Sequence record: MH494197.1 | Length of the DNA: 64,000 nt | DNA from: Escherichia phage CMSTMSU | Direction: 5' to 3' (one strand) | In this document: positions 1 through 64,000 of the stretch, one piece after another | How the letters are laid out: each line of letters begins with the position of its first letter | Position numbering within the stretch: position 1 is the first letter of the stretch | The notes under the pieces: model-generated | What the model was told of the DNA's origin: nothing | Database searches by the model: none | What the model saw: only the letters and a program-made list of their open reading frames with translations | Position numbers and translations under genes: made by a program

Positions 1-9
1 AACTGTACT

Positions 10-132
10 TTAATGGGTCCACTGTAATTGAGATTCTTCTAGGAACTTGATACATCTGAAATAATCTTTCAAGGAAAGAAATTTAACTACTGACATATCC
101 TGAACAATACTATGCTGAACTTCAACTTTCAT
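10..132 (-). CDS. small hypothetical protein (40 aa)
   Basis: ATG with AAGGAG Shine-Dalgarno about 6 nt upstream; downstream of rnlA on same strand; no recognisable motif. Confidence 0.3.
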   Translation of the reverse strand: MKVEVQHSIVQDMSVVKFLSLKDYFRCIKFLEESQLQWTH

Positions 133-141
133 ATGAACTCC

Positions 142-395
142 TTATAGTGGGTCGAATTTATTTTCACGTTTTGATGTATAGCGAGTTACATCATGTATTC
201 TCGGCTTAACACCTTTTGGTTTCCTTTTCTTCTTGTATTCAGTACTACTACACCCGAAAGTATTCTCGATTCGTTTCTTACTAATCTTCACACCTTTCTT
301 AGAGCGTTTGTGCTGTAATTCATCGATTTCTTCTTGTATTTTCCTGAATTCTGTCGGAGAAAGGGAACCGTCATTTTATACTTAGGTTTAGCCAT
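142..395 (-). CDS. lysine-rich basic small protein, frame apparently interrupted
   Basis: ATG (MAKPKYK...) with AGGAG SD, continues in another frame (...SKKGVKISKKRIENTF...KKKRKPKGVKPR...) to a stop near 142. Confidence 0.25.
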
Positions 396-414
396 CACTT
401 CTCCTTGTGCTAGG

Positions 415-1566
415 CTAGATAGTACTAAAATCCTTTAGTACAATTTTCATGTACTTAATAAGAGTCTCTTTGTAATCGACTTTCTTATTGTTGTACATTG
501 CAAAGGCCAAGCCCTGACGATTCAGTTCATTAGTTAAACACTCCTGAACCTTCTTAGCGAATTCCTTTCGCTCCAAGTGCTTGTGTTCCTTGACGAAGCT
601 TTCAACTTCATCTTGTAAAGCATTATAGCACGAAAAGACTAGTTGTTCCATTCTTAATATCTTTTGGGTAGCATATTCGTCAGTACTGAACAACTGTTTT
701 AAATCATCACTCGAACCATTTAATACAGCTTCATATAAATGGGAATCGATTATAATACTGTCTTTCGTTAAATGCAAAGAACAATACCAGTCGGTTTTGA
801 TTTTGCACATTGTACCATTATTTAGGATGCACACAAAACCTTCAATGTCAAGCATTTTCTTAACTTCTTCAACACTTTCTTTGAATGTAGCACGAACAGG
901 GAAAGTGTAATGAATATCTTTACCTGTCATGTTAGTACTGTACTGTGCAAGGCATGGGAACTTATTACGTAATGCAGAACCACATAATAGTTCACCACTC
1001 TTGCGATGGCGAACGTTTAGTACAAATATTTGTTCAACCCGGTATGGTAATACAATACGGTACTCTGGACTTGTATACTCCAGATTAACAGTATAGCCCA
1101 AACGGTCTGCTTCGTCAATGTATTGATACAAATTTTGGTTCTCATTGAGAAGACGAGTACTGTTAATCGCATGGTCTGAATACAATGCAGTATGTGATTT
1201 ACAACGAATTACACCATCATTATCACGGTAAGTACTGATTACTGAACCATCCAACTTAGGCATCACTACTGCAATGTCATCGAATGTGGTATCAGCAGGG
1301 AACATTGTAGTAGGATTTTCGTAAGCATTGAAGAACTTTTTCATAGTACGAGCAGCACAACGAATCATATCACCGTCTTCATCAATTTCCCACATAGAAC
1401 CACGGGTTTCTAATGCATTGGGTTGCATGAAATCGGTATATGATGCTAGACGATAACTGAATACACGATATGTTCCACCAGCAGGACTTTTATGATCCAC
1501 ATAAAAGAAAGCCTCACGAGTATTACATAAGTGCATTAAATCTTCATATATTTGTAAAAGGGTCAT
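415..1566 (-). CDS. rnlA: RNA ligase 1 (T4 Rnl1 family)
   Basis: 383 aa; N-terminal FFYVDHKSPAGGTYRVFSY and nucleotidyltransferase motif I PKLDGS align by eye with T4 Rnl1 (FFYSDDVSASGRTYRIFSY; KEDGSL with active-site Lys). Confidence 0.85.
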   Translation of the reverse strand: MTLLQIYEDLMHLCNTREAFFYVDHKSPAGGTYRVFSYRLASYTDFMQPNALETRGSMWEIDEDGDMIRCAARTMKKFFNAYENPTTMFPADTTFDDIAVVMPKLDGSVISTYRDNDGVIRCKSHTALYSDHAINSTRLLNENQNLYQYIDEADRLGYTVNLEYTSPEYRIVLPYRVEQIFVLNVRHRKSGELLCGSALRNKFPCLAQYSTNMTGKDIHYTFPVRATFKESVEEVKKMLDIEGFVCILNNGTMCKIKTDWYCSLHLTKDSIIIDSHLYEAVLNGSSDDLKQLFSTDEYATQKILRMEQLVFSCYNALQDEVESFVKEHKHLERKEFAKKVQECLTNELNRQGLAFAMYNNKKVDYKETLIKYMKIVLKDFSTI

Positions 1567-1871
1567 TTTATTACCTCTATATCTACATCTGTGCCATAGT
1601 AGGAAACGTAACCATTATCTGAATTACATTGAATTGATAACTCTGATTCATAGTATGTTACTTTGATCACTGTTAGAACTTTTTCATCAATTTTTCCCGT
1701 TAAATAATCCATTTCACGAACACGAACTTTGGTTCCTTTTGGGAGTTCTTGTGCAATTTTATTAACAAGTTCAAAAGCAGCTTCTTCAAGTGTGTGCAAC
1801 AATTGCAATCTATCTTGGATATTCATGTTATTTCCACCAAGTTGTATCACGACCACCAGACAAAGATTCAT
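1563..1871 (-). CDS. hypothetical protein
   Basis: track ORF; overlaps next ORF by 44 nt, may be the C-terminal part of a frame-shifted gene. Confidence 0.35.
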   Translation of the reverse strand: MNLCLVVVIQLGGNNMNIQDRLQLLHTLEEAAFELVNKIAQELPKGTKVRVREMDYLTGKIDEKVLTVIKVTYYESELSIQCNSDNGYVSYYGTDVDIEVIK

Positions 1872-2274
1872 TGTACTGATGCCTGAAATTAGTATTTGGA
1901 TTATTTGTCATTGTACTAATAAAATCAAATTTAACATTCTCTTGAATGTAATTAATAACATTATCTTTAAATTTAATAGTACTGAAATCTAAATCCAAAT
2001 GTTCATACAATACCGGATGACAAAACTCATGTGTACGCAACGATGGCATGGTATCCTTAATGTATTGCACAGTGTTAATCATTGCATTGTATTCAGGCAT
2101 AGCACGCATCATCATTAGCTGAAAGTGTTCTTCCTCTGACATTGACTCATCCAAATCAATAACGACTTCATCATTTTTAGAGTCATATACTTTAATGGAA
2201 CTCTTGGTTGGATCAAGCATAGCCCACTCTGGATACAGGCATGTTTTCCAAAAAGGATTATTGCACTGAAACAT
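1828..2274 (-). CDS. hypothetical protein with family-A-like motif (SEEEHFQLMMM) and an HEFCH pentapeptide
   Basis: track ORF 148 aa; motif read directly; HExxH alone is insufficient to call a metallopeptidase. Confidence 0.4.
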   Translation of the reverse strand: MFQCNNPFWKTCLYPEWAMLDPTKSSIKVYDSKNDEVVIDLDESMSEEEHFQLMMMRAMPEYNAMINTVQYIKDTMPSLRTHEFCHPVLYEHLDLDFSTIKFKDNVINYIQENVKFDFISTMTNNPNTNFRHQYNESLSGGRDTTWWK

Positions 2275-2518
2275 ACTAATTAGATTTTGATTTTTATCAA
2301 AATAGCAAACCCAAGATCCGAACTTGGCTGTACTTCACATACACAAATATCATAAGGAGTCTTCAGTACTGAATGAACCAACTACATTTGATATATGTGA
2401 ATATGGAGTTTCTCTTGATTTTAATTCAAAGGCTCTCTCCATACGATTAACCTGTGGTTGTAATGTAATTACACCCCTCAGTACATATAAAATTCTATCT
2501 AAATCTTTAATCAAAATT

Positions 2519-2854
2519 CTATCCTCTTAGTTTAATAGTACTGGCTGGGTAATCTACCATAGTACTATCTGGTAATCCTATACAGTAATAAGGAAAATAT
2601 CCCATCATATTAATACCAATTAACATTCCTGTTTTATATGAAGTATTAATTTCATAGTGGTCGTCTATATCAACCGCCAGTCCATATAAGGATATGTTAC
2701 AATCCTTGATGTATCGTTCAAAGATTTTATACATTGATGGGTATACAGTTCCATTGGATTCTCTCACTACATCAGCCAACAACTTTATAGTACTGTTAAT
2801 CAAATCTATACTAATCATCTTTGTACTGAAAAGACCAGCAAACGCTGGCCTCAA
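2519..2854 (-). CDS. hypothetical protein
   Basis: track ORF 111 aa, minus strand, tightly packed. Confidence 0.4.
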   Translation of the reverse strand: MRPAFAGLFSTKMISIDLINSTIKLLADVVRESNGTVYPSMYKIFERYIKDCNISLYGLAVDIDDHYEINTSYKTGMLIGINMMGYFPYYCIGLPDSTMVDYPASTIKLRG

Positions 2855-2857
2855 AAT

Positions 2858-3139
2858 TTAAATTATTTCATATAGACAATATACACCATCAACGCCATCA
2901 CAAGGAAAATCAACATAGAAATTCACACTAACAGTATCATAATCAATCTCAGTGATGCGTCCGGTTTTACCTACACTCTTCACGAATAGGTCAGAGCCAA
3001 GATATACAAACTCAAACTCATCTGCATACTCTTTTATAATATCAGCAAAATCACAACCATATCTGGGATCAGTATTAATAATCTCAAGATATAATGTAAT
3101 GTATTGTTCGTATGACCATGTGTGTAGGTAAAAATCCAT
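2858..3139 (-). CDS. hypothetical protein
   Basis: track ORF 93 aa. Confidence 0.4.
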   Translation of the reverse strand: MDFYLHTWSYEQYITLYLEIINTDPRYGCDFADIIKEYADEFEFVYLGSDLFVKSVGKTGRITEIDYDTVSVNFYVDFPCDGVDGVYCLYEII

Positions 3140-3148
3140 AACAGTTCC

Positions 3149-3886
3149 TTAGAAATATACCATACCCATCAATTCTGAATCTTCAGGGCGAGTATAGCCT
3201 TGTTTCTTAACTTTAAAGTAGAAGGATTCATTGTCTTCTAAATTATAACGTTTCTTCAAGCAACGGGTATATGTCTGGCAATTAGGATGAACCCATTCAT
3301 ATATATGAACACCATCTTCATTATAACCATTTATACTACAACGGTTGCCTTCATGTTTCTTGTAGTTCTTGCTTTTCTCGGTAAATTCTTTTACAGCAGT
3401 AGTACTTGGTGATTTATATTCAAAAGGAACTTCAGTCATACGGAAATAATAATATTGATCGTCTTCATCATATCCCAAGAGCACTGTGTTAGTTTCACGT
3501 ACATTGTAATGATTCTTACTTTTCAATTCATTTTCATATATATCTTGAAGTACTTCTTCAAATACTGTAGTACTGTCAGCATTTGGGTTGGATACACCTG
3601 ATACTCTTCGTTCAATAATAAAATCAGTATATTTGCGGTCTTCTGCAATGTCTTCATTCATATAAAGACTAACGAACTTATCCTTGTACGTCTTTACACT
3701 GTATTGTTTACTTTGAACTTCGCTATATACATCTGCTAACATATTCTCCTGACCGCACTGCACACCACTTACAGAATAAGCACATGCATGTTCAGCCATT
3801 ACTGATGTTAACATTTGAAAATTTGCCATGTTTAATTCATTCGCCATCTCTGTAGCGAAACGGATACGGTCAAGCACTTTACACAC
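3149..3886 (-). CDS. hypothetical protein (245 aa)
   Basis: long uninterrupted minus-strand ORF; probable start at MANELNMANFQ...; no motif recognised. Confidence 0.5.
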   Translation of the reverse strand: MCKVLDRIRFATEMANELNMANFQMLTSVMAEHACAYSVSGVQCGQENMLADVYSEVQSKQYSVKTYKDKFVSLYMNEDIAEDRKYTDFIIERRVSGVSNPNADSTTVFEEVLQDIYENELKSKNHYNVRETNTVLLGYDEDDQYYYFRMTEVPFEYKSPSTTAVKEFTEKSKNYKKHEGNRCSINGYNEDGVHIYEWVHPNCQTYTRCLKKRYNLEDNESFYFKVKKQGYTRPEDSELMGMVYF

Positions 3887-3935
3887 TCCTTGTGTTAGTT
3901 ATTGTTCCTCATCCAATATTATATCACTACTTGAG

Positions 3936-4238
3936 CTATTGTCCCGCTTTGTAACAATAAAGATTCTCAAATTTAAAGTTTTCTATATCACATTCCGAAC
4001 GAACTCGATTCTTGTTCCAGAACAAAATGCGAATCCTTTCATAGTCACGATAAACATTAATAATACTTTTGTGTTTAGATTTGTAGTACTGCTGTATAAC
4101 CTGAAGAGTTATATCCCTCAACTTGGACTTAATTGGGTAAGACATATCATTACTAGTTGTTATGGTATAAACCATCTTCATCGTTTCAGCAACAAGTACT
4201 TCATTCGATTTATTTGCCATTAAAATCCTTACAAACAC
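3936..4238 (-). CDS. hypothetical protein
   Basis: track ORF 100 aa. Confidence 0.4.
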   Translation of the reverse strand: MFVRILMANKSNEVLVAETMKMVYTITTSNDMSYPIKSKLRDITLQVIQQYYKSKHKSIINVYRDYERIRILFWNKNRVRSECDIENFKFENLYCYKAGQ

Positions 4239-4663
4239 TATGTAAAGTAAATCCTAAACCTACACCTACGAATGGGAATAGTAAATTAATGTACCAGACA
4301 TTCATTGTCGAAAGGAAACAAATCCCACTTACTGTCAGTACTGCTAGTGAGAAAAGACTCCAGATAAAAATAATGCTCTCATAAAAATGTTACCTCGTTA
4401 GATGAGTAGTTACGATATATTTGTGAATTATGTTCCACACCATGAATTGTTATATGCCCGTTGTAGAAAAAAGTAATATCTACAACTTTGAGTTCTTTAC
4501 GTTTTTAGTACTGAAATATCTACCCACTAACGCAGCATATATATAATCCCTGTACTCTTGAGTAATGAATTTATACATATTATGATTTGCACTACACTTT
4601 TCATCATAAGTATTAGTATATTCTTTCATCAATAACGCATATGTTTTTGTATCAATATAATAT

Positions 4664-5050
4664 TCATCTATAGTTTAATATTGAAATGGGTAGACTATAT
4701 ATATGTACGTAAAGTTTATCAACTCTTTCCATATTCACTTTTAAAGTACTTCCAAGACGACTGATGCTATCTATACGATAAAGCACGTCATTCAGCATCA
4801 TTACGGTATCGGTGTAATCTTCACTAAGAGATTCAATGTAGATATCTTCAAGTTTCACATCCATGCGTGGGATATCTAAATCCCTCAATAAACGCAGTGT
4901 TTGCACGATCAGTTCAGCTTTAGTCATGGATACGCTCACAATTAAGGCAATAAATGCACTCAATGTCAGGTCGCCATGATTTATCGAAATCTTTGTGCTG
5001 TTCTTCAGTGTATTCCGAATCATCATTGATGGGAAAGAAATCACCAGCAC
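4664..5050 (-). CDS. hypothetical protein
   Basis: track ORF 128 aa; overlaps 4920..5120 in another frame, possible frameshift. Confidence 0.35.
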   Translation of the reverse strand: MLVISFPSMMIRNTLKNSTKISINHGDLTLSAFIALIVSVSMTKAELIVQTLRLLRDLDIPRMDVKLEDIYIESLSEDYTDTVMMLNDVLYRIDSISRLGSTLKVNMERVDKLYVHIYSLPISILNYR

Positions 5051-5120
5051 CAGTGGCCCAGTCTGAATCTAAACGGAAACGAGCTAATTGAGTACTGTTG
5101 CAATATGGACATTTATTCAA
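4920..5120 (-). CDS. small zinc-ribbon-like protein
   Basis: CPYC ... CIYCLNC cysteine pairs in a 66 aa ORF. Confidence 0.35.
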   Translation of the reverse strand: MNKCPYCNSTQLARFRLDSDWATGAGDFFPINDDSEYTEEQHKDFDKSWRPDIECIYCLNCERIHD

Positions 5121-5358
5121 AATTTATTCCTTCTAACTGATATACGTTTAATGAAAATGACCCACTATTATTATCGCATCTGAAACACAGTGTTAAAGAA
5201 CCATTAAAACTAACAACATCAGTACATATACATTTTTCACCATTGGATATGATAGATTTTCCTATATATAAATCTCTTACTATAGTACGGTAATGTTGCC
5301 ATAAAAATAATACACACTTTCATAGTACTCATCTTTTACATATGACAAGTATAAGAAT

Positions 5359-5568
5359 TTATAAAATACTTGTATTTCCTTTAAGTTGTTTTTCATTCTC
5401 CAACTCCAGTAAATTTACACCAATCCAATCAACATCACTATCAGTACTTAATTCCAATCGTAGCTTACCGCTATGACTAACAATATCGCGGAATTTGTAT
5501 ATTTTATTATCACGAACTATACACAAATCATGGTAATATTCATGTAATTCATCCAAAACTTTATCCAT
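5359..5568 (-). CDS. hypothetical protein
   Basis: track ORF 69 aa. Confidence 0.3.
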   Translation of the reverse strand: MDKVLDELHEYYHDLCIVRDNKIYKFRDIVSHSGKLRLELSTDSDVDWIGVNLLELENEKQLKGNTSIL

Positions 5569-5982
5569 ACCGAACGATAGATTTCACCGTAGAGATATTC
5601 TCCAGCATCAACCGTAGCGTATTGGATATACAAAAATTTGTATGTGAATTGTATATCATTAAGATTCATATGTCAATCCTTATAGGTCTGTCAACTTCAA
5701 AACTTTGATCTCCATAAATTCCTATCAGTTTTTCAAGAAATTCAACATGGATAATACCTTGATAAGATTTGACACCTGAGTATTCGAATATATCATCGCC
5801 ATCAGTGTAAGTACTGTAATTCTTTTTATATATTCAGCAATAGAATCTAAGTAATCATAGTAATTATTAATAAATGGTGATTCTTTTGATTCGACATGTT
5901 CACCAATCTTCCCACTAAAAGATACATGTCATACAAACCATATATATTTTATACGTGAATTGAACATCATTCAAATTTAATT

Positions 5983-6243
5983 TCAAGGGAATATCTCCAG
6001 AGGAACACTCGTAAATCCAAAATCAGTGTAGAACTGTACCTCTACTTTACCATCGAGCTTAATGATTATATCTGAAAATTCTGCATGATCGTTGTTGATC
6101 ATTACAGTACTGAATTTTTCTTTAATCCTCTCACGCACAATATTAATCATTTCAATACATGTATCTTCTAAAAATATACTATTATTTTTATTTGCTAGGT
6201 CACGAATGCACTTGAATGTTAATTGGAAATCTTTATAATTCAT
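5983..6243 (-). CDS. hypothetical protein
   Basis: track ORF 86 aa. Confidence 0.35.
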   Translation of the reverse strand: MNYKDFQLTFKCIRDLANKNNSIFLEDTCIEMINIVRERIKEKFSTVMINNDHAEFSDIIIKLDGKVEVQFYTDFGFTSVPLEIFP

Positions 6244-6321
6244 ATATTCACCAAATCAACAGAGAATAAGTCGTTATCAAATTTATATGAAAGTACTAAT
6301 CTACCACCAAAACTATCGACT

Positions 6322-6507
6322 CTAAGTATCTTTCGTTTTTCCATTAATGAAAATTTCAGTATCAACAAAATACTCACGTAATTCTTCTAGGTAATTTGAC
6401 CATAATTTATGAGTAAACGCATTTTTATTAATTGTATTAGTACTTCTATTATTGTGGTGTAATTTAAATAATTCCATATAAGTGAATTGTATATGTTTGT
6501 AATTCAT
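6322..6507 (-). CDS. hypothetical protein
   Basis: track ORF 61 aa. Confidence 0.3.
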   Translation of the reverse strand: MNYKHIQFTYMELFKLHHNNRSTNTINKNAFTHKLWSNYLEELREYFVDTEIFINGKTKDT

Positions 6508-6807
6508 ATTTCTTACAAAAAGCCCGAACTTATGTCGGGCTATATGTATTATTCATCGTCATCATCGTCGTCGAGATCAGGTAAATGTCACTATCACCAT
6601 CATCGAAGTACTCAACCACTACACGGAATGTTCAGTGCTGTGAACATCGCATCATATTTTTCATCAGATGGGATAAGAACAAACTCATCAATGCTTTGAA
6701 TTTCAGGCATACGATCTTCAGGAATACCCATTTGCAACAAGGATTGGATGATTTTTCTTTGTATTCTTGGAACTTCTCTTCTGATTCAAAATCCATAATA
6801 AGTTGTG

Positions 6808-7341
6808 CTACATAACCATCTTCGTTACCAAATGCGATTGACATTTGTGCATCAGTACCGACATATGACCATGTACGCTTGCCAGTATTTTTCTCAATGA
6901 AGTTCTGAATTTCAAGAACGATTTCATGACGAGAACTATTGGCAATGTTGTTAAGGTTAGCAACACCAGCAATAATTTCTGAACTGTCATTGATTCTTCG
7001 AATGTGCCATAGTCACCTAATACATATTGAACACCATCACAATGTAATGCATATGCATAATCCAAATCAGCAAGTGAATCACACTTACCACGGATTGGGC
7101 GTAGGGAAAGCCCTAGGCGAAGATAACGAAAGTATGTATTAGTATTTGTATTTGTCAACGTAATGCTCCTTAACAATATAAAAGTAGTTGCTGTTGTTGT
7201 CAAAAAGATGACTAATCCTTTGTAGACATTTACACCAATCTTGATTTGGCATATTTTATTCGATTTACAAGCCTCAGTCAATAACATTTTGTGCTCTTTA
7301 CTGAAAGTGTGGAAGAGTGGTTTTACATGCCACATCTCCAC
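6808..7341 (-). CDS. hypothetical protein, frame probably disrupted
   Basis: track ORF 177 aa with low-complexity stretch; overlapping ORF 6632..6844 in another frame. Confidence 0.3.
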   Translation of the reverse strand: MEMWHVKPLFHTFSKEHKMLLTEACKSNKICQIKIGVNVYKGLVIFLTTTATTFILLRSITLTNTNTNTYFRYLRLGLSLRPIRGKCDSLADLDYAYALHCDGVQYVLGDYGTFEESMTVQKLLLVLLTLTTLPIVLVMKSFLKFRTSLRKILASVHGHMSVLMHKCQSHLVTKMVM

Positions 7342-7401
7342 ACCATCTAGTACTGGAAATGTTCACTGAATTTGATCATTGATTCTTGCAAAAATAACCT
7401 G

Positions 7402-7707
7402 TTAGATTCGAATCATCAGACATGTAAGTTCGCCGAAGTCAATTACTTCGTCATGTGTTAACTTATCACTACGCTCTAGAACATTGATGATGAATGGTGT
7501 TTGACTATATAATTCAGCCAGAAACGCAACTTCATCAGATGTATAAGAATATCCCATAGGAACAACTTGTGCAGTCCAGTTTCCTAAAGTTTTGTTTGCA
7601 ATGATTGCAACCACCGTATTACCTTTGAATTCAACATGGATTGAACGGAAACCCGAATCCTCATTCTGATCCCAAAGTACTGGGTTAGTTTTAAACAGTA
7701 CTGACAT
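7402..7707 (-). CDS. hypothetical protein
   Basis: track ORF 101 aa. Confidence 0.4.
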   Translation of the reverse strand: MSVLFKTNPVLWDQNEDSGFRSIHVEFKGNTVVAIIANKTLGNWTAQVVPMGYSYTSDEVAFLAELYSQTPFIINVLERSDKLTHDEVIDFGELTCLMIRI

Positions 7708-7843
7708 AGTTATTTCCTCATGTATTTTATTACATCTTCAAATAGTTTAGTTTTCAGTGCATCATCATTACGTAGAAAAGTACTGAAGCTATTAAAATCT
7801 TCATTCTTGGCAAACTCACGCATCTGTGTGGAACTGTAGCGAC

Positions 7844-8238
7844 TTACATTTCGGTCAATTCCAGCTTGAACTGCCTTGATTGAACAAAAATTATATAACT
7901 TCCCATTGTACGTGTCAAGCGTTTTTGGAATGGTTCAAGTCTGTCTGAACCACATATGAAAAGAACATCTAAGTACTTTCCATCCAGTTCTCTCATTATA
8001 TCAAACAGATTATCTTCTGTATAGATATTTTCTTGTACAGATGGGTAAAATCCTTCTGTATAGTACATTTTCAGTTCAGGAGGTAATGGGTTTTGATGGC
8101 ATCAGTACTGGTACTAAGGAATATTTTCAAATCAGCATTGTACTGTTCTTGTAGTGCTTGAGCTTTTTCAAACACTAAACCATGACCTCGATGTACAGGG
8201 TTAATTCTTCCGAATGTCACTACGCATGTTTCTTTCAT
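7844..8238 (-). CDS. cytidylyltransferase-like nucleotidyltransferase (possible NMN adenylyltransferase), split into two frames
   Basis: N-terminal piece 8071..8238 reads MKETCVVTFGRINPVHRGHGLVFEKA (G-x-F-x-P-x-H-x-G-H signature), then a stop and continuation in ORF 7844..8068. Confidence 0.5.
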
Positions 8239-8311
8239 ATGTTCTTCATCACCTGACCAATAGATTTAAGATGGTTGATTTTAGCTGGAGTCAAATACTT
8301 ATCCAGTACTA

Positions 8312-8760
8312 TTAAACAACTAGGGAATGGAGCACTGTCAGTCTTTTATCTGGTTCTTCAGGGATACCGAACTTTAAGCGACCTTTTATAAAACAAATAC
8401 AATCACAAACTTTCGCAGCATAATCCTGAAAGGCTATAGTATCAGTTCTTGATGGTACGAGAATCAGTACTGTAGCACCTTTGTTATATGCATCAACTGC
8501 CTTAGATAACCACGTTTTCAAATCACTGTACGGTGGGTTGAGCCACACGATATTGTTTCCCAGTCCTGTTCAAGTGAATTGTCTTCTGGTGTAAAGAACT
8601 TATCACACAATGCAGTTTCTTTGACACACGCTGCATCTAGTGTAAATTCCCAGAGTTCATCCAAATCTTCAAAGAAATCCTTTGGAGTAGTCCAGTTATC
8701 TTTTCCAGTACTGAAATGTACTGATTGTTTTTCTTCGAAGCATCCTTCTTCGACATACAT
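8312..8760 (-). CDS. Dam-like DNA N6-adenine methyltransferase (PF05869-like), frame-shifted
   Basis: WTTP, FTLDAAC, NPPYS, PSRTDT and KGRLKF motifs across overlapping ORFs 8518..8760 and 8312..8548; shift lies just before NPPY. Confidence 0.7.
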
Positions 8761-8772
8761 AATTTCCTTTGA

Positions 8773-9174
8773 TTATAGACAGTTAAGTACTATGTCATCA
8801 AAAGTACTACTGTCAATGTTGTATTCATATAAAAATTTAAAATGTGATCCATAACGCATCATCAGATTAAACTCTTCTTCAGTATTAAATTTGTAATCAT
8901 GAAGAGTTTCAAGGGTACATGTTAAACCTAAAAACTCAATAATTTCTGATGTTACATCATTTCCTGAATTGAAGTATTTAACCCAAACACATTTTCCTTG
9001 TGGGTTGAATTTTCTATATTCTCCTTCTAGTTCTCCATTGACGATATGTGCTTTCGCACTGATTAGATTATTACTATAACGCTCTTCGTAGTAGTTCCCA
9101 TAACGAGCTTTAAGAATTGTAGGCTTCTTGGTTGGGAATAACTTAATGGAAGTTAATTCAAAACCGCACTGCAA
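8773..9174 (-). CDS. hypothetical protein, possibly MORN/YwqK-like repeats
   Basis: 133 aa; NGELEGEYRKFNPQGKCVWVKYFNSGN resembles G-x-x-G-x-W-x-x-Y repeat pattern; weak. Confidence 0.35.
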   Translation of the reverse strand: MQCGFELTSIKLFPTKKPTILKARYGNYYEERYSNNLISAKAHIVNGELEGEYRKFNPQGKCVWVKYFNSGNDVTSEIIEFLGLTCTLETLHDYKFNTEEEFNLMMRYGSHFKFLYEYNIDSSTFDDIVLNCL

Positions 9175-10038
9175 CTCTTTGATGTACGAAATACATCCTT
9201 TTCTTTAATCACAACAAAACCAGTAAAATTCTCGGTCTTGTTTCTGATTTTCTGAATCAACAAATTCTAGTGTTTTATAAGTGACGCTTTTAGATTTTTA
9301 ATAAATGACATCATTATTCCTATGGAAACATCAATGACTGTACATGGCGTTGACTTCATCAACACCAGTCGAATTATACACGCTTCGCATGTCTAATTCA
9401 ACGAAAGTACTATGATTTGTTTTAATTAATATTGACGGGTTTGCTTGAGCATATTTCATCCCCAGAAAGAACAAAAAGTTTGACGCTGGTGGCCTTCACA
9501 TAGTTCATATCACGAATTCTCTTACGAGGCGAAAGCGGGTTGCTCTGTTTCTCTCTATCGCGGTTCTTGTAGCAACGGTCGTCGGTCTTAAACATCCCGA
9601 CACATAATACAAATACCATATGACCAGTACTTGTATTTGATTTCACGAATTTTGGACGCAACTATTTTGTATAAATTACGACCGCAAATTTCTCATGAAA
9701 TCTCCTTAGATAATTGGTAAGGTGCGATCCTTATATGTCTATCGAGGAACTCTCTTTATCCTATTGGAGTTCTTTATACAGCCGCATTGCCGTGAGTGGT
9801 TCAAACTATGCCATCATCTAACGGGTTTCATTTGCTGTTCGTACTGAAAGGACTACTCATCTACCCTCTACTTTTCGAGTGGATTAGGCTTTAATCATTT
9901 CCATATGGAACCTTTCAGGATTAAAAAAGGCGACAACATATTCTGCTGTCACCTTACATTATATCATAAACTTATGGTATGTCTCAGTTGTATTCTGTTT
10001 TTCAGTGAAATTAGTTAAGATATCTGCACTTAAGCTTC

Positions 10039-10830
10039 TCATAACCTCAATCTTACTTGGCATGAACCTGTGCTTGTTTTTACATACAACTCATCATCTT
10101 CAATGAAAGATGTGAACATGAATACCATATCTTCACGTGGAATTGAGAGAATATTACAGTTTTCATTTTCAGCAACAGGGGAATCATTGTAGTACTTAGA
10201 GAATGCAGTACTTTGACGACCGATTATGATAGAATTTCGGATTAGAAAATTACTACAGTACTGAAAATCTTTGTAGTACTTGTCAAGGATATATGGCATT
10301 ATCGCTTCTTTCACTTCTTCATATCCATTTGAACTATCAATTGCAGTACAATAATCTTCTCGGTCTTTATTCCCTCGATGATTATCAAACTCGTACTCAA
10401 AGAATAAATTTTCATTTAATGAATTATTTGAACCAACTGATCCACTATAGTATGATTTTCTATCATTCATTCGATCATCGGGGCATGATGCATACATAGA
10501 AATGTCATGTGTTGACGTACCGATATAAATTTTCTTAGTAATGTGATTGTACGCGATGTAATCATAATCTTGTACTCCAGTGAGCATTAACTGGAACATC
10601 AATTCATCAGGAACATCAATTAACGGGTACTCAAACTTCGAATATCTACTACGACAGAAATTCTTTTCAAATGCTCGATATGCGATGAAATCTTTTAGGT
10701 TTGTAATAGATTCATGCTCATGTGTATTACTTGTGCGTACATTGACATTAGTAGACGAGCAATACCCTTCAGATTCTTCTGCGTAGTCATAATAACCCTT
10801 ACTGTAGTCAACGATTAGATAAAGTTTCAT
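10039..10830 (-). CDS. hypothetical protein (263 aa)
   Basis: long clean minus-strand ORF; GGAGAT SD upstream; no motif recognised. Confidence 0.5.
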   Translation of the reverse strand: MKLYLIVDYSKGYYDYAEESEGYCSSTNVNVRTSNTHEHESITNLKDFIAYRAFEKNFCRSRYSKFEYPLIDVPDELMFQLMLTGVQDYDYIAYNHITKKIYIGTSTHDISMYASCPDDRMNDRKSYYSGSVGSNNSLNENLFFEYEFDNHRGNKDREDYCTAIDSSNGYEEVKEAIMPYILDKYYKDFQYCSNFLIRNSIIIGRQSTAFSKYYNDSPVAENENCNILSIPREDMVFMFTSFIEDDELYVKTSTGSCQVRLRL

Positions 10831-10840
10831 ATATCTCCAG

Positions 10841-10872
10841 ACAAAAAGGACGAGATATTATATCCCGTCCTT
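10841..10872 (-). terminator. rho-independent terminator (minus strand)
   Basis: stem AGGACG/CGTCCT with 13 nt loop followed by U-run in the minus-strand transcript, between two genes. Confidence 0.45.
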
Positions 10873-10879
10873 TGGTTTA

Positions 10880-11184
10880 TTAGTGGCTTGCCCAGCAGTA
10901 AACAGGACGTAGATTTTCCATTGGGTTTACTTCAGGCTTCAGTACTGTAACACGAACTTCATACGGAGTACCATCTGCATGATGGAACGTTTCGTAATGA
11001 ATACTCTCAATGAAGGTTTCATATTCTTCTTGAGAACGTGAACGAACTGATGGGGAATATTTCTTTTGGTATCTGATTTTAGTGTAACACTTACTAGTTC
11101 TGATTCTTCACCATTTTCAAGTTTATTGAAATCGAACTCTGGTACACCTTCAAACATATCAAATTTCATTCCGTTGTCTTCCAT
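10880..11184 (-). CDS. hypothetical protein, apparent frameshift at a CCCC run
   Basis: track ORF 10939..11184 continues in another frame to a stop near 10880 if one C is added at aatattCCCCatcag. Confidence 0.4.
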
Positions 11185-11233
11185 TTTAAATTCCTTTTAT
11201 ATAATGTTAGTTAGATAGTTTTAATAAATCAGA

Positions 11234-11572
11234 TTAGATTACGTCATACGGTAGAGTACCGTGACGGAATTTATCAAGTTGTGCAAGAACTTCTTTACGT
11301 TCGACAATCTCTGGCACATCTTCTTGCAGTTGGTCACATACTTCAACGATGAAATCCCAATCGCTCTCACAACTCACACGTACTGCTTCAATTGTTTTCC
11401 AATCAGCACTAATTTCACCTTCAGGATTTACATACGAAGGCCATACCTTTCCATAGTCTTGTACTGATTTGTCGTTAAGAACACGAATAGCATTGAAAAT
11501 CTGTCCAGTACTGAAGTGTTTAGTATTCTTCATGTCTTCTAAGCAACATAGCTTAGGTTCACCCGACTTCAA
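11234..11572 (-). CDS. hypothetical protein
   Basis: track ORF 112 aa. Confidence 0.45.
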   Translation of the reverse strand: MKSGEPKLCCLEDMKNTKHFSTGQIFNAIRVLNDKSVQDYGKVWPSYVNPEGEISADWKTIEAVRVSCESDWDFIVEVCDQLQEDVPEIVERKEVLAQLDKFRHGTLPYDVI

Positions 11573-11687
11573 TCAGAAGTACACCACCAATAGCTTTTAG
11601 AACAGAACTTGTATTCATCTATATCTCCATTTATCAAAAAGATGTGAACATTATATCACAAGGAATTGTCATGTCCACAATATTTTA

Positions 11688-11978
11688 TCAAATAGTCAAA
11701 CTTTCGTGCCAGTTATTGAAATCGTTAATAGCCAGCATAAACATATTCTCATCATTAAATTCTAGAATATGTTCATTGTATAAGTAGCTAATGTACTTAT
11801 TACTACAGTGTTTGCTATTCATAATTAGCATTTCAACTGCACGTTCATACGAACATGGGCTGAGATACAATTTTGTTCCATCAGGATGCTCAATCTCCAC
11901 TGCACGTGGAATAAAACGTTCACCAGTATAAGGGATATACGGCTCTGTTTTGAAAATAAGTTTGAATTTAGTATCCAT
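11688..11978 (-). CDS. hypothetical protein
   Basis: track ORF 96 aa. Confidence 0.45.
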   Translation of the reverse strand: MDTKFKLIFKTEPYIPYTGERFIPRAVEIEHPDGTKLYLSPCSYERAVEMLIMNSKHCSNKYISYLYNEHILEFNDENMFMLAINDFNNWHESLTI

Positions 11979-12048
11979 ACCAAATCCTCCATAATTACAT
12001 TGTTTCTTTTATGTTGCGTAACATAGTATTAACTATGTTCATCTTCCC

Positions 12049-12756
12049 CTAACTTGAAGTAATATTCCAATTTATTAATAATATTACTTTTAATATCTCA
12101 AATATTTGATATTCATTTGTTTCGAAACTAAGTTCGAATTGGAAAGTATATAAATTGTTGAATAGATGTACCAACGATGCATCAGGTGATTCCATTGTAA
12201 ATGTGTAGTTGGCACGATAACCAGTACTAATCACCACTTCCGATGATTCACCTTTCATGGATATGTCAATATTATACATCATTGGGCGACCAGTTGCAAT
12301 ATCTTTCATTCGGAAGAATGCAGTACTGCGATACACAACACCATCTTCGGTAACCTTTTCTTGTATAGTGATATTTGAAACTTCACTCTCTTTGAATTTG
12401 GATTCGAATGAATGAATACGATTTGATTTTTCATCATCCGTATACATAGTGCATGTATATTTTCCAAAATCATCTCTAGATGTATATGATTTATCGCTGG
12501 CGGTTTTATAAAACGAAACCCCATTGATGTGTTCTTCTTTGTACATCATTGTGTCATTGGATTTGTAGTATGAACAATTAGGTGTTGAAAGAGATTCAAA
12601 ATTGTTCACATCATGACAGTAAGAAATAGAAGAATCGCTATACAGTACTACATCACGAATTGCAACTTCTTTTGAAGTACCTTTTGACAGAAATTTGAAA
12701 GTCATTGCATGGGAAGATTCTATATCCATCGTATGTATCTGATGTACTGATACCAA
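12049..12756 (-). CDS. hypothetical protein (235 aa)
   Basis: long minus-strand ORF. Confidence 0.5.
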   Translation of the reverse strand: MVSVHQIHTMDIESSHAMTFKFLSKGTSKEVAIRDVVLYSDSSISYCHDVNNFESLSTPNCSYYKSNDTMMYKEEHINGVSFYKTASDKSYTSRDDFGKYTCTMYTDDEKSNRIHSFESKFKESEVSNITIQEKVTEDGVVYRSTAFFRMKDIATGRPMMYNIDISMKGESSEVVISTGYRANYTFTMESPDASLVHLFNNLYTFQFELSFETNEYQIFEILKVILLINWNITSS

Positions 12757-12991
12757 ATGGTGTTGGGGAATTCAGAAATTCGTTGATATGTTCAAGTACT
12801 GAATACTTTTGAAATTACGAAAATCTGTTGTATCCATAGTAATACAATCTCCTAAATTTCGGACAAAATTAGTCGAGAATAAATCTCGACTTGTGTTTTA
12901 CTTTACCATTCTTCATTGCTTTTTACGGTCCACATGTGTTTGAGGTTTATTAAACTCATTCATATGCTTTTGTACAAAGTTGTTTACATTT

Positions 12992-13372
12992 TTAGCCATA
13001 CTTACTCCAAATCGGATCTTTAACTGTTAGGCTTTCAATATCACTTGCGTAAAGAACTACATTAGTTTGTGTCTCTGATACTTTAAAATCATGATAACTA
13101 TCTTTCACTTTAAAATTATCCAAAATAAACCCTTTACTACAACACATCATGATTTTATCATCTTTGATAGTGTATGTATTCTTTTTCTTACGTACTTCAG
13201 ATTGTGGGGTAATATTATCATTGTTACGAATAACACAATCAATGTACTCGTCATTTGTACTCATAGGCATACCCATGATAAACGAATTGCTAGTACTGAT
13301 TGTTAGTATGAAAACATTAGTATTTGGATTGTGAAAGAAGTCGTGCATAGTTTTACTGCATAAAACAAGCAC
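12992..13372 (-). CDS. hypothetical protein
   Basis: track ORF 126 aa. Confidence 0.4.
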   Translation of the reverse strand: MLVLCSKTMHDFFHNPNTNVFILTISTSNSFIMGMPMSTNDEYIDCVIRNNDNITPQSEVRKKKNTYTIKDDKIMMCCSKGFILDNFKVKDSYHDFKVSETQTNVVLYASDIESLTVKDPIWSKYG

Positions 13373-13556
13373 TGAATTATGTCCTTTACATTGAACATTA
13401 TATCATGAACTTTGAATGCGTCCAACTCTAAAATGTCATCTATCTTTCCATTCTCAACAGTTTTAATCTCCATGATCTATCCTTGATCTTCAAAGGCACT
13501 CCATGTGCACATATATTAGGTCACAGCTTTGTATTTCTCCATTGCTTCGGTGATAT

Positions 13557-14015
13557 TCAATACTGCTTGCGGTACGTCATTTTGTTGTATGCAGTGGTTA
13601 GTTTTTCCATGTTATTGAGAAGACTTAGAAACAATGGAAGTACTTCTGCATTGTCACTGAAGTTACAATCATTGACAGTACTCAATTGGAATAACTCACC
13701 AGCATCAACATTGAGTGTGTTGTATTCTTTAACAATGTTTTCTTCAGTATTGAAGATGTAGAATACAGTCCCCATGTGGTGTAAGTATACACCAGTATCA
13801 TTCTGAATATGACATGGGGTGATTACAATTGCTGTGTTATCAATATTATTTACTATTGTCAAACGCAGACTATGTAACCCAAAGATTACAGTACAATCCT
13901 TTGTACTGTGTTGGATCTGGTCACTAGTAAAGGAAGACCCACTATGATTTTTAGATCCATTTAGTATTTCTTTGATAATTTTAAATGAATACTTCATAGA
14001 ATTAGTTAAAAGCAT
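13557..14015 (-). CDS. hypothetical protein, weak family A motif
   Basis: 152 aa; DAGELFQLSTVND. Confidence 0.45.
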   Translation of the reverse strand: MLLTNSMKYSFKIIKEILNGSKNHSGSSFTSDQIQHSTKDCTVIFGLHSLRLTIVNNIDNTAIVITPCHIQNDTGVYLHHMGTVFYIFNTEENIVKEYNTLNVDAGELFQLSTVNDCNFSDNAEVLPLFLSLLNNMEKLTTAYNKMTYRKQY

Positions 14016-14359
14016 GAACTTTACCTTTAAGTAAATTAATTAATGTTCGCATAGATTCAGTACTGACAGTACCAAAATCAACACCTAAGCACTCGTATTG
14101 AAAGAACTCAATAGAATCAATTGAGTCCAAAGGAATCTCAACAACCTGATTCCCTATACCAGACATAGTAACATTGCTTTTATTAATCGTCAAGAAGTTT
14201 TTGAATAAGTATTAAATTTTAGTGAAATCGCATCGGGTGCTTTGTAACAATGCAGTACTGGGAGCCATACACATATAGTACTTTACTTTCACTAAGATCC
14301 GTTTTAAAAAATGAATCCCATTGAAGTATTTCTCATTGGCTCCCATCGCCGCGATTAGT

Positions 14360-14686
14360 TCATCTGTTGTTGTTAACCTTGTTTCGTTCTTCGTTAAACT
14401 GTTGAAAAGCATAGAATACTACCTTAACCATTTGTAGTGTTTCAGACATTACTTCTGATGAAAATTCAACATCATTGAATTTCAGCATAGTGTTCTGTGT
14501 AAAGAAAGTTGCTTCTAAGTCTTCCAGATTGAAGGGTTCATCAAACAAATTAGTACTGAACATGTCAGTCTTCTTCTTGTATGTGAACAAGAATTTGGAA
14601 TTATAACGAAGAACTATTTCATCTTTATTAACCAAAATACGTGCAATGTTCTGACGTGTCAATGTGGTAATGTTTAAATTGAACAC
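14360..14686 (-). CDS. hypothetical protein, degenerate family A motif
   Basis: 108 aa; EDLEATFFTQNTML. Confidence 0.4.
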   Translation of the reverse strand: MFNLNITTLTRQNIARILVNKDEIVLRYNSKFLFTYKKKTDMFSTNLFDEPFNLEDLEATFFTQNTMLKFNDVEFSSEVMSETLQMVKVVFYAFQQFNEERNKVNNNR

Positions 14687-14911
14687 GTTCTTGCGTGTTT
14701 CAGTGATATCAACAAAATACCCATCTCCTGATGGATATTACATCGTACATCCAACCCTTTCTGTACTGTATTGAACAGTGCATCTTGAATAAAATAATTT
14801 GCTGTATCGATGTTTCCTAAAATGTCTAACATAACTTCTCCTTGATTGCTGTCATATTTAGAAGAAATTCTTCAAGCAATTCCTCTGTAACATACTCAAC
14901 ATACCAGAATA

Positions 14912-15343
14912 TCACAATATCTTTGAAAGTCGAGTATTCTTAAAAATATCTACTAACTCTTTGTAGTACTCAAGATCATATACATCTTTTATAATTAGTG
15001 AGTACTGAAATAGTGATTCTTCAGTTAACTTAAATTCTGGATATAGTAAGTCATTAAATTCTAATGATTCTGATTGTACTTTTATTTTAGTGAAGTCATT
15101 TGTTAATCCACCATTATATCCATATAATGCAGCGTAATTCACGAACTTGGCTTTTGGATTAAAATCAAGAACAGTTTCACCTTTATATGACAATCGGTGG
15201 AACGCCGTGAACTTTGTAATTTGCCACGGTTGCTTAATGCCTAAGTCATTTATGTCTTTATTATTGTACATAAGAACTGTGAATATTTCAGCAATCTTCA
15301 ATAATAATTTAGTACGTGCTAGTACTGTCATAGGTTCAATCAT
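14912..15343 (-). CDS. family A paralog
   Basis: core TEESLFQYSLII near C-terminus. Confidence 0.5.
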   Translation of the reverse strand: MIEPMTVLARTKLLLKIAEIFTVLMYNNKDINDLGIKQPWQITKFTAFHRLSYKGETVLDFNPKAKFVNYAALYGYNGGLTNDFTKIKVQSESLEFNDLLYPEFKLTEESLFQYSLIIKDVYDLEYYKELVDIFKNTRLSKIL

Positions 15344-15813
15344 TATACACCTTCATATTCATCAAGGAAATCTTCGATGATCATTTCTGCATCATCCATA
15401 TGCATAGCATCTACTTCAACAATGCGAACCTTAGATGCATCCCAAATCATATAGCTAGGAACTGTATCTGGTTCGTAATCGTTCTTGTACTGAACTGCAT
15501 CATAGCCGTTAATTTCGCAGTACTCAATCACTCCACGCCATTCGTCGTCACTGCCCATATCCGTCCACAGAAGCACGTTATCAACATCAACTTCTAAGGT
15601 ATGTAAGTATACTGTATCAGCGTCAACAACGTTCAGTGGGCTTCTCAGCTTGCGTAATGCAGCTTCTAAAGCACTGTGTTTACCTCCCATATGAAGGCCA
15701 CCATACGGGATATAAAAGTTATCAATTTTACAGTACTCGCATGATACAGTTTCATTATTCATTCCTATTTCAGTACTTTGACCGGGCTTTAACCGCTGTT
15801 TCAAGTTGTGCAA
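15343..15813 (-). CDS. hypothetical protein (156 aa)
   Basis: track ORF; acidic C-terminus; no motif recognised. Confidence 0.45.
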   Translation of the reverse strand: MHNLKQRLKPGQSTEIGMNNETVSCEYCKIDNFYIPYGGLHMGGKHSALEAALRKLRSPLNVVDADTVYLHTLEVDVDNVLLWTDMGSDDEWRGVIEYCEINGYDAVQYKNDYEPDTVPSYMIWDASKVRIVEVDAMHMDDAEMIIEDFLDEYEGV

Positions 15814-16219
15814 AGTCGTTGATTGTAAGATAATGAATACCCAATGTACTCATTTCTGAATCTATTTTACTATACAAATCGAACATGTCAAGTAGATATT
15901 GATATGTATATGACTCCGATGACACACATGATTCTTGAAATAGACGTTCTTCCATATCATTTACTACTTCATCATTTACGTCTCGAATCACACCATCTTT
16001 GTATGTGTAGTAAATCTCATCCCATTCATCTGATAAGCGGAATAGTAAAGGCTTACCATTAAACATCTCAAGGTCATATGCATTGACTTCACTCAATAAC
16101 ATATCATCAGGATCAGGTGTGAAATCGAATTGAGCGAGTGAAGAACCATCATAATCCTTAAGGAATACACCAATAGCATTCAATTTAACTTCGCCATAAT
16201 TGCCATTCTTGAACTTCAC
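15770..16219 (-). CDS. family A paralog
   Basis: core MEERLFQESCVS. Confidence 0.5.
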   Translation of the reverse strand: MKFKNGNYGEVKLNAIGVFLKDYDGSSLAQFDFTPDPDDMLLSEVNAYDLEMFNGKPLLFRLSDEWDEIYYTYKDGVIRDVNDEVVNDMEERLFQESCVSSESYTYQYLLDMFDLYSKIDSEMSTLGIHYLTINDFAQLETAVKARSKY

Positions 16220-16336
16220 ACGAATATTAATATCAATGCTTTGAACCGTATCATCATCTTGGAACTGATAATCAATTTTATACTTTTCCCAAAGTTTTTA
16301 ATATCTTTGAAGTACTTAATTTTACTTTCTATTTCT

Positions 16337-16564
16337 TTAAAGTTCATCTGGAACCACCATCTCTTGTATGTTCTTGCATTTTATCATTGCACAATTAGTA
16401 TGTAAAATGATAGAGTACTTATGTAATGATTTAATTTTATAACACTCATTAAGTACTGAAATGATGCCCCATAACTCTTCTACATCAATAGTGATAGGTT
16501 CACTAGTACTAAGTTGCATTAGTGCTGCTTCCACATCATCTTTGTTATTGATTTTGAACTGCAT
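16337..16564 (-). CDS. hypothetical protein
   Basis: track ORF 75 aa. Confidence 0.35.
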   Translation of the reverse strand: MQFKINNKDDVEAALMQLSTSEPITIDVEELWGIISVLNECYKIKSLHKYSIILHTNCAMIKCKNIQEMVVPDEL

Positions 16565-16572
16565 ACCACGTT

Positions 16573-16833
16573 TCAGTATTTTGGTTTTGGATTATACTCT
16601 GCCATTACATCACCTTCAGGGTAACCCTCGTGTAATAATAATGTAGTCTCATAATCTCCACAATTGAAATTAATTTCATCATAGTCAGGAACACAAATCA
16701 TTCCTTCACCATATTGATTATCTACTGATTCGATTGTTAAAATACGCTGATGTTCATTACTCAGGATAATAGAATCGTGCCAGTACTGCGTAGTGAATTT
16801 ACTACGTTTCTTTTGACAGCACATACTTGACAT
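16573..16833 (-). CDS. hypothetical protein
   Basis: track ORF 86 aa. Confidence 0.35.
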   Translation of the reverse strand: MSSMCCQKKRSKFTTQYWHDSIILSNEHQRILTIESVDNQYGEGMICVPDYDEINFNCGDYETTLLLHEGYPEGDVMAEYNPKPKY

Positions 16834-16930
16834 GGGACCATACTTTTATATAGGGACTTCTTGAATGCTATCGCACGAGCCACCTTAATAACTTCTCGAA
16901 TTAGGTCAATAGCTTCTTGATAACTTTTTC

Positions 16931-17137
16931 TCATTTGTCGTACCCATATAAAATATGATCTAGTGTGCATTGTACTTCTTCATGGAAGAACAATGGGTAA
17001 ATTTGTATTAATTTTTCTTTAAGTTCAAGTGAATGGCATAATTCTAATGCTTTGATACAATCTTCATATTGAACTAAGCTATGTATTGTACTTAACTGGA
17101 AATGTTGTTCTTCAGAGTAAGCTAAATCATATACCAA
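16931..17137 (-). CDS. family A paralog
   Basis: core SEEQHFQLSTIH. Confidence 0.45.
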   Translation of the reverse strand: MVYDLAYSEEQHFQLSTIHSLVQYEDCIKALELCHSLELKEKLIQIYPLFFHEEVQCTLDHILYGYDK

Positions 17138-17224
17138 ATTATCATCTAAAAGGTTTGATTTCTTTGAAGGATCAAGTACTGTGTTGCTATGACCTACCCA
17201 GAAAAAGCATTGGTGTTCATATTA

Positions 17225-17479
17225 TTACAACCCCAACCTGCCCCATTTTTGGTGAATAGCAAAGACACAACTATCATAGAGATTAATACCAAGACGCTCT
17301 TCGTTGACATAAATCGTAACACCATCGATTGTCATGGTTATTTGGAAACGCATTGAACCTTCACTTCGTGATCGTGCACAGAAGCCAAGATAACGGTTGA
17401 TAATTGTATTGATTTTATCTGCCCATCCTTCCACATCTTTGGATGCACATAATTTAAAAAGATCATGACTTTGATTCAT
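17225..17479 (-). CDS. hypothetical protein
   Basis: track ORF 84 aa. Confidence 0.35.
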   Translation of the reverse strand: MNQSHDLFKLCASKDVEGWADKINTIINRYLGFCARSRSEGSMRFQITMTIDGVTIYVNEERLGINLYDSCVFAIHQKWGRLGL

Positions 17480-18053
17480 GTAGTTCTCCGTTAATCAAGC
17501 ATAAGTGGCATCATCGCCCATATCTTTTCATAATCATATCTTCAGTAAAACAAACGTTTTAGGTGCAGTATATGATATTGACAACCCAAATGGAAGTACG
17601 ATTGCATCATCAATTATATTATGAATATCAAACCATGTTTTACACAATCATATGGTGGAAGTTCATGTATTGTACTTAACTGAAAGTATTGTTCTTCACC
17701 AAATGTACTGCAATCAATATCACAAATTTTAGTGAATTGATGATTCCATTTAGATATAATACTGTTTTATTATTGAACATATTAGTTCTATGCATGAAAC
17801 CATTTCTGCTAATATGATTTGATATTGCGTTTTCTTCAATATCATTGCTTATTTTAAAATTCATGTCAAAGTTGTAGTGCGAACTCGACGATTCTTTGAA
17901 TTTTAAATGAAAATAACGATTGTTATTAATTTCCATTTCAATACAAAACACATCTGAATCAAAACGATTAAACTTGTAATCGTTGTCTTCAGGTAGAGTT
18001 TGTAATTTTTCATAACACCAAGCATAGGGTGCACTAAGCTTCTAATAAAATCA

Positions 18054-18446
18054 TTAGTTATTTTCATAGTATTCCTTTAGAACTTTAAATGATTCAACAA
18101 TACTATCTTGTGTGTAATTAGAACTATATACAATTGCATTTGATTTGATTGACCACAGATATGACATAAAGGTTATAACACTACTACATGAACTTAATGT
18201 ATTGTTTTGGAATTCATTTTCTTCAATGTTATCAGTACTGGTATTGATGAATTGGATAGTATCTTGTTTCTGATTAGACATTGAAACTAAAGTACAATCA
18301 GTATAAGGAGTGTACAAAAACGTCTCATTACTAATTGAACTATCATTAGTATATGATGGTTTGGTAATATAAATCAAACGCATGATATCACGCTCAATAC
18401 CCGATTTACGACTTTCCACTAAAGAAATCATATCTATATTTTTCAT
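18054..18446 (-). CDS. hypothetical protein
   Basis: track ORF 130 aa. Confidence 0.4.
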   Translation of the reverse strand: MKNIDMISLVESRKSGIERDIMRLIYITKPSYTNDSSISNETFLYTPYTDCTLVSMSNQKQDTIQFINTSTDNIEENEFQNNTLSSCSSVITFMSYLWSIKSNAIVYSSNYTQDSIVESFKVLKEYYENN

Positions 18447-18555
18447 ATGATCAACATTGACATGGAACTTTTGTTTAGAATTACATCTTTTGGGGAATTT
18501 TTATATGAAGATAAGATCTCATACATCTCAACTAATTCTCGTGCATTTAATAAAC

Positions 18556-18981
18556 TCATGTTTTGTCTCTTAATGAAAGAATATCCTTAGTATAAACTGA
18601 TACAGAAATGTGATTATATTTCATCATTAATTTATACACATAAGAAGCTAGTACTAAATCGTAAATTAATTTAGTATCATACAGTACTCCGTATTGTAAA
18701 GCAAGTGAATCAATATCATCTTTACTTTCAATATCCAGAAATGTGCCGAAATATGTAGTACCGTGGAGATGAAAATTGGAATTAATGCAATCAATGCATT
18801 CATTGTCCAACAGAGTAGATGATGATGCCCTCGGTGAATCCCAAATAGTCACTGCGTGTATGCCCTCAACGAACAAATCTATCCATATTTTGTGTCGTTG
18901 TCTTTTTGTTTTATAATTTTCTGGATTTGAAAGTGTAGTTTCAATTATATCCCATATGTATAAGCATTCATCTCTTGTCAT
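18556..18981 (-). CDS. hypothetical protein
   Basis: track ORF 141 aa. Confidence 0.45.
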   Translation of the reverse strand: MTRDECLYIWDIIETTLSNPENYKTKRQRHKIWIDLFVEGIHAVTIWDSPRASSSTLLDNECIDCINSNFHLHGTTYFGTFLDIESKDDIDSLALQYGVLYDTKLIYDLVLASYVYKLMMKYNHISVSVYTKDILSLRDKT

Positions 18982-19099
18982 TATAGCACCTTATCCATTG
19001 CTGCATTTAATGCTTTTAAACGATCAACATTCAAAGTATTGAAGATGTACGTTCCTAAAATGTGGAAATCGAACTGGTTCTTTTTGTATGTGTGATAAA

Positions 19100-19555
19100 T
19101 TAAACTACAAAAACAACAGTACTAAGAACCTCTTCCGGTATAACGGTGCTCATCTGAAACAGTTCTTCATCAACTGTACTTGATTCTGGATTGATAGCTT
19201 TTAACTCATACTCTTTATCACCGAATAGTACTTTAATATTATATAAAACACCAACAGTACTAATATGAAATGGATGGTGTGAAAAACTTCCATCATCATT
19301 AATTTGGATATCGGATCTAATCTCGCACTCTTCATTACTTTTACTATTATTTTTACAATACAAATATTCCGCACCAGAAATAGTAAGAATACCGTGATCG
19401 TAATATTCTTTGGACAAACATTTAGATGAAAATGACACATCACGAATGAGGTAATGTTTGTTAATTTCTTTGGCACTACCAACAATGTGTAGCATCTTTG
19501 TGCTGATATCATATAGCTGTTGGTGTCGGGCTGTCATATAACTATAAGCGTTCAT
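19100..19555 (-). CDS. family A paralog
   Basis: core VDEELFQMSTVI. Confidence 0.45.
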   Translation of the reverse strand: MNAYSYMTARHQQLYDISTKMLHIVGSAKEINKHYLIRDVSFSSKCLSKEYYDHGILTISGAEYLYCKNNSKSNEECEIRSDIQINDDGSFSHHPFHISTVGVLYNIKVLFGDKEYELKAINPESSTVDEELFQMSTVIPEEVLSTVVFVV

Positions 19556-19919
19556 ATGTATCCTTGATGTTTTGATTGCCGTGTAGCTCTTTTAATGTAT
19601 CGGATTCACAGTTAATGAACTTACTATACATTACCAATTCACCAGTGTCAATAGCTTTTGCAGTTTCATAGCAAAGCATCATGTACTCAAACTCCTTGAA
19701 GTTGTCAAGTACTGATCTCTGGAAAATGTATGCTTCACGAATGTCTTCACTTTGATCTAGTTCTGGTGGAATTTCCAAATATGTATCATTCTCTACGTCA
19801 TCAAAATTAGATTCAACAATTCGATTAATATCTTCGTGTAAAGCATTGACAAATATCATGTTTGGAGTAATGGAACCGATTTGCTCACTATGCCTTGATG
19901 TGCGGATATACATTGCCAT
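19542..19919 (-). CDS. family A paralog
   Basis: core IREAYIFQRSVLD. Confidence 0.5.
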   Translation of the reverse strand: MAMYIRTSRHSEQIGSITPNMIFVNALHEDINRIVESNFDDVENDTYLEIPPELDQSEDIREAYIFQRSVLDNFKEFEYMMLCYETAKAIDTGELVMYSKFINCESDTLKELHGNQNIKDTYERL

Positions 19920-20122
19920 AGTATCCCATGAACCTTTTTCGTCGTTCCATAATCGTAAACTTTATAAGACTCCAGTACTACTGAACCAAAACGATATGGT
20001 GATTTGCATTCAACTTTAAGACGATAATTTCCAATAGGCTCATGTTCAGTAATGTTGTGCTTTTCAGATAGTTCTGCAATGTCATGCATCAATTTCATAA
20101 TTTGAATGTGTTCAGCTTGCAT
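19856..20122 (-). CDS. hypothetical protein
   Basis: track ORF 88 aa. Confidence 0.35.
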   Translation of the reverse strand: MQAEHIQIMKLMHDIAELSEKHNITEHEPIGNYRLKVECKSPYRFGSVVLESYKVYDYGTTKKVHGILWQCISAHQGIVSKSVPLLQT

Positions 20123-20270
20123 TATAAGTCCTCTAATTTAACAGGTACATGTTCATTGATGAACGTCTTAAGAGCCAGTACTAGATCTTCTAATTCTTCT
20201 GTACTGAATTTTAATATAGTTTTAAAGATTATCAATTCATTTCTTTCTATAATCTTTGGAATTTCATATG

Positions 20271-20684
20271 CTAACATAAGATTGCGAACAGTACCAGCGT
20301 TGTGTATGAGGTTCGCATTGAATAAAAGTACATCGTACTCGTCTTTTTAATTTTATAATTGTACTCTTCAATTACTTCATGTGTGTATGTATTCTTATAG
20401 GCAATTTTATTTTTATGAAATTTATAACCAACAGTAACACTATCATCATAAAATGTAGAACGATAATCTTGTTTTCTATCGCCGGACGAAATGATGTGTA
20501 ATGCTGTGTATTTGTCCTCAACATCTAACTCAATGTTTGCATAACTGTTAACGGTTTCATTCTTTAGGACGTTAATGTTATATTTCTCATTAACTTTAAT
20601 GTACTGGCGTGAACCATTATCATCAATGAACTTAAAACAATGCTTTACCAACAATGTGATTTCTTTAATTAATTCAGTACTCAT
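20271..20684 (-). CDS. hypothetical protein
   Basis: track ORF 137 aa; promoter-like TTTACA-17-TATAAT and AGGAG SD upstream. Confidence 0.45.
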   Translation of the reverse strand: MSTELIKEITLLVKHCFKFIDDNGSRQYIKVNEKYNINVLKNETVNSYANIELDVEDKYTALHIISSGDRKQDYRSTFYDDSVTVGYKFHKNKIAYKNTYTHEVIEEYNYKIKKTSTMYFYSMRTSYTTLVLFAILC

Positions 20685-20711
20685 ATCTTCTCCTGTACTC
20701 TGTTAAAAGCG

Positions 20712-20740
20712 ATTATAACACACCTGAATGCTCATGTAAA
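20712..20740 (-). promoter_or_regulatory. sigma70-like promoter
   Basis: TTTACA - 17 nt - TATAAT read on minus strand, about 28 nt upstream of the ATG at 20684. Confidence 0.4.
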
Positions 20741-20750
20741 GCACTAAACA

Positions 20751-20778
20751 CAAAAAGACCCATAAGGGTCTTTATTTT
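20751..20778 (-). terminator. rho-independent terminator (possibly bidirectional)
   Basis: stem AGACCC/GGGTCT, 4 nt loop, flanked by A-run and T-run. Confidence 0.55.
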
Positions 20779-21049
20779 GGTAAAACGCTGTCAATGTACG
20801 CTAGAGCCTCATCTCGGAGGTACGTTCCATCTATTGTTATGTAATAGTTCTTAGGATATCACTCCCAATCTTCTCGTAAATTTTCATACATGATATCACA
20901 TCTTCATCACAAATGGTACTCAATTGAAACTGTACTTCATCAGTTAAAGGTACGATATCATGTTTAGATGGGGTTGGTATTTTCATTCAAAACAATATCA
21001 AACAAATTAGGAGTATTCTTTGACGAAATGTAACGATGTTTACTACGAA

Positions 21050-21649
21050 TTACCATTCTCGACAGAGAAATACTGGAACTCCATCTTGGTCCACATCTTC
21101 GTATGTTAACGCAATTAACATTTCATAATAATCTTGGAATTTCATTGATGCATAATATGTTTTGTCCTCACCGTACATTCCAAATGATTTGAATTCAATG
21201 TCACCTACATTGTGTGTATCGCTATCACTATTCACGAATTTTAACAGACTGTTGATTAGTCTGATTAGAATATCATCTTTATTCATTATCAGATAACTCC
21301 CTGTGCATGTTGTATAAATCTCTAAAGTCCTGATAGAAATCTTTTCTTCAAGAATATCTTTTAAACTAGGAATCTCATCCATAATCTCATCGATATCAGT
21401 TTCAATAGTAAAACCTGATTTATAATTTTGTAAGAGATAACTAAAAGCAACAAGATAAAGAATTTCATTTGGTTTATGGATTAACATGTGTTGGAACATA
21501 ACTGATTCTAAATCAGATTCAGTACTAAGGTCAGCATAACATGTATCGTTGGTGTCAATTCGTACTTTACTTGAATTTGGATTCCATGTAAAGCAATGTG
21601 TTCCAACTGTTCCCAAACATCCTACTCTTGTACTATCATTTGTTCCCAA
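21050..21649 (-). CDS. hypothetical protein, degenerate family A motif
   Basis: 199 aa; ESVMFQHMLIH. Confidence 0.45.
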   Translation of the reverse strand: MGTNDSTRVGCLGTVGTHCFTWNPNSSKVRIDTNDTCYADLSTESDLESVMFQHMLIHKPNEILYLVAFSYLLQNYKSGFTIETDIDEIMDEIPSLKDILEEKISIRTLEIYTTCTGSYLIMNKDDILIRLINSLLKFVNSDSDTHNVGDIEFKSFGMYGEDKTYYASMKFQDYYEMLIALTYEDVDQDGVPVFLCREW

Positions 21650-22418
21650 AAGATATCAAAATACGTTTCATCTGTATAATCGTATTTTTGTACTTTACCT
21701 TTTTAAGGCATAAATCATTATCCTTTCGAAAAGTTTTAGATGATAGTGTATCAATGATGCACATTAATGTTTTTGCAAATGCAATACAATGACGTAATTC
21801 AAGTCTATGGAAATTATAATTAGTAAAATTCATAAAATTCATAATTGTACCTTCAATATTTTATCAGCAATTGATATAACCTTGTCATTGAATACATTAC
21901 CAATCTCAATTCTTATATACATCGCAGGTGGAATCTTTCCCTGAAGTGCATAATATGTTTGTATACCTAAGTACTCATTATTTGATAATGAAAATTTGAT
22001 TCTCTCCATATCTATGTCTGATTTTGGTAAATCTAGTAGTTCATGGTGGTAGTCAACATTTTCAGTGTATATTGATTTAAGTAATTTGAATGATCACTAC
22101 TAATGTAGATGCTATCATCACGAATAATTACTTTATAATCAGAAGGTTCAAACTTATCTTTAGGAGAAAAGAAGACATCATCTATCTTCTTCTCGTATAC
22201 CGAATAACAATTTACCATCGTACTTTACATCAAGCATATTACCTAGAATAGTAATTACACAATGTTCATCAATGTCATGACGTAATGAACGAGTCTTGTA
22301 TTTTGGGTTAATGAAAATTTTCATTAATTTTATACAAATGTCGGCAATGCATTTTACATTATCATTTTCTATGTACATCAAAACCCTCTTTAATTCTTTT
22401 ACATTTTAATGAATACTT

Positions 22419-22853
22419 TCATTGCAGAGATCTCAAAAGATAATGATTTAAAATTGCAGTACTTTTAAAGTACGACATAATGAATAGCATTTTGAGTTCT
22501 TTTTCTGTGTAAATTAAACTATTTTGAAAGTAACTTTCTTCTGATAAATCATCAAGAAAAGGATATACAACTCCATTTGGAGTCAAGAACATGACACGTT
22601 CACTCCAAGATCTAAATGAAATGTAATCAGTCTTACCACATTCATATAAGGAGTTTATCATTCCATCAATCATTAAGGAGAACTCAATACTGTATCCTAA
22701 TCTTTGACACTTGTATCTCTTATCTTCTTTCTTTGTAATTACGAAGTGACGACCCAATGAGTCTTTGTTATCGAAAATGAAATCAACTGTCTCTAAACAC
22801 TCCTTAGCGAACTTCATAGTTTCTCTGTACTTTCGGTTCATTAGTCTCTCCAA
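22419..22853 (-). CDS. family A paralog
   Basis: core SEESYFQNSLIY. Confidence 0.5.
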   Translation of the reverse strand: MERLMNRKYRETMKFAKECLETVDFIFDNKDSLGRHFVITKKEDKRYKCQRLGYSIEFSLMIDGMINSLYECGKTDYISFRSWSERVMFLTPNGVVYPFLDDLSEESYFQNSLIYTEKELKMLFIMSYFKSTAILNHYLLRSLQ

Positions 22854-23587
22854 ACTTTACGGAAGTGTTTCTCGTAGAACTCATCATCACTTAACATATA
22901 ATCAGGTGTTTCTACTTCTATGGGTTTGTAGAATGTTTCTGGAATGTGTGTAATTTTATTTGGTTGTACTTTATGTTCGCGTAAAACCTTCTGTATAGCT
23001 CCTAGGCGTTGTAAATCAATACAGGTGGGCAGAACTAAGCTGTACTGAAATAGCTCATCAGGGTCATTATAGATACATCCTTGGCTTGTTTGATTTTATT
23101 GTTGGCATCAATGAATATATCAAATCCAAGTACTGCATTATAGCTTACATATGTTGTTTTGTTTTTGTCAATAGCTGCACTTAAACTATATCCATATATT
23201 CCATGTTGGTCAACAATGCATCGTTGCATAATTTTAATCATTTCGAACATAATTTACCTCGTATGTGTTATAATTCCACGTTTTAACACTATCCATTTGT
23301 ATATCCTGAACTTCATGGAAATATTTAAGTACCTTCTGGTATTCCATTAGTTCGTACACATCTTCAGTATTGACAGTGCTCTCCTGAAACAATTCCTCTT
23401 CTGATAAAGTACTATAATCAGGATTTTTATTTCAGAATATATCTCATTCATATATGAATCATTTTGGTAAATCTGTAGATAAAACTGATTATATTCAGGG
23501 ATATAGGTTACGAAATGGTTCTTGATGAATTCATATCTTGAAGCAAAGCAATCATTGCCATCCGTCATGTACTGAATTGTTGTTGTA

Positions 23588-24070
23588 TTATGCATTCAAA
23601 TAATCCACGCATTTATGGTATACATCTAAATCTAAAAAGAATCGTTGTTTGTATTTGTAATGATGAAGTAGTGCACCATAAAGTAATATAGCATTAAGTA
23701 CTTTTGCATCATGAATACAAGACCCTTGGAAGTACATTTCTTCAGTCATGAAAACTAACTCATTGTAAGGGATAAGCACTGAATCTCTAAATGTATCAAT
23801 GTTAATCTTCAAATCGGACCCTTGGCAATATGAAATATATTCACCTCTGTAATGAAAGTCATTATCGTCAAAGTACTCAGCATATACTTGATTGTTCCTA
23901 TTATTTTTAAAGGCAAGTCTTCCTTTGGTTGAACTGAATTGGTCATATTGGAACATTCCACCAAAAGGCATTCCACCGAAAGGTTGGGGACTTCTGAACT
24001 CCTTTGCAATGCGATGAATGTTAGATGCAAATTCTAAAACACCATCGTAATCATATTCTGTTGTAATCAT
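23588..24070 (-). CDS. family A paralog
   Basis: core TEEMYFQGSCIHD. Confidence 0.5.
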   Translation of the reverse strand: MITTEYDYDGVLEFASNIHRIAKEFRSPQPFGGMPFGGMFQYDQFSSTKGRLAFKNNRNNQVYAEYFDDNDFHYRGEYISYCQGSDLKINIDTFRDSVLIPYNELVFMTEEMYFQGSCIHDAKVLNAILLYGALLHHYKYKQRFFLDLDVYHKCVDYLNA

Positions 24071-24601
24071 AGACCATTTTTCTCCATGTACTCAATGATT
24101 TCATCTACGAAGTTTAAATCCATATAGAATCTATCATTTGCGTCATTGAGTTCATCTTTAAGTACTGTAAAAATTGTAGAACTAAACACGATTCTCTCAT
24201 TGTACAAAGTACTGTACTGGAAGAATTCTTCTTCTGATCTAACATTAAATGTGTCATATTCATCATCAACATCAGATCAGGATGATAGTACTTAAAACTA
24301 TCAGATGTATGGAAACAATATGAGATAAAATCCTGATGGTGCATCGTCAAGTACACGAATACCACAGAAATTCTCATCTGTAGTATGCAACAAATTGCTA
24401 TTCATTGACAAATAATTTTTGTACGCATAAAGTGTGCATCTTGGGAGAATTATATTCTCTTTAACTGTTACAAGGAACTTATGAAGTTTAATGATATTTT
24501 GTGCGATTTTTTGTGCATTGCTAAATGATAGGTCTTTGACATTGTGATATAACCCTTTACAATTAATATAAAGAGATTATATCACAAAGATTTGGAGGGT
24601 G

Positions 24602-24856
24602 TCAAGAGTTCTCACGAAGTTCTACCATTTCTTTCCATACTAAATGGTAATCTTCTAAGTCCAGATAGAAGTCTTCATTTAAGTGCTCATATAAGTACTT
24701 GTACATGAATAGTACACCTAAATTATATTCAGTATTAAGTAATGATTGTTGGAAGTAGTTTTCTTCATTTAGTTCTATATCCATGAACTCAAATCTACCT
24801 AGACCTTTTAATGTACGTATCTCAACATGTGAAGTATCTGTTTTACTGAAGCACAT
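24602..24856 (-). CDS. family A paralog
   Basis: core EENYFQQSLLN. Confidence 0.5.
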   Translation of the reverse strand: MCFSKTDTSHVEIRTLKGLGRFEFMDIELNEENYFQQSLLNTEYNLGVLFMYKYLYEHLNEDFYLDLEDYHLVWKEMVELRENS

Positions 24857-25134
24857 GAATCCACCTCTAAATTCGGATCATATTCACATTCATACTGTCC
24901 ACTGTTATTATAGAAATCTCTATTACCATCCTTATCTTTTGGCTTAACAACTGATACGTGAAGGTCGTCATCTTTGTACATTGTACGTTCTGGCGTTTTC
25001 ACACATTTTAACTTATTTTCTTTAATGTACTTGATAATATCAATTATATCTTGTGCAGTACTGATTGCTGCCTCAAACGTATCCAACTTAAGATGATTGT
25101 ATAGAGTTCCCTCGTTCTTTATTTTATCTAACAT
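24808..25134 (-). CDS. hypothetical protein
   Basis: track ORF 108 aa. Confidence 0.4.
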   Translation of the reverse strand: MLDKIKNEGTLYNHLKLDTFEAAISTAQDIIDIIKYIKENKLKCVKTPERTMYKDDDLHVSVVKPKDKDGNRDFYNNSGQYECEYDPNLEVDSCASVKQILHMLRYVH

Positions 25135-25140
25135 AAAACC

Positions 25141-25479
25141 TCATAGTTCATACATCTTTGATTTGAATTGCATTGGTCCACCAACTTCACATGGATAATT
25201 TTCCATAATACGATTCAAAAGTATCTGGTACTGTTGTAGTACTTCAATTTCCAAATGTATACTACTATCCAGTACTAATGACTCCTGAAACAATTCACCT
25301 CTATCTAAACCTGAAAAATCATTTATAGTTAGCATTGGCTTATCATTTGTACGCAATGTAAATGATTCCTCATTTCGGATTAATGTACAGAATTCATTAT
25401 GTTTTCTGTTGTAATCCATTTTAACCAATAATAACTTGGTGTGAGTTGCGTACATTATTTTTACTAATTCAGTCTTCAT
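25141..25479 (-). CDS. family A paralog
   Basis: core GELFQESLVLD. Confidence 0.5.
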   Translation of the reverse strand: MKTELVKIMYATHTKLLLVKMDYNRKHNEFCTLIRNEESFTLRTNDKPMLTINDFSGLDRGELFQESLVLDSSIHLEIEVLQQYQILLNRIMENYPCEVGGPMQFKSKMYEL

Positions 25480-25750
25480 AACGGAATAAAATTCTCCTGT
25501 ACTGCTCCGGCTTAGTACTCAATCTCTTCACTGGATAATTGTCGAAGATCCTTTTCATTTCTTTCTGGATTAAACAAAGAAAATCAAAATCACAATAGTA
25601 TTTTTTATCCCATACTAAACTTTCTTGAAACAACTCATCTTCTTGCATTAGCGTAGTATCAATTGTATCTTCACGTGTATTTGAGTACGCTTCATGACAT
25701 TGAAAACCATCCTCGGATAATCCTAATGTATATGCCGCCATTTCAAACAT
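25469..25750 (-). CDS. family A paralog
   Basis: core EDELFQESLVWD. Confidence 0.5.
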   Translation of the reverse strand: MFEMAAYTLGLSEDGFQCHEAYSNTREDTIDTTLMQEDELFQESLVWDKKYYCDFDFLCLIQKEMKRIFDNYPVKRLSTKPEQYRRILFRYED

Positions 25751-25832
25751 ATCATCATTTGTCTTTAACGAAAGTAAACAACAAACGTATTTTTCGTTGT
25801 GTAGTAAGTAATGCTAATGGTATTCATTGGAT

Positions 25833-26435
25833 TTAAACCTCAGTATAAAGCTTACAATAGCTTTCATCGAAATCAAAAATACTTCTCAAGAACTGACAAA
25901 GGTCAGTAAAAATATTTACATTTGCTATATACACATTATCAAATTCTGTTCTTTCGAAGAATGTATGCATAGAATTTGTAATATATCTCATTGCAGATTC
26001 ACGCTGCATTGTTATATCATTTGTGAACATCGCATCTTCATCAGTACTGACTAATTCAATATCAAATGATTGCATATATGGGATACTCTTCCCTAGTGCA
26101 AAGCTATCACCGTATGATGCTTCAACTGCACCTTTAGAATACACCAATTGATATAAGTCCGAAATAGGGTTATAAAAAGTACGACATATTGATGAACATA
26201 ATTTATTATCTATCCAAAAGAAAACCCTATTTGTATTACCGTCAAATGCTATACGCAATCCATCACCATCTAACGATATATCACCATCGAGATTAAAAGA
26301 GAACTGAACTAATGCTTTTTCTAAGTCCATTCTTTTGTGATAAATGATTTCTTGCATATAGATAATATCATTTACTAATTTCTTAAAATACAAATGAACC
26401 TCAGTACTACAACATTTATTTGCATTTAATAACAT
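25833..26435 (-). CDS. hypothetical protein (200 aa)
   Basis: track ORF; no clear motif. Confidence 0.45.
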   Translation of the reverse strand: MLLNANKCCSTEVHLYFKKLVNDIIYMQEIIYHKRMDLEKALVQFSFNLDGDISLDGDGLRIAFDGNTNRVFFWIDNKLCSSICRTFYNPISDLYQLVYSKGAVEASYGDSFALGKSIPYMQSFDIELVSTDEDAMFTNDITMQRESAMRYITNSMHTFFERTEFDNVYIANVNIFTDLCQFLRSIFDFDESYCKLYTEV

Positions 26436-26484
26436 AGTAGATCCTTATACATTGCATGTATTCTTACAATGTCTCTGTAATAAC

Positions 26485-26727
26485 TCATATCTTCACGATT
26501 ATCATTAAAACAGTAACACTGAATACAGCAGTACTAATTGAACTATCAACAATGTACTCTTTTAATTTATTATAAAGATATATGCACTTAGTAGATGTAT
26601 CATCCCACATAAGACTATTTTGAAAGATGTTTTCTTCTGTGTTAGGATATAAGTACTGCTCAATCTTGTACCCCAATGAACTATCACAGTTTTTATATAC
26701 AGAAATAGATGGACATTCATATTGCAC
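26485..26727 (-). CDS. family A paralog
   Basis: core EENIFQNSLMWD. Confidence 0.45.
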   Translation of the reverse strand: MQYECPSISVYKNCDSSLGYKIEQYLYPNTEENIFQNSLMWDDTSTKCIYLYNKLKEYIVDSSISTAVFSVTVLMIIVKI

Positions 26728-26966
26728 ATAATACTAATAACATTATCATTGTATGTAGAAATTAAACTGGTACTGGATGCTACACTTTCATCGTAATTCA
26801 GTACTGAAATTCTTGCATTATCTGTGCAGTACAGATGTTTCATTCCACCTCTCATAGCTAGAGTAAGAAATTTATCAGTGAACCATATTCCTTTTGTTTT
26901 CAGTATAGTTTCATGCATAAGATAAGTTTCAATGAAGATTTTACACGCTCAAATGCCAAGTCAAGT

Positions 26967-27158
26967 TCATTGTACATAACGAATATCCTTCTGTAAGGAA
27001 TCAATATATTCTTTAACAACTTGTTCCTGATACTGTGTGCCCAAATACATCAGTACTTTTAACTCTTTGAATTCAGTACTATATGAGTCGGTTTGCATCA
27101 TTTTAGAAGAATATATATTGAATAGTTTAGCAATATCATCTTGGTCTATTATTTTCAT
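26967..27158 (-). CDS. family B paralog (outlier inside family A array)
   Basis: MKIIDQDDI N-terminus and YLGTQYQEQVVKEYI C-terminal core. Confidence 0.45.
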   Translation of the reverse strand: MKIIDQDDIAKLFNIYSSKMMQTDSYSTEFKELKVLMYLGTQYQEQVVKEYIDSLQKDIRYVQ

Positions 27159-27203
27159 TAACCCTCTTCTGAATAAGTTCCTGTAAGTGCTGAATATAAC
27201 CCT

Positions 27204-27653
27204 TCATTGCAACATCCTGTTTGTTAGAGCCAACGAAGAACAAGAGCTTAAAGTCATGGTAATCCATTTTGGTTTAGTAGTGAACCATATGTCCCACACT
27301 GCACTCACAGTTCTCATGTATTCAATTCGATTAAATGTTTTGAATACTTCATCGAAATCAACCTTTAATAAATTGATATTTAAATTACTGTTAAATGCCA
27401 TCTGCAATTCCATATAGAACTGAATAATAGCATAGTCAGGATCAGTACAAGATAGTTGAAAGCACTGTTCTTCAAATGAATTGTAATTGTACTTAGGAAT
27501 ATTAATAGTACGATATAACTCTGGATAACCCCATATCATAGTGTACACGTCAATTTCAGTACACTTTTTCTTAAAAGTCATCTGTCGAATAGTTTCAGAT
27601 CTGGATTCAAGGTATACAACATTCTTATGAACTGCTGAACCAATTGAAATCAA
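27204..27653 (-). CDS. family A paralog
   Basis: core FEEQCFQLSCTD. Confidence 0.45.
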   Translation of the reverse strand: MISIGSAVHKNVVYLESRSETIRQMTFKKKCTEIDVYTMIWGYPELYRTINIPKYNYNSFEEQCFQLSCTDPDYAIIQFYMELQMAFNSNLNINLLKVDFDEVFKTFNRIEYMRTVSAVWDIWFTTKPKWITMTLSSCSSLALTNRMLQ

Positions 27654-27914
27654 TGATGTATCAATGACGTGTTTTCCACGTATCTCACACTTCTGGAATG
27701 CACCATTCCCTGTAAAAGTTTATGGAAATCGTACTTCTCACTAATAACTGTACTAGGATCGATTAAACCAGTACTGCATTTTTCAGTACTGGTACGATAG
27801 TGCGAATCTTTTTGATAAATCTTGTAATGCATCATAATCATTAATGTTAATTTTTCTCAAAGGATGCCTCTTCTATAGTAACGAAATCAACTAACCTATC
27901 AAGTTTTTCAGTGT

Positions 27915-28298
27915 CTAGATAAAATATATCCAGTACTGACTTCTGATATAGTACACTAAATGTACATAGATTGTCAAGTGTTCCTTCATTATAAACAGTA
28001 CTTCGAAGTACCCTTCTTCTGTACTCAGAGATAAAATATCAGAAATTTTAAAAGATTCTTCATTCTCATGACGCTCTATCGTAACTTCATCATATTTTCT
28101 GTTCAATGAAATATAATCGTATGCTAATTCAATAGTACTACAGTTGTTGTTGCTAGTGTCAAATAAAGAATCAATTGTAATCTTCGTGCCATTAGAAACT
28201 TCTCTTCGTTCATCATCTACGTATTCAGGATTTTCTTTGAAGAACTTAACAACTTTTAGAATATCATTTGCTTTCTTGATTGCACTTTCGTAACTCAT
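27915..28298 (-). CDS. hypothetical protein
   Basis: track ORF 127 aa; degenerate STEEGYFEV. Confidence 0.4.
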   Translation of the reverse strand: MSYESAIKKANDILKVVKFFKENPEYVDDERREVSNGTKITIDSLFDTSNNNCSTIELAYDYISLNRKYDEVTIERHENEESFKISDILSLSTEEGYFEVLFIMKEHLTIYVHLVYYIRSQYWIYFI

Positions 28299-28382
28299 TT
28301 TTTCTGGACTCCATATATATCACCTGATTTAGTTCATATACATAATCTAAATCAATGAATATAGAATTATTAAAGTTCTCTT

Positions 28383-28565
28383 TCAGAAATGCATTAAAAC
28401 TACTAAAGCTCTTAATGCACTATTTGGGTATATAGTACTGTACTGGAAGTAAGCATCTTCTGAATTTAAGAATAGTACTTCTTCTTCGGTGAATTCAAAA
28501 TATTTTCCACTTTCATCGATTGAATAGAAAGTTCCAGAATCCCATACGAAGTACTTGAATTCCAA
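28383..28565 (-). CDS. family A paralog
   Basis: core SEDAYFQYSTIY. Confidence 0.4.
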   Translation of the reverse strand: MEFKYFVWDSGTFYSIDESGKYFEFTEEEVLFLNSEDAYFQYSTIYPNSALRALVVLMHF

Positions 28566-28734
28566 ATCATAATCATGGGACTCGTACTTATATTCATTAC
28601 CTAATCCTAGAATATCTGTACCAACACTTATAGTACTAATATATGCCCTTTATAGTCTAAGTACTTTACATTATTTTGAAAGAACTTTACTATATTAACT
28701 AATTCCTCAGCGTGCTTAAGATCACTTTCGTACA

Positions 28735-29109
28735 TTATATTTCAATCTCTATATATTTTTGGGTAATTAAGTAATCCCAGTAGTACTTCACATGTTTTTG
28801 TATCTCAAGTAAAGCATAAAAATTAATTCTCTTGTCCCATACAAGTGATTCCTGAAAAATAAATGATTCATGGTCATCTCTGTAATCACATTCAAGGAAG
28901 TCAGGAATATAATCACAATCGTGAAGATATTCAATCATTAAAGATTCATTACATCTTCTAACGGCAAGGTGCTGGAAATTATCATGATCGAAGAAATACA
29001 TTAAACTAATTGTACCGGAATGTACTGAATACTGTATAAGAATTTCATCGTTTGCCCTTATGTTCGGTACGTACATATTCATAATCCAAATAAAATCTTG
29101 TGCTATCAA
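28735..29109 (-). CDS. family A paralog
   Basis: core ESFIFQESLVWD. Confidence 0.45.
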   Translation of the reverse strand: MIAQDFIWIMNMYVPNIRANDEILIQYSVHSGTISLMYFFDHDNFQHLAVRRCNESLMIEYLHDCDYIPDFLECDYRDDHESFIFQESLVWDKRINFYALLEIQKHVKYYWDYLITQKYIEIEI

Positions 29110-29227
29110 TACTTTTAAAGTACCACATAATAACTAAAGTATCTAGTACTTCATCATCATACAAAGTACTATTCTGAAAGTAATACTCTTCACTATCCCA
29201 CGGACCTTTCAGTACTTCAAAGTTCAA
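29045..29227 (-). CDS. family A paralog
   Basis: core SEEYYFQNSTLYDD; near-identical to neighbour 29230..29745. Confidence 0.45.
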   Translation of the reverse strand: MNFEVLKGPWDSEEYYFQNSTLYDDEVLDTLVIMWYFKSIDSTRFYLDYEYVRTEHKGKR

Positions 29228-29229
29228 TT

Positions 29230-29745
29230 TTAACGGTCTACTGCGATTATAAAACGGATTTCACCTCCATATGCATAACTAATAAATTCTGCATCTGGAT
29301 TGTATTGTGAAAAATCTGCTGGACTTTTGGAATTCAAACCAAGAATAACTGTAGTTGTAGCAAAATCACTATCCTTGTAGTAGTTACCATTCTCGGCTTT
29401 GTATACTTCTTCGAACTTCCCAGCCTTAATATCTTCAATATATGCCTGTAGTTCTTTTGCTTTATCAAGAGCACTTCGTAATGACATTATCTTCCCTACA
29501 GTATTCTCTACGTATTCATAATCGAAATAGAAACTACTAGAGCCAATACTTTTAAAGTACCACATAATTACAATAACATCTAATTCTTCTTCATTGTACA
29601 CAGTACTGTTCTGGAAGTAATATTCTTCACTATCCCACGGACCTTCCAGTACTGAATACGGAATGATTGTGTCATCATCATCGTAATCAGGGCTGTAAAT
29701 TATAATATCTTCATCTCTACAATAACTAATGTACTGATTGTACAT
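29230..29745 (-). CDS. family A paralog
   Basis: core SEEYYFQNSTVYNE followed by VIMWYFKSI. Confidence 0.5.
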   Translation of the reverse strand: MYNQYISYCRDEDIIIYSPDYDDDDTIIPYSVLEGPWDSEEYYFQNSTVYNEEELDVIVIMWYFKSIGSSSFYFDYEYVENTVGKIMSLRSALDKAKELQAYIEDIKAGKFEEVYKAENGNYYKDSDFATTTVILGLNSKSPADFSQYNPDAEFISYAYGGEIRFIIAVDR

Positions 29746-29905
29746 ATGATATTCACAGTCATCAGTATCACCCGTATCAGTGTGTAGTACTAACGTTTCT
29801 GCACATATCTCTGACTCATCATAATCGTCGCGGTCTTTTACAAAAATTCAGTATCAGATGTTTTATACACACGGCACTGAACCTTCTTGTACCATAATCA
29901 TGTAA

Positions 29906-30103
29906 TCATGAATCTTCTTTGCTTCTTTCAATGCACTTTCTAATGACATTACTAATCCCTGTACTTAAATATTCACATGCTCCCCAGTCAAGGAAGAAGG
30001 GTTCAAAATTCAATTCCTTAAAGTACCACAAAACAACCAAGGAATCAAGCATTTCTTGGTTAAAAATAAGACTCTGTTGGAAGTAATACTCTTCAGTACC
30101 CAC
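29906..30103 (-). CDS. family A paralog, N-terminally disrupted
   Basis: core TEEYYFQQSLIFN; upstream DGPW in another frame indicates a 1-nt deletion relative to neighbours. Confidence 0.4.
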   Translation of the reverse strand: MGTEEYYFQQSLIFNQEMLDSLVVLWYFKELNFEPFFLDWGACEYLSTGISNVIRKCIERSKEDS

Positions 30104-30363
30104 GGCCCATCAAGTACCCGAAGTCAACAGGTGTATTTGATGTGTCAAAAGTAATCTTAGTACGGAATATATACAAAGAAACTAGTATATTGACTACATG
30201 AAGAGTACTGTATAGTATTGTCTTTATCATGGCCCATAAGTAAAATATCATCAGAGTATGTCTTTATACCTGATAGATAATACTCATTACCAAATGCACT
30301 TACTTTATCACCATAGAAACCACTTTTATGTTATCGTGGAAGTGATGTATTTTGTGTGCCAGT

Positions 30364-30738
30364 TTAAGTGCACTTGCTAAACTCATATATCCTCTTTAAT
30401 AACTCGTAGTAGATCCAAGTCCAGATAGAAGCTAGGACAATCGGTATTATTAAAGTACCACAGAATGACAAGCTTGTCAAGCACATATTCCTCGTAGATA
30501 GTATTCTGCTGGAAGTAGAACTCTTCACTTCCCAGTCATTATCCAGTACTGAATACGGAAGATGTTTCTCTGCTGCACCAGTTATAATGTCAGTATATTG
30601 TATTAAAATATCAGCATCACGACAGAAGTACATGTAATTATCTTCCAGATTAACATCACACCCAGTGAGTGTTGTTTCAGAAGAATCTAAGTTTTCTTCG
30701 TACATGTGAATGTACTCACTACTGTCATCGTATATCAT
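30364..30738 (-). CDS. family A paralog, frame-shifted
   Basis: motif SEEFYFQQNTIY...LVILWYF readable only in an alternative frame from about 30540. Confidence 0.4.
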   Translation of the reverse strand: MIYDDSSEYIHMYEENLDSSETTLTGCDVNLEDNYMYFCRDADILIQYTDIITGAAEKHLPYSVLDNDWEVKSSTSSRILSTRNMCLTSLSFCGTLIIPIVLASIWTWIYYELLKRIYEFSKCT

Positions 30739-31124
30739 TCGACAATAAGCTTTACCTTCCTTGAATAGATACCCATTGAGACGATTGAGTACTATTTCCT
30801 TTTACATAAATCAATTAACTTAGCAATTTCTAATGCTCTTGTAAAACTCATATCAACTCCTGTGTTGTGTCTTGATATAATCTCGGTACACCATGTGAAT
30901 ATTAGCTATATACAATTCACTAATATCATATGTACCGAAGTTCATGTCATTCCTAATGCTGTTGTTATGTCTAATATCAATTACGAATCGTCGAAGTATT
31001 GTATTCATGAATGATTCCATTTGTTCTTTTTATTCATAGCTTAAAACGATACCTATCTTTGAATCAGACTCTATACAGATTCTTCTATATTCTTTCATCT
31101 TCTGTTGGAGTTCAATTACTTCCT

Positions 31125-31448
31125 CTAGTGTACACAAGTACTTTTGTCAAATATTAATGACTCTTGAAATATTTCAGCCTCACCATGTACTGTTGTATAG
31201 TCTTTCATATTTTCTACAACTGTTCCTTTGGACTGATAATCAATGAAGCTAAAGTAAGCACCATTAAATTTAATGTACTGATCCATTTTGTGTTCATAAT
31301 CACCTTTGTTAAGATTGCAATACACTTCTAGCGAAGTACTAATCTTAGGTATAAACATAGAAAAATCATATTCCATATTACTCACCTGTATTGAAATAAT
31401 AATTACTTGTTGTTGGTGTAGATGTATCAAAGGTGTTTTCTTTAACAT
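31125..31448 (-). CDS. family A paralog
   Basis: core AEIFQESLIFD. Confidence 0.45.
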   Translation of the reverse strand: MLKKTPLIHLHQQQVIIISIQVSNMEYDFSMFIPKISTSLEVYCNLNKGDYEHKMDQYIKFNGAYFSFIDYQSKGTVVENMKDYTTVHGEAEIFQESLIFDKSTCVH

Positions 31449-31743
31449 ATCTCTTCATTTCATTTTGTATAAAAATCATATCTTCTATTGTACATGAGTA
31501 CTTATTCTTGTCAAACACCAAAGAAGCTTGAAATAGTTCAGCATTATCTAGTACTGTATAATCTGTAATACTTTCAGAGTTATAGTCGAAGTCATCATGT
31601 AATACATCAATGAAATTAAAACACAAATCGGAGTACTGAATATATAAACTCAACTCATGTTCCGAATCACCCTTGATAAGATTACAGCATAAATCCCATC
31701 CTGTTCTGGACCTGCAAACGTACATTGAATAATCATATGTCAT
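31378..31743 (-). CDS. family A paralog
   Basis: core AELFQASLVFD. Confidence 0.45.
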   Translation of the reverse strand: MTYDYSMYVCRSRTGWDLCCNLIKGDSEHELSLYIQYSDLCFNFIDVLHDDFDYNSESITDYTVLDNAELFQASLVFDKNKYSCTIEDMIFIQNEMKRYVKENTFDTSTPTTSNYYFNTGE

Positions 31744-32099
31744 TATGTAATTCCTATATTGAATTTGTATTCTTGATTAATACTTACATTGGATGTATTC
31801 AAAGCAGCATACTCTTTCATTTCATTTTGTATAGCAATTACTTCTTCTAGTGTACACAAGTACTTCTTATCAAATACTAATGCAGCTTGGAATAGTTCAG
31901 CGGCATCCATTACTGTATAATCCGGCATATCTTGATGTGGATACTGTAATGAATCGTAATCAATAAATGTAAATTTACCCTGAGTGTAATGAATATACTC
32001 ATTTGCACTGTGCATTAAATCACCTTTGTTTAAATTACAAAAGTACTGAAAACTGTTCTTAAAAGAATGTACTGATATTACAAAATCAAATTCCATCAC
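31743..32099 (-). CDS. family A paralog
   Basis: core AELFQAALVFD. Confidence 0.45.
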   Translation of the reverse strand: MMEFDFVISVHSFKNSFQYFCNLNKGDLMHSANEYIHYTQGKFTFIDYDSLQYPHQDMPDYTVMDAAELFQAALVFDKKYLCTLEEVIAIQNEMKEYAALNTSNVSINQEYKFNIGIT

Positions 32100-32869
32100 T
32101 CTTCCCTAGATTGAAATGATTACTAAAATTAGTTTCACCAGTTTTACACCATTTATCTATACATTCCCTGTGAATGCATTTAATTCTACGCTGGATTTCA
32201 ACAATCTCTTCTAATGTACAGATGTACTTTTGTCAAATACTAATGACTCCTGAAATAGTGCAGCATCATCCATTAAGGTATAGTCCAGCATATCGGTTGC
32301 TTTACAACTAAATCCAGTACCAAGATCCATTAAATAAAATTGTGAATTCCAGAACTTTATAACCTTGCCCTTGTGTAGTTTAAATCACCTTTGTACAAAT
32401 TACAACACGTAATCAACTCACCCGTGTACATCCATGTCCCTATACAAAATTCTTTATATTTTATTTCCATCTTAATCTCTACTGTAATTAATAAGGTAAA
32501 CTCCAATATAAGGAGCACGTTGGGGCGGGGTATTTTTGTTTCAGGAAACATGAACTGTACTCTGAAAACACATTTTAAAACTTTATATTAAACATATACC
32601 TTAACATGTTTTTCAGCGAAAATTTTTTGACCCCAGCGGCCTGTGAAAATGAAACGTCTCTATTTATTCAGCCTAGAAAGCTTGATTTCTTCAATCCTTT
32701 TCATCGCACAAAGCCTTCGACTCGTCCTCTCGTACATATTCAATACTCGCTGTAATGCATTATCTGTATTATCTGAACTGCAATCTGAACCAAATATGTA
32801 TCCTTCAAAATCGAATCCATCATGAATTCAAAACCTTTCACACTAAAGCAATATACCACTTCCGGCTCT

Positions 32870-33070
32870 TCAAACGTAATCATAATTCCAATCTGTCCCA
32901 TCTAACCTTCTAAGATATCTTGCGTAAATTATTTCGAAATATCTGTGCAACGAAATTACGGATTGCTCATAATCATCATTCCTGTACATTGTGCATGTAA
33001 GAAAATCATTTAAACCGTAATCTAAACTGCACTTGAACTTCTCCTTTGCAACATCTCTAAAATTATCCAT
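32870..33070 (-). CDS. hypothetical protein
   Basis: track ORF 66 aa; ATG overlaps stop of upstream small ORF (ATGGATAA). Confidence 0.4.
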   Translation of the reverse strand: MDNFRDVAKEKFKCSLDYGLNDFLTCTMYRNDDYEQSVISLHRYFEIIYARYLRRLDGTDWNYDYV

Positions 33071-33228
33071 AATATGTCCTCTGCACAGCGTAGGTGTACT
33101 GTGAACTCAGCACCGTTAATAGGTAATCTATATTGTAAGCACGATTTCCTCGTTGACTAGCACGACTAGAATAAAGAATATTATCCACATATGTATTGAA
33201 CTGTTCTTCAAATAACTCTTTCATCAGC

Positions 33229-33262
33229 ACCCTTTAACAACCTTTAACAACCTTTAACAACT
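33229..33262. repeat. tandem repeat, 3 copies of CCTTTAACAA
   Basis: read directly; overlaps the 3' end of ORF 33244..33600. Confidence 0.6.
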
Positions 33263-33600
33263 TTTGAAATGTAATCTTCTAATACACCAATGTTCTTTGT
33301 ATTCGTTCGAACTAAAAGATAACTTAAATTCTCGAACTCCTGAACATAATGCTTAACAGCGTACATGCATCGTAATTCAAAATCTGTATGAACCGTTTTG
33401 TACTGAAATAACATCTCTTCTGATGCATCTAAAAGCTCTGTAGCTTGTTCTGTACTGAACTTAAAGGGATTCTGTACTCCTGAACTAAAACACTTTTGTA
33501 CGTTCGTCTGGACACCCTGTGATAGATATAATCCTGTACTACCATCTTGTGTTGATATCGAATTGAAACCATTACTTGCAACCATTAAATCTGAACTCAA
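33244..33600 (-). CDS. family A paralog
   Basis: core SEEMLFQYKTVH. Confidence 0.45.
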   Translation of the reverse strand: MSSDLMVASNGFNSISTQDGSTGLYLSQGVQTNVQKCFSSGVQNPFKFSTEQATELLDASEEMLFQYKTVHTDFELRCMYAVKHYVQEFENLSYLLVRTNTKNIGVLEDYISKVVKGC

Positions 33601-33806
33601 TACAAATAATAATTTATCTTCCTTATGAATTAATAAATCTGACTTCAGGATTTTATTCCTGTACTGGTTATATCACCTATACTAAGATTGTCACTGAACT
33701 TCTCAGCGTTGTTCGCAATGCTCTGGACAAGATTTTTAATCTCTTAATGGCACTTCTGTCTTTTTCTAATGTATCTAATAAACTCATTGAACTCATTGTA
33801 CTTTCC

Positions 33807-34151
33807 TTACATATTTGTACCGAACAAAACGGAACTTTGAATACCATTAATCGACACTTCATGTACATATATATTTTGTCTGAATACCTGAAGCAATTGA
33901 ACTAAACTTTGTTGCATAATAATATGCATCGCTACATTATCAAAGGCCGTTTCGTATTGGAATCGTGCAGCTTCATCTTCTATTAAATTCGGAACTTGGA
34001 CTGGATTCTCAAAATTTGTCCTTGTACTGAACTGTACATCATTGTCCTGTACCTTAATACCATATGAATTATCATTGTTATCAACTACATCAAATTCAAT
34101 TAAACTACCATCTTTACTGACGTTCACTATATACACTGAAAATCTACTCAT
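33807..34151 (-). CDS. family A paralog
   Basis: core EAARFQYETAFD. Confidence 0.45.
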   Translation of the reverse strand: MSRFSVYIVNVSKDGSLIEFDVVDNNDNSYGIKVQDNDVQFSTRTNFENPVQVPNLIEDEAARFQYETAFDNVAMHIIMQQSLVQLLQVFRQNIYVHEVSINGIQSSVLFGTNM

Positions 34152-34194
34152 AATCCTATTTCCTTTAAATCTTCCAAAAATGTTTCATAATCAC

Positions 34195-34464
34195 TTAAGG
34201 AAAAAAGATATCCGTATCGATGTTCGCATCTAATACATTATACAAATTCTGCATCTGTAACACATCAGGAGCATCAATCAATGATTGCTGGAAATAGGCA
34301 GCTTCATCTTCTAAAATATCCCTGAATGTTCTCTCTCGTACTCTGTGGTGTACTGAATTGAATATTGATTTCTCATCCTTAAGCATTGGTAGGTATCGAA
34401 TGTACATGTGTTCTCTTAGCTCAGGACTGATGGAACCCTGAACTGTAACACGTATTCGAAGCAC
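34195..34464 (-). CDS. family A paralog
   Basis: core EAAYFQQSLID. Confidence 0.45.
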   Translation of the reverse strand: MLRIRVTVQGSISPELREHMYIRYLPMLKDEKSIFNSVHHRVRERTFRDILEDEAAYFQQSLIDAPDVLQMQNLYNVLDANIDTDIFFP

Positions 34465-34703
34465 ATAGCAACATCCTGAAGGTAATTGGCACTGTAATTA
34501 TTGCTGTAAACAATCTTATGACTTCTGAACTCATCATCATTTCTGAACCAATTGTCACCTACTTTGGTGTACTTATGACTAAGCAATCCACCCTCTAACG
34601 CTTTGATGATCTTCAAAATGTTGTGTGCAAATGCATATGATGTATTGTACTTGGCCTGATACATGTGTGCCTCATCTGCCTCATTTGGCGTTAAAATATT
34701 CAC
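34416..34703 (-). CDS. hypothetical protein, degenerate family A motif
   Basis: EAHMYQAKYN. Confidence 0.35.
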   Translation of the reverse strand: MNILTPNEADEAHMYQAKYNTSYAFAHNILKIIKALEGGLLSHKYTKVGDNWFRNDDEFRSHKIVYSNNYSANYLQDVAMCFEYVLQFRVPSVLS

Positions 34704-34876
34704 TGAAATGATTATAACACAAAAGCACCACTATGTTAAGCACTCTGTTGTCAAAATCATCTTGTGATGCAGGATGCAAGGACGCATTGATGTTAAAATT
34801 CACTATATCATTGTGGAATTGGTATGTGAACAAATCAAACTTCGTATGCCTTTGTTTGATATCATAGGCGGTCATA

Positions 34877-35080
34877 TTATATATTCAACCCTTTAACAAT
34901 GGAAATAAATTCTTTGTATACATTTTCAGGTAAAGCTTTACTACCATAAAGAATACTAAATTCAGGTAACATATCCGAAATCTCTTTCGCTAAATTTATT
35001 TCATCCCTGAACATTTGCACAGGCATGATATCCTGTACCAATGATAACTGAAAGAAAAATGATTCAATATCTTCATGCAC
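34877..35080 (-). CDS. family A paralog
   Basis: core ESFFFQLSLVQD. Confidence 0.45.
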   Translation of the reverse strand: MHEDIESFFFQLSLVQDIMPVQMFRDEINLAKEISDMLPEFSILYGSKALPENVYKEFISIVKGLNI

Positions 35081-35236
35081 CTCTGAATTTAAATAAATCT
35101 CTTCTGGAAACTGGGCTGTACTGTAATAATAAAATACATCAATTCTTTTTCATTATTTTGTACAAGAGGTAAATTTCTTTCGTCTCTCTTATTAATATTT
35201 GTTTTCCATGACTCAATGTTATTCGGAATCCAAAAC

Positions 35237-35482
35237 TCATAAGGTGTCTTCTCCTGAAATATTATCCAGCTTCAATCCATAATATTCACCTTCTCCGTAC
35301 TTTTGCTTCAAAACAATACCTGTACTACTAATGTTTACAATGTACGTATCAACAATCCCTTCTGTGCTAAAAGGAATATTTAACTCTGAACCTTCAGGGT
35401 ACTTAGCATTGAATGCATCTAATGCTTTACTTAGCACTGGGATTGCACTGGTACTGTACTTCATTAATTGGTCTATGATCAT
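35237..35482 (-). CDS. hypothetical protein
   Basis: track ORF 81 aa. Confidence 0.4.
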   Translation of the reverse strand: MIIDQLMKYSTSAIPVLSKALDAFNAKYPEGSELNIPFSTEGIVDTYIVNISSTGIVLKQKYGEGEYYGLKLDNISGEDTL

Positions 35483-35853
35483 TTTAATTCTGTAATCACT
35501 GCATTTACTGCACTTGATGCAAATAAACTGATATTTGAACGATACATATCGTACACTGTACTTTCTTTCTTGTGCACAATGAAATCATAAAGATCAACGA
35601 ATGCAGGAATAATAATCTTGAATGATTTATTTGGGTACGTCCCAAAATCAACTGTACTCAATTTTGCAACGAGCATAACAACAAAGATTTCTTCTGGACT
35701 ATGCAATGTACTGTACTGAAAATATTCCTCAGCACTCATGGCACTTATTGCATTTATATCTTGTGTTTGTAATGTAATATTAAGATATTCAAAAATAGAA
35801 TAAAACTCTGATTTTGTTTGTATTTTGTATTTGTCAATTGGGGTATCTCTCAT
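35479..35853 (-). CDS. family A paralog
   Basis: core SAEEYFQYSTLH. Confidence 0.45.
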   Translation of the reverse strand: MRDTPIDKYKIQTKSEFYSIFEYLNITLQTQDINAISAMSAEEYFQYSTLHSPEEIFVVMLVAKLSTVDFGTYPNKSFKIIIPAFVDLYDFIVHKKESTVYDMYRSNISLFASSAVNAVITELK

Positions 35854-36104
35854 GAACCATAAACGATCTTGTCCATAAAAGGAATGATTGAATTTGGGGA
35901 AGCCAGAAATACTTCTTCACTATCAATATCCTTTAACTCAATTTGCATACCGGATGAATTGGCAATAATTAATTCATTAAAAATATAATGAACCTTGTGT
36001 ACAATCTCTTGTACTGAATTGAAATCATCTGGTATTTTAAAATTTTCCATAGGTATCTCCTTAAAATGATTACACATTGTACCATGCATTTGTACTCGTG
36101 TCAA
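35850..36104 (-). CDS. hypothetical protein
   Basis: track ORF 84 aa; degenerate SEEVFLASPNS. Confidence 0.35.
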   Translation of the reverse strand: MTRVQMHGTMCNHFKEIPMENFKIPDDFNSVQEIVHKVHYIFNELIIANSSGMQIELKDIDSEEVFLASPNSIIPFMDKIVYGS

Positions 36105-36120
36105 ACAAAAAGCCCATATC

Positions 36121-36618
36121 TTACGATACAGGCATGTTTATTTGAATTTCATTGTACAAATCATCAATATATAGACATGAAAACGATAAACTTTCTTTAA
36201 CTATATTGTTGTGATAAAGCATTTTAAATGCAATATAGAAAAATAAATCAATATCATCATGTACTAAATTCTGCTGGAACCACCACTCTTCTGTTAAATC
36301 TTGTGCATTAAAATCATCAGGAACTACAATTGACGACATATCAGCATCTTCTTTGTACTCAAACCACATGTCGTCATTTGGATAACGTTCATGCTTCTCT
36401 GGGTAACAATTGCTGGGATTAAATGCTAAAATATAAAATGCCGTCGCAGAATGTTCTTTATTATAAAATGAATTATTCCACACCTGATACCTTTCACCAA
36501 CATCAAACTCTTTTGATACTGATGTTATTGCACATAATGTACGATATATTGTTTCTATTTTGTGAACAAATTTAAAGGCTGCATCTAAACTGAACTCTAA
36601 ATCAGACATGCGGTGCAT
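36121..36618 (-). CDS. family A paralog
   Basis: core TEEWWFQQNLVHD. Confidence 0.45.
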   Translation of the reverse strand: MHRMSDLEFSLDAAFKFVHKIETIYRTLCAITSVSKEFDVGERYQVWNNSFYNKEHSATAFYILAFNPSNCYPEKHERYPNDDMWFEYKEDADMSSIVVPDDFNAQDLTEEWWFQQNLVHDDIDLFFYIAFKMLYHNNIVKESLSFSCLYIDDLYNEIQINMPVS

Positions 36619-36938
36619 AAAATTACCTCAACTAAAATAAGAACGGTATTGAATTCGAGGCAACCTTTGATACCTTGATTGTACATGTACTTTGCTACTA
36701 CATATTTCTGTACTAAATTATAATTATTAAATTCCTCAAAATTGTAATTTAGAATGAAATTTGTACTCAAAAATAACTTATGCATCTCTAATGCACTCTG
36801 ATAATATTTGTACAACTCACTGATATCAATACTTTGTAAATCACTTTGTTCATATGTATGATAAGGAATGGCGTCAATATCAATATTATTAAACCATTCT
36901 CTTAACTTATTAATATCAAATGTATTATTCAGCTTCAT
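36597..36938 (-). CDS. hypothetical protein
   Basis: track ORF 113 aa. Confidence 0.4.
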   Translation of the reverse strand: MKLNNTFDINKLREWFNNIDIDAIPYHTYEQSDLQSIDISELYKYYQSALEMHKLFLSTNFILNYNFEEFNNYNLVQKYVVAKYMYNQGIKGCLEFNTVLILVEVILCTACLI

Positions 36939-37042
36939 AACTCAATACCTCCATTAAGCACTCATAAACACCATCAATCGCATAAGCACAAAACTGAAAT
37001 TAATTTTGTTATTCTTGTGTAATGGACTATCGTGTACTGTAC

Positions 37043-37500
37043 TCAACATAACACTATAAAACAAAGAACGTTCATGTGTAAATAATGATTCCTGAAAAAT
37101 GCTTCCTCTGATTTAATTTTATTATATTCAATCGATTGATCATTAGAATAAAATGAATCTTGATTTGAATTGTACCATGTGTAATCCAAATCATTCTTTG
37201 ATATAACTGGTGTTGGATTAAACTGTAAAAGACTAATAACACTACGGGCATTTGGGGTATCAGGTGTATTGAATCGTTTATCAAAATGACTCGTGCACGC
37301 AATATGTGAATCAAAATCAGATGGTTTAAACCCCATGAATGCGTTAATGATTCTTGTATATGGTTTTTATTATGTGCTGCTTTCTGTACATTATATAAGG
37401 CTGCAACAATACAAGCTAACTTTTGTCCCATAAGGATTGCATTAGCGTAGGTGTACTGAATTTCATTGTACTCATTGCTTTCATTGTACTTCGAGATCAT
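37043..37500 (-). CDS. hypothetical protein, frame-shifted; degenerate family A motif
   Basis: two overlapping minus-strand ORFs 37043..37336 and 37072..37500; SEEAFF... Confidence 0.3.
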
Positions 37501-37690
37501 GGAACAGCCTCACTTTGCCTAACTCGTCATTGGATATTAATTCGTTAACAGCTTTTTGTATATTCTTTAATAATAGCACATCAAATCCTTTTGTGTCAAG
37601 CACACATTGCATTTGGAAGAATTCTTCTTCTGATAATGTATTAAAATCCACAAAATTGTCTAATATTACGTCATTATCCAAATGTGCCAT
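37481..37690 (-). CDS. family A paralog
   Basis: core SEEEFFQMQCVLD; near-identical to 37818..38129. Confidence 0.45.
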   Translation of the reverse strand: MAHLDNDVILDNFVDFNTLSEEEFFQMQCVLDTKGFDVLLLKNIQKAVNELISNDELGKVRLFHDLEVQ

Positions 37691-37817
37691 GTGCCATGTA
37701 TTTCTTTCGAGCGTTTAATAAAATTCCATCCATCTGGATAATCGGGTTCTAATTCTACATATATCCCCGATACTGTATAAAGCATTTTATATATCATAAC
37801 TATTGTACTCATTGTTT

Positions 37818-38129
37818 TCACTGTACGTCGATGTCATAATACGCTCCTACCTCATAATCTTTCTTGCTTTGGAATTCATTAACGACTTTCTGTATATTTC
37901 TTAATGTTACCATGTCATGTCCGTACATGTCAACCACCAATTGCATTTGGAAAAATTCTTCTTCAGATAATGTATTAAAATCTATAAAATAATCCGTAAC
38001 AACCTGTGCGTCTAAATTTGCCATGTACCATTGATTGGTATCGACCTCTTTAACCAAATTCCATGCATCTGGATCGGATTCTAATTCTACATATATTAAT
38101 GTTAATGTATAAAGCATTTTATACTTCAT
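37818..38129 (-). CDS. family A paralog
   Basis: core SEEEFFQMQLVVD. Confidence 0.45.
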   Translation of the reverse strand: MKYKMLYTLTLIYVELESDPDAWNLVKEVDTNQWYMANLDAQVVTDYFIDFNTLSEEEFFQMQLVVDMYGHDMVTLRNIQKVVNEFQSKKDYEVGAYYDIDVQ

Positions 38130-38463
38130 AACTATATCCTTGCATTAATAAATCATAAACGTTTGAAAGGTGCGGAATTTTGATATAAAATTTAAAACCC
38201 TTAATTAAAGGATTCGCGTACAATGAACTGAATAACTTTAGATAATGTATTTGACGAGGACTGTATAATAACGATTTCTGAAATAATTCAGCACTACAAT
38301 CTGAACTAATATCAATTAAATCAATTCGTGCTTCTACTTCATCATCTTGTTTCAAAACATAAAAGAAATAATCGTTTGTGTTGACCCACAAATACCCTTC
38401 ACTATTTTCGTATATAACAGGAGATGCTTGTTCTGGATTGCCTTGGCAAATGCTGCAAAACAA
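38119..38463 (-). CDS. family A paralog
   Basis: core SAELFQKSLLYS; C-terminus LLMQGYSYEV shared with 38700..39014. Confidence 0.45.
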   Translation of the reverse strand: MFCSICQGNPEQASPVIYENSEGYLWVNTNDYFFYVLKQDDEVEARIDLIDISSDCSAELFQKSLLYSPRQIHYLKLFSSLYANPLIKGFKFYIKIPHLSNVYDLLMQGYSYEV

Positions 38464-38699
38464 ACTTTTGCATTACTTTCATCTTTAAACATAAACGATA
38501 ATTTATCATATCTATCTTCTATGCGTAAATCACCTATAAAATGTACTTATGCATAGAATGATTATTCTTGAGCATAAGCATTACTGTACTAATCTTGTGT
38601 GCTAATAATTCTATCTCATTCATATATTATTACCTATTGATTGATACATCGTCATTGTCTTCTAATTCAACATAAATCATATCTTTTGTATAAAGCATT

Positions 38700-39014
38700 T
38701 TATACTTCATAACTATATCCTTGCATTAAAAGATCATAAGCAATATCAACTAATTCTAAACGAATGAAAAATTTTAAATTATCTTTCAATGGATTCAAAT
38801 GCATTGTACTAAACAACATAAGATACTTCATTTGATTTGTATTGTATATTAGGGATGTCTGGAATACTTCTGCTTCATTGTAAGGATCAATGAATTTTAT
38901 ACCTTCTTCACTGTAATCCGTTTTGGAATTCTGATATATAAAATAATCATCACCAGCATTGTACCACAAATAACCTTCAAAACTGGAATCAAATTCTGAA
39001 TTTTCATTTCGCAT
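38700..39014 (-). CDS. family A paralog
   Basis: core AEVFQTSLIYN. Confidence 0.45.
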   Translation of the reverse strand: MRNENSEFDSSFEGYLWYNAGDDYFIYQNSKTDYSEEGIKFIDPYNEAEVFQTSLIYNTNQMKYLMLFSTMHLNPLKDNLKFFIRLELVDIAYDLLMQGYSYEV

Positions 39015-39259
39015 TAAAGGTGATACTGAAATTGGATTTGAACCAACTGTTGCACAAACCTCAATGAAAGCATCTTCATTTCCTTAACTTCTTCTTTGAT
39101 TTTATCATTGTACTGACCTGCAAAACCAGCTTTCACTTCCAAATATAAACTACTCCCAACTTTATTAATTCTTAAAAGGGAACTCTGTACTGTATTCGCA
39201 TTGTTCAGCACTAACGATATTGTGCAAATCTTATGTACCAATAACTCAATATCATTCAT
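39014..39259 (-). CDS. hypothetical protein
   Basis: track ORF 81 aa. Confidence 0.35.
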   Translation of the reverse strand: MNDIELLVHKICTISLVLNNANTVQSSLLRINKVGSSLYLEVKAGFAGQYNDKIKEEVKEMKMLSLRFVQQLVQIQFQYHL

Positions 39260-39964
39260 ATTGGTATTCCTTAATTTGGTGGATTTGGATGTAATAACTG
39301 ATCTATATAATTTAAATGTTCTATTGTAACTAATGAAAGATAATAATTGTAATTATCTATACCACCCTTTAAATGTATATTGTAATACATCTTGATACTT
39401 ACTAATAAAGAATCATTTAAATCATTTATTGCTTTTGTATTAACGGTTTTCATTAATGTTCTTCTCTTAAAAACGCTTAATGGCACAATCTAAATAAAAA
39501 TCATAATACATCATATCTCTATTCTTAACCCATACACAATAATCTGCATTAATATTTCTTAATAATATATTCATATTATAATCTTCACACCCTAATCGTG
39601 CCATTTAATAGGATACTCCGTTCCATTTATTGTATAAGATATAATCCATCCGTAATGAATAGGATGATTTTTGTCTGAATCAGGAATAAAATATAAAGAT
39701 GTACTGGGTTATAACTGAATAAATCGTTGTTACCAATTGTAAAATGTGATAACTCAATCTTCCTTGTACCTGTACTTGGACGAAGAACATTCTTAACACC
39801 GAAGACTGTACCTTGATATTTCTCGGAAAATTCAAACAATGCATCTGCAATTAAATCACGAAACTCCGCATGTATGGTTTCAAAAAATCTATATTACACG
39901 ATGTTTTAATATCCTTGAACTCCTTATATAAAGAGCTTCTTGTATTCAAAAGAAATATTACTTT

Positions 39965-40165
39965 TTAAGATCCTGAACTATTTCTGGATTCATATTCATT
40001 TATCTCATTCTGTAACTTAAGCATCAAAATTTGCATATTAATTTTTTGTACAAGGTGATTGAGAAATTTCTGTACTGTATCTTCTTGTTCTTTTGACCCA
40101 AGATAAAATAACATATTAAATTCCGATAACCTCAGAGCAAAATCTTCCTCTCCCCTCGTAAACAA
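39965..40165 (-). CDS. family B paralog
   Basis: core YLGSKEQEDTVQKFL. Confidence 0.4.
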   Translation of the reverse strand: MFTRGEEDFALRLSEFNMLFYLGSKEQEDTVQKFLNHLVQKINMQILMLKLQNEINEYESRNSSGS

Positions 40166-40199
40166 AAATCCCTGTACTTTGAAGCGTACAAATATTGGT

Positions 40200-40412
40200 T
40201 TACCTTTTTATACCTTTGGGTCTGCATTGTATCTCCTTTTTCAAACACCTTATTAGATTATCAACGTATTGGTCCTGTACTATTGTCCCTAGATAAAATA
40301 ATACATCGAACTCTGATAATTTTATATTGAAAGGATCTACATATACATCTTTAATAAACTCTTTGTACTTCAAAATATATGCATTAGGTAAATTCTTATA
40401 TATCGATTTCAA
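40200..40412 (-). CDS. family B paralog
   Basis: core YLGTIVQDQYVDNLI. Confidence 0.4.
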   Translation of the reverse strand: MKSIYKNLPNAYILKYKEFIKDVYVDPFNIKLSEFDVLFYLGTIVQDQYVDNLIRCLKKEIQCRPKGIKR

Positions 40413-40626
40413 TGATCCTCCCTGACATACCTTGTATTAGCTTATCATACATATCTAGCATTACTTTTTGAATACTAATTAATACTGGCATCGTGCAAAT
40501 ATCAATGTCGTATATTAAGCTGTACTGGAATAATTCCTCTTCCTGCATTTGTACTAAATTAGGTAAAAGATAATTGTCTGCCTCTTCATCCGGTACTTGA
40601 ATGCATAACGCCATCCTTTTGTACAA
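40396..40626 (-). CDS. family A paralog
   Basis: core EEELFQYSLIYD. Confidence 0.45.
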   Translation of the reverse strand: MYKRMALCIQVPDEEADNYLLPNLVQMQEEELFQYSLIYDIDICTMPVLISIQKVMLDMYDKLIQGMSGRIIEIDI

Positions 40627-40712
40627 AAGAATGTCAATATCACCTAACTCTTCTGCATAACCAAAAATACATATACTGATGTTTTTGCTATATTAAATTT
40701 CATATTCTTCTC

Positions 40713-41063
40713 TTATATGTGGAATTCACATACGTGTTGAACAAAATTCTTTGGAAGATGACAATGTGTAATCATCTGCTTTTGTACTTCCTTCATATCT
40801 TCGAATGTAAATCCTAAAGAATCATCATGTACTAACAAGTACTGAAACTCTTCTTCTTCAGAGATAGAACATAAATTCGGTACTGAAATTGTGTTTGTTT
40901 TTCTTGCACCTAATTTCCAATGAAAAGAATTATTGCATTTTCTGTACTCAAATATCTTCAACCCAGAACCTGTATTAAAATCAGCTACTACAATGTAACA
41001 TGAATTCTTACGTACAATACAATTGAACTTACGCATTATCTCCACCTCTCTCCGTCTGTACAA
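40713..41063 (-). CDS. family A paralog
   Basis: core SEEEEFQYLLVHD. Confidence 0.45.
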   Translation of the reverse strand: MYRRREVEIMRKFNCIVRKNSCYIVVADFNTGSGLKIFEYRKCNNSFHWKLGARKTNTISVPNLCSISEEEEFQYLLVHDDSLGFTFEDMKEVQKQMITHCHLPKNFVQHVCEFHI

Positions 41064-41340
41064 GAGTACTGGTACGTTGTAGTTAGGGTAGGGACCATGT
41101 TTGTAATGGGCATATTATTAACAATAACGGTAACAGGCATAAGAATCGTCTCTTCTCTACTCTGTCCTGTCCTTGTGCAATTCATCTTTTGCATTTCATC
41201 GGACTCCATGAAATACAATACAAATGGTGCAATCCCAAGAACAATACACAAGACGATAAGGAAATTTAAAAATTCAACATAATTTTCTACCCTATGATTA
41301 ACGTACAGGTACTATATCAGTAATGAAAAGTACTGTCAAG

Positions 41341-41715
41341 CTAGTATTGCACTGTTCTAATGAAAGTACCTTTACTCATGGATTTAAGCTTATGAACCTC
41401 TTCCTGCATACCCTTAATTAACCCTAAAGGTATAGGTAAATCATGTACTAAGCTGTACTGAAAGTATTCTTCTTCAGATAAAGTACTAACATCTGGAATG
41501 CCAATTTTAGTTAGATAATCTTGATGTGTTGACCAATAAATTATATCTTCAGTACTATTGTACTCCCCATATACTGAACAATATTGATGAATATCTTTCC
41601 TGTACCCTTGAGCAATAAAGAACTTATCTACTGCATTACCAGCATTAATAGAATTCACTTCGATTGTCACAGTACTTGAGCTTGTTTTTCCTTTACTATG
41701 CATATTAATCCCCAA
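41341..41715 (-). CDS. family A paralog
   Basis: core SEEEYFQYSLVHD. Confidence 0.45.
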   Translation of the reverse strand: MGINMHSKGKTSSSTVTIEVNSINAGNAVDKFFIAQGYRKDIHQYCSVYGEYNSTEDIIYWSTHQDYLTKIGIPDVSTLSEEEYFQYSLVHDLPIPLGLIKGMQEEVHKLKSMSKGTFIRTVQY

Positions 41716-41887
41716 ATTAGATATCGAACACTATCAGCTTGATAGTTAGTTCCTACTGTGTGTTTTAATATTAACTCATCTTTCAGTACTGAACATTCTG
41801 CATTAGATATAGGAAGAGAATTAATTCTTTGAATTTCTGGTCGCAAAATACCGCGAAGCTTGCGGTAATCTTCGTATGATAATATTT

Positions 41888-42238
41888 TCATTGTTTAGTA
41901 CTCAATAATGTGTTCTTCATAATCACCATTAGGCTCTGTTTAGCTTCTTTCATTAGTACTATCATTTTATGTACTAATGGCATAGGAAATTCTAAATCCC
42001 ATACTAATGATTCTTGAAAGTATTCCTCTGGTGATAAAGTACTTAAATCTTTAATATCAACGTGCTTGTATATTTTATTTTCGTAATTAACAAATGATAT
42101 ATATAAATCATTAATATAAGAATCATACGTAATTGTGAATGGCTTACCCTTGTAGTCCATTACATCTCTACATAGACTACTTTTGATATATATATGTTCA
42201 TAGGATTTATATACCTTGAGTTGTATATTAGTTTTCAT
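41888..42238 (-). CDS. family A paralog
   Basis: core SPEEYFQESLVWD. Confidence 0.45.
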   Translation of the reverse strand: MKTNIQLKVYKSYEHIYIKSSLCRDVMDYKGKPFTITYDSYINDLYISFVNYENKIYKHVDIKDLSTLSPEEYFQESLVWDLEFPMPLVHKMIVLMKEAKQSLMVIMKNTLLSTKQ

Positions 42239-42503
42239 ATTTCTCTTTATTAGATTGTGTGGTTTTATAGTGAATGAAATCTATTAATGTAATCAAGTAC
42301 AACGTCAAATAGTACTCTTGTTGATCTGTACCTAATGATACAAAGAACTTGTGCTCATAGATTAAAACCTGTTTCTCTTCAAATGGACATTTAATCCTCT
42401 GTATAGGCTTAAGTAAATGATAGTACTTATTAAATCTATGATACATTTCTAGTTCTGTCAGTACTTTCATATTAAACACGTACTCCATTAGCTGTAGCAT
42501 CAC
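42228..42503 (-). CDS. family B paralog
   Basis: core SLGTDQQEYYLTLYL. Confidence 0.4.
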   Translation of the reverse strand: MMLQLMEYVFNMKVLTELEMYHRFNKYYHLLKPIQRIKCPFEEKQVLIYEHKFFVSLGTDQQEYYLTLYLITLIDFIHYKTTQSNKEKYEN

Positions 42504-42693
42504 GTAAAGCTGTCAAATACTTCTGTACTGCTTGCTCTTGCTTATTTGTACCTAAAAGTATATACATCCATAATTCACTGTAATGTACATCTTCTGTATA
42601 AGGGTTGTTGTAACTTTTTGATAATATAGCATCAAATTCAGATGCATGAACCCTTGTGAACTTAAGAATATCTTGTTGTGTTATGATTCTCAT
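42472..42693 (-). CDS. family B paralog
   Basis: MRIITQQDI start; core LLGTNKQEQAVQKYL. Confidence 0.45.
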   Translation of the reverse strand: MRIITQQDILKFTRVHASEFDAILSKSYNNPYTEDVHYSELWMYILLGTNKQEQAVQKYLTALRDATANGVRV

Positions 42694-42899
42694 ATTTTTC
42701 CTGTACTATCTGTATAAGAATACCTATGTGTGAATTAACAGTTCTCTCTTGATGCTGTGTTCCTAAGAGTGTCAGTACTATCATATCTGAACGCAAAAGA
42801 TTTTTTCAAGTTCACTTATATCAGTTCTTGAATCAAGTGCCATATATTTGTGATTATTCTTCCTGAATAGTGCCAAGTACTCTTGATTTGATATTTCCT

Positions 42900-43430
42900 T
42901 CATAGTTTATCCCTGATGCCATTTAAAAGTGCTCTAATATGTTCCTGTACGAATTTGTACTGACTGTCTGTTCCTAGAGTGAGTAGCAATCTTAAATCTG
43001 AACTTTTGATGTGATATTCTAAATCATTATTTGATTCTTGCATCAGTTTCTTAAAGGATGAGAAGTTTGCAGCCATTAGTTCAATGTATTCTGCTGTTCC
43101 TAGTGGTTTGTGTATTGGCTGTTTGTGCATTTTAATTTTATTACCCTTTGAGTGTATTAATGTAATTATACACATTGGCTTTTGATAGTTAGTTCCCAGT
43201 GTAGCTTGAACATAGATTTCATTTAACTTAATAATTTTATCAGTATCTGGTAGTTTTGATGTGTTAATGGCAAATAACTTCAAAACAGTCCATTTAAGAT
43301 TGTTAGGTATTCTTCGTCGGTAATGATTCGCATTTGCATTGGATAAACCTTTTAGTTCTTTGATGTAATCATTAATATTGCATTCTTGATAGTTAGTCCC
43401 TAGGGTAGCTTGAACATAGATTTCACTCAT
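42900..43430 (-). CDS. family B protein with three tandem modules
   Basis: 176 aa containing QATLGTNYQ twice plus TLGTDSQYKFVQEHI. Confidence 0.45.
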   Translation of the reverse strand: MSEIYVQATLGTNYQECNINDYIKELKGLSNANANHYRRRIPNNLKWTVLKLFAINTSKLPDTDKIIKLNEIYVQATLGTNYQKPMCIITLIHSKGNKIKMHKQPIHKPLGTAEYIELMAANFSSFKKLMQESNNDLEYHIKSSDLRLLLTLGTDSQYKFVQEHIRALLNGIRDKL

Positions 43431-43533
43431 TAGAATATTTTTTCTTCATCAGGTAAATCTGTGGTCTTTGCTATATACAATTTTAGAATTAAACTACTTA
43501 ATAGTTCGTGGTATTCACTTGGTGAAAGGATTT

Positions 43534-43749
43534 TCATTTGCATGTTCTCAGTACAGATTCTTTAAGTTCATCGATGTAGTCCTCAACGAATTGCTCTTGG
43601 AAGTTAGTTCCAACATATAAAAGAACTCTTAAATCTGCTCTAAGTAACTCTTTTTCATCCTCATCTATATCAGACAATGTTATGTTTAAGAATTTACTTG
43701 TATTAAAGATTAACAATTCTGTTTGTTCACTGTGGTTTAAAATTTTCAT
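43534..43749 (-). CDS. family B paralog
   Basis: MKILNHSEQ start; core YVGTNFQEQFVEDYI. Confidence 0.45.
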   Translation of the reverse strand: MKILNHSEQTELLIFNTSKFLNITLSDIDEDEKELLRADLRVLLYVGTNFQEQFVEDYIDELKESVLRTCK

Positions 43750-43957
43750 AATCTCTTTTTGCTTTCCTCGACAGTAGGTACAAATACGATTCTTCGTATT
43801 GTGCTTGGAAGTTTGTGTTTAAGAGTCGAAACAACTTCTGTTCTTCTAGAACGAGTTGCTTATCTTCATAACAACGGTAGCGTATCAACTTTTTGTATTC
43901 GATGTTGATTACATCCATTACTATAAGCCCATGTTCATCATCTGTCAAGTGCTTCAT
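43727..43957 (-). CDS. family B paralog
   Basis: core LLNTNFQAQYEESYL. Confidence 0.4.
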   Translation of the reverse strand: MKHLTDDEHGLIVMDVINIEYKKLIRYRCYEDKQLVLEEQKLFRLLNTNFQAQYEESYLYLLSRKAKRDYENFKPQ

Positions 43958-44162
43958 GCTTTTTTCTTTTCCTGATGTGTTTAGTTAAAAGGTATATTAG
44001 TTTTCTGATGTATTCTTCCTGATAGTTTGTTCCTAGGAGTGCAAGAAGTTTTGCTTCAACTAAAGCTAATTGACGTTCTTCGAATGTGTGTTCCAGTATG
44101 TACTTTGGGTTTGATTTTTAGATATTGCACTATTAGTTTTCATTACAATCTTATGATATTCA

Positions 44163-44420
44163 TTAACTGTTAGGATTTTTAAATTCTTGAGCATGTACCT
44201 TTTCCTTTATAGAGAATTTAAGATATCGAAGCATACTTTCAATGTAATACTCTTGTCTGTCAGTTCCAAGAAAGTACAGGAGTTGAATGTATAAAACTTC
44301 TGCACTCCTTTCGGCATGTGACTTGTTTGTGTCGTTTGGAAGTTGATTTGTAAGTTTTCTGGATTTAATTAATCGTTCTTTTAACTCATCGTCTGTTAAG
44401 TATATCATTTCATTTTGCAT
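44163..44420 (-). CDS. family B paralog
   Basis: core FLGTDRQEYYIESML; N-terminus near-identical to 44457..44645. Confidence 0.45.
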   Translation of the reverse strand: MQNEMIYLTDDELKERLIKSRKLTNQLPNDTNKSHAERSAEVLYIQLLYFLGTDRQEYYIESMLRYLKFSIKEKVHAQEFKNPNS

Positions 44421-44456
44421 TTACTTTTTCCATAATAGTAATTTTGAGATATTTAA

Positions 44457-44645
44457 TTATACGTTCAATGTGATACTTTGCCTATCAGTTCCAAGAAGGT
44501 ATGGTAATGACTGGAATAAAACTTCTGCACTCCTTTCTGCTGGGGTTTGGTTTGGGTCATTTGGAAGTTTATTTGTAAGTCTTTTGGATTTATCTAGTCT
44601 TTCTGTTAACTCATCATGTGTTAAGTATATCATTTCATTTTGCAT
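44457..44645 (-). CDS. family B paralog, C-terminally truncated
   Basis: MQNEMIYLTHDEL... ends right after LLGTDRQ. Confidence 0.4.
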   Translation of the reverse strand: MQNEMIYLTHDELTERLDKSKRLTNKLPNDPNQTPAERSAEVLFQSLPYLLGTDRQSITLNV

Positions 44646-44881
44646 TTAATGTTCCTTACGTAAATTGTCTGGATTAAAAGTGAAATCCATTTTTCTACAT
44701 ATTGGTTTTGATACTGTGTGCCTAAAAGACTCTGCATTTTAAACTCTTCTTCGAGTGCATATCTCGTTTCTATAGTAAAGCTTAAATGACCATATTCTTT
44801 ATCGTATCTTCTCAGTGCTTCCCCAATTCTATCAAATCTTTCTGCTATTCTGATGTTATTAATTTTATTCATCGCATTCAT
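44630..44881 (-). CDS. family B paralog
   Basis: core LLGTQYQNQYVEKWI. Confidence 0.45.
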   Translation of the reverse strand: MNAMNKINNIRIAERFDRIGEALRRYDKEYGHLSFTIETRYALEEEFKMQSLLGTQYQNQYVEKWISLLIQTIYVRNIKCKMK

Positions 44882-44966
44882 CGATCAGTACACCTTAGTG
44901 GACGGGTCATTTGATAAAAGTACAGCTTACCTTTGATTTCCAATAGTAACTCAGCAATTAATCGAT

Positions 44967-45155
44967 TTACTTCTGGCTCTTGATAGTTTGTCCTAACAAT
45001 GCACCCATCTTTAACTCACGCATCATAATCATTTTCTTACTGTGTTGAATTTCTGGGTTGTGATAGATTGTATTACGTTTGTGTGTAATTTTTGTCATAC
45101 GCTCGGTATATTCATCTTTACTTAAATTGATCATTTGCATGTTCATCAACCTCAC
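44967..45155 (-). CDS. family B paralog, degenerate
   Basis: MRLMNMQMINLSKDEY start shared with 45563..45811; core degraded to LLGQTIKSQ. Confidence 0.35.
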   Translation of the reverse strand: MRLMNMQMINLSKDEYTERMTKITHKRNTIYHNPEIQHSKKMIMMRELKMGALLGQTIKSQK

Positions 45156-45562
45156 ATTTATTTTCGATACAAATCATTAGTTCTCTAAGATAGTTTTTAT
45201 CTTACCTTCCTGATGGTTCGTCCCGAAAGTTGCATAACTCTGCTTCTATCATTTTGATTCTTCTGGTGTCAGGTTTCAATCTTTTGTTATTGAAGATTTG
45301 AATCCTTATATCCCTTGATGCATTTAAACGTTTTGATATTCATGGAAAGATAAATTAATCATTTACTTTGTATCTCTCTCTTGAGGGCATCAATTAACAA
45401 CAGTACAGCATTCTCTTGATAGTTTGTTCCTAAGACTGAAAGCATCTTAATCTCATTTACTACGATCAACTTCTTTGAGCGTTCAATAATGTTACTATTA
45501 TAAACGGCGTTACGTGCTGGATAAGTTTTGCAAGACGATCATAATATTCATCTTTACTTAAA

Positions 45563-45811
45563 TTAATCATTTGCATTTCTCGTACATTTACTTAGTTTAC
45601 TCCCAATGTATTTCTTAAGTGTAATTATATATTCCTCTACATAATACTCCTGATAGTTAGTTCCTAAGAATGCACATAGCTTTGTCTCACGCTTCATAAT
45701 CATCTTATTTTCGTGTTTGTTTACTTCACCGAAATGGATTTCATTAAGTTTAGGTAAGATTTTTGCTTGGCGTTCTTTATATTCAGATTTACTTAAATTA
45801 ATCATTTGCAT
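45563..45811 (-). CDS. family B paralog
   Basis: core FLGTNYQEYYVEEYI. Confidence 0.45.
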   Translation of the reverse strand: MQMINLSKSEYKERQAKILPKLNEIHFGEVNKHENKMIMKRETKLCAFLGTNYQEYYVEEYIITLKKYIGSKLSKCTRNAND

Positions 45812-46014
45812 TTACTTTGGATCTCCTTGACTAATGCATCAACCCACATGTCTATATACATTTGTTGATAGTTTGTCCCTATGAGTGCCCTGCATAGAGT
45901 TCAGCTATCATTGCATGTTTTAGGTTGGCAGGATGCTCTTATCAGATTGAATCTTTACTCTTCTGTTGGCACATGTTTTCAGGAGTCTGATGTATTCAAA
46001 GCCTTGTAATTTTC

Positions 46015-46230
46015 TCATTCTTTAGATATCACCTTGTTACGTAAGGCACTTAACAATACGTCAGTGTAGATGTTTTGATAGTTTGTTCCTACGAAAGCAC
46101 CCAACTTCATTTCAGCTATTATAACACATTTGTCCTCTTGTGCAATAGACTTGTCTAAAGAAATACTAACAACTTTCCTTCTTATAGCTTGTAATCTCCA
46201 ATGATACTGATACTCATTTAGGGTTATCAT
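46015..46230 (-). CDS. family B paralog
   Basis: core FVGTNYQNIYTDVLL. Confidence 0.45.
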   Translation of the reverse strand: MITLNEYQYHWRLQAIRRKVVSISLDKSIAQEDKCVIIAEMKLGAFVGTNYQNIYTDVLLSALRNKVISKE

Positions 46231-46465
46231 TCTCTCGCCTCCATATCTCGGTTCTAATGTGTTGACATTGTGCTTCGATGAACATATCTATTGATTTGGC
46301 AATTGCGTTTTTATCTGTGCCAGTCATCAGTACAAGCATCTCGGCCTCACAGTGAAGTAAACGCATGATATCATAGGGTAATATTCCAGATACCGTGTCA
46401 TAGTGTTTCTGTGCCAGTGTCTGTAATAGTTTACAATACATTTTGTGATTTAGTCTGTGTCGCAT
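46214..46465 (-). CDS. family B-like paralog, degenerate
   Basis: LMTGTDKNAIAKSIDMFI in place of core. Confidence 0.35.
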   Translation of the reverse strand: MRHRLNHKMYCKLLQTLAQKHYDTVSGILPYDIMRLLHCEAEMLVLMTGTDKNAIAKSIDMFIEAQCQHIRTEIWRRENDNPK

Positions 46466-47587
46466 TGTTTATTCCATTCTTTTTGGCCCTCTGGGTTTTA
46501 TATTGGATTTGGTTTCTTAATGCTGATAAGTATCGTTGAATGAACAGATCTTGATAGTTTGTTCCAATGAATTTCATAAGATAAAGTTCACCGTTGATAA
46601 CATCCACTTCAGGTGCACCATATAAGGCATTGTTTTTCTAAGGGCATGGATTAAAGAGAATAGGGCAGTTTGATACTCAACTCCTGATAAAGTCTTCATG
46701 TTTTGTGAGCCAATAATCATCTAGTTTATCCTGTATAACATTCATTAATTGTTCGACATATTCTGTGCAAAACTTATCTTGATATTGAGTCCCATAAAGT
46801 ACAGCAACCATAGCTCATTAACTTTAGCTCGCATTTGGTTCCATGTAAGGCTGGGGTCATCGTAGACTATCCTTGCTATAGGGTTAGTTTACGGACTATA
46901 GTTTCATATTCATCTAGTGTTAAGTGTTTCATTTACATTTGTCCCTTATTAGATCAGTGAGGGCAACTATGTGTGCAACAACATACTCTTCCTGAAAGTT
47001 CGTCCCAGTACAGCCATCATGCGTATATCGGTGGTGTTTATCCTGTGTTCCCTTACACATAAACCTTCTGTGTGAGGAAGTGTAAAATATTTGTTTATTG
47101 CAGCAATGATAATTTTATTCTTCTCGGAATTACTTAAATGTTTCATAGTTTGCTCTTAATGTATTTCTGGAGTGCAATTATATACTCATTCAAGAAGTGC
47201 TCTGATAATCTGTGCCGAGGAATGCACCCAATAGTATATCATTTTCCAATACTAATGCTAAGTTCAAATCATCAGTCTCTTCATATACTATGAGAATTTC
47301 AAGTTGTCTGGCAGCGACGCGTTCGGTATATTGATTTGAGTTTGCAATGATATTCATAGTTTACTCTTTATGTAATTCTTGAGTGCAATTAAGTATTCCC
47401 CTACATAATACTCCTGAAAGTCTGTATCCAAAAATGCACCCATAAGTAAATCTTTTTCTAATACCCTTGATAAGTTAAGGTCTGCATTTGAAAGGTATAT
47501 AAGTAAGATTTCACCCTGTGCGGAATTGAAACGTTTCTTATATTCTTCTGGTGTTAAAAAATCATAGTTTACTCTTAATATCTTCTA

Positions 47588-47770
47588 TTAAAAATGAATC
47601 CAATCGTCAACATACTCTTCCTGATGGTTTGTGTTCAGTACAGCCAACATGCGGATCTCTGCTCTTGCAACTTGGATTTCAGTTTTAGAAAGGTCTTTGC
47701 TGATATCAAACATTAAGTCCATGTATTTCAAGATAAGACCGAATGATTGGGTTCGTGTTATAGTTTTCAT
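47588..47770 (-). CDS. family B paralog
   Basis: core VLNTNHQEEYVDDWI. Confidence 0.4.
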   Translation of the reverse strand: MKTITRTQSFGLILKYMDLMFDISKDLSKTEIQVARAEIRMLAVLNTNHQEEYVDDWIHF

Positions 47771-47967
47771 TGTTTCCTCGTGGACAATATTTCATTTTTC
47801 AATGCATCCATATATTGAATCACCCATCTTCCCTGATAGCTTGTTCCCAATGTAATCAAAAGGTATAACTCAATTCGTTCTAAGTTTGTGTCTGTGTTAT
47901 AAATCTTTACCATGTTTTTACGTAACAGTTCTTGATAATCTTCTTTATTTAAAATACGCATTTTCAT
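47767..47967 (-). CDS. family B paralog
   Basis: MKMRILNKEDYQ start; core TLGTSYQGRWVIQYM. Confidence 0.45.
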   Translation of the reverse strand: MKMRILNKEDYQELLRKNMVKIYNTDTNLERIELYLLITLGTSYQGRWVIQYMDALKNEILSTRKQ

Positions 47968-48161
47968 AGTCTACCTTTTATGTCCCTTCGTAATTCTTGT
48001 AAGTATAGTTCGATATACTTTTCTTGATAGTTAGTTCCTATGAAAAGTTTCATAACCAATTCACGCTTATATGCAATACCACGGATATGTGACATATGTA
48101 GGATATATGCCATGTTGGATATGAGTGTGTGGTTGTGCTCTTCTTCAGTTAAAATACGCAT
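47964..48161 (-). CDS. family B paralog
   Basis: MRILTEEEH start; core FIGTNYQEKYIELYL. Confidence 0.45.
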   Translation of the reverse strand: MRILTEEEHNHTLISNMAYILHMSHIRGIAYKRELVMKLFIGTNYQEKYIELYLQELRRDIKGRL

Positions 48162-48877
48162 AGGGACTCCATTAAAAATAATATCAATCCCATAATATAC
48201 GATTCATATAAAAGTCAATAACATTTTATTCGTAATACCCTTTATCGAAGTCGCTAAGGTTACCCGCCCTTTAGCCCCTACGCATTTTGCCATAGTCCAA
48301 TCCTTTTATTCATAAAAGTCAAGGGATTACCTATGCATTTTTTAACGCTGAAGTTTAAAAATGCCTTGACTTTTTATGATTCAGTACTAAATCCTTTTAC
48401 GCATTAATCCTTCGTTACGCTTACGATTATCTGTGTATCCCCATAGTCCTGCCATACTTCCACGCCAGCCGTCGCCCGGTTAGTCGTGCTGTCATCTGCT
48501 TAATGGTCTTAGGCTTTAGTGGAACCTGTTGCAGTACTGTACGCATAGTATCATCGACGTTATCGTGTACGCCTGCAATAGTGCCTAGGACGCTGTATAC
48601 GTGTATAGAACATATGTATGCCCTCCTGATATAGTTAAGGCCGCTACAAGGCGGCCTATGATGTTTGGTGATGTGTAACGCTTACAGTCCTAAGATAGTG
48701 CGTGCTTCGTTACGTTCCGTGCACAGCTGCATGATGTGAGCAAGTAAGTCCTTGCTAATGTATCCGGTGTTCATAGCTTCACGAATAGATACATCATAAG
48801 CACCGAACCCGTGCGAACGATACGCACATCATTCAGGTTAGTATTATAGATACCGCCGAGATCAACGGCTTCGAATA

Positions 48878-49081
48878 CTACATCAACAGAATATTCATTG
48901 TTGCCATCGTGGAAGTTTTCCAGTGCAATAGTATTGGATACCGCCCAACGTTTGCAGTTTCAATGATGCGGCACTGTTCCGGTTGGATAGTGCCATTACT
49001 TACAGCGTACTCCAGTGCATCTTTACCAAAAGTCCGAGCCAGTACTAAAACGTCAGCGAAGGAAGTGATTGAGAAGGTCAT
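48878..49081 (-). CDS. hypothetical small protein (67 aa), probably continues beyond a frameshift
   Basis: ATG MTFSITSF... with AAGGAG SD directly downstream of a promoter/stem-loop cassette; the track merges it with the upstream gene because no stop intervenes. Confidence 0.4.
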   Translation of the reverse strand: MTFSITSFADVLVLARTFGKDALEYAVSNGTIQPEQCRIIETANVGRYPILLHWKTSTMATMNILLM

Positions 49082-49099
49082 GATAAAACTCCTTAATTT

Positions 49100-49161
49100 A
49101 GGAGGGAGAACCATTTCCTCTCTATGTAAAACATTATACATGAATCTAAGTACTATGCAAG
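49100..49161 (-). promoter_or_regulatory. PeSL-like cassette (promoter plus 5' stem-loop)
   Basis: minus strand TTGCAT - 16 nt - TATAAT, then short hairpin, then SD/ATG. Confidence 0.5.
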
Positions 49162-49164
49162 TAC

Positions 49165-49498
49165 TTTTACATTTTAATACCGGATTCAGGTAGCGGTGAG
49201 ATCCATATTCTGGATCGGTTTCGGTCCAGTACTGTAAATCGATAGTACCTTTCGCGTTAATCTTGTCTACCAGCTTATTCATCTTAGCGTATACTACGTC
49301 AGCATCGATGCGTTTAAAGCCAGTAGCTTTAGTGAAGTAGTAGTGATTTGCTTCACTATCATTAAGGATATACCGAGCACCGTTTGCCGTTTGTGCGATA
49401 ATGATTGAGTATTCTACGTTACGGTCGAGGCCGTCGATGAATACAGAGGAAACATTAGTACGGATGAAAGCTTTAACGATAGCGATTGAAGTAGTCAT
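49165..49498 (-). CDS. hypothetical protein, 3' end unresolved
   Basis: MTTSIAIVKAFIRTN...; reading frame runs through the downstream cassette without a stop. Confidence 0.35.
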
Positions 49499-49587
49499 TT
49501 TGAATCTCCTAACTTTGTGGGCCGTCGCACCATTGCCGCCCTACGAGATACATTATTGCAGTACTGATATACTTTGTCAATACTTTT

Positions 49588-49725
49588 TATTAATAGTTTT
49601 AGTTCCACCAGCAGATAGTTACTCACCGTTATTAACTATATATTTTGGATACACCTATGCACCCTGTGGGCTAGTTTTTGTCTATGCGTATATATAGCAG
49701 GACTGACCGAGTCAATCCCTTTTTA
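49588..49725. repeat. ~130 bp repeated intergenic element, copy 1
   Basis: shares ATGCACCCTGTGGGCTAG ... TATATAGCA(A)GGACTGACCGAGTCAATCCCTTTTT with copies at 52.3, 55.6 and 60.1 kb. Confidence 0.6.
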
Positions 49726-49956
49726 TTCTTTTTGTTAGATGATTCTCCAATCATCAACGATCATGGTAAGATACCGAACCAGTGATTCGAGTGATTCGTG
49801 TTCTCGATAGTCTGCCGCTCCACCAGCGGTACAAGTACAGCCGATTAAGCCGTTTTGTAGTTCCGGATCTTTACGTCGATCTGGTTGGCTTTAGCTTCTT
49901 TCAGTACTTCAACCGGGCGAGAGCGATAGACATAATGTTTTACTCCAAACTATTGG

Positions 49957-50016
49957 CGGGAGAACTATTCCCCGCTCTATGTAAAACATTATACATTACT
50001 GGTTAGTACTGTCAAA
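49957..50016 (-). promoter_or_regulatory. PeSL-like cassette
   Basis: TTGACA - 16 nt - TATAAT on minus strand, hairpin GCGGG...CCCGC just downstream. Confidence 0.55.
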
Positions 50017-50022
50017 TAGTTT

Positions 50023-50280
50023 TTATGAAATATCTTCGATGTAGTCGGCCCATTTCATTTTTTCAGTACTGTCAATGGCTACCGGATTATTTGGATCAAA
50101 CCATTCACCATTACCGCAGTACATACCCACGGCTACGGTTTTATAGCCATCCCGGGCCGCACACCACGACATTGCACGATAGATATGGCCTTTAACTGGT
50201 TGCAGTACTGGTAACGTTTTATGGTCTTCTACGTAGGCCATAGCTTGTGGATTTACCCGATATTGTGTGAACTGTTCCAT
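50023..50280 (-). CDS. hypothetical protein (85 aa)
   Basis: track ORF; promoter-like sequence upstream. Confidence 0.45.
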   Translation of the reverse strand: MEQFTQYRVNPQAMAYVEDHKTLPVLQPVKGHIYRAMSWCAARDGYKTVAVGMYCGNGEWFDPNNPVAIDSTEKMKWADYIEDIS

Positions 50281-50593
50281 TATGTTTCCCCTTGTAGTTA
50301 GTAAAGTTATTACATCAGTACTATCAAGCTATGTCAATAGTACTGAAATAAAACTTTTAGATTAGATTATTGAGGCCGTCAATGGTAGACTCACTTTCTT
50401 CTTTCTCCCATTGTCGGTAGTACTTCCATGCTTCATGATAGGTGGCGATCAGTTCATCTTTTGATCCGGTTACATGCCAGTACTGAATCACGGTGAGCGG
50501 TGTTATAGATAGAATCGAATGATTTCTTCTCTTCTGCCGTTAGCTACTTCCCGCATCAGTTCATCAAAGTTAGCCATTTTATTACTCCTTTTA

Positions 50594-50650
50594 GTGGGGA
50601 GGATATCTCCCTATGCAAAACATTATACTTTGTTTTAGTTATTATGCAAG
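50594..50650 (-). promoter_or_regulatory. PeSL-like cassette
   Basis: TTGCAT - 15 nt - TATAAT; hairpin GGGAG GATAT CTCCC. Confidence 0.5.
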
Positions 50651-50902
50651 TACTTTTTCATATAAACATTAAATTCTACACCGCCGTAACCTTCCACGAT
50701 GATATGTTTTGCGTTATCACGTTTGCACATAGTGAAACCATCGTTTACGTGTTTTGCATTTTCGGGCGACATCACCGATAGCGGCACATACGGCACTAAT
50801 AACAGTATTCCGCAAAGTACTGGTATCATTGGCGGTCATAGTAGTTTGCAGTACTACGTTGTCGTATACGTGTGCATTGATAGTGATTTCGATAGTGTTC
50901 AT
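50635..50902 (-). CDS. hypothetical small protein, frame-shifted
   Basis: ORFs 50717..50902 and 50635..50829 overlap in two frames and look like one gene. Confidence 0.35.
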
Positions 50903-50916
50903 GGTGTATCTCGACT

Positions 50917-50978
50917 GGCGGGAGAACTATTCCCCGCTCTATGTAAAACATTATACGTTAATCTAACTACAATGCAAG
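50917..50978 (-). promoter_or_regulatory. PeSL-like cassette
   Basis: TTGCAT - 16 nt - TATAAT; hairpin GCGGGAGAACTATTCCCCGC. Confidence 0.55.
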
Positions 50979-51233
50979 TACTTTTAAATTTTATTTCCGA
51001 TATAGTCCGGTCTATTCTTTTCGGTCATACGCTTTGCTAATGTTTGCATATGGCTTATTGCTTGTAGTGTATCCTCTTCCGGGATGAATCGAGATAATCA
51101 GGATCATTCTTCACCTTGCAATGATTATGATAGCGTAGTACTGCCAGTACTTTTTAACTTCTTCTACTGTCATAATAAGTACCCACTTCGTTAGCTTTCA
51201 GGTTAGTATCAATCATCAGTGGATTTTTGTAGT

Positions 51234-51440
51234 TCACAAAACGAGTAGTTTTCTCGATAGCGAATCCCATATAATCCAGCTTACTAACAGTACATTCATT
51301 CTTAAAACTTCTTTCGCTGCATCGATGGCTGATTGCATGGATAACCGACCATCTAAATTAATGTTTCCAAATGATCCACCAGCAGAAGTAGGATTACCGT
51401 TCATATCTTTAATGATCATAGTAGCGGAGTAGCTGGACAT
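51234..51440 (-). CDS. hypothetical small protein
   Basis: track ORF 68 aa; AAGGA SD; cassette immediately upstream. Confidence 0.45.
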   Translation of the reverse strand: MSSYSATMIIKDMNGNPTSAGGSFGNINLDGRLSMQSAIDAAKEVLRMNVLLVSWIIWDSLSRKLLVL

Positions 51441-51463
51441 AATTTTGTTTCCTTTTATTGGTG

Positions 51464-51520
51464 TGGGAGAACTATTCTCCCTTGATGTAAACTATTATAC
51501 AGTACTGATATACTTTGTCA
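51464..51520 (-). promoter_or_regulatory. PeSL-like cassette
   Basis: TTGACA - 16 nt - TATAAT; perfect hairpin GGGAGA ACTAT TCTCCC. Confidence 0.6.
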
Positions 51521-51559
51521 AATACTTTTATTCGCCCATATAGATTAGATTATCATCGC

Positions 51560-51930
51560 CTACATAGGATCGCAAACGTTGATTTCTTCGCAGTACTTCG
51601 TGAATACATCGCCATAGTGACCTAAACCACGATCCCAAAACCAGTTCCGTGACCTTCGCGGGTAAGGAACAGATCATGACCAGCTTGCTCATAACCGTAA
51701 TCAATAAACATACCGCGAACTACTTCCAGATCATTACCGTGTTTCTCAATGAAGCGAGAACATGCAATCACTGCCGCTTGATGGGCTTGCTCTGATAATT
51801 CATAATCTTCCGTAATCGCCGTTCTCATTGTGTACAGTACTGAATTGCATAGCTTCAATGTAAGCTACAACCATTGCAGCATGATTTTTATCGTTAGTGA
51901 TGTTCCGAGCGAGATTAGTAGTAGTAGACA
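51560..51930 (-). CDS. hypothetical protein, frame-shifted
   Basis: ATG MSTTTNLARN...; continues in two other frames through ...REGHGTGFWDRGLGHYGDVF... Confidence 0.35.
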
Positions 51931-51951
51931 TGATTTTATTCCTTTTAGTAT

Positions 51952-52009
51952 CGGGGAGAACTATTCTCCCTTGATGTAAACTATTATACAGTACTAATAT
52001 ACTTTGTCA
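51952..52009 (-). promoter_or_regulatory. PeSL-like cassette
   Basis: TTGACA - 16 nt - TATAAT; hairpin GGGGAGAACTATTCTCCC. Confidence 0.6.
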
Positions 52010-52254
52010 ATACTTAATTACGTTTAAAATGATATGTGCCTTTATCATCCTGTACGCCCCATACTGATTTACCATCAACACCAGTGAAGCCGGATTGTAA
52101 TTCAATATGGAAACCATTATTATCAACTACAAAAACTTTTTATTTTCATCCCGATAACATTGATATTCTGAATCAACATTAAAGGCCGCATCATTCAGAA
52201 GATTAGAAGCGTAAATGCAAGTCATTGTAGTCATGATTTTATTCCTTATTGCCG

Positions 52255-52308
52255 TGGAACCGTTCCTCTCGATATAAAACATTATACTTGATTCTAAGTA
52301 TAATGCAA
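52255..52308 (-). promoter_or_regulatory. PeSL-like cassette
   Basis: TTGCAT - 16 nt - TATAAT; hairpin GGAAC C GTTCC, stem sequence differs from other copies but pairing is kept. Confidence 0.55.
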
Positions 52309-52311
52309 GTA

Positions 52312-52446
52312 CTTTTTAAAATAGTTTTCAGTACTGAATACTTATATAATAGATACACTTCCGCACCCTATGGGTCAGTGAGTTATCTCTCAATGGATAT
52401 ATATAGCAAAGGACTGACCGAGTCAATCCCTTTTTAATCTTTTTAT
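52312..52446. repeat. ~130 bp repeated intergenic element, copy 2
   Basis: CGCACCCTATGGGTCAGTGAG...GGACTGACCGAGTCAATCCCTTTTTAATC. Confidence 0.6.
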
Positions 52447-52507
52447 CGTGTTACCTTACTTGCTGCCACATCACGCTTTTTATAGTACTGATTCCAGATA
52501 TTGCTGG

Positions 52508-52825
52508 TTAAACCGTAATCAAGTACTTTAATAAGTCCATTACGATCCCGCCGATATTCTGTTTTCTGATATCTCTTATCGTTAGTGTTGATAATGTATC
52601 ATCGACGTGTTGTAGTGCATCAGCAAAGCGGTGCTGGCGTTCAATGGCATTACGTTTAATATTGTACTTTAATTCATTGCACGCGTTTACGTGCTTTACA
52701 CTGCCTTTACTTGCAGTACTCAACCGATCCATAACGATAAACATATTATCAGGATCGCATAAATGCATATGCACCTTTGCAAAGTACTGTTTCAACTGAG
52801 GGCGGTCATAGTCTAAAAATTCCAT
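52508..52825 (-). CDS. hypothetical protein (105 aa)
   Basis: track ORF. Confidence 0.45.
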   Translation of the reverse strand: MEFLDYDRPQLKQYFAKVHMHLCDPDNMFIVMDRLSTASKGSVKHVNACNELKYNIKRNAIERQHRFADALQHVDDTLSTLTIRDIRKQNIGGIVMDLLKYLITV

Positions 52826-52891
52826 ACCTTACATTCAGTTTCATTTTGTTCGACACCCGCATCACAATTCGCGACCTTAATCACTAACCGA

Positions 52892-53080
52892 TCATTTAAA
52901 GCGAAAACTATACGGGAAGATCCGCCCGATGATCTCCAGTCCAGCTAACCGACAAGCTGAAAGGATCTCTTTGTTGGTTTCCATTTCTGACAGTGTACGG
53001 ATGAATTTAGTATAATTACGCATTGCATGTTCTCCTTGAGTTAATGAAACTATATTACAGTACTTTACTATCAATGGCAA
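52892..53080 (-). CDS. hypothetical small protein
   Basis: track ORF 62 aa. Confidence 0.35.
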   Translation of the reverse strand: MPLIVKYCNIVSLTQGEHAMRNYTKFIRTLSEMETNKEILSACRLAGLEIIGRIFPYSFRFK

Positions 53081-53296
53081 CTACTTTTTAACATTAACGG
53101 CGTGAATCACTTCCTTAGTGTTTTTAGTACTGAATACTTTCGCCGCTCCTTGTTCGACCGTGATACGATAGCGACCATTAACATCAACCATATTAATAAA
53201 GTCCGGCGTGCTGAATGGTGTTGTTTTGCATTTGAGTACTGTTAACAGTTCCACCAGCGATGTAGTTTCTTTGATACGTTTTTCTAAAGTAATCAT
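53081..53296 (-). CDS. hypothetical small protein
   Basis: track ORF 71 aa; promoter-like repeat upstream, also found before the next gene. Confidence 0.4.
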   Translation of the reverse strand: MITLEKRIKETTSLVELLTVLKCKTTPFSTPDFINMVDVNGRYRITVEQGAAKVFSTKNTKEVIHAVNVKK

Positions 53297-53434
53297 TTTG
53301 TTTCTCCCCGTGTTGGTATGTACATATAGTACTAAAACATTTGAGTACTGTCAATTAGATAATATTATATTTCTTAAAATAAAATGCGTCTTGTGTTGGT
53401 TGATACTCGATACCGTTACCGTTATTGACTTCAA

Positions 53435-53629
53435 CTAATAAACCTTTGTCAATAAGTTTTTAATAGTACGATACCCTTGTTGAAAATTGGTAAAATGTGA
53501 ATCATTACGAAAGGTATAACCGTGCTTAACTGCTTCATCAATAGTTTTCTTTTCGATTTTAGATAATTTCATTTTGTTTCTCCCGTGTTGGTATATGTAC
53601 ATAGTACTAAAACATTTGAGTACTGTCAA
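53435..53629 (-). CDS. hypothetical small protein
   Basis: track ORF; likely start at internal MKLSKIEKK with GGGAGA SD. Confidence 0.4.
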   Translation of the reverse strand: MTVLKCFSTMYIYQHGRNKMKLSKIEKKTIDEAVKHGYTFRNDSHFTNFQQGYRTIKNLLTKVY

Positions 53630-53890
53630 CGTGATATTAGTTTTATTTTCTTATTGTATTGTTGATGCTCATAAAGGTTTATCTTTCCTGTGTTCTCGAT
53701 TACTATCCTGTTGTTAGTGTCCACATCGATTACACGCAGTTTCCGTTGCTTAACTTCCGGGTAATAGGTTACCATTAATAAACTCATTAGCAAGCTGTAC
53801 GGCCTTTGTGATGATTCTCTTCGGTGCTTTATAGTGTACCCGTAAGATGTTATCTTTATATAGTTGAACCTTAATCATTTTGTTTGTCCT

Positions 53891-53916
53891 ATAAAAAGGC
53901 GGGAACTGATCCCGCC
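53891..53916 (-). terminator. rho-independent terminator (minus strand)
   Basis: stem GGCGGGA/TCCCGCC, loop ACTGA, followed by U-run in minus transcript. Confidence 0.6.
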
Positions 53917-54423
53917 GTGTTGTTAGTACTGCAAGTTATTAGATAACCGGCGGCGTTTACTGTATACTGTTACACGATTACCCTTACGGTCGTGTCGGAT
54001 CTCTTTCTGGTTGCGAATCAGTTCACTTGGACGCTTAAGGTTTGCCGTGATCCGCGTGAGTCCATGCATTGGCATTTACCTGTACTTTGATATCAGAACC
54101 AGCGATAAACTCATCTTGTGCGTCAGTATTGCCGCCAGCATATCCGCTCGTTTTAGTTCTGCTGCTGTTAGTACTGGCTCAGGTGAATTCACAATATCAG
54201 AGATCTTTGAACTGTACGGCCCAGCGTTGGCCTTTCGGTGCATCTTTGCCCATGTCTTTAAATGCTGCTCCTTCCTCGCGTGCAACAATACGGGCAGCTT
54301 CACGGGTAGCGTAGAATTTAGTAATCATGGTATACATCCTATTAGTTAAGTTAGTACTACAAGTTAGAGTCTATTATAAAGTACTATCTGGGCAATGTCA
54401 AATAGTACTTTAAATGGATTCTA

Positions 54424-54745
54424 TTACATGTCTTTCTTACGTTTTACATCGTGGTAGCGAACTGTTATTTCTTTGTTGATCTCTTCCTCGATGCGGTGAA
54501 TAACTTTTTCTTTCGGGTTGAAACCTATAACGGTTTCTTTAATGATCTCAAGCCCGTGTATTCGCCTTGTGTACCGTAACCGTATGTAAAGGTTTCGTGT
54601 CCCGTGTCTTCCAGCGGTCGCCAATTAACGCAGACACGTAGCAAGAGTGGTAAGTATTGCCGTGTGAATCAGTCCACCGATTAACGTTAATGTCAAAGGA
54701 GGTTACAATTTTCAATTCTACTTTCTGGGCAAGGATCATAGCCAT
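54424..54745 (-). CDS. hypothetical protein, frame-shifted
   Basis: MAMILAQKVELKIV...NVNRWTDSHGNTYHSCYVS; two overlapping track ORFs. Confidence 0.4.
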
Positions 54746-54764
54746 TTTATTTCTCTCTTTTAGT

Positions 54765-54825
54765 TAGGAGGAACCATTCCCTCACTTGATGTAAACTATT
54801 ATACAGTACTAAGATACTTTGTCAA
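54765..54825 (-). promoter_or_regulatory. PeSL-like cassette
   Basis: TTGACA - 16 nt - TATAAT; hairpin in 5' leader. Confidence 0.55.
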
Positions 54826-54843
54826 TACTTATTTTTGGAAAGT

Positions 54844-55008
54844 TTACGCATTAATTCTACGCTTTCTTGTGAACGTTTTGCTACCGGCAAGCTGCATGGG
54901 TAGTAAACATTTTGTATAGTCTGACGCTTTGCCACCGAACCGAGCGGCACGTTCACGGGCACTTGGAACTAATACTATTTCTTTCTTGCAGATAGTGCAC
55001 TTAGCCAT
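54844..55008 (-). CDS. small Cys-containing protein (54 aa)
   Basis: MAKCTICKKEIVLVPSARERAARFGGKASDY...; own cassette upstream. Confidence 0.4.
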   Translation of the reverse strand: MAKCTICKKEIVLVPSARERAARFGGKASDYTKCLLPMQLAGSKTFTRKRRINA

Positions 55009-55027
55009 TTTATTTCTCTCTCTTTGT

Positions 55028-55089
55028 TAGAGGGGAACCGTTTCCTCACTCGATGTAAACTATTATACAGTACTAAGATACTTTGTCAA
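55028..55089 (-). promoter_or_regulatory. PeSL-like cassette
   Basis: TTGACA - 16 nt - TATAAT; hairpin GGAA ACGG TTCC. Confidence 0.55.
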
Positions 55090-55093
55090 TACT

Positions 55094-55366
55094 TAATTAT
55101 TGTAAATGTCGTGAATAGTGATAAAGTTTTTACGACCGTAAACCTGCAAATCAATATCAATGTAGTGCTTATCTAGTACATCCTCGACGCTTAACGCGGT
55201 GTCGTGGATATCTTCGTAGAATTGAGTATCTACAATCTTGCTTAAGTCATCCGGCGTTAACTCATCGTTAAGCAGTTGAACCGCCGGATATCTGCTTCAC
55301 GTTTCCAGTCTTCCAGTTAGTAGTCAGTACTTGTTCGATTTCGTTAGCTGTCAGTAGAATCCGCAT
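55094..55366 (-). CDS. hypothetical protein, frame-shifted
   Basis: MRILLTANEIEQVL... then ...LLNDELTPDDLSKIVDTQFYEDIHD... in another frame. Confidence 0.35.
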
Positions 55367-55547
55367 TTTTATGTTTCCTTATCAGTGGTTGATGTAAGTA
55401 TTATACTCGTTTACTTTCTATTGTCAAACTATTTTATCAGGGAGTTTTTCGTATGTCTTACTCGACTACTTAACGGGGTTACTTGTTTCGTTCCCCGTCC
55501 TGATGTAAAACATTATACTTGATTCTAAGTACAATGCAAGTACTTTT

Positions 55548-55670
55548 TAAAAATAGTTTTCAGTACTAGCCACCAGCAAACAATAGATACATTTATGCAC
55601 CCTGTGGGCTGATTTGTTTCTATGCGTATATAATAGCAAAGGACTGAATCCCTTATTCAATTATTTTTAA
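55548..55670. repeat. ~130 bp repeated intergenic element, copy 3
   Basis: ATGCACCCTGTGGGCTGA...TATAATAGCAAAGGACTGAATCCC. Confidence 0.55.
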
Positions 55671-55816
55671 ACTTCTTTCGGGTTGCGATAGGTGATAGCG
55701 TTCGGGTACATTTGTTTAATGTTATTCCATGCCCGGTTGACATTGTAACCACTTGATCGAATCAGTTGGTTACTACCGACACCTTGAAACACTACTTCGA
55801 ATAAGAATTCTTTCAT
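55668..55816 (-). CDS. small hypothetical protein (49 aa)
   Basis: MKEFLFEVVFQGVGSNQLIRSSGYNVNRAW... Confidence 0.3.
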
Positions 55817-56286
55817 GCTTTCACCTCGCGATCTGCTTTACCTTTACGCCGACATTACTAATTGTTCGCGTTGCCATAAGTCGAGTGATACAAAAGTTTT
55901 GCGGTATCACTTTTAGGATACTCGCCATTAGTACCTAACCGATAAAACAGATCTTTCAGTACTGATAATTCTACTTGGATCATTATACTTTCTCTTTGTT
56001 GGGAGGGAACTATTCTTCCGATATAAAACATTATACACTTTATTCAGTACAAGTACTTTTAATCTTTCAGCCAATGATCCTGAATGAATTTTTCACCGGA
56101 ACCTTGCTGCATTGATTGTAACAGACGTTCACGATGAGCGGCGGCGAATTGCTCAGTACTATGCGTTACACCGGTTGATATCTGGATTCACCATTGGGGC
56201 TGATGTATTGTACATCCCACGGTTTTTCGTTAGTATCAGACCATTTACGAACGATTAGTTGACCTTGCATTTTTCTTTCTCTTAGT

Positions 56287-56346
56287 GGGGAGAATCATTT
56301 CTCCCCTTCATGTAACTTATTATACAGTACTAGATTATCTTGTCAA
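56287..56346 (-). promoter_or_regulatory. PeSL-like cassette
   Basis: TTGACA - 16 nt - TATAAT; perfect 8 bp hairpin GGGGAGAA TCAT TTCTCCCC. Confidence 0.6.
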
Positions 56347-56351
56347 TAGTT

Positions 56352-56636
56352 TTATTCACCTTGTTTGAATTTAGTTTTCTCCATTGATTCCATGATTGCA
56401 ACCAATACGCCGTGGATCTCGCTTAACGCGGAATCACTAAAAGCATTAATGAATAGTCGATCATTCTCGCGAATATTTTTAATGTACTTTTCAGCAGTAG
56501 TTGCGAATTCATTCAACGGTAGATCAAATGCTTTATCCCATGATGGATGGCGTAATTGTAACAGTACTGGATTATCACGATCACGGGAAAACGTACCAGT
56601 GATGAAACATACGCCCGAATACTTTCGAACTGGCAA
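56352..56636 (-). CDS. hypothetical protein (94 aa)
   Basis: track ORF. Confidence 0.45.
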   Translation of the reverse strand: MPVRKYSGVCFITGTFSRDRDNPVLLQLRHPSWDKAFDLPLNEFATTAEKYIKNIRENDRLFINAFSDSALSEIHGVLVAIMESMEKTKFKQGE

Positions 56637-56959
56637 CGGACTTCCTTTGTGATAGTAGTATGAATGTACATTTATTGTTATCCTCTATTAAATTAATATT
56701 ACAGTTTATGAATCAATTCTTTATCTAAGCGATAGCGTACATTATTAATAGTAACGGCATTGTTTTAATGCTACGCTGTACAGGTCCACCAGCAATAACA
56801 AATGTTGCTTTATTACCCCGAACAATGATAGCACTTCCGTGATTACCGAAATCATCTTGTACTAAAATACTTGATAAGTTTTCCATTTTATTTCTCTTAG
56901 TAGGGAAGATGTTTCCTTGATGTAAGTACTATAACAGTACTGAAAACTAATTGCAAGTA

Positions 56960-57313
56960 CTATGATAAAATCATGATAGGATATTCACTATCGATCAGTA
57001 CCTCGAATCCGAACCCTTCGTACCATTCTTTAAGATTAAAGGCGTTATCTTCTCCGTATCGCATTCTAAGATGATACAATCTGAATCATCAGCGGCATCG
57101 ATAAAGGCATTCATTAATTCGTTACCTTCACCATTGCCCCGACTATCAGGATCAACATAAAGAGAATCAATGAAAGCAACACGGTCATAATCAAGATCCG
57201 GTGCAATGATTCCACGTTTAACAAACCAGTACTGCAATTGTGCTACTTTGCTGTACCTGATAACCAGTGATCTCGCCATTGTCAGTAGTACGCGTGATAT
57301 GTTGTATTCCCAT
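56960..57313 (-). CDS. GNAT-family N-acetyltransferase-like small protein, frame-shifted twice
   Basis: acetyl-CoA-binding motif ...VDPDSRGNGEGNELMNAFIDAA... and C-terminal ...EWYEGFGFEVL... readable across three frames. Confidence 0.5.
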
Positions 57314-57962
57314 GATTTCTATCCTCAGTTAAGATATAAAACATTATACACTATCTTTCAGTACTGTCAATTACTTTTATCTCATAGATCTATGCCAACA
57401 ATTACGCGGATCTCTTTAAAAGTACTATCATGATCCTCCGGCAAGTAATACAATACATGCACCTATAACGGCCCGGCGTCGATTCTCAGGGATTTTACCG
57501 CCGCAGTCGAGGCAATGTACAGTGATTCTCTTTGTGCGTTAATTTGCTTTCTAGCGTGGTTAACGGCGGCCTGAATCACTGCGTTAATCTCGTCTTGTTC
57601 GGCCCCGTCTTTCGCGAATCCTACAGCCATTATTTTAACCTCATTATAAAAATACTATAGTACTGTAATGCTACAATAATACTACTAGTGCTAATCTTAT
57701 TCAAACCACATGATACTACATATCCACCAGCATTACCACGGATAGTAACGCCTTTGTACTGTCTATATAAATTCAACTGCGTATATTGCCTTTGATCAAG
57801 AATTGATCAGAATTATACGCCTTATGCTAAATTGATCCAGTACTTTTGATCATTTATTGATCGATGTTATATAGTTACATTTGTGCACCCTATGGGTTAG
57901 TGACGTTCTCGTCTTGATGTAAGTATTATGCCAGTACTGGAGGATATTGTCAATAGATTATT

Positions 57963-58160
57963 TTAATTTTTTCTATCATTAATTAATGCTTTCAGTACTA
58001 TACTAATAACTTGCAATGATTCATCAATGACAATGAAATTATTCTCTTTCATTAGATGATAGTTACCATTGATTGTATATTCTAACGAGTACTGTTTACG
58101 TTTAATTTTTGATAATGTTTCTATTTGTTTTTGTACTGATTTCATGCTAATCATTGTCAA
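57963..58160 (-). CDS. hypothetical small protein
   Basis: track ORF 65 aa. Confidence 0.35.
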   Translation of the reverse strand: MTMISMKSVQKQIETLSKIKRKQYSLEYTINGNYHLMKENNFIVIDESLQVISIVLKALINDRKN

Positions 58161-58983
58161 ACGTCCTGTAACGCATTCTAACGAGATAAACGGTTGAGTA
58201 CTGGCATTGTATAGGGTAATGATTAAAGCCCACCAGCGTTAACCAGTGGGCTATAATCTTACATCTTGCGGATAATCTTAACAGTATCTTTCACCGATTT
58301 ACCGTTTTGCTGACATTGCTCGATCATCGCGTATTGTTCTGCGGTCAGATCCTCGCCAGTTTTTGCCAGTACTGCGTCGATGAATGAATCCAGTGCGATC
58401 ATTTTGTTTCTCTCTTAGGTTAAGTTAACTACTGTTTATAAAACTTATTATACAGTACTATCAAACTATGTCAATAGTACTGGTAATATATTTTAGCGGT
58501 AGTCGTCGTATGCTTTATTCACGGCGAATATAACTTTCAAAGGCTTCGTCTACCGTTTCATACTCCCGAACATAATCACCATATGAAACTACATACATAC
58601 CTTTTGATCTTCAAACGTCATGATGATAGAATCCAGACCAACGATTTCAGTTTTTGCGATGATAGCCATTTTTAATTCCTTAGTAGTGTAGTTGATAAAA
58701 GTTATTATGTCAGTACTATCAAACTATGTCAATAGTACTGTGATAATATTTTAGTTAATGATAGTCAGTGTAAAATTGTAATCCCCTGCCCGTATAGTAC
58801 TTTATCGCCGAACGTTCCAACACGTTTCATATTGCAATAGATACCCATAACACTTTTACATCTTTGATATTCCGAACGCCAGTAATATCCTTGTTTAAAT
58901 GATCGTGATCAGAAAATAAAACTTGTTTTGCATTTTTCAGTACAGTGCAGATATTAGCCATTTTGTTTTCTCTTCTGTTAGTG

Positions 58984-59041
58984 GGGAGAAGTTTTTCTCC
59001 CTTGATGTAAACTATTATACAGTACTATAATCTATTGTCAA
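58984..59041 (-). promoter_or_regulatory. PeSL-like cassette
   Basis: TTGACA - 16 nt - TATAAT; hairpin GGGAGA AGTTTT TCTCCC. Confidence 0.6.
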
Positions 59042-59414
59042 ACTATTTTTTATATTATTCGAAATCTTCTGGACCGGACTGATAATCATCTTCACCGTAT
59101 GCACTTTCTAACCGCTCGCCAGTGCAATCATCAGTTAGTGAGTCATCCTCATAGTTCACGTCTACGCCAGTGATGTAAAACTGGCTATCGTCTGGATCAT
59201 TGAAATTAATTTTCTGGATGTTTACAATAACTGTATTGATGCCGTGACACCGCCATCAGCCGTTACAAAGTACTGATATTTTTCACAACCGCCTGAATTG
59301 AAACCGTAATTAATTTCGGCCCGACCATCACTTAAACGCAGTGTCTGAGCGATGATTTCATTTTCAAAGTTAGATTGAGCAATTGCAATAGTCATGATTT
59401 GTTTCTTATTATCA

Positions 59415-59471
59415 GGGAAACCGTTTCCCTTTCGATGTAAAACATTATACGCTTATCAGGAAGTAATGCAA
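59415..59471 (-). promoter_or_regulatory. PeSL-like cassette
   Basis: TTGCAT - 16 nt - TATAAT; hairpin GGGAAA CCG TTTCCC. Confidence 0.55.
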
Positions 59472-59957
59472 GTACTATTTCACGTTAATTTCAAAGTACT
59501 GCTCTTTGATGTTTTCCTGTTGGTAAATCTCGTTTAATGCTTTAAGATCTAAAACCTGTTTACCTGCTGCCTGAATATACTTTTAAGAGTCGCTAACAGC
59601 TTCTCAGGCGTGTTTGTAGTCTTACGTGTTGGGATCTTATCGTGCCCCATAGCGTAGTACTGCTTACGTGCTATAGTACTGATAACACTGCGGTACGGTT
59701 CCATGATCAGCTTGTCTGTATTCGTCGCTATCCCCAAACTTCATACCGTGGATCGCAAAGGTCATCATCATGCGGTCGTTATCGCGGATATTGTGGGGCA
59801 GTCGGCAAGCTCGCGAGTCAGTGACATAGTGATCCCCACGTCGCCACCCAGCGGTAAAGGTCGGGCGATAAAGAAACCGTTAGGGAATACTTTCAGGAAG
59901 TTTTCTTGAACTGCTGCGACGAATTCGATGCTATTCATAATTCATTTCCTTAATTAG

Positions 59958-60015
59958 TGGGGAAGTTGTTTCCTCTTGATGTAAAACATTATACGCCTAT
60001 TGAGATAGTTTGCAA
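59958..60015 (-). promoter_or_regulatory. PeSL-like cassette
   Basis: TTGCAA - 16 nt - TATAAT; hairpin GGAA GTTGT TTCC. Confidence 0.5.
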
Positions 60016-60032
60016 GTACTTTCTACAAATAC

Positions 60033-60160
60033 TTTTAAAATAGTTTTCAGTACTCAATACTCATATAATAGATACACTTATGCACCCTGTGGGCTAGTGA
60101 GCTATCTCTCAATGAATATATAATAGCAAAATGGCTGACCGAGTCAACCACTTTTTCATT
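60033..60160. repeat. ~130 bp repeated intergenic element, copy 4
   Basis: ATGCACCCTGTGGGCTAGTGAGCTATCTCTCAATGAATATATAATAGCAAAATGGCTGACCGAGTCAACC. Confidence 0.6.
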
Positions 60161-60271
60161 TATTTTAGCTTTTAGAATCGCCGCCTTTCGCGTCATGCCT
60201 TGCTTGATGTATTCTGTACTTTCGCTTTACGTGCATTCGCTTTATTTGCTTTCGTAAACGCCGAACAACTT

Positions 60272-60580
60272 TTATAGTTTAAACCTGTTGGATTCATTTA
60301 AATCACCATAAAGAATAGATAGGTTACTAACAACGCCGCGATCAATGCACCGACCGAACTGTAATAAGCTAATGATCTCATTTTTAGCCTGAAAATAATG
60401 TTTAATTTGAGCGGCGGTCAGTGCACAATTACGCAGGAAGTTTTCTGTATAACTTTTGCGAGTACTGAAAGAGAATTGACCTTTGCTGCTGCCGATAGTA
60501 ACATCAAACCGAGCGTTGTATTGTTTCATTTTGTTTCTCCTGTTATTGGGGAGAATCATTTCTCCCTTCATGTAAAACAT
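60272..60580 (-). CDS. hypothetical protein
   Basis: track ORF 102 aa; probable start at internal MKQYNARFDV. Confidence 0.4.
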   Translation of the reverse strand: MFYMKGEMILPNNRRNKMKQYNARFDVTIGSSKGQFSFSTRKSYTENFLRNCALTAAQIKHYFQAKNEIISLLQFGRCIDRGVVSNLSILYGDLNESNRFKL

Positions 60581-60605
60581 TATACAGTACTAAAACTAAT
60601 TGCAA
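60548..60605 (-). promoter_or_regulatory. PeSL-like cassette
   Basis: TTGCAA - 15 nt - TATAAT; hairpin GGGGAGAATCATTTCTCCC, identical to copy at 60771. Confidence 0.55.
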
Positions 60606-60770
60606 GTACTATTTTTAGATTTACGCAAACTTTCTACCATCTCAGGAGTAAGGTCTGCGGGTAGGAAACTACTTCATCAACGAAACGTAAAGGAATACCC
60701 CAGCGAAAGGTGAACGTGCTTTCTTAGTATTACTCTTTTTGATGCTTTCATTTCATATTCTTAATTAGTG

Positions 60771-60827
60771 GGGAGAATCATTTCTCCCTTCATGTAAAAC
60801 ATTATACGCGTTTAAAACTAATTGCAA
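60771..60827 (-). promoter_or_regulatory. PeSL-like cassette
   Basis: TTGCAA - 15 nt - TATAAT; hairpin GGGGAGAATCATTTCTCCC. Confidence 0.55.
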
Positions 60828-61691
60828 GTACTATTTGAAAGTAAATGCTCATACGCTACATTAACTACGTTTTCAATAACCGACTGTACAGAAAGATCCC
60901 CACTTCCGGCTATAGTAGAAATCGCTTACAGTAGTGTCATCGTATGCAAATACTTTACCGTGACTGCATCAATCACATACATATTAACCTTTAAGATGTC
61001 GATCTTATCCTGTACAGTAAGCATATTAATTAACCTTTTAAGTACTGACTTAAGTAATCTTGTTGATCTTCGGTGATTGCAGCCATCTTCCCTAGTACTG
61101 GATTAATGATATAATCCCTGTAACGTCCTGTAACGCATTCTCAGGCGGTTTAACGGCTGGGGTAGCCATAGCCATTGCCGACTTGTTCGACGCTGTAACG
61201 CTCATAAAGGCGGCATTCTTCCGGTGTTAACATAGCATCAATGCGTTTCATTGGTTTAATGATGCTTTCGATCTCATTCAGTACTTGATTAACGTTCATG
61301 GTATAATCCCAATATAAGCGGCCTAAATCGACCGCTAACGATGTTTTGATTAATAGGTGTATGGTTGACGTTCAAACAATGATTGCACGTTGTACGCCCC
61401 GCTTATGGGCTTTGCTGGTAAATCAATTTTATATTGTTCACGCTTAAAGATAATAAAACGGCAATTGTTTTAACATCAAAATTGATTGAACGTTCCGAGT
61501 TTACCATCGTGCACAAATACAAGATAACCGCTCGCTACTTGTTTTGTAGTACTGGTTGCAACCATAGACCGCCGAACATGTGTACCTGCGTCGATTAAAG
61601 TACTGATATTTTTCATTTTACTATCCTCTTAAGTTGATTTAATTTCTTTCCCTATGCAGACACTGTACCAAAGTATCTGCATAAAGTAAAG

Positions 61692-62013
61692 CTAATTAAA
61701 GATCTTTTTACGTTTTACATCCTGTACAGTACAATGCAACGGGATAGACAAATCATTGCACAAACGATAGAGGGAGGTTTCATCAGTATTAAGCCCGTCT
61801 ACTGATTCCTTTAAGAGAGATAACGCCGTTTGTTGGTATGCATCTTCATAGCCATAAGTAAATGATTCAACCGCCAGATCATTCAAGCCGTTATCCAGTT
61901 CGACGCTTACATGACAAGAATGATGTATTGCCATATGAATCAGACCAACGTTTACCGTCAACATTGATTGCACGGATTGCAGCCGAAACGGTGTTAATGA
62001 TAGTTTTAGCCAT
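61692..62013 (-). CDS. hypothetical protein, frame-shifted; paralog of 54424..54745
   Basis: MAKTIINTVSAAIRAINVDGKRWSDSYGN then ...HHSCHVSVELDNG...; shares RW-x-DS-x-GN-x-YHSC-x-VS with 54424..54745. Confidence 0.4.
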
Positions 62014-62263
62014 TTTAGTATTCCTTAAATTAATATGTGTCGTCTTGATAAAATCTATTATGCCAGTACTATCAAACTATGTCAATAGTACTGTGATAAT
62101 ATTTTTACTTACTTTTTGCTTTCTTTATTGCTTCCACCGGTCGGCCCATTCTTTACCCCATACTTGTAAATTATAATGGTACTGGCAAAGTGCAACGCCC
62201 CGCTTTAAACCAGTAATAGATTTTTACCACATTGACAAGTTTTCATTTTAGTTTCCTTGTAGT

Positions 62264-62321
62264 GGGAGAACCATTTTCCCCTTGATGTAATGTATTATAC
62301 TTTATTCGATTTACTTTGCAA
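62264..62321 (-). promoter_or_regulatory. PeSL-like cassette
   Basis: TTGCAA - 16 nt - TATAAT; hairpin GGGAGAACCATTTTCCC. Confidence 0.5.
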
Positions 62322-62338
62322 GTACTTTTTAATTTAAT

Positions 62339-62551
62339 TCATCCGTAAAGGATACGCTCAACGCCCAAATCAGTTAAACTAATCGACGGCACTTGATAGG
62401 TTTCAATGTATGCTACACTTGCCCACTGACCGAACTCATTAACGGCCGTATTCATTGCATTTTGCAATTCCACACCTTCCTTGTTGGTAATGACTGCAAC
62501 TACTTGTTCGTTGCCAGTAGTACCAGATACGCGAGTAATGATAATAGCCAT
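62339..62551 (-). CDS. hypothetical small protein
   Basis: track ORF 70 aa. Confidence 0.4.
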   Translation of the reverse strand: MAIIITRVSGTTGNEQVVAVITNKEGVELQNAMNTAVNEFGQWASVAYIETYQVPSISLTDLGVERILYG

Positions 62552-62986
62552 TTTTTAATTCCTATTCAGTAGTTGATGTATGTATTATGCCAGTACTTAA
62601 AACTATTGTCAAACTATTTTTAAAGTTTATCAATGATTGATGCCGTTTCATTGATAGTCTTGCCGTGTTTTGCACACGCGATAACTGCTTTAAATTCCTT
62701 TGATGACCAATCTTTCTTACTGCATACTGACATTACTTGTAAAGTAAAACAATCCAGTTCATAAGTATTCATCTTTATATCCTCAGTTAGTTAAGGTGTC
62801 TGCCTTGATGTAATTAATTATACGCTAATCTCTTAATCGTGCAAGTACTTTTATTACTTTTTGCAAAATACTTTAAACGCTCTCAATCGCATTACAACGA
62901 CCTTAACGCCACCAGCTAGGCAATGCATCAGATAATCAGTTTAAAGCGTTAGAATCGTTTCTAGGCGGTGCTGGTGGCGTAAACGA

Positions 62987-63015
62987 TAAAAAAAGCCCAC
63001 CGTTTAAGGTGGGCT
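62987..63015 (-). terminator. rho-independent terminator (minus strand)
   Basis: 8 bp GC-rich stem AGCCCACC/GGTGGGCT, loop GTTTAA, followed by 7 U in minus transcript; 13 nt downstream of stop at 63028. Confidence 0.7.
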
Positions 63016-63027
63016 AGTGATTCAGTT

Positions 63028-63406
63028 TTATGCTTCAACTTTGCGATGAGCTTCGATCCATTCCTCGCGAGTCATACCACTGGAGTTAATCGCGTCCAGT
63101 ACTACCGCAATGCAGTTACCACGCACCGGAATCAGATATTCTTCCCGTTGTACTACCGCTACGCGTTCCTGAATCCATTTTTGGCTTTTACTTCTGGCTT
63201 GTCTTCCCATACTTAACCGCCGTGGCTTTTGTGCCATCTCTGTAACTACTTCCAGATCCAACTACTGCCGCCTGAATACTTTCGATTGTTGCTTGTAGTT
63301 CTGCTTCACGGGCCGCCTTTGCCGCTTCAATTTCTGCCGCTTTATTTGCTTGTAGTTCTTTCGCAGTACTGTAAGCGATGTTAAAATTATTGCGTACCGC
63401 TTTCAT
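63028..63406 (-). CDS. hypothetical protein, frame-shifted
   Basis: overlapping ORFs 63188..63406 (Ala/Glu-rich, coiled-coil-like) and 63028..63261. Confidence 0.35.
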
Positions 63407-63690
63407 GGTATCGTTATCCAGTTCAGCCGGATCTCAGCCGCGACGTTAGTTTCATTTGCACCAGTGCTTTGATGAATGATTTTACATTAGCCATTTTATA
63501 AATCCTCAATTAAAGTTTAGTTTACGTTTATTAGTGTATCAAAGTTTTCTGACGTGTCCAGTTTTTCGTTCGACTTACTGGCGGTCTACTTAGTGCTCCC
63601 CGTCTTGATGTAATACATTCTACGCCTTTTTGCGGTAATGTCAACTACTTTCTTAAAACTATTTTCAAAGTATCTCAGTACTACGATACT

Positions 63691-63717
63691 ACAAAACAAA
63701 AAGCCCACCCGTGGGCT
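63691..63717 (-). terminator. rho-independent terminator (minus strand)
   Basis: stem AGCCCAC/GTGGGCT with U-rich tail in minus transcript. Confidence 0.55.
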
Positions 63718-64000
63718 GTATTAATCAGTAAGTAAAATATTAAACACTTTACCATTTAACGTTATTGGTGCACTGCTACCGTGCTCAAGATCCGTTAGTA
63801 TACCTGCAATCGCTTTATCATTGGCGACCTTTCCAGTGTCCAACAGTACGACAGTACTGATAAGATTAACGCTCGTTTCAATATCATAATGCACGGCGTT
63901 AAGGAGTTGTGTATACTGCTTTCGTTAAGTAAAACTATTCGTGCTGTCATGATGTACCCGTAGTATCTATCAACGGCAATTAATAACGCCGGAATGCGTT

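Follow-up and report, generated by a model that had tools for sequence, protein, structure and literature searches.

The question raised by this locus is why one end of a 64-kb stretch of phage DNA (MH494197.1; the whole stretch is called the window here) is crowded with promoter and stem-loop cassettes, and what these cassettes could do. The preliminary description had tentatively taken the locus for an unusually large instance of the hyperplastic regions of RB49-type T4-like phages. Megablast, showing 92-95% identity between the window and Asteriusvirus genomes (121Q/PBECO4/G17), identifies the source instead as a Rak2-like "jumbo" coliphage with a 350-kb genome and E. coli as host. By alignment with relatives, the supposed hyperplastic region is a direct terminal repeat (DTR) of about 21 kb, the inner two-thirds of which lie in the window. 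The repeat reaches from about 48,257 to past 64,000, i.e., past the window end, and it is annotated at 1-21,525 in vB_Ec-M-J and at 1-20,030 in Muenster. Its inner boundary was placed as follows.

48257..48257, no strand: inferred inner DTR boundary (similarity to WPEC3 base 1 begins here; JP4 tandem DTR junction maps here)

The window end truncates the array, of which relatives have about 5 kb more. The array is not exceptional for the clade, since an equivalent one was found in every relative examined. The gene content of the DTR includes a GNAT acetyltransferase and a DksA/TraR zinc-finger protein (Pfam; GNAT call on the WPEC3 orthologue). It should be noted that small deletions occur in the window sequence at a rate of about one per 90 bp, and that homopolymers contain 73% of them.

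The cassette array itself is real. A regular expression (TTGnnn-N15-19-TAnAnT) gave 23 strict minus-strand matches in the interval 49,160-63,644, and the nhmmer profile made from them detected 29 cassettes at E<0.01 plus about five weaker ones in the 64-kb window. All profile cassettes are on the minus strand inside 49,090-63,665, and elsewhere in the window there was no further profile match with E<0.1. A consensus scan revealed TTGACA-16-TATAAT in perfect form (12/12) at 11 sites, none of them on the plus strand. The proposed order on this strand, a sigma70-like promoter followed by a hairpin, a Shine-Dalgarno (SD) sequence and ATG, was confirmed, with the hairpin beginning 10-14 nt past the -10 in about 20 of 34 window cassettes. 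The cassettes and related promoters are listed below.

63592..63665, minus: cassette, TTGACA-16-TAGAAT, long structured leader (GACGGGGAGC...), about 110 nt to ATG (nhmmer E 2.3e-11; sequence)
62774..62858, minus: cassette, aAGTACTTGCAC-16-TATAAT, weak hairpin in window (nhmmer E 2.1e-12)
62584..62625, minus: promoter without hairpin, TTGACA-17-CATAAT, AGTACTG abutting -10 (11/12 consensus; weak nhmmer match)
62251..62335, minus: cassette, hairpin GGGGAA/TTCTCC, then SD, ATG (nhmmer E 3.9e-16; CM 43.4 bits)
62041..62094, minus: promoter without hairpin, TTGACA-17-CATAAT between two AGTACT sites (nhmmer E 0.0016; consensus scan)
60751..60845, minus: cassette, hairpin GGGAGAA-atga-TTCTCCC, -10.1 kcal/mol (nhmmer E 1.9e-17; CM 55.5 bits)
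60529..60621, minus: cassette, AGTACT at -35 and at -10, hairpin GGGAGAA/TTCTCCC (nhmmer E 2.8e-18; CM 54.8 bits)
59942..60036, minus: cassette, degraded hairpin, -2.6 kcal/mol in window, -9.3 in WPEC3 orthologue (nhmmer E 2.4e-16)
59399..59492, minus: cassette, hairpin AGGGAAA-cgg-TTTCCCT, -10.6 kcal/mol (nhmmer E 1.8e-17)
58965..59058, minus: cassette, TTGACA-16-TATAAT, hairpin GGGAGAA/TTCTCCC, -10.3 kcal/mol (nhmmer E 4.1e-17; 12/12 consensus)
58693..58742, minus: promoter without hairpin, TTGACA-17-CATAAT (11/12 consensus; nhmmer E 0.19)
58408..58493, minus: cassette without hairpin, TTGACA-16-TATAAT (nhmmer E 2.1e-7; 12/12 consensus)
57812..57857, minus: weak promoter-like site, different hairpin (TGATCAA...TTGATCA) (nhmmer E 0.53)
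57325..57389, minus: cassette without hairpin, TTGACA-16-TATAAT, upstream of GNAT acetyltransferase gene (nhmmer E 1.1e-7; consensus scan; Pfam, WPEC3 orthologue)
56891..56971, minus: cassette, TTGCAA-17-TATAGT, hairpin -2.4 kcal/mol in window, -11.5 in WPEC3 (nhmmer E 7e-6)
56272..56358, minus: cassette, TTGACA-16-TATAAT, hairpin GGGGAGAA/TTCTCCCC, -13.9 kcal/mol (nhmmer E 1e-13; CM 63.2 bits)
55990..56062, minus: cassette, degraded hairpin in window, -16.4 kcal/mol in WPEC3 (nhmmer E 3.8e-7)
55491..55560, minus: cassette, long leader hairpin (GACGGGGAAC...CCCCGTT), no ORF close downstream (nhmmer E 1.2e-14)
55376..55445, minus: cassette without hairpin, TTGACA-16-TATAAT (nhmmer E 3.1e-4; 12/12 consensus)
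55014..55107, minus: cassette, TTGACA-16-TATAAT, hairpin -6.2 kcal/mol in window, -12.9 in WPEC3 (nhmmer E 4.1e-17; CM 44 bits)
54751..54844, minus: cassette, TTGACA-16-TATAAT, hairpin GAGGGAA/TTCCTC (nhmmer E 7.9e-16; CM 45.3 bits)
54329..54422, minus: cassette without hairpin, TTGACA-17-TATAAT (nhmmer E 1.1e-7; 12/12 consensus)
53056..53096, minus: weak promoter-like site (nhmmer E 0.0025)
52238..52328, minus: cassette, degraded hairpin in window, -12.8 kcal/mol in WPEC3 (nhmmer E 7.9e-15)
51934..52024, minus: cassette, TTGACA-16-TATAAT, hairpin GGGAGAA-tag-TTCTCCC, -10 kcal/mol (nhmmer E 1.4e-16; CM 43.6 bits)
51446..51534, minus: cassette, TTGACA-16-TATAAT, hairpin GGGAGAA-tag-TTCTCCC, -10 kcal/mol (nhmmer E 9.3e-19; CM 41 bits)
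51134..51158, minus: weak promoter-like fragment (nhmmer E 0.23)
50905..50997, minus: cassette, hairpin GCGGGGAA/TTCTCCCGC, -10.7 kcal/mol (nhmmer E 3.6e-18; CM 29.3 bits)
50578..50667, minus: cassette, hairpin GGGAGA/TCCTCCC, -7.9 kcal/mol in window, -15.0 in WPEC3 (nhmmer E 3.3e-13)
50316..50348, minus: weak promoter without hairpin, TTGACA...TGTAAT (nhmmer E 0.63)
49949..50035, minus: cassette, TTGACA-16-TATAAT, hairpin GCGGGGAA/TTCTCCCGC, -10.4 kcal/mol (nhmmer E 6.6e-17; CM 33.3 bits)
49558..49600, minus: promoter TTGACA-17-AATAAT, different G/C hairpin, -12.3 kcal/mol (nhmmer E 0.0077; consensus scan)
49090..49179, minus: last cassette of the array, hairpin -9.6 kcal/mol in window, -15.9 in WPEC3 (nhmmer E 2.4e-16; CM 38.3 bits)

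Each full cassette consists, in order, of an A-tract, the -35, 16 nt, TATAAT, gTTTTACAT, an 8-bp G-rich/C-rich hairpin, the SD and ATG. The promoter is near-consensus sigma70, with TTGACA or TTGCAw as the -35 and an UP-like A-rich tract upstream, and the SD lies about 10 nt past the hairpin, followed by the ATG of a small gene (median about 78 aa). When other genomes were searched, the arrays of the relatives yielded 172 distinct cassettes, 155 of them with TATAAT, and the 16-nt spacer was present in 142 of 165. Two sub-types (aAGTACTTGCAw... and TTGACA...cAGTACTGTATAAT) had been thought to alternate, but they are interspersed in runs. Similarly, one cassette per small gene had been proposed, but there are about two per three genes; in the curated G17 annotation, 26 of the 47 genes come with a cassette of their own.

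The array is divided into short units by intrinsic terminators and by a second composite element (element B: terminator, promoter and RNA), which recurs 8-10 times per repeat.

63702..63717, minus: intrinsic terminator AGCCCACGGGTGGGCT, then TTTTGTTTT (sequence scan)
62994..63015, minus: intrinsic terminator AGCCCACC-ttaaac-GGTGGGCT, then TTTTTTT (sequence scan)
60051..60156, minus: element B, terminator-like hairpin containing the -35 (TTGACT), T-tract into -10 TATTAT, conserved segment of about 50 nt ending ...CCCACAGGGTGC...TGTATCTAT (nhmmer E 1.6e-28; terminator-like flag at 60154-60128)
58227..58252, minus: terminator-like hairpin AGCCCACTGG..CTGGTGGGCT, then TTTAAT (sequence)
57856..57959, minus: element B variant, TTGACA-17-CATAAT promoter, then GACGAGAACGTC..CCCATAGGGTGC (nhmmer E 2.1e-18)
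55567..55669, minus: element B copy (nhmmer E 1.9e-21)
53898..53916, minus: intrinsic terminator GGCGGGATCAGTTCCCGCC, then TTTTT (sequence scan)
52332..52435, minus: element B copy (nhmmer E 5.1e-26)
49632..49724, minus: element B copy (nhmmer E 1.6e-22)

Concerning the hairpin, at least six Watson-Crick pairs were found in 97 of 148 distinct cassettes of the relatives, with the stem starting 10-15 nt past the -10. These hairpins present 47 different 5' arms, the most frequent being GGGGAGAA (21/97), and in accurate genomes the stems are GGGG...CCCC. The GGGAGAA/TTCTCCC stem, previously taken as typical, is GGGGAGAA/TTCTCCCC in accurate relatives, the window being rich in small deletions. A covariance model (CM) matched 110 times in DTR loci and not once in 100 kb of 121Q sequence outside the DTR. 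Compensatory changes were observed at seven of the eight stem pairs, and 96.5% of cells are paired, a percentage inflated by the fitting of the CM alignment to the model; none of 500 shuffles reached the observed values. Moreover, G.U exceeds A.C in the stems (24 vs 3), which points to the sense-strand RNA; this count is the sole basis for strand specificity, and folding energies are equal overall for sense and antisense.

After the hairpin, SD and ATG follow in 82 of 85 cases at a median distance of 20 nt, and a T-run (at least five T in the next 8 nt) follows in none of the 85. Hence, the hairpin would be a 5'-UTR element and not a terminator, and it lacks the role that defines the stem-loop of a promoter-early stem-loop (PeSL). 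In a true PeSL it would protect the module against read-through from upstream by acting as a terminator or attenuator, which has been shown for RB49 PeSL211/210. PeSL stem-loops are polyG/polyC, as the stems are here, and in one of their five sub-classes the stem-loop follows the -10 (PMC2839356). However, this role is very improbable, since a terminator past the predicted start would also end transcription of the module itself, 20 nt short of the ATG, and dedicated terminators exist separately (AGCCCACC..GGTGGGCT with seven T, and the element B hairpins). Judged from these sequence comparisons, the hairpin is selected as a structure of the sense-strand RNA, neither as sequence nor as terminator.

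The sequence AGTACT is over-represented 11-20 times across the clade and has fixed positions in the cassettes. The inverted repeat could be a DNA operator, where a dimeric phage repressor binds the repeat or the flanking AGTACT palindromes and shuts off or times the early promoters. This excess would fit such a function, as would the presence of AGTACT at two fixed places (overlapping the -35 and abutting the -10) in 142 of 172 cassettes, about 20-21 bp apart where both are present. Nevertheless, an operator is unlikely, because the variety of arms, the compensatory changes and the G.U bias indicate an RNA structure and not a sequence-specific operator, and AGTACT is also found within genes at about four copies per kb, no other motif flanking it, so it is not promoter-specific.

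As an RNA, the hairpin could be a translational or decay switch, in which the CU-rich 3' arm (UUCUCCCC, anti-SD-like) pairs with either the real SD or the 5' arm, or in which a RegB-like endoribonuclease cuts at GGAG and thereby terminates early expression. T4 RegB cleaves GGAG in early mRNAs, the commonest 5' arm is consistent with such a target, and several cassettes show pairing between the 3' arm and the SD region further downstream (plus-strand hairpins 58967-58991 and 60534-60555; cassette 49138). The 5' hairpin is, however, the more stable alternative in all cases and stems without GGAG are numerous (GGGGGAA, GCGGGAA, GGGAATGAA, GGAGATTCCA), which makes a switch quite improbable.

Regarding expression, the DTR is likely an array of self-contained early-expression modules with host-type promoters, 5' hairpins and recombining cassettes. 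Host RNA polymerase with sigma70 would fire the cassette promoters at DNA entry, with no phage factor needed, as suggested by the promoter consensus and by RNA-seq of the relative PA5oct, whose DTR genes are the highly transcribed early ones and whose infection is sensitive to rifampicin (PMC7318152). In CBB, RpoD-like promoters with an UP element precede short early ORFs (PMC5259590). Early, host-dependent expression of the Asteriusvirus DTR is drawn by analogy with these two phages. Five genera were examined, and in each of them the DTR genes and promoters point from the left physical end into the genome. This would also suit a mainly mechanical function, in which the 350-kb genome is drawn into the cell by host RNA polymerase as it transcribes inward from the leading end, as at the T7 promoters A1-A3. 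Such a function is the least probable of the alternatives, since T7 manages with three promoters and genome pulling leaves the hairpins and the one-promoter-per-gene layout unexplained.

For the early-expression modules, the predicted transcript start is probably the A of the conserved CAT, which would leave 3-6 nt between the 5' end and the hairpin; a start at an A two bases to either side would give an unpaired 5' tail of 3-8 nt. At least five unpaired 5' nucleotides would reportedly weaken ompA-type protection. The role favored here for the hairpin, although tentatively, is that of a 5'-terminal stem-loop shielding early mRNAs from RppH/RNase E 5'-end-dependent decay, and 5' stem-loops are listed as stabilizers (Emory 1992 and Bouvet & Belasco 1992, as listed in PMC3997798). 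It may also stop the leader from occluding the SD, and the result of protection could be a burst of host-takeover proteins. The hairpin is missing from about one third of the cassettes and mostly missing in the CBB and BF clades, so it would not be essential for early expression.

Furthermore, genome comparisons show the cassettes as points of gene gain, loss or swap among related phages. Comparison of six Asteriusvirus genomes with one another places 58-69% of the indel junction edges inside cassettes vs 20-23% expected from base coverage (p = 1e-7 to 1e-10). This enrichment could partly reflect selection, with viable phages arising only from intergenic junctions; after the intergenic control the excess is modest (20 of 24 non-coding edges vs 60% expected, p = 0.014, curated G17 annotation). 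One-gene indels with a junction overlap of 40-125 bp account for 16 of 45 events; for instance, a gene absent from vB_Ec-M-J is flanked by the cassettes 59399-59492 and 59942-60036, and the indel has an overlapping junction. More than 40 cassettes of about 90 bp, 70-95% alike, are all in direct orientation, and they may serve as portable homology through which recombination adds, deletes or swaps single-gene modules.

The analogy with PeSLs drawn in the preliminary description stands for this behavior, which has been proposed for PeSLs. Those of RB49 and phi1 likewise combine a sigma70-consensus promoter, preceded by an A-rich tract, with a stable stem-loop of polyG/polyC; they are densely arrayed among small ORFans and coincide with indel and replacement junctions between close relatives (PMC2839356). 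The analogy does not extend to family membership: the genome is Rak2-like, and the stem-loop, situated in the 5' UTR past the predicted start, lacks a T-run. Finally, at least nine modules are common to the unrelated Vequintavirinae phage A7_1, where their order is scrambled.

The array of repeated cassettes on the minus strand of the window, each consisting of an A-tract, a sigma70-like promoter, the sequence gTTTTACAT, a hairpin with a G-rich and a C-rich arm, a Shine-Dalgarno (SD) sequence and the ATG of a small gene, sits inside a direct terminal repeat (DTR). The best match of the window by megablast was Asteriusvirus (92-95% identity), the Rak2-like jumbo coliphages 121Q, PBECO4, G17, JP4 and WPEC3. 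In vB_Ec-M-J, the stretch homologous to the array is annotated as a direct terminal repeat of 21,525 bp, and Klebsiella phage Muenster carries a terminal repeat of 20,030 bp (PhageTerm-predicted) with the same layout. Base 1 of the WPEC3 record aligns with window position 48,257, where the tandem repeat junction of the JP4 assembly is also located, so the left limit of the array in the preliminary description (48,200) is approximately the inner repeat boundary. The right limit given there did not hold, as the array is cut by the window end, which corresponds to WPEC3 position 16,073; in WPEC3 the array goes on to about 20.9 kb. In each of the five genera examined (5/5), genes and promoters are oriented from the left physical end inwards. 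The curated annotation of G17 has 47 CDS in 16.7 kb, with a median of 78 aa and nearly all hypothetical, and the intergenic gaps in this repeat cluster at 80-95 bp. Among the repeat gene products there are a GNAT acetyltransferase and a DksA/TraR zinc-finger protein, together with a sub-threshold kinase match.

Comparison of window positions 48257-62115 with four independent Asteriusvirus relatives revealed small deletions at a rate of about 150 per 14 kb, with insertions numbering only about 4, and homopolymers hold 73% of the deleted bases in the window. Due to these deletions, most small ORFs are frame-broken in the window, and the G and C runs of its hairpins are one base short. The broken ORFs could be read as pseudogenes, but the deletion pattern against the relatives led us to reject this reading in favour of assembly error. 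The deletions probably reflect uncorrected long-read or pyrosequencing error extending to the whole window. Therefore, the relatives were used for all structural statistics.

A strict regular expression (TTGnnn, 15-19 nt, TAnAnT) gave 23 minus-strand matches from 49,160 to 63,644, all of them followed by a conserved 'gttttacat' and most of them then by a hairpin. The nhmmer profile built from these matches detected 29 cassettes with E<0.01 and about 5 weaker ones, all on the minus strand and within 49,090-63,665, which agrees with the approximately 27 copies previously estimated. No further profile matches with E<0.1 appeared elsewhere in the 64-kb window, and a cassette profile search of the gene block at window 1-48000 gave no match. 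In the consensus scan, eleven promoters matched TTGACA-16-TATAAT perfectly (12/12), every one of them on the minus strand. In about 20 of the 34 window cassettes the hairpin begins 10-14 nt past the -10 and is followed by SD and ATG. Profile matches, consensus scan and hairpin inspection thus bear out the proposed anatomy of promoter, hairpin, SD and ATG.

The anatomy statistics are based on 172 distinct cassettes from relatives. These are strong sigma70-type promoters: the -10 is TATAAT in 155/172 cassettes, the -35 is TTGACA (57), TTGCAA (50) or TTGCAT (31), and the spacer has 16 nt in 142/165. An A-tract lies upstream of the -35 (consensus AAAAAGTA), and the start region is GTTTTACAT or AGTTTACAT. 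Most cassettes have their -35 and -10 bracketed by AGTACT, which is present in 142/172, where it overlaps the -35 edge (aAGTACTTGCA), abuts the -10 (cAGTACTGTATAAT), or both. The two promoter sub-types, previously thought to alternate, are interspersed, and the ratio of cassettes to genes is closer to two per three than to the one per small gene that had been proposed; in the curated G17 annotation, 26 of the 47 genes have their own cassette directly upstream. The array also has dedicated terminators (AGCCCACC), which are separate from the cassette hairpins.

Two cassettes (window 63574-63604 and 55457-55499, minus strand) lead into a long structured leader of about 70-110 nt, GACGGGGA...AGTAAG, without the usual hairpin and gene, and their G17 equivalents have no annotated CDS directly downstream. 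These units may be non-coding transcripts or long 5' UTRs.

The cassette hairpin is a selected RNA structure of the sense strand rather than a palindromic operator or an intrinsic terminator. In the accurate relatives, the stems (GGGGAGAA/TTCTCCCC, GAGGGGGAA/TTCTCCCTC, GCGGGGGAA/TTCTCCCGC and similar) have 8 bp and -13 to -16 kcal/mol. A hairpin with at least 6 Watson-Crick pairs is present in 97 of 148 distinct downstream regions, with the stem beginning 10-15 nt past the -10 (mode 12), stems mostly of 8 bp and loops of 3-5 nt. Purines make up 88% of the 5' arm, of which 47 different versions occur. A covariance model of the -10 plus the hairpin matched 110 sites in the window and the DTR loci but no site in 100 kb of 121Q sequence from outside the repeat. 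In the covariance-model alignment 96.5% of the cells pair, a percentage inflated by the fitting of the alignment to the model, and both-side changes occur in 7 of 8 pairs (72 cells); none of 500 shuffles and no slid control reached the observed pairing and covariation values.

Concerning the strand, the internal non-Watson-Crick positions reported by a strand-neutral hairpin finder were G.U in 24 cases and A.C in 3 when read on the sense strand. Since an A.C on the sense strand is a G.U on the antisense strand, this imbalance indicates selection as a sense-strand RNA hairpin. The folding energies of the hairpins showed no asymmetry between sense and antisense. RNAalifold on MAFFT alignments missed the cassette hairpin because the stems are out of register, and the covariance model and our own hairpin finder were used instead. 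The direct U-tract that follows the G+C-rich hairpin of intrinsic (Rho-independent) terminators, searched as a run of at least 5 T, was found after 0 of 85 hairpins, and SD and ATG follow in 82 of these 85 with a median distance of 20 nt between the stem end and the ATG, a tight coupling. Rfam searches at gathering thresholds (whole window) and at E<=1 (48-64 kb) gave no relevant family. Asteriusvirus, Munch and Alcyoneusvirus commonly carry the hairpin; in CBB and BF it is mostly missing and the AGTACT-flanked promoters are kept, and PA5oct has neither the cassette nor AGTACT enrichment.

By analogy with other phages, the repeat may be transcribed by the host polymerase as an immediate-early region. 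The comparison involves members of the same clade or a distant relative. In PA5oct, the distant relative, the transcriptome at 5 min is dominated by DTR genes, and the infection is sensitive to rifampicin (Lood et al. 2020, PMC7318152), an early, host-polymerase-dependent expression like that proposed here. Predicted RpoD-like promoters with UP elements precede short early ORFs in CBB (Buttimer et al. 2017, PMC5259590), and the CBB and GAP32 promoters resemble the array in their sigma70 type, UP-like element and short early ORFs. For CBB the genome-wide total was just 18 reported promoters, of which three lie in the repeat (PMC5259590), and neither PMC5259590 nor PMC7318152 mentions the hairpin, AGTACT, the second recurring element described below (element B) or a recombination role.

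According to sigma70 promoter geometry, the predicted start would be the A of the conserved CAT, 7-8 nt past the -10, which would leave 3-6 unpaired nt before the hairpin. A stable hairpin just upstream of the ribosome-binding region, conserved in structure and not in sequence on the RNA strand, is shared with the 5'-terminal mRNA stabilisers of ompA and papA (Emory, Bouvet & Belasco 1992, as cited in PMC3997798), and its predicted closeness to the transcript 5' end would also agree with them. By this analogy, the cassette hairpin could act as a 5'-terminal stabiliser against RppH/RNase E. The cassette differs from them in that its distance from the 5' end (3-6 nt) is a predicted one and in that the element occurs more than 25 times in one 21-kb region.

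As judged from the summary in PMC6873191, the closest functional analogue of the whole region would be SPO1's host-takeover module, situated within the phage's terminal redundancy, where a terminal repeat of about 12 kb carries two dozen small early genes (1998 work). In both, a terminal repeat brings together numerous small genes that have strong host-sigma promoters as well as strong ribosome-binding sites, and host takeover is the presumed function in SPO1. The repeat genes could have the same role, for which the GNAT and DksA/TraR zinc-finger products and the sub-threshold kinase match are weak functional hints. On the other hand, SPO1 belongs to an unrelated phage family with a Gram-positive host, its module consists of operons whereas the array has nearly one promoter per gene, and that summary does not describe a repeated 5' hairpin cassette or cassette-mediated shuffling. 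The array maps out about 45 genes that are likely immediate-early, and it is a source of compact natural parts for E. coli, with strong promoters and 5' UTRs.

The preliminary description had likened the cassettes to the promoter-early stem-loops (PeSLs) of RB49-type T4-like phages. PeSLs are described from RB49/phi1 and also from PST/T4 and nt-1/KVP40 (Arbiol et al. 2010, PMC2839356; Comeau et al. 2014, PMC4122927). Five features support the likeness: a promoter at or near the E. coli sigma70 consensus, an A/T-rich tract upstream of the -35, a stable GGGG...CCCC (polyG/polyC) stem-loop ahead of SD and ATG, dense clustering within hyperplastic regions where small ORFans abound, and motifs that bound the indel or replacement junctions of close relatives. 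Two features speak against it. PeSL stem-loops lie mostly between or over the -35 and -10 and act as terminators (PMC2839356), whereas the cassette stem-loop belongs to the transcribed 5' UTR, shows RNA-type covariation, has no T-run and, by sequence criteria only, is not a terminator or attenuator of upstream transcription. Moreover, the best-match taxonomy (Asteriusvirus) places the array not in a T4-like myovirus but in a Rak2-like jumbo phage, where it fills the terminal repeat; it is only in portal and capsid trees that Rak2-like phages group with the T4 superfamily (PMC5259590). The cassette also differs from PeSLs in carrying AGTACT at fixed positions. It is therefore PeSL-like in genome evolution and not a PeSL in the strict sense. 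In the literature search, promoter or stem-loop descriptions from the RaK2 paper were not found, and the N1M2 paper was discarded as not pertinent, since it deals with an unrelated phiKZ-like phage.

Regarding genome evolution, all indels and replacements of 60 bp or more were extracted from chained pairwise alignments of six Asteriusvirus repeats, and their edges were recorded. Between 58 and 69% of these junction edges lie within cassettes, whose share of the array is 20-23% (p = 1e-7 to 1e-10 for each reference). Using the curated G17 genes as the coding-sequence control, cassettes hold 20 edges in 17.5% of bases, coding sequence 16 in 70.9%, other intergenic DNA 4 in 8.5%, and element B 0 in 3.1%. 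Within non-coding DNA alone, cassettes still take 20 of 24 edges against 60% expected (p = 0.014). Indels of one gene (156-455 bp) account for 16 of 45 pairwise events, at 12 positions; in them, the lone cassette of the shorter genome aligns with both flanking cassettes of the longer one, with an overlap of 40-125 bp, which is a signature of recombination between direct repeats. In the window, an example is the gene between the cassettes at 59,399-59,492 and 59,942-60,036. These data extend the PeSL concept beyond T4-like phages, with regulatory cassettes as recombination linkers in the terminal repeats of Rak2-like jumbo phages, and six compared genomes give this extension quantitative support. 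The same modules also occur in an unrelated coliphage family.

The member of that family is Escherichia phage A7_1 (Vequintavirinae, 145 kb), which has at least 9 repeat gene modules with 72-90% nucleotide identity and scrambled order:

A7_1 (L007) 6371-11587 and 15744-15954, against window 48756-62559: shared modules

Several of these modules bring promoter-hairpin cassettes, one of them the AGTACT-bearing form. Since A7_1 has no AGTACT excess (6 found vs 5.1 expected), this cassette suggests that the modules were transferred from a Rak2-like donor. Similar matches were also observed in A5-4, W70 and nepoznato.

A second recurring unit of the same array, element B, joins a terminator, a promoter and an RNA segment. 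The following copies, of about 105 nt, were located in the window by nhmmer:

60,156-60,051, minus strand, element B
57,959-57,856, minus strand, element B
55,669-55,567, minus strand, element B
52,435-52,332, minus strand, element B
49,724-49,632, minus strand, element B

All five Rak2-like genera have 8-10 copies per repeat, and none were found outside the repeats, in PA5oct or in A7_1. The element starts with a terminator-like hairpin, GGGG-TTGAC-ttcg-GTCAG-CCCC, that embeds the -35, followed by a T-tract running into the -10 (TATTAT). With a hairpin over the -35 plus a T-tract, element B is closer to the original PeSL layout than the cassette, and it has by sequence the terminator or attenuator feature of PeSLs; the G17 annotators also labelled these hairpins as terminators. 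Further on, a conserved segment of about 50 nt contains a small hairpin in which stem variation is compensated, the invariant (A/G)CCCAyrGGGTGC and TGTATCTAT. RNAalifold recovered only the ACCC/GGGT hairpin, and Rfam gave no match for element B. This element may be a small RNA or an antitermination signal. Some copies form convergent pairs near the repeat start, as in WPEC3 (L003) at 19176-19270 (plus) and 19366-19280 (minus).

AGTACT itself occurs 240 times in the window, about 4 per kb, against 21 expected from base composition. Its excess is conserved across Rak2-like genera (11-20x; 20x in repeats and 5x in the 121Q replication/structural genes) and absent in PA5oct and A7_1.

AGTACT occurrences found and expected by locus
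G17 repeat locus: 105 found, 5.4 expected
Muenster repeat: 157 found, 6.7 expected
BF left-end locus: 145 found, 7.2 expected
Munch left-end locus: 145 found, 9.9 expected
CBB repeat: 143 found, 7.3 expected
121Q replication/structural region: 84 found, 16.7 expected
PA5oct repeat locus: 4 found, 15.3 expected

A Markov-4 expectation is uninformative here because the pentamers already carry the excess. Inside genes AGTACT uses all three codon phases, so a coding artefact was rejected. Outside the repeat, membership of a larger promoter motif was also rejected, as the flanks are uninformative beyond a C at -1 and a G at +1. AGTACT-free islands at window 33-40 kb and 43-48 kb are conserved at 7-14 kb and 1-4 kb of the 121Q piece L011. 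No published mention of AGTACT in jumbo phages was found in the literature search.

The AGTACT excess and element B are new leads that hold clade-wide, and either could reveal how very large phages organise or time transcription. That the cassette, AGTACT and element B together form a previously undescribed, clade-specific regulatory system is a rather unlikely reading. In such a system, AGTACT could be the putative site of a phage-encoded DNA-binding or DNA-modifying factor, which would mark phage DNA and time early promoters. Element B would be, speculatively, a candidate nut/put-like cis-acting antitermination signal, letting transcription initiated in the repeat enter the gene block behind it, which is poor in promoters and has more than 100 genes.

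This block (window 1-48000) consists of more than 100 tightly packed, often overlapping hypothetical genes on the same strand; no tRNAs were found in the window. AGTACA, too, is in excess in the early region and is asymmetric between the strands (102 vs 27). Tandem arrays of paralogues of about 70 aa were observed at about 42.5-48 kb of the window. On the other side of the repeat (WPEC3 L003 22806-27208; 121Q L009 1359-5195), there are about 20-25 back-to-back paralogous genes of about 62 aa in tandem, adjoined by five or six RCC1-repeat 'DNA condensation' genes, and this array is rich in AGTACT (7-11 per kb).

Follow-up and report, generated by a model that had tools for sequence, protein, structure and literature searches.

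The composition step at 48.2 kb in Escherichia phage CMSTMSU maps to the inner edge of a direct terminal repeat, as judged from its relatives

The window, a stretch of 64,000 nucleotides from Escherichia phage CMSTMSU (MH494197.1), consists of two blocks that are read in the same direction. All open reading frames of at least 100 aa lie on the minus strand, as do all real genes, and the annotated genes in the first 144 kb of the relative fEgEco12 all share this orientation, in agreement with the unidirectional transcription over 64 kb proposed by the sequence-only reading. The left block (1..48256, minus strand) is the start of the unique region of the genome and carries tightly packed, overlapping small genes at a GC content of 0.328. 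It belongs to the GC minimum of the genome, since in fEgEco12 the 10-kb windows over 30-60 kb (0.317-0.331) are the lowest of all. The block ends in some 28 paralogous genes arranged in tandem, with products of 65-87 aa (42240..48161, minus strand), recognized from PHROG matches, all-against-all BLASTP and the repeat families D9-D19, and belonging to phrog_4148, a family without assigned function. This array directly adjoins the boundary and is nearly free of the AGTACT motif, with no sites in 44-48 kb. Upstream of it, at approximately 48190..48217 on the minus strand, lies the first promoter-like site past the boundary, TTGACT-N16-TATTAT, which has a counterpart at 21,055 in fEgEco12.

The right block (48257..64000, minus strand) corresponds to the inner 15.7 kb of a direct terminal repeat (DTR) in relatives, with genes reading inwards from the genome end. 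Two of its genes could be assigned: a DksA/TraR-type C4 zinc-finger gene (57377..57630, minus strand; Pfam PF01258, E = 3.7e-09 on the fEgEco12 orthologue, the gene being frameshifted in the window) and a GNAT N-acetyltransferase gene (56960..57313, minus strand; Pfam PF00583, E = 4.1e-09). Besides these two, scanning of ten DTR proteins against Pfam and PHROG gave no informative function. The DTR of fEgEco12 contains 56 annotated genes, with a coding fraction of 0.68 and a median intergenic gap of 83 nt, whereas the genes of the unique region have overlapping starts and stops instead of gaps. The median protein is 78 aa in the fEgEco12 DTR and 128 aa in the 40 kb that follow, and the genes right of the boundary are thus small, as had been claimed. 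The effect is, however, inflated in the window, where 80 window-only deletions against 3 insertions, mostly of 1 bp and in homopolymers, were counted over 9.4 kb and 39 of 46 orthologues of DTR genes are broken. The very small genes are therefore in part an artefact, and genes of 65-87 aa are also found in the 6 kb just left of the boundary.

It is clear from a quantitative analysis that a step is present where it had been proposed, at about 48.2 kb. Fitted by maximum likelihood to the whole window, a single GC change point falls at 48,230-48,250, with a log-likelihood gain of 87.5 nats, and separates a GC content of 0.328 on the left from 0.386 on the right (32.8% to 38.6%); the 2-kb GC profile agrees with this position. 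In fEgEco12, the first 20,993 bases are 100% identical to the last 20,993 (353,741-374,733), and PhageTerm analysis together with restriction digests has established its termini (PMC13070987). Window position 48,257 matches the experimental DTR end of fEgEco12 and the annotated one of vB_Ec-M-J, and the WPEC3 record opens with the same base. The change point and the DTR boundary thus fall together within 48230..48257, where the right-hand chromosome end of the relatives reads ...GGGCGGGTAACCT on the minus strand. Judged by this alignment, the step is the inner edge of the approximately 21-kb DTR of an Asteriusvirus-type jumbo coliphage, and the right-hand chromosome end likewise falls at 48,257. 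Because the window holds a single repeat copy, the termini of CMSTMSU itself are taken from relatives that are 92-96% identical, the repeat at both ends being seen in fEgEco12 and carried over to the window by 96% identity and collinearity. Window position 64,000 equals fEgEco12 position 5,553, and the DTR extends approximately 5.5 kb past the window end.

The proposed boundary between two modules is thus real, as its sides differ in composition, codons, gene spacing and promoters, but its nature as a DTR edge had been missed. Terminal repeats are also reported in G17 (approximately 20 kb) and Sharanji (20,668 bp), and those of the Asteriusvirus/Rak2-like phages G17, Sharanji, fEgEco12, vB_Ec-M-J, CBB and PA5oct represent the same element, with lengths of 20-22 kb (39 kb in PA5oct) and many small, inward-reading genes without assigned function. 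Since the terminal repeat of the genus is already published, the finding of the step is correct and largely ordinary. The full texts of the fEgEco12 and Sharanji papers mention no promoters and report no step in GC or codon usage at the repeat, and the CBB paper reports RpoD-like promoters in the repeat and describes no composition step.

The claim that codons look more enterobacterial on the right was tested on fEgEco12, a clean relative with 96% identity, because the window is frameshifted. GC3 is 0.368 in the DTR and 0.267 in the remaining genome (Mann-Whitney p = 1.3e-14), with every non-DTR block at 0.246-0.291. The codons named in the claim all rise as expected: CTG makes up 0.275 of the leucine codons in the DTR and 0.077 elsewhere, GCC 0.185 and 0.050 of alanine, and CGC 0.233 and 0.099 of arginine, and relative synonymous codon usage correlates with that of E. 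coli at 0.45 in the DTR and 0.085 elsewhere. The difference between DTR and unique codon usage follows that between E. coli and unique usage with r = 0.78 overall and r = 0.70 when restricted to G/C-ending codons. CTG (up 3.6-fold), CCG, GGC and ATC rise, whereas CTC shows no rise and CCC and GGG are nearly unmoved; the host-preferred GTG, ACC and AAC do not rise, and CGG exceeds its E. coli frequency. The richness in Lys, Asn, Ile and Tyr ascribed to the left side has the right direction and a modest size (0.291 in the adjacent 40 kb, 0.258 in the DTR). The DTR has a GC of 0.385, compared with 0.355 for the unique part. The tail-fibre region exceeds the DTR in GC content, yet has the lowest GC3 (0.246), and the DTR is therefore unique in its synonymous-site composition.

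Promoters set the two sides apart as well. The DTR part of the window contains eleven sigma-70 sites with a 12/12 consensus match, all on the minus strand (59041-59014, 58474-58447, 57370-57343, 56346-56319, 55427-55400, 55089-55062, 54825-54798, 54401-54373, 52010-51983, 51521-51494 and 50015-49988, the last being a perfect TTGACA-N16-TATAAT), while none was found in the 15.7 kb adjoining the DTR. With up to two mismatches allowed, 22 promoter-like sites are seen where 3.9 +/- 2.0 are expected. In fEgEco12, 12 of the 31 perfect TTGACA-N16/17-TATAAT sites fall within the DTR, which is 6% of the genome, and none of them is on the opposite strand. Of its 49 promoter-like DTR sites, 35 precede an annotated start by 25-110 nt; compared with 56 genes, this means that most genes, not all as had been suggested, possess their own promoter cassette.

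Such a cassette spans approximately 85 nt and consists of an A-rich upstream stretch and a near-perfect sigma-70 promoter; in most cassettes, not all, an RNA hairpin with G-tract/C-tract arms and a Shine-Dalgarno site follow. An example is the leader hairpin GCGGGGAAtagtTCTCCCGC (49955..49975, minus strand), which begins approximately 12 nt past the -10 element and precedes a Shine-Dalgarno site and ATG. Such leader hairpins recur in the repeat families D1-D8. In an alignment of 34 leaders the pairing is conserved through GC-to-CG, GC-to-AU and many G.U changes, and the stems, for example GGGGAGAA/TTCTCCCC, have folding energies of -10 to -16 kcal/mol. The stem starts approximately 10-16 nt downstream of the -10 element in all hairpin-bearing cassettes, and no U-tract follows it. 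The hairpin may act as a 5' stabilizer, an attenuator or a binding site.

The cassettes are also the places where the relatives differ in gene content. Although they make up 24-29% of the DTR length, they contain 33 of the 40 breakpoint ends of indels (p = 4e-14; approximately six independent events), and several indels between relatives show alignment overlaps of 77-125 bp. A mini-gene with its cassette, lying between two cassette copies at 59481..59931 (minus strand), is absent from fEgEco12 and vB_Ec-M-J, whose alignment blocks overlap there by 95-96 bp, an overlap that reads as the signature of recombination between cassette repeats.

Like the DTR genes, lambdoid morons are small accessory genes with their own promoter and a base composition unlike that of their neighbours, but they are inserted singly into the genomes of temperate phages, and every moron has a terminator of its own. 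The DTR differs in having approximately 55 units in one array with few terminators. Another likeness is offered by the PeSL cassettes of T4-like phages, which are approximately 100 bp long and combine an AT-rich upstream part, a sigma-70 promoter, a G-tract/C-tract stem-loop and a Shine-Dalgarno site with ATG (PMC2839356, PMC4122927). Both kinds of cassette lie between genes, border on small orphan genes and are sites of indel breakpoints, and the DTR cassettes have a consensus promoter in a stop-start gap with an A-rich run before -35, a stable G-tract/C-tract stem-loop and small-gene indel breakpoints within them. The PeSL stem-loop is, however, usually situated between -35 and -10 or over -10 (PMC2839356), a position taken by no hairpin-bearing DTR cassette. 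The PeSL stem-loop is thus transcribed from upstream promoters only and works as a terminator, whereas the DTR hairpin lies after -10 and within the cassette's own transcript. Unlike PeSL, the DTR cassettes furthermore fill a terminal repeat instead of internal hyperplastic regions, and carry AGTACT at fixed positions.

Terminal repeats of other phages resemble the DTR to different degrees. In the Klebsiella jumbo phage fENko-Kae01 the change point (19,575) lies close to the DTR end (19,736), CTG makes up 0.188 of the leucine codons in the DTR and 0.031 outside it, and there are 23 near-consensus promoters in the DTR and 6 outside it. T5 shows a weaker step than fENko-Kae01, with a GC3 of 0.381 in the terminal-repeat genes against 0.323. 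Its left terminal repeat is, like the DTR, long, provided with strong host sigma-70 promoters and higher in GC3 than the neighbouring early genes, and as first-step-transfer DNA it carries the pre-early host-takeover genes that are expressed first (bioRxiv 10.1101/866236). Unlike the DTR as known here, it carries approximately 17 genes, which are larger and lie on both strands, and T5 DNA is proven to enter in two steps, with a defined injection stop signal and A1/A2-type transfer proteins. The location and promoters of the DTR fit such a first-step-transfer comparison, with expression timing coming from the relative PA5oct only. The host-takeover module of SPO1 comprises 24 small genes, mostly without homologues, in a 13.2-kb terminal redundancy and serves early host shutdown (PMC10531801). 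By description it resembles the DTR as a small-gene cluster filling a terminal repeat; SPO1 belongs to an unrelated family with a Gram-positive host.

We consider it likely that the DTR is a specialized compartment of first-expressed small genes, and that the step arises where the genome passes from it to the unique region. Approximately 55 small genes, mostly without assigned function and all reading inwards from the chromosome end, would be fired by host RNA polymerase once the DNA is in the cell, and would be translated by the unmodified host machinery ahead of the phage tRNA and translation genes, which would be some 290 kb away (in fEgEco12 the tRNA genes lie at 291-295 kb). Because of this need, the DTR genes would have taken up host-like synonymous codons, and thereby a raised GC3 and a raised GC. 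The repeated cassettes would offer patches of homology that allow mini-genes to come and go and to be swapped with other large coliphages, while past the boundary the tightly packed, translationally coupled and very AT-rich operons would make the step visible. The different expression timing put forward in the sequence-only reading is well supported, though indirectly, by the dense sigma-70 promoters, the T5 and SPO1 parallels, and RNA-seq of the clade member PA5oct, where DTR genes are strongly transcribed early (PMC7318152); in CBB the early region has been suggested to reach into the repeat (CBB paper). Early expression of the DTR genes in the window is thus probable by analogy. It would not suffice by itself for the codon shift, since the promoter-rich (sigma-70-like) 260-330 kb of fEgEco12 do not have a raised GC3.

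That the two blocks might have different origins was the other suggestion, which has partial support; in its strongest form the right block would be a foreign or mosaic island, recently imported from higher-GC coliphages or the host and not yet drifted in composition. Four DTR segments (approximately 50,973-51,177, 54,752-55,518, 56,956-58,983 and 62,110-62,344) are 84-90% identical in DNA to unrelated coliphage genera (Justusliebigvirus, phAPEC8-like and rV5-like) whose members have the same cassette design at approximately 40% GC, while the sole unique-side stretch searched, 8 kb long and directly left of the boundary, gave no cross-genus match; DTR gene content is also variable among Asteriusviruses (coverage 12-88%). 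A phage of another genus and host nevertheless has the same step precisely at its DTR edge, and T5 differs in the same direction, and we therefore take it as a long-standing compartment property instead of a recent insertion. A recent import also predicts neither the purging of GCGC (0 against 28 expected in the DTR, as complete as in the remaining genome) and of palindromic hexamers, avoided as strongly as elsewhere, nor an AGTACT density that is highest in the DTR. The island is possible but unlikely, and gene flow probably contributes to the DTR without being the main cause of the step.

The raised GC3 could also be a neutral by-product, independent of expression, if the repeat copies recombine or are regenerated each cycle with GC-biased heteroduplex repair. 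It would then be expected, as seen, that other regions rich in promoters and early in appearance lack the raised GC3 of the DTR, that non-coding DTR sequence is slightly richer in GC (0.356 against 0.332 for non-ORF sequence elsewhere), and that three unrelated phages with long repeats show the same effect. A uniform process does not predict the codon-specific shift towards E. coli that persists among G/C-ending codons, however, and the GC-rich hairpins largely account for the non-coding excess, which makes this explanation quite unlikely. A mis-joined assembly or sequencing errors in the window, where systematic homopolymer deletions are indeed present, have practically no chance of being the cause: these deletions strike A/T and G/C runs alike and therefore cannot move GC by 6 points, and an artefact is refuted by the collinear junction in many independent genomes (e.g. 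Turkey3, TH47, SP27, fEgEco12 and vB_Ec-M-J) and by the GC step at both DTR edges of the clean fEgEco12.

Two further sequence elements were observed in the DTR. The clade-specific motif AGTACT is 8-fold over-represented and forms part of the DTR promoters. The invariant core CCCA(C/T)AGGGTG is confined to the DTR: the window has five exact copies, each of them on the minus strand (49660-49670, 52364-52374, 55598-55608, 57886-57896 and 60083-60093), with a single one-mismatch match outside (47,512-47,522), against 0.33 expected. No ORF was found behind the five window copies. Each copy is situated approximately 25-30 nt past a promoter -10 element, and ahead of each is a repeated unit with a strong terminator-like hairpin, AAAGTGGTTGAC-TCG-GTCAGCCATTTT followed by GCTATTATAT, as at 60128..60154 on the minus strand.

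The step in base composition that the sequence-only reading had put at about 48.2 kb of the window was located with a maximum-likelihood search for a single change point over all 64 kb, which placed it at 48,230-48,250 (log-likelihood gain of 87.5 nats), at most approximately 50 bp from the proposed coordinate. The GC content is 0.328 to the left of the change point and 0.386 to the right, and the sliding-window profile agrees with this position. The right 18 kb of the window is 92-96% identical to the Asteriusvirus jumbo phages of E. coli (WPEC3, Ecwhy_1, vB_Ec-M-J, fEgEco12, G17, PBECO4, and 121Q). In the GenBank record of vB_Ec-M-J the region 1-21,525 is annotated as “Direct Terminal Repeats”, and the last 20,993 bases of fEgEco12, whose termini were confirmed by its authors with PhageTerm and restriction digests (PMC13070987), are 100% identical to its bases 1-20,993. 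Terminal repeats of comparable size have been described for G17 (approximately 20 kb, by coverage) and Sharanji (20,668 bp, by PhageTerm). Pairwise alignment put the inner repeat end of both fEgEco12 and vB_Ec-M-J at window 48,257, and the WPEC3 record, which has the opposite orientation, starts with its first base at this same position, where the chromosome end of the relatives reads ...GGGCGGGTAACCT on the minus strand. Since the repeat ends of the relatives map to window 48,257, we take the step in GC and codon usage to be the inner edge of the direct terminal repeat (DTR), with which the suggested boundary between two modules coincides; an assembly artefact as the origin of the step is excluded.

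The window contains the inner 15.7 kb of the DTR, and a further approximately 5.5 kb lies past its end. The DTR genes, on the minus strand, are read inwards from the chromosome end, and all annotated genes in the first 144 kb of fEgEco12 have that same inward orientation. Transcription from one strand only, as claimed for the whole window, is borne out by every ORF of at least 100 aa being on the minus strand. The repeat itself is already published for the genus and its early expression for the clade, while neither promoters nor a step in GC or codon usage of the repeat are described in the full texts of the fEgEco12 and Sharanji papers. The practical value lies in annotation: the DTR boundary can be recognized from sequence alone by a sharp step in GC3 and codon usage that coincides with a change from spaced single-gene units to packed operons, and the majority of deposited Asteriusvirus records either lack the repeat or have been opened at an arbitrary point.

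Direct gene calling on the window was abandoned, since the resulting coding fractions of 0.59 and 0.31 were traced to homopolymer deletions. In a three-way alignment of window 46,920-56,300 (9.4 kb) we counted 80 deletions against 3 insertions found only in the window, the deletions being mostly of 1 bp and located in homopolymers, while the two aligned relatives were almost free of them. Orthologues of fEgEco12 genes that are intact in the relatives are broken in the window in 39 of 46 cases in the DTR and 39 of 60 in the unique part of the genome outside it. These deletions, which have no effect on GC, are almost certainly sequencing or assembly errors of the source record, and ORF sizes taken from the window are therefore unreliable. 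For this reason the codon usage and the gene architecture were analyzed on the assembled full genome of fEgEco12. The claim of very small genes to the right of the boundary is partly borne out in that genome, where the DTR genes have a median length of 78 aa, a median gap of 83 nt and a coding fraction of 0.68. The idea that ORFs are sparse on the right because of a cluster of tRNAs or ncRNAs was rejected, as ARAGORN and Rfam found no tRNA and no Rfam family in the window, and the sole match of a permissive Rfam scan was a snoRNA at chance level.

The GC content of fEgEco12 is 0.358 for the whole genome, 0.385 for the DTR and 0.355 for the unique part, with the genome minimum (0.317-0.331 in 10-kb windows) at 30-60 kb, just inside the left DTR. 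In the unique part, the DTR value is attained by only 5.4% of the 21-kb windows, and these are confined to the tail-fibre region, where the GC comes from first and second codon positions and GC3 is the lowest of all (0.246). High overall GC was rejected as a mark of the DTR, given that the tail-fibre region is higher. What distinguishes the DTR is GC3 and codon choice. GC3 is 0.368 in DTR genes and 0.246-0.291 in all other blocks (Mann-Whitney p = 1.3e-14), and the shares of CTG among Leu codons (0.275 vs 0.077), GCC among Ala codons (0.185 vs 0.050) and CGC among Arg codons (0.233 vs 0.099) are elevated compared to the unique part. It was right to call these codons more enterobacterial: relative synonymous codon usage correlates with that of E. 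coli (a 34-gene sample from K-12) at 0.45 for the DTR and 0.085 for the unique part, and the shift from unique part to DTR follows the difference between unique part and E. coli with r = 0.78, or 0.70 for G/C-ending codons only. CTG, CCG, GGC, and ATC are up in the DTR while CTC, CCC, and GGG are not, and the shift differs from an even rise in GC. CGG was seen to make up 0.17 of the Arg codons in the DTR and to be essentially unused (0.00) in unique-region genes. The richness in Lys, Asn, Ile and Tyr noted on the left is present and modest (0.291 in the adjacent 40 kb vs 0.258 in the DTR).

The DTR also has its own gene layout. Perfect 12/12 matches to TTGACA-N16/17-TATAAT occur 11 times in the DTR part of the window, all on the minus strand, and not at all in the neighbouring 15.7 kb, and allowing up to two mismatches gives 22 sites in the DTR part where 3.9 +/- 2.0 are expected. 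The DTR of fEgEco12, 6% of the genome, holds 12 of its 31 perfect sites, with none on the opposite strand. A promoter cassette for each gene had been proposed, and with 35 of 49 promoter-like sites in the fEgEco12 DTR placed 25-110 nt upstream of an annotated start this applies to most genes, but not to all. In most of these approximately 85-nt cassettes the promoter is followed by “...ACATC(A/G)AG”, an 8-bp hairpin with a G-rich 5' arm and a C-rich 3' arm, an A-rich stretch, a Shine-Dalgarno site and the ATG. Among 34 distinct leaders the pairing survives where GC has been exchanged for CG or AU, and G.U pairs are frequent, the G invariably belonging to the 5' arm, which argues for the hairpin being a structure in the sense RNA. 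Because canonical terminators are few in the DTR, read-through from successive promoters is probable, and the units are probably not strictly monocistronic.

Past the boundary, the starts and stops of genes overlap. Right at the boundary, behind its own promoter, begins a nearly AGTACT-free array of approximately 28 tandem, translationally coupled paralogs of 65-87 aa (phrog_4148; ~42,240-48,161, minus strand). Ten DTR proteins scanned against Pfam gave only a DksA/TraR zinc-finger, a GNAT acetyltransferase and a sub-threshold kinase-like match, and for the other DTR proteins PHROGs returned families of unknown function only. The approximately 55 uncharacterised early genes are a natural place to seek host-shutoff and anti-defence functions.

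The cassettes appear to be sites of recombination. Comparison of the DTRs of the window, fEgEco12 and vB_Ec-M-J revealed indels the size of genes, with 33 of their 40 breakpoint ends falling within cassettes, which make up 24-29% of the DTR sequence (binomial p of 4e-14, but only about six independent events). Several indels have 77-125 bp aligned twice, for example an extra mini-gene at window 59,481-59,931. Indel breakpoints inside cassettes are likewise a feature of the promoter-early stem-loop (PeSL) cassettes of T4-like phages (PMC2839356, PMC4122927), whose stem-loop usually lies between -35 and -10, whereas the DTR hairpin comes after -10. Four DTR segments (~50,973-51,177, 54,752-55,518, 56,956-58,983, and 62,110-62,344) have counterparts of 84-90% nucleotide identity in phages from other genera, namely Justusliebigvirus muut, the phAPEC8-like SF1-1 and rV5-like phages, where they lie in similar mini-gene arrays with promoter cassettes of approximately 90 bp and the same design as spacers. 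These results extend PeSL-type shuffling beyond T4-like phages and provide evidence for DNA exchange between genera of large coliphages.

The hexamer AGTACT occurs 240 times in the window (~21 expected), its density being 6.2 per kb in the DTR part and 3.0 in the remainder, where there are deserts at 32,001-40,000 (1 site) and 44,001-48,000 (none). In fEgEco12 it is the top palindromic hexamer (977 sites, 8.2-fold excess), present in all reading frames and equally dense in coding and non-coding DNA, and synonymous-codon shuffling predicts 178 +/- 11 sites within ORFs where 731 are found. The excess is 12-fold in a Klebsiella relative, and there is none in T5 (0.7-fold) or E. coli (0.3-fold). 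Among promoter-like sites, AGTACT is found at one of two fixed offsets, either across the 5' edge of -35 or 7-8 nt ahead of -10, in 36 of 41 within the DTR and 12 of 121 elsewhere. An identity of AGTACT with the central part of GTGAGTACTCAC, the binding site of SlmA in E. coli, is unlikely, the flanks being C...G with G depleted at -1. The literature searched gave no match for AGTACT together with jumbo phages.

In the most probable explanation, the DTR is the first-expressed compartment of the phage, driven by host polymerase. The tRNA genes of fEgEco12 lie at 291-295 kb, and host-tuned codon usage in the DTR is plausible because its genes would be translated ahead of phage tRNA availability. 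GC-biased conversion in a recombination-prone repeat may contribute, and it fits the missing GC3 rise in other promoter-rich regions (260-330 kb in fEgEco12), but the codon-specific pattern is not something it predicts. Import from phages of higher GC may likewise have a share in view of the DNA held in common with other coliphage genera, yet GCGC and palindromic hexamers are completely purged from the DTR, which is also the part richest in the clade-specific AGTACT.

Early expression from the repeat would resemble the first-step-transfer region of T5 and the host-takeover module of SPO1, and would add a jumbo phage to the pattern of host-takeover genes placed in terminal repeats, with genes that appear tuned to the host translation machinery. 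The literature searched contained no Asteriusvirus transcriptome. RNA-seq of PA5oct, from the same clade, has shown a 39-kb DTR with 105 genes, many of them highly transcribed early, and two ncRNAs (PMC7318152), and the authors of the CBB study have proposed an early region that runs on into the repeat (PMC5259590). The step goes with the repeat in Klebsiella phage fENko-Kae01, of another genus, which has a DTR of 19,736 bp and a GC change point at 19,575 (GC 0.373 vs 0.339; CTG share of Leu codons 0.188 vs 0.031; 23 near-consensus promoters vs 6; cassettes conserved). In T5, GC3 is 0.381 in the terminal-repeat (pre-early) genes and 0.323 in the next 44 genes.

A further element, CCCA(C/T)AGGGTG, is found in five exact copies on the minus strand (49660-49670, 52364-52374, 55598-55608, 57886-57896, and 60083-60093), all in the DTR, with 0.33 matches expected by chance; a one-mismatch match (47,512-47,522) lies just outside. 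All six copies in fEgEco12 are in the DTR on the coding strand, and the element is kept in fENko-Kae01. The flanks are conserved as ...TAG-core-CATAAGTGTATCTAT. Each copy lies approximately 25-30 nt past a promoter -10 element with no ORF behind, and most have a strong terminator-like hairpin ahead. Folding gave no convincing stable RNA structure for these units (single-sequence z-scores from -2.1 to +0.4), and the hairpin in the alignment fold is weak, rich in G.U and has a single compensatory pair. The element could function as a small RNA, as an RNA signal in cis or as a binding site for a protein.

The AGTACT excess, its fixed promoter positions and the confinement of CCCAYAGGGTG to the DTR are the less ordinary of our side observations. 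Reading them jointly, with the DTR as a separately regulated “first compartment” having its own promoter grammar of AGTACT positions and CCCAYAGGGTG punctuation, is a long shot. If true, it would imply a candidate sequence-specific phage or host factor switching immediate-early promoters on or off, also genome-wide, an RNA or DNA signal that acts in cis, for example in antitermination, processing or as an entry stop, and host-like codons as a consequence of T5-like genome entry that is polar or staged.

Short palindromes show further peculiarities. GCGC is absent from the window (53 expected) and from the fEgEco12 genome (355 expected), and 22 palindromic hexamers with a summed expectation of 100 are missing from the window, an extreme avoidance that is restriction-site-like. 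Palindrome avoidance as the source of the differences in GC-rich 4-mers between DTR and unique part was rejected, as non-palindromic GC 4-mers shift equally. The only specific difference in these 4-mer tests was GATC, under-represented to the left of the boundary (77 vs 144 expected in 1-48,256) and not in the DTR part (75 vs 54 expected in 48,257-64,000), with observed-to-expected ratios in fEgEco12 of 0.47 in the unique part and 1.20 in the DTR, composition-matched non-palindromes being alike.

Follow-up and report, generated by a model that had tools for sequence, protein, structure and literature searches.

Promoter-early stem-loop (PeSL) cassettes have been described in T4-like phages (Arbiol et al. 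2010, PMC2839356; Comeau et al. 2014, PMC4122927). In RB49 and phi1, the G(n)-loop-C(n) stem-loops of these promoter cassettes reduce lacZ as strongly as rrnB T1 does, and they mediate gene exchange (PMC2839356). PeSLs are the closest known kind to the leader cassettes reported here from an Asteriusvirus-type jumbo coliphage, a giant phage of E. coli, of which a stretch of 64 kb (the window) was analysed. Both are intergenic composite motifs of about 90 bp that combine an AT-rich tract, a near-consensus sigma-70 promoter, a poly-G...poly-C stem-loop, an SD and an ATG; both recur ahead of numerous small orphan genes, in an early region that is plastic, and both are linked to gene shuffling between phages.

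The cassettes of the window lie in tandem on the minus strand between 49.1 and 64 kb, a region whose homologue in Asteriusvirus genomes is the terminal-repeat early region, and they stand in front of most small early genes of the phage (Table 1). From 5' to 3', a cassette consists of an AT-rich tract, a consensus sigma-70 promoter (-35 TTGACA or TTGCAA, a 16-nt spacer, -10 TATAAT), a box, the stem-loop, the SD and the ATG of a small gene. The box, conserved directly 5' of the stem, reads ACAUCAAG, and in its fuller form (G/A)TTTACAT(C/A)(A/G)AG. About a third of the early promoters have no hairpin, which is therefore not required for expression, and since cassettes without a hairpin do not differ in ACAUCAA box or SD context, the hairpin has the look of an add-on module. 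Canonical intrinsic terminators of the region are also given in Table 1; the annotation of phage G17 likewise shows canonical U-tailed terminators there.

Table 1. Cassette array, leader hairpins (5' arm-loop-3' arm) and intrinsic terminators, in window coordinates
Feature	Position	Strand	-10 hexamer	Orthologue or remark
Promoter-leader cassette array, ~18 copies	49100..62330	-		repeat families D1-D6
GGGGAA-aatgg-TTCTCC	62265..62281	-	62294-62299	WPEC3: GGGGAGAA-aatgg-TTCTCCCC, -13.8 kcal/mol
GGGAGAA-atga-TTCTCCC	60771..60788	-	60801-60806	
GGGAGAA-atga-TTCTCCC	60549..60566	-	60579-60584	WPEC3: GGGGAGAA/TTCTCCCC
GAGGAAACAACTTCCCC, degraded in window	59960..59977	-	59988-59993	WPEC3: GAGGGGAAACAACTTCCCCC, -9.0 kcal/mol
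AGGGAAA-cgg-TTTCCCT	59414..59430	-	59444-59449	genuine variant; orthologue AGGGGAAA/TTTCCCCT
GGGAGAA-aaac-TTCTCCC	58984..59001	-	59014-59019	
AGGAAACATCTTCCCT, degraded in window	56902..56918	-	56928-56933 (TATAGT)	orthologue AGGGGAA-acatc-TTCCCCT, -10.6 kcal/mol
GGGGAGAA-atga-TTCTCCCC, 8 bp, -13.9 kcal/mol	56287..56306	-	56319-56324	
GGAAGAATAGTTCCCTCCC, degraded in window	56001..56021	-	56030-56035	WPEC3: GGAAGGGGAA-tag-TTCCCCTCC, -16.4 kcal/mol
GAGGAAACGGTTCCCCTC	55030..55049	-	55062-55067	WPEC3: GAGGGGGAA-tgg-TTCCCCTC
GAGGGA-atgg-TTCCTC	54766..54785	-	54798-54803	orthologue GAGGGGAA-tgg-TTCCCCTC
GGAA-cgg-TTCC, garbled in window	52252..52270	-	52281-52286	WPEC3: AGGGGGAA-cgg-TTCTCCCT, then CCTGG site absent from window
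GGGAGAA-tag-TTCTCCC	51954..51970	-	51983-51988	
GGGAGAA-tag-TTCTCCC	51465..51481	-	51494-51499	
GCGGGGAA-tag-TTCTCCCGC	50919..50937	-	50950-50955	G17: GCGGGGGAA/TTCTCCCGC, G.U pair mid-stem
GGGAG-atatc-CTCCC	50597..50611	-	50622-50627	orthologue GGGGGAG/CTCCCCC, -15 kcal/mol
GCGGGGAA-tag-TTCTCCCGC	49957..49975	-	49988-49993	
GAGAGGAAATGGTTCTCCCTCC, degraded in window	49102..49124	-	49133-49138	orthologue GAGAGGGGGAA-atgg-TTCTCCCTCC, -15.9 kcal/mol
Canonical intrinsic terminator, GGCGGGATCAGTTCCCGCC then TTTTT	53898..53916	-		terminator scan; for contrast
Other canonical terminator	62994-63015			
Other canonical terminator	63702-63717			

The leader hairpin is genuine. It has a G/C-rich stem of 7-10 bp and a loop of 3-5 nt, with a stability of 10-16 kcal/mol; in 33 of 35 clean cassettes the stem starts 11-15 nt past the -10 hexamer, and 11-23 nt separate its end from the ATG. 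Of the strong promoters in the clean relative G17, 53% have a leader hairpin of -10 kcal/mol or better, versus 4.5% of a background of random 36-nt windows, and 31 of the 54 strong hairpins on the gene strand lie just past a -10, versus 2 of 42 on the opposite strand. The loops show no conservation, which argues against a protein that reads them. The arms are polarised, purine on the 5' side and pyrimidine on the 3' side (0.91 vs 0.09), and a pure structure model leaves this strong bias unexplained. Transcription usually starts about 7 nt past the -10 hexamer. Given a start predicted at this distance, the first-pass annotation, which had put the hairpin at the extreme 5' end, was right in that the predicted transcript carries the hairpin in its 5' leader, but some 4-8 nt (ACAUCAAG) are predicted to be unpaired ahead of the stem.

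The same annotation had offered six hairpins as examples of compensatory change. All six exist on the minus strand, at 51465-51481, 56287-56306, 49957-49975, 52256-52266, 59414-59430 and 55034-55045, but most do not represent compensatory changes: related stems contain GGGAGA/TCTCCC, GGGGAGAA/TTCTCCCC, GGAA/TTCC and GGAAC/GTTCC as nested substrings, most of the examples being parts of a single stem, GGGGAGAA/UUCUCCCC, and the WPEC3 orthologues of the hairpins at 51464 and 56287 have one identical stem, GGGGAGAA/TTCTCCCC. G/C runs are under-called in the window. Compared with WPEC3, its closest relative, it has 20 insertions and 174 short deletions, 108 of them in homopolymers, and its 64 kb contain no CCWGG site, versus 44 such sites in 15 kb of homologous WPEC3 sequence. 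The differences among the nested stems are largely sequencing artefacts, and the six examples are weak evidence of covariation. Genuine covariation in the window comprises GGGAAA/TTTCCC and the GC/GC extension; it is much clearer in the clean genomes.

Within the window, cognate arms pair over 6.6 bp and non-cognate arms over 4.4 bp (matched in 20 of 10000 permutations), while in the clean genomes the values are 8.1 and 3.7 bp (0 of 10000). When copies from the clean relatives were aligned, the covariation score was 0.641 versus 0.206 in shuffles, a value reached by none of 500 shuffles, and slid controls gave 0.14-0.26. The proportion of paired cells (88.4% vs 66.8% in shuffles) is inflated, because predicted loops served to anchor the alignment and copies were picked for foldability, and since many cassettes are paralogues, independent events are fewer than the cells counted. 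All nine stem pairs have changes on both sides, with 3-4 pair types at most positions of pairs 1-7; over 25 distinct stem types pairs 1-6 are 100% paired, and pair 7 fails in one row. Stems found at the same position include GCGGGAA/UUCCCGC, GGUGGGGAA/UUCCCCAC, GGGAAUGAA/UUCAUUCCC and GGGGAUACA/UGUAUCCC, and a Klebsiella jumbo phage of a different genus has unrelated stems there. Among orthologues, pairing survives G-C/G.U switches as well as a double change from C-G to A-U, and loops vary freely. That pairing is kept while sequence changes argues that the fold itself is under selection; covariation, and selection on single-strand structure rather than on sequence, had both been proposed in the first-pass annotation, and the alignments of clean relatives bear them out.

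Folds are more stable on the sense than on the antisense strand in 30 leaders, versus 13 with the reverse (p=0.013), and the stem cells hold 16 G.U versus 3 A.C; a looser, strand-symmetric mismatch count (14 G.U vs 8 A.C, p=0.29) is not significant. The wobble bias to the sense strand points to an RNA-level structure.

We give a probability of about one half to the reading that the hairpin is a portable stabiliser or insulator of the 5' leader, a cis-acting RNA stem-loop in an early-mRNA cassette; its role is probably mRNA protection or insulation, not a transcription stop. The cassette would be a portable module (promoter, ACAUCAAG start box, stem-loop, SD and ATG) that drives most small genes of the terminal-repeat early region in Asteriusvirus-type jumbo phages. 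The stem-loop would act after transcription and independently of its sequence: it may hinder RNase E access or scanning that depends on the 5' end, stop 3' exonucleases where the upstream cistron of a read-through transcript ends, and keep the purine-/pyrimidine-rich leader away from the ribosome-binding site, so that any gene placed behind the cassette would be robustly expressed. Structures impede RNase E as it scans in from the 5' end, and E. coli mRNAs such as ompA are stabilised by 5' stem-loops. Of the minimum-free-energy folds, 88% leave the SD unpaired.

It is unlikely that the hairpin is instead a PeSL-type attenuator and recombination linker. A U-less G/C hairpin would then damp transcription from the upstream tandem promoters and from its own, evening out expression of the array, and the conserved cassette would be a homology patch for gene shuffling, in keeping with the behaviour of the RB49 and phi1 stem-loops (PMC2839356). 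Orthologous genes in G17, TH47 and WPEC3 do have different hairpin cassettes, and 14 small early genes with their cassettes are common to the unrelated phage A73 (Vequintavirinae), in shuffled order. However, the hairpin is transcribed as part of its own leader and would attenuate its own gene; it has no U-tract, whereas the phage terminates with canonical U-tailed hairpins in this region where needed; and homology shuffling accounts for the conservation of the cassette but not for compensatory change in the stem.

Box and hairpin could also be a signal read by a phage or host factor, one that would assign early mRNAs to a structure-specific nuclease, RegB-like enzymes included, for processing or timed inactivation; this we consider improbable. 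It would fit the position of the conserved box immediately 5' of the stem, the RNase-toxin-like proteins that related phages encode in the region (e.g. the annotated putative YafQ-like protein of phage Muenster) and the early mRNA shut-off by RegB in T4 (PMC3014915). The link to RegB that had been drawn from the GGAG motif is not supported, because only 4 of the 25 distinct stem types contain GGAG, in each case base-paired, and RegB cleavage is hindered by RNA structure (PMC3014915). The suggested search for a RegB-like nuclease, a tblastn with T4 RegB, brought up no jumbo phage among the 12 of 1138 matches listed, strongest to weakest, all of them records of 175 kb or smaller. Moreover, stem and loop vary too much for sequence-specific reading, and the box also occurs in cassettes without a hairpin.

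There is little chance that the hairpin is functionless in itself, a palindrome that came along when the cassette was duplicated and that gene conversion or hairpin-templated repair has maintained. Identical stems do occur in many copies that are recent paralogues, and differences are mostly transitions that preserve purine/pyrimidine polarity, but such an origin sits badly with wholly different stems at the same position in another genus, with full pairing at pairs 1-6 and with stems that stay paired as loops drift. Very doubtful too is a DNA palindrome serving as operator of a dimeric protein, cruciform or N4-type single-strand DNA hairpin promoter. The inverted repeat spans about +6 to +30, where operators typically lie, several of the Klebsiella copies form perfect palindromes around AGTACT, and the non-template strand, when single-stranded, would fold into a hairpin identical in sequence to that of the RNA; yet conserved complementarity without conserved sequence is the opposite of an operator, a mid-stem G.T on the sense strand is an A.C mismatch on the other, and the 3-6 nt loops are variable. 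Least credible is a translational switch in which the anti-SD-like 3' arm UUCUCCCC pairs with the 5' arm (on) or the SD (off): complementarity of 5-6 bp between 3' arm and SD is seen in few cassettes (e.g. UUCUCC/GGAGAA, G17 11232), but the alternative fold averages -2.9 kcal/mol over 31 cassettes (z=0.04 vs shuffles) when the hairpin is stable by 10-16 kcal/mol, and there is no obvious means of removing the 5' arm.

The stabiliser or insulator that we favour has counterparts in ompA-type 5'-UTR stabiliser hairpins and synthetic 5' hairpin insulators, which are stable, sequence-independent and located upstream of an unpaired SD; the leader hairpin is likewise a stable, sequence-independent stem-loop near the mRNA 5' end with the SD unpaired downstream. 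Classical 5'-terminal stabilisers tolerate about 2-4 unpaired 5' nucleotides or fewer, and the longer stretch predicted here counts against the stabiliser reading. Intrinsic (Rho-independent) terminators are similarly G/C-rich, with 7-10 bp and a short loop, but they have a U-tract and lie behind genes, whereas the leader hairpin lies behind a promoter and is followed by a mean of 1.7 T in 10 nt; as the first-pass annotation held, it is not an intrinsic terminator, and a terminator scan flags other sites of the region. T4 RegB sites (GG*AGRAYARAA) resemble some stems in GGAG and in belonging to early phage mRNA, but 21 of the 25 stem types have no GGAG, and elsewhere it is paired and hence protected. 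The PeSL stem-loop, read and assayed as a terminator or attenuator, is variable in position (upstream of, inside or just past the promoter, but before the start site), in contrast to the leader hairpin, which is fixed 11-15 nt past the -10 within the cassette's own transcript. Covariation was not analysed for PeSLs and is seen in the leader hairpin, and PeSLs belong to T4-like phages, whereas the hairpin cassettes described here occur in the non-T4 phages Asteriusvirus, Alcyoneusvirus and Vequintavirinae.

Between 49.1 and 64 kb of the window all genes lie on the minus strand, and most of them stand behind a near-perfect sigma-70 promoter (TTGACA or TTGCAA, a spacer of 16-17 nt and TATAAT, with an AT-rich tract upstream) that is repeated across the intergenic regions; 11 of the minus-strand promoters between 49 and 64 kb match the consensus at 12/12 positions and many others at 10-11/12. 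The stretch 49100-56000 is 95-96% identical to the Asteriusvirus jumbo coliphages WPEC3, Ecwhy_1, fEgEco12 and G17 (about 350-380 kb). Its counterpart in G17 is a series of small hypothetical genes on a single strand, and that in fEgEco12 and vB_Ec-M-J is part of a direct terminal repeat of ~21 kb (PMC13070987). About 18 of the window promoters go on to a box, (G/A)TTTACAT(C/A)(A/G)AG, then an inverted repeat whose 5' arm is rich in purines and whose 3' arm is rich in pyrimidines, a Shine-Dalgarno sequence (SD) and the ATG of a small gene. The stem starts at a fixed position, 11-15 nt past the -10 hexamer and downstream of the predicted transcription start, which agrees with the first-pass annotation in placing the hairpin in the 5' leader, inside the predicted transcript. 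Clean-genome cassettes have a stem of 7-10 bp and a loop of 3-5 nt, the stem ending 11-23 nt upstream of the ATG. In G17, 29/45 strong promoters are followed by a leader hairpin at least as stable as -7 kcal/mol, and 53% by one that reaches -10 kcal/mol, compared with 12.5% and 4.5%, respectively, of random 36-nt windows. Because other promoters of the same array have the ACATCAA box but no hairpin (see the table), the hairpin looks like an added module. A second, hairpin-less cassette class consists of TTGACA, 17 nt, (TG)CATAAT or TATAAT, the ACAUCAAC box that the hairpin cassettes also have and a short leader of ~25 nt running directly into the SD; two pairs of this class form longer direct repeats.

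The window itself is a poor substrate for reading stems. Aligned with G17 it shows 75 short deletions vs 3 insertions in 6.9 kb, and aligned with WPEC3, its closest relative, 174 vs 20 in the 14.9 kb from 49100 to 64000, where homopolymer runs account for 108 of the deletions and CCWGG motifs for 30. The whole 64 kb contains no CCWGG site (~35 are expected by composition, and the corresponding 15 kb of WPEC3 has 44), and many of its ORFs are broken where their G17 counterparts are intact. From these comparisons we infer that the assembly probably carries systematic errors at homopolymers and Dcm-type sites; the pattern resembles what Dcm-methylated DNA would give in an unpolished assembly of the nanopore type, such deletions and Dcm-site losses being typical of nanopore-only assemblies. 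The hairpin stems, with their runs of G and C, are directly affected. Of 18 window cassettes, 17 were matched to a WPEC3 counterpart; one has the same sequence in window and relative, and for the remaining 16/17 the WPEC3 fold is the more stable one (-9 to -16.4 kcal/mol), mostly with longer G/C runs than in the window. For cassette 60806 the WPEC3 match is a different cassette. The window is thus unreliable at G/C runs and CCWGG sites, and motif-level readings need a clean relative for comparison.

This bears on the six arm pairs that had been taken as compensatory changes. Hairpins do occur at all six positions (49957, 51464, 52255, 55028, 56287 and 59415), and the pairs are mostly nested parts of one stem, blurred by window errors: 51464 and 56287 carry the same stem GGGGAGAA/UUCUCCCC in WPEC3, 'GGAAC/GTTCC' (52255) is a garbled AGGGGGAA-CGG-UUCUCCCU adjoining a lost CCTGG site, and 'GGAA/TTCC' (55028) is GAGGGGGAA-UGG-UUCCCCUC. 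Two of the variants are genuine: GGGAAA/TTTCCC, whose true form is AGGGGAAA/UUUCCCCU, and 49957 with its GC...GC extension.

Strong promoters were read in clean genomes, by scanning G17, a RaK2-group Klebsiella jumbo phage (OU509535), TH47, WPEC3 and the Vequintavirinae phage A73, with Muenster and ECO103 left out. In G17 and the Klebsiella phage the stems diverge widely yet remain complementary. Those of G17 include GGGGAGAA/UUCUCCCC, GCGGGGGAA/UUCUCCCGC, AGCGGGAA/UUCCCGCU, GGUGGGGAA/UUCCCCACU, GGCGGGGA/UCCCCGCU, AGGGGAAA/UUUCCCCU, GAGGGGAA/UUCCCCUC and GGGGGAG/CUCCCCC, and those of the Klebsiella phage GGGAAUGAA/UUCAUUCCC, GGGGAUACA/UGUAUCCCU, GGAGAUUCCA/UGGAAUCUCC, GGGGCAA/UUGCCCC and GAGAGA/UCUCUC. 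A sequence-only MAFFT alignment of 35 cassettes gave no consensus structure with RNAalifold, because the arms fall out of register when stems and loops differ in length; it was therefore replaced by an ungapped, loop-anchored alignment of 44 copies. There, 88.4% of cells are paired (66.8% in shuffled alignments), 80 cells have both sides changed (21 shuffled), and the covariation score is 0.641 (0.206 shuffled), none of the three values being reached in any of 500 shuffles, for a set in which predicted loops served as anchors, copies were picked for folding and many are paralogues. Slid control alignments score 0.14-0.26, and two-sided changes occur in 9/9 stem pairs. When arms are swapped between clean-genome copies the helix shrinks from 8.1 to 3.7 bp (0/10000 permutations match the observed value); for arms from the window only, cognate pairs form 6.6 bp vs 4.4 bp for non-cognate ones (20/10000 permutations reach the observed value). 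The conserved structure is thus real, and stronger than could be seen from the window. A covariance model built from the loop-anchored alignment gave no matches under default filters and, with filters off, recovered the G17 leader hairpins with higher scores on the sense strand; it was left out of the statistics because it favours consensus-like stems.

Orthologous cassettes, defined by a shared downstream gene, show smaller steps. The pair G17 19044 and TH47 29308 retains the stem with a loop of CAC vs UGG, G17 1762 and G17 11232 show G-C/G.U interchange with their TH47 orthologues, and G17 2737 differs from TH47 14915 by one C-G to A-U replacement, which could alternatively be caused by replacement of the cassette through recombination. 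Arm polarity is constant, with a purine fraction of 0.91 in the 5' arm vs 0.09 in the 3' arm, and may reflect either descent by transitions that pass through G.U intermediates or a preference for purines in the initial transcript. In the Klebsiella phage, the leader hairpins at 15044 and 23423 are perfect 24-nt palindromes (AGAGATTCCAGTACTGGAATCTCT), other leader stems are 9-10 bp long and unrelated to the E. coli phage consensus, and the cassette at 20436 has the exact Asteriusvirus stem GGGGAGAA-TAG-TTCTCCCC.

The structure is likely formed by the sense strand, that is, by the transcript RNA. Leaders fold more stably than their reverse complements in 30 cases, equally in 3 and less stably in 13 (Wilcoxon p=0.013), and the loop-anchored alignment has 16 G.U cells vs 3 A.C cells. 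A looser, strand-symmetric count of internal mismatches, with weak AT-rich hairpins admitted, showed no significant difference (14 G.U vs 8 A.C, p=0.29). The case for RNA is only moderately strong, because it rests on the G/C-rich set and the looser count is not significant.

Several established roles for such a hairpin fit poorly. The first-pass annotation had linked the GGAG of the hairpin to cleavage by T4 RegB, a connection that is not supported: GGAG occurs in only 4/25 distinct stem types and is base-paired there, whereas RegB requires an unpaired GGA, RNA structure being protective (PMC3014915), and its target is an unpaired GGAG in an A-rich context (GGAGRAYARAA). A tblastn search with T4 RegB matched 1138 records and had no jumbo-phage record among the 12 matches listed, from strongest to weakest, all of at most 175 kb; on the question of such a nuclease the window represents 64 kb of a genome of ~350 kb. 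A site of the lambda nut/boxB type would have a conserved loop for an N-like protein together with a boxA, and the leader loops vary (UAG, AUGA, AUGG, AAAC, CGG, CAC, GCGGU, AUAUC and others). An intrinsic terminator had already been discounted for want of a U-run, rightly so, with a mean of 1.7 T (maximum 4) in the 10 nt past the stem; a terminator consensus scan of the gene strand flagged 0 leader hairpins and did flag U-tailed terminators elsewhere. A translational switch by SD masking finds no footing either: the alternative helix between 3' arm and SD has a mean of -2.9 kcal/mol (z=0.04), and 88% of minimum-free-energy folds leave the SD unpaired. Rfam searches (E<=1) gave no relevant match in the window at 47-64 kb or in G17 at 1-25 kb, and there are no tRNA genes in the window at 47-64 kb.

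Other repeats share the region. The palindrome AGTACT (a ScaI site) occurs 240 times in the 64 kb vs ~20 expected, as estimated from base composition, and is as frequent in WPEC3 (96 vs 94 in 15 kb). It appears in promoters, as AGTACTTGCAA at -35 and AGTACTGTATAAT as extended -10, is common within genes too, and forms the centre of the perfect-palindrome leader hairpins of the Klebsiella phage. A repeated non-coding unit, present in both orientations in G17 and TH47, has a promoter followed by a conserved ...CUA(A/G)CCCAC(A/C)GGGUGCA... motif. Its other strand encodes a U-tailed hairpin, GGACTGACCGAGTCAATCC with TTTTT after it, and the G17 annotation lists these hairpins as terminators. These units have no Rfam or tRNA match and could be small RNA genes. 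A further ORF-less unit, also a candidate small RNA, is conserved in G17 (two copies), TH47 and, at ~84-88% identity, the unrelated A73 (sequence L004, 19890-20010).

Positions of cassettes, repeats and candidate small RNA units in the window.
Feature	Position	Strand	Composition
Promoters with ACATCAA box, no hairpin	62589, 62062, 58709, 58452, 55405, 50314	minus	
Second cassette class, no hairpin	62584-62612, 62057-62085, 58704-58732, 55400-55427		
Direct repeat pair of the second class	58649-58752 with 62002-62105		
Direct repeat pair of the second class	53307-53364 with 53582-53639		
U-tailed terminators, consensus scan	53898-53916, 62994-63015, 63702-63717		
AGTACT palindrome, examples	51500-51506, 50010-50016, 53330-53350		
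Repeated non-coding unit	49640-49735, 52330-52445, 55560-55660, 57860-57955, 60040-60165		
ORF-less unit, ~115 nt	55405-55525	minus	consensus promoter, long-loop hairpin ACGGGGAAC...CCCCGU, ~50 nt, next promoter

Orthologous genes have different hairpin cassettes in relatives, and the window shows long indels relative to WPEC3. A73 (142 kb) has the same cassettes; one of its hairpins, GGGGAGAA-UAG-UUCUCCCC, is identical, and another is a variant with the stem GGCGGGGA/UCCCCGCC. For 14 small early genes of A73, one or both of G17 and TH47 have homologues (30-91% amino-acid identity) in shuffled order, each shared gene standing behind the same cassette type. The A73 findings suggest that genes have passed together with their cassettes from one phage family to another, unrelated one. 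A broader reading, to which we give a probability of roughly 0.3 and which is therefore tentative, sees in the promoter-box-hairpin-SD unit a plug-and-play module that moves horizontally and travels with small early (host-takeover or anti-defence) genes among unrelated coliphage lineages, the jumbo Asteriusvirus/Alcyoneusvirus phages and the 140-kb Vequintavirinae; its stem-loop would be under purifying selection for structure alone and, by stabilising or insulating the mRNA, would give context-independent expression.

In the likeliest mechanism, the hairpin would serve as stabiliser or insulator, an RNA stem-loop that lies a few nucleotides from the start of each early mRNA and works independently of its sequence. 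It might impede 5'-end-dependent access or scanning by RNase E, halt 3' exonucleases on read-through transcripts of the upstream cassette, and shield the SD from interference by the leader. With a start at the A of ACAUCAAG, at the textbook spacing of 6-8 nt past the -10, 4-8 nt would be unpaired 5' of the stem, whereas ompA-type 5'-terminal stabilisers have their hairpin ~2-4 nt from the end. This predicted distance from the 5' end, beyond what classical stabilisers allow, is the weak point of the stabiliser mechanism.

Were the mobile-module reading true, synthetic 5' insulators would have a natural counterpart in the cassette, and the early arrays of jumbo coliphages and rV5-like phages would be built from one portable regulatory module with the leader stem-loop as its only structure-constrained part. 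It would offer a testable handle on how dozens of orphan host-takeover genes are uniformly and robustly expressed, on how such genes move between phage families, and on whether stem-loops of this kind stabilise, attenuate or recombine, as well as compact natural promoter-plus-5'-insulator parts for engineering.

The leader hairpin is not described in the literature we searched on CBB/Rak2-like and Asteriusvirus phages, rV5, PA5oct and fEgEco12. The closest described kind is the promoter-early stem-loop (PeSL) of T4-like phages, of which the module would be a transcribed-leader variant. PeSLs combine a sigma-70 early promoter, a G(n)-loop-C(n) stem-loop and SD/ATG, repeated before orphan genes in plastic regions; their promoter and attenuator activities have been measured, and they take part in modular shuffling (PMC2839356, PMC4122927). 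Shared with the leader cassettes are the near-consensus sigma-70 promoter, the AT-rich tract and the stable G/C-rich stem-loop followed by the SD/ATG of a small gene. In PeSLs, however, which fall into five subclasses, the stem-loop lies upstream of or overlaps the promoter, before the start site (PMC2839356) and at variable positions, whereas the leader stem is fixed inside the predicted transcript of its own cassette. Stem position is the key difference, because pre-start placement underlies the terminator logic of PeSL; the PeSL stem-loop acts as terminator or attenuator, and the sequence proxy for such a role, a U-tract, is absent after the leader hairpins. We class the leader cassette as PeSL-like, with a transcribed, covarying leader hairpin.

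Follow-up and report, generated by a model that had tools for sequence, protein, structure and literature searches.

A repeated early-region element of Escherichia phage CMSTMSU as a candidate terminator, promoter and small-RNA cassette

A repeat in Escherichia phage CMSTMSU (MH494197.1) was analyzed in a window of 64 kb (the whole stretch of DNA under study, 64,000 nucleotides). It has five copies, each of them on the minus strand, and neither a covariance model nor a sequence profile found any elsewhere in the window. Each copy is probably a three-part early cassette of the minus strand, consisting of a terminator, a sigma-70 promoter embedded in it, and an RNA that belongs to a family with multiple paralogs. 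On the best reading, this family consists of hitherto undescribed small RNAs that the phage makes early, with a PeSL-like terminator/promoter cassette as their basis. A small RNA was among several roles proposed in a preliminary description of the repeat and is the best of these candidates.

The window covers the early, terminal-repeat region of an Asteriusvirus (a 121Q/G17-like jumbo coliphage). This is a sigma-70-driven early region combined with a direct terminal repeat (for context, see also PMC5259590). In RaK2-like jumbo phages (121Q, PBECO4, K64-1, GAP32, CBB), host takeover is little understood, and the annotation of the early regions lists hypothetical proteins nearly exclusively. The element is multi-copy, lies behind strong host-type promoters and is under clear RNA-level selection, which makes it a concrete and cheap experimental target.

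Copies of the element and their layout

A profile built from the copies (nhmmer) matches at 49613-49734, 52313-52444, 55545-55679 and 60032-60165 (all minus strand, E-values 1e-30 to 1e-34), with a fifth match at 57860-57929 (minus strand, E 2e-9). Beyond these five copies, no match in the whole window was better than E=2. The core GCACCCTRTGGG occurs 5 times (0.10 expected), a count reached in none of 100 shuffles. The covariance model returned exactly five minus-strand RNA bodies (49645-49686, 52349-52395, 55583-55624, 57871-57917 and 60068-60114), so that the search for further copies within the 64 kb gave five in all. The repeat is real, and, taken as a plus-strand reading, the coordinates and consensus given for it previously are correct. 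Its placement between the stop of one gene and the promoter cassette of the next agrees with the annotation of G17, where homologous units lie within the gaps 1254-1501, 4027-4249 and 7202-7518. The copy at 57866-57905 had been called partial. This applies only to the terminator hairpin, which it lacks; its RNA body is complete (57.3 bits) and is preceded by a different promoter.

The copies are designated c1 to c5, and the features of each are given in the order of transcription (all minus strand). Copy c1 (49552..49719) starts with the terminator hairpin (49719-49700), which encloses the -35 element TTGACT (49715-49710). A degenerate -10 element (TATATA, 49696-49691) and the RNA body (49686-49645, with a short form of its first hairpin P1, UAG/CUA) are followed by an AU-rich hairpin, a Chi site (GCTGGTGG, 49612-49605) and the promoter of the next gene (-35 at 49580-49575, -10 at 49557-49552), which has its ATG start codon at 49498. 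Copy c2 (52281..52430) has its hairpin at 52430-52411 with TTGACT inside (52426-52421), and its -10 element (52405-52400) is TATATA in the window and TATTAT in G17 and 121Q. The RNA body (52395-52349) consists of P1 (UGAG-AGAUAA-CUCA), the second hairpin P2 (ACCC-AUA-GGGU) and the tail GCGGAAGUGUAUCUAU. It is followed by AGUACUG (52335-52330), a T-run (52321-52318) and the promoter of the next gene (AAGTACTTGCA and TATAAT, 52286-52281). Copy c3 (55512..55665) retains no more than a remnant of the terminator/-35 hairpin and, compared to G17, lacks 9 nt (GACTCCGGT). The -10 element TATTAT (55635-55630) and the RNA body (55624-55583, short P1) are followed by Chi (55577-55570), AGUACUG (55567-55562), a T-run (55553-55549) and the -10 element of the next promoter (55517-55512). 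Copy c4 (57812..57953), the one previously called partial, has a free-standing promoter (TTGACA 57953-57948, a 17-nt spacer, CATAAT 57930-57925, with TG before the -10 element). Its RNA body (57917-57871, P1 GACG-AGAA-CGUC) is followed by a small hairpin (GAUCA/UGAUC), AGUACUG (57844-57839) and a cluster of five GATCAA; the next -10 element is at 57817-57812. Copy c5 (59988..60154) has a hairpin of 12 pairs (60154-60128) that includes TTGACT (60147-60142), and TATTAT at 60125-60120. The RNA body (60114-60068) has P1 UGAG-AGAUAG-CUCA and P2 GCCC-ACA-GGGU, followed by AGUACUG (60054-60049), a T-run (60040-60037) and the next -10 element (59993-59988).

The hairpin with its T-run had been considered to lie on the wrong strand for a terminator of these genes. 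It is, however, far more stable on the minus strand (-13.2 and -14.8 kcal/mol in the window; -19.5 in G17, z -6.1) than on the plus strand (about -6 kcal/mol in the window; -13.4 in G17). On the minus strand, it is perfect owing to a G.U pair, and the stem is followed by UUUGCUAUUAU, which is U-rich but interrupted. ARNold called homologous hairpins in G17 and GAP32; those in G17 are annotated as minus-strand terminators, 15-19 nt past the stop codon. The hairpin is thus probably a terminator of the upstream minus-strand gene. It looks bidirectional because an A-run and a T-run flank it. Outer stem pairs vary between copies and stay complementary (e.g., GGGA/UCCC, GUGG/CCAU). In the window, only c5 passes a simple terminator scan; the hairpin of c3 is lost, and c4 never had one.

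A predicted sigma-70 promoter, which had been overlooked, is embedded in this hairpin, with its -35 element TTGACT inside the stem. Among 57 distinct copies, 51 have TTGAC(A/T), a spacer of 16-18 nt (mostly 17 bp) and TATTAT, TATAAT, CATAAT or TATACT, at a fixed distance from the CAU with which the RNA is predicted to start. This distance is the same with or without a terminator hairpin overlapping the -35 element. A promoter scan of the window detects c4 (11/12) and c5 (10/12). In the window, the TATATA of c1 and c2 and the missing -35 element of c3 may be due to assembly error or to real decay. The assembly of the window under-calls homopolymers, and its copies are slightly degraded for this reason.

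A structured RNA core conserved among jumbo phages

The conserved core has about 50 nt and consists of the 5' hairpin P1, the hairpin P2 and the tail GC-N5-UGUAUCUAU, usually followed by AGUACUG, which is found 8-16 nt past the tail where present. P1 has a variable stem and an A-rich loop of 6-7 nt. A 3-nt linker, usually CUA, leads to P2, a nearly invariant RCCC-AYA-GGGU hairpin. The hexamer AGTACT is in extreme excess.

The core folds into covarying hairpins, which had likewise gone unnoticed. Both-side changes occur at all 4 pairs of P1, its covariation score is 0.381 (0.143 +/- 0.012 in shuffles, with 0/500 reaching it), and the score is at most 0.057 when the partners are slid. The top-ranked column pairs by mutual information are exactly the P1 pairs, and the covariation was replicated on 27 new metagenomic copies. 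There are at least 16 different P1 stem sequences. In P2, 99% of cells are paired, and there are two double changes from CG to UA. Its base pair alternates between G.U (31/56 sequences) and A-U, an alternation that makes sense only on the minus strand. P2 and the tail are almost invariant and hence give little covariation signal; they could be read at the DNA level. Folding z-scores of the whole RNA are unremarkable for the window copies (-1.1 to +0.2).

The preliminary description had noted that no plausible protein is encoded, and this is supported. In the cleaner assembly of G17, any ORFs within the gaps are short and not the same from copy to copy, no ORF common to the copies was found in the element, and the length of P1 varies between copies by non-multiples of 3. 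Several public records nevertheless place "hypothetical proteins" of 20-30 aa on the element, so that genome annotation is affected. Rfam 15 gave no match at gathering thresholds in the whole window, and over 49-61 kb a search relaxed to E<=5 gave none to the elements either. No tRNA or tmRNA was found in the window, no homologue of the element in E. coli, and no paper containing its motif in the literature. Sites complementary to the tail are not in excess in the window (10 found, 8.7 expected).

About 83 distinct copies were collected from RaK2-like jumbo phages, with hosts from Escherichia, Klebsiella, Cronobacter, Pectobacterium, Serratia and Erwinia, and from metagenomic jumbo contigs. 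When a 2-kb piece of the window is compared between genera by blastn, only the element and the adjoining promoter align. P1 types are shared between genera, which suggests that the paralogs are old. As for MITE-like behaviour, copy number is constant among the Asteriusvirus records (4 places per record, or 8 when both terminal repeats are included) and the order is syntenic; the spacing of copies differs between the window, G17 and 121Q. Under a strict test (GC hairpin and T-run about +40 after the tail), 11 of the 57 copies have their own terminator; these occur in K64-1, RaK2, BF, CBB and metagenomic relatives, and several of the terminated free-standing copies are antisense to neighbouring genes. 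A few further copies have weaker T-runs after the tail. None of the five window copies passes this test. At least eleven pairs of copies are convergent.

Possible functions of the element

In the cassette as we propose it, the GC-rich hairpin and the U-rich stretch would end the transcript of the upstream early gene. The 5' arm and loop of this hairpin would at the same time hold the -35 element TTGACT of a strong host sigma-70 promoter, with the -10 element TATTAT 17 bp further on. This promoter would transcribe the conserved RNA of about 50 nt, with a predicted start at CAU. The product would be one member of a small-RNA family with multiple paralogs, made by host RNA polymerase just after infection. 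That the RNA is produced, with the predicted 5' and 3' ends, is our inference. P1 may be a protective 5' hairpin, like the one also seen on early mRNAs of CMSTMSU, and the invariant P2 and tail may be the recognition module for a trans-acting partner, either protein or RNA. Since none of the window copies has its own strong terminator, their RNA probably ends at a weak AGUACUGAAAACUAUUUUU signal or is cut from a longer transcript that enters the next gene.

It is unlikely that the RNA acts in cis, with the embedded promoter being an extra upstream promoter of the next gene and the RNA affecting only its own transcript, by stabilization, translation control or put/nut-like resistance to termination. 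All five window copies share the direction of the next gene, without a strong terminator in between, and P1 is positioned like the 5' hairpin of ordinary early mRNAs, which begin with ACAUCAAG followed by a hairpin. The purine-rich, somewhat GNRA-like loops of P1 recall boxB. A leader or second-promoter role is conceivable for this phage because its copies have no convincing terminator and unremarkable folding z-scores. However, the copies terminated about 40 nt past the tail (11/57), several of them antisense to flanking genes, and the at least eleven facing pairs have no downstream gene to act on. The downstream genes also differ from copy to copy, each with its own full promoter.

That the repeat is a pure PeSL-type regulatory or recombination cassette, copied and shuffled with the core as a passenger or as mere recombination homology, is improbable. 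A terminator and sigma-70 promoter among small orphan early genes match PeSLs (PMC2839356, PMC4122927), the region is full of related promoter cassettes, and the Chi sites inside c1 and c3 would add to recombination. The recombination hotspot of the preliminary description is thus possible in two senses, as a PeSL-like cassette and through Chi in two copies. Recombination homology, however, leaves the compensatory changes in P1 and the invariance of P2 unexplained, conservation across genera is confined to the element while the flanks diverge past blastn detection, and Asteriusvirus genomes keep a stable number and order of copies (4 or 8 places per record). A DNA-level site is about as improbable. 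It would be a palindromic operator (CCC-AYA-GGG) downstream of a strong promoter or a transcription-primed replication origin; promoter, G-rich transcript and AT-rich unwinding stretch are combined in this way at oriF and oriG of T4. P2 is almost invariant and symmetric, its two double changes (CCU/AGG) keep the DNA symmetry, the sequence past the tail is AT-rich, and the copies are within the terminal repeat. The G.U pair in 31 of 56 sequences, in contrast, breaks this symmetry while pairing in RNA, P1 covariation calls for a nucleic acid in single-stranded form, conservation of the tail is asymmetric, and free-standing promoter-RNA-terminator units resemble genes. For a replication or packaging signal, as had also been suggested, no evidence was found.

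Going beyond the small-RNA cassette itself, it is tempting to speculate that each RaK2-like genome encodes 5-12 early small RNAs, diversified members of an old family, which take part in host takeover in trans. In this scenario, which is tentative when taken as a whole, host polymerase would make the RNAs from the terminal repeat in the first minutes of infection. Each would have a paralog-specific 5' hairpin and the shared, invariant recognition module of P2 and tail, which would toggle between P2 and a mutually exclusive GGGUGCR/UGUAUCU pairing. The RNAs would be trans-acting decoys or regulators of a host factor (e.g., an RNA-binding protein, a nuclease or a defence system), and convergent pairs would give double-stranded RNA. 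If true, the family would represent a novel class of RNA with which phages take over their hosts.

Relation to known elements

Trans-acting small RNAs of enterobacteria and their phages have intrinsic terminators and include multi-copy families. The free-standing copies resemble them, each with a sigma-70 promoter of its own from which 5' hairpins, a single-stranded conserved segment and a GC hairpin with U-tail would be transcribed, about 90-110 nt in total, with several paralogs per genome. In contrast, the window copies lack the terminator, and it is unusual to find convergent gene pairs or a promoter nested within a terminator. The nut boxB of lambda and put of HK022 are cis-acting antiterminator RNAs with promoter-proximal small hairpins and purine-rich loops. 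Many copies of the element directly precede a terminator or face another copy, unlike what a read-through function would need.

The PeSL cassettes of T4-like phages (Arbiol et al. 2010, PMC2839356; Comeau et al. 2014, PMC4122927) are likewise small composite terminator/promoter motifs with near-consensus sigma-70 promoters, and they too recur many times among the small orphan early genes of plastic regions. The stem-loops share the style of A-run, G-run, loop, C-run and T-run. By the definition in PMC4122927, the element has the PeSL layout, in which small orphan genes are interspersed with repeats of a stem-loop terminator joined to a strong early promoter of the sigma-70 type. It differs in that the -35 element is within the terminator stem rather than next to it, that a conserved, structured and non-coding RNA comes after the promoter and is the part best conserved between genera, and that the carriers are RaK2-like jumbo phages, not Tequatroviruses. 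This compact design, with a terminator hairpin doubling as the -35 element of the next promoter, bears on the evolution of PeSL-like cassettes.

The related jumbo phage PA5oct has two highly expressed non-coding RNAs (ncRNA001, ncRNA002) in its terminal repeat, accounting for 1-5% of phage reads at each infection stage (Lood et al. 2020, PMC7318152). Like the element, they are non-coding and lie in a direct terminal repeat, and PA5oct is itself related to the 121Q/RaK2 group. They are, however, longer (236-451 nt), without a reported repeat family or described structure (PMC7318152). ncRNA001 lacks the CCCAYAGGGUG core and has no sequence similarity to the element. The PA5oct RNAs would be analogues at best.

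An exact Chi octamer follows closely on the 3' side of the RNA body in c1 and c3 but in none of the other copies (c2, c4, c5), and Chi is also scattered through genes. Chi is a regional feature that overlaps the element, not its defining trait. The Chi sites of c1 and c3, not noted previously, share their strand with every other Chi site in the region, and this oriented cluster hints at how the injected linear genome may survive RecBCD.

The repeated element and its early-region setting

The repeated intergenic element, a minus-strand unit of terminator hairpin, sigma-70 promoter and conserved RNA body (about 50 nt), is predicted from sequence to be a real, conserved and apparently undescribed candidate phage small-RNA family on a PeSL-like chassis (PeSL: promoter-early stem-loop cassette of T4-like phages). 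A profile search of the 64 kb returned four full copies and a shorter one and no others, which bears out the repeat reported in the preliminary description. The core dodecamer occurs 5 times (0.10 expected), and a covariance-model search of the window gives five RNA bodies and no more, all on the minus strand. The copies (49552..49719, 52281..52430, 55512..55665, 57812..57953 and 59988..60154; c1 to c5) are all in tandem with genes. The copy at ~57.9 kb (c4) had been considered partial. Its body is actually complete; its promoter differs, with no hairpin in it. Directly 3' of c4, five GATCAA/TGATCAA repeats (Dam sites) span ~80 nt (window ~57785-57865, minus strand) and surround the next promoter. 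The same sequence is found in 121Q (L003, about 3730-3800). This cluster could be a regulatory or methylation-sensitive site.

Window positions 49000-61000 are matched along their entire length by WPEC3 751-12923 (95.7% identity), and also by G17, 121Q, PBECO4, phAPEC6 and other Asteriusvirus jumbo phages. The counterpart in vB_Ec-M-J falls within the annotated direct terminal repeat (1-21525). The records of G17 and WPEC3 both begin ~750 bp ahead of the position matching window 49000, and thus window ~48250 corresponds to a terminal-repeat boundary. The genes of this region are small, are all encoded on the minus strand and have a near-consensus sigma-70 promoter each. This fits the early region with an "RpoD-like promoter" described for the related phage CBB (PMC5259590). 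One stretch, 51443-52020 (the promoter cassette and gene beside c2), is matched at 77-84% (blastn) by ~145-kb phages that are not RaK2-like (muut, W70, ECGD1, PHB05, ALITA and others), which suggests that early cassettes or genes may be common to different phage groups.

Predicted terminator hairpin, promoter and assembly quality

In transcription order on the minus strand, the element begins with an A-run, followed by a hairpin (GGGAUUGAC-UCG-GUCAGUCC), UUUGCUAUUAUAUAU and the RNA. The RNA consists of CAU, a 5' hairpin (P1), the linker CUA/CUG, a second hairpin RCCC-AYA-GGGU (P2), a tail GC-N5-UGUAUCUAU, an AU-rich stretch and AGUACUGAAAACUAUUUU(U). On its 3' side lie an UP element and then the promoter of the next gene.

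The hairpin upstream of the RNA is a predicted terminator. It had been assigned to the wrong strand, but it is on the correct (minus) one: the sole "mismatch" of the plus strand corresponds to a G.U pair when the minus strand is read. The minus-strand RNA has folding energies of -19.5 kcal/mol in G17 and of -13.2 and -14.8 in the window; the plus-strand values are -13.4 and about -6, respectively. ARNold terminators are annotated at the homologous hairpins in the G17 and GAP32 records, and the outer stem pairs vary in sequence among copies while complementarity is kept.

When the window copies and those of relatives were re-read, the same promoter was found in every copy. In most copies, the upstream terminator hairpin has the -35 TTGAC as its 5' arm, with TATTAT 17 bp further on. 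In 51 of the 57 distinct copies, TTGAC(A/T) is separated by 16-18 nt from a TATAAT-like hexamer. A strict terminator test is passed by 11 of the 57, at a fixed distance of ~+40. The terminator/promoter half resembles the PeSL cassette (PMC2839356, PMC4122927), with the -35 within the stem as an added twist. The conserved RNA, predicted to be transcribed, has no described counterpart. The nearest analogues are the two highly expressed terminal-repeat ncRNAs of phage PA5oct (PMC7318152).

The assembly of the window has to be considered. Compared to G17 (49000-55995), bases are missing at 74 positions and extra at only 4; 56 of the 74 gaps are single-base, and 45 of these are inside homopolymers. 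The window assembly therefore under-calls homopolymers systematically, so that hairpins are shortened, TATTAT is read as TATATA in c1 and c2, and ORFs are fragmented across the region. Frame-based readings of the window must allow for this. The c3 hairpin (window 55640-55665) lacks the inner 9 nt (GACTCCGGT) that G17 has, so that neither the stem nor TTGACT is left; the hairpin may truly have suffered a deletion, or the gap may be an assembly artefact.

Covariation in the RNA body

P1 pairing is kept in every copy despite sequence change (UGAG/CUCA, AGAC/GUCU, ACCAC/GUGGU, AGCA/UGCU, UGGC/GCCG, GACG/CGUC, GCCG/CGGC, ACAAA/UUUGU, UAG/CUA and others). In a covariance-model alignment of 56 distinct sequences, double changes occur at all four P1 pairs, which are also the four column pairs of highest mutual information. 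Their covariation score is 0.381, compared to 0.143 +/- 0.012 for shuffles (0/500) and at most 0.057 for slid controls, the alignment being fitted to the covariance model and thus biased toward structure. The result is the same in the raw listing of copies and in 27 new metagenomic copies that serve as an independent set. P1 escaped RNAalifold on a MAFFT alignment of untrimmed copies, owing to its variable stem and loop lengths, and was recovered once seeds of equal geometry were used to build a covariance model.

P2 (RCCC/GGGU, with a three-base loop that is AYA in most copies) is essentially invariant. The pair at its base is G.U in 31 sequences and A-U in 23, and CG is replaced by UA in two double changes, a pattern that fits an RNA on the minus strand. 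An alternative helix (GGGUGCR/UGUAUCU), mutually exclusive with P2, is paired in 89-91% of cells. Nearly all variation in its five outer pairs is pairing-compatible, and one pair changes from C-G to G-C or G.U in five sequences. Its covariation score equals that of the shuffle control, which is uninformative here because the 5' strand is invariant. The alternative helix is suggestive only, and a two-state fold is possible. Two further contacts were considered and rejected: a pseudoknot of the P1 loop with the tail, and a long-range helix that would join the linker to the AGUACUG region. Some copies fit these contacts (CUG with CAG), but others contradict them, and neither contact gives a mutual-information signal.

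Folded as single sequences, the window RNAs do not stand out (z -1.1 to +0.2). Terminated K64-1 and metagenomic copies reach z -1.7 to -2.9, to which the terminator contributes most.

Relatives, alternative readings and oriented motifs

With one 141-nt copy as query, blastn matched 302 places across 68 phage records, including Klebsiella phages RaK2 and K64-1, Pectobacterium phage CBB, Cronobacter phage GAP32, Salmonella phage Munch, Serratia phage BF and Erwinia and Aeromonas phages. For a 2-kb piece of the window, conservation outside Asteriusvirus is limited to the element and the adjoining promoter. Three P1 types (UGGC-AGAUAA-GCCG, AGCA-AGAACAA-UGCU and a short CAUAGACAAAAACUAG form) each recur in more than one genus, which points to old paralogs rather than recent copying.

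The core might be a mere spacer or a leader acting purely in cis. The former is at odds with the promoter being the same everywhere and with terminated copies at a fixed distance, which argue for a small-RNA gene. A cis-acting leader would suit the tandem arrangement with genes, but two others occur: free-standing copies, antisense to their neighbours and with a bidirectional terminator in common, and convergent pairs. Both argue against it. K64-1 has about nine copies; two are on the strand opposite to the genes, and each has the layout of a complete transcription unit, with TTGACA-17-TATAAT ahead of the conserved body and a strong GC hairpin plus T-run behind it. Convergent pairs were seen in at least 11 cases, with 3' ends 17-38 nt apart, in relatives' sequences (L013 1228-1355; L010 6038-6154; L009 12510-12620; L011 284-413 and 3287-3398; further ones in L020, L022, L028, L029 and L030); none is within the window. 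Their transcripts would extend into the partner's antisense, with a long hairpin or double-stranded RNA as a possible result.

A coding function was rejected: stop codons after the start-like NUG of the tail come at positions that vary between copies, and some copies reach the terminator without one. No ORF is common to the copies in the cleaner G17 assembly, in agreement with the earlier view that the element is non-coding. The "hypothetical proteins" of 20-30 aa annotated over elements on both strands in K64-1 (NC_027399; e.g., gp448 and gp449) and several Asteriusvirus records are probably over-predictions. A tRNA/tmRNA search found none, and Rfam gave zero matches at gathering thresholds and likewise at E<=5. 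An origin as a copied host sRNA (blastn against 5,426 E. coli genomes gave no match) and homology to PA5oct ncRNA001 (none found) were also discarded, as was the tail as a seed against phage mRNAs, since complementary sites are not in excess in the window. Literature searches for the motif and for sRNAs of Asteriusvirus or RaK2-like phages returned nothing relevant, and the literature found on this group does not mention the element.

AGTACT occurs 240 times in the window (about 21 expected) and 97 times in 48-64 kb (5 expected), with none in 32-40 kb or 44-48 kb; the excess is at most 3-fold for all other 6-bp palindromes. It is found at the promoter -35 (AAGTACTTGCA), in promoter spacers (CAGTACTG(G/T)(C/T)ATAAT) and inside genes. 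For most of the 57 RNA copies examined, it also lies 19-43 nt past GGGUG. The GAP32, CBB, BF and metagenomic relatives have it as part of TACTGTACATAAAAACAGTA, which we take to resemble a LexA box.

Chi (GCTGGTGG) is present 12 times in the window (0.44 expected). Nine fall within 49605-62916 in the terminal-repeat early region, all of them on its minus, gene-sense strand (49605, 49820, 51376, 53251, 55570, 56786, 57724, 58230 and 62909), and the others are at 1475 (minus), 9485 (plus) and 62970 (plus). The nine have the orientation read by RecBCD entering at the repeat boundary (~48250), where the genome has its left end in the coordinates of G17 and WPEC3. Relatives have the same oriented excess (gene-sense/other strand: G17 5/0, 121Q 5/0, K64-1 9/1), and in relatives Chi is also within the spacer of several predicted sRNA promoters. 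Oriented Chi may protect injected linear DNA.
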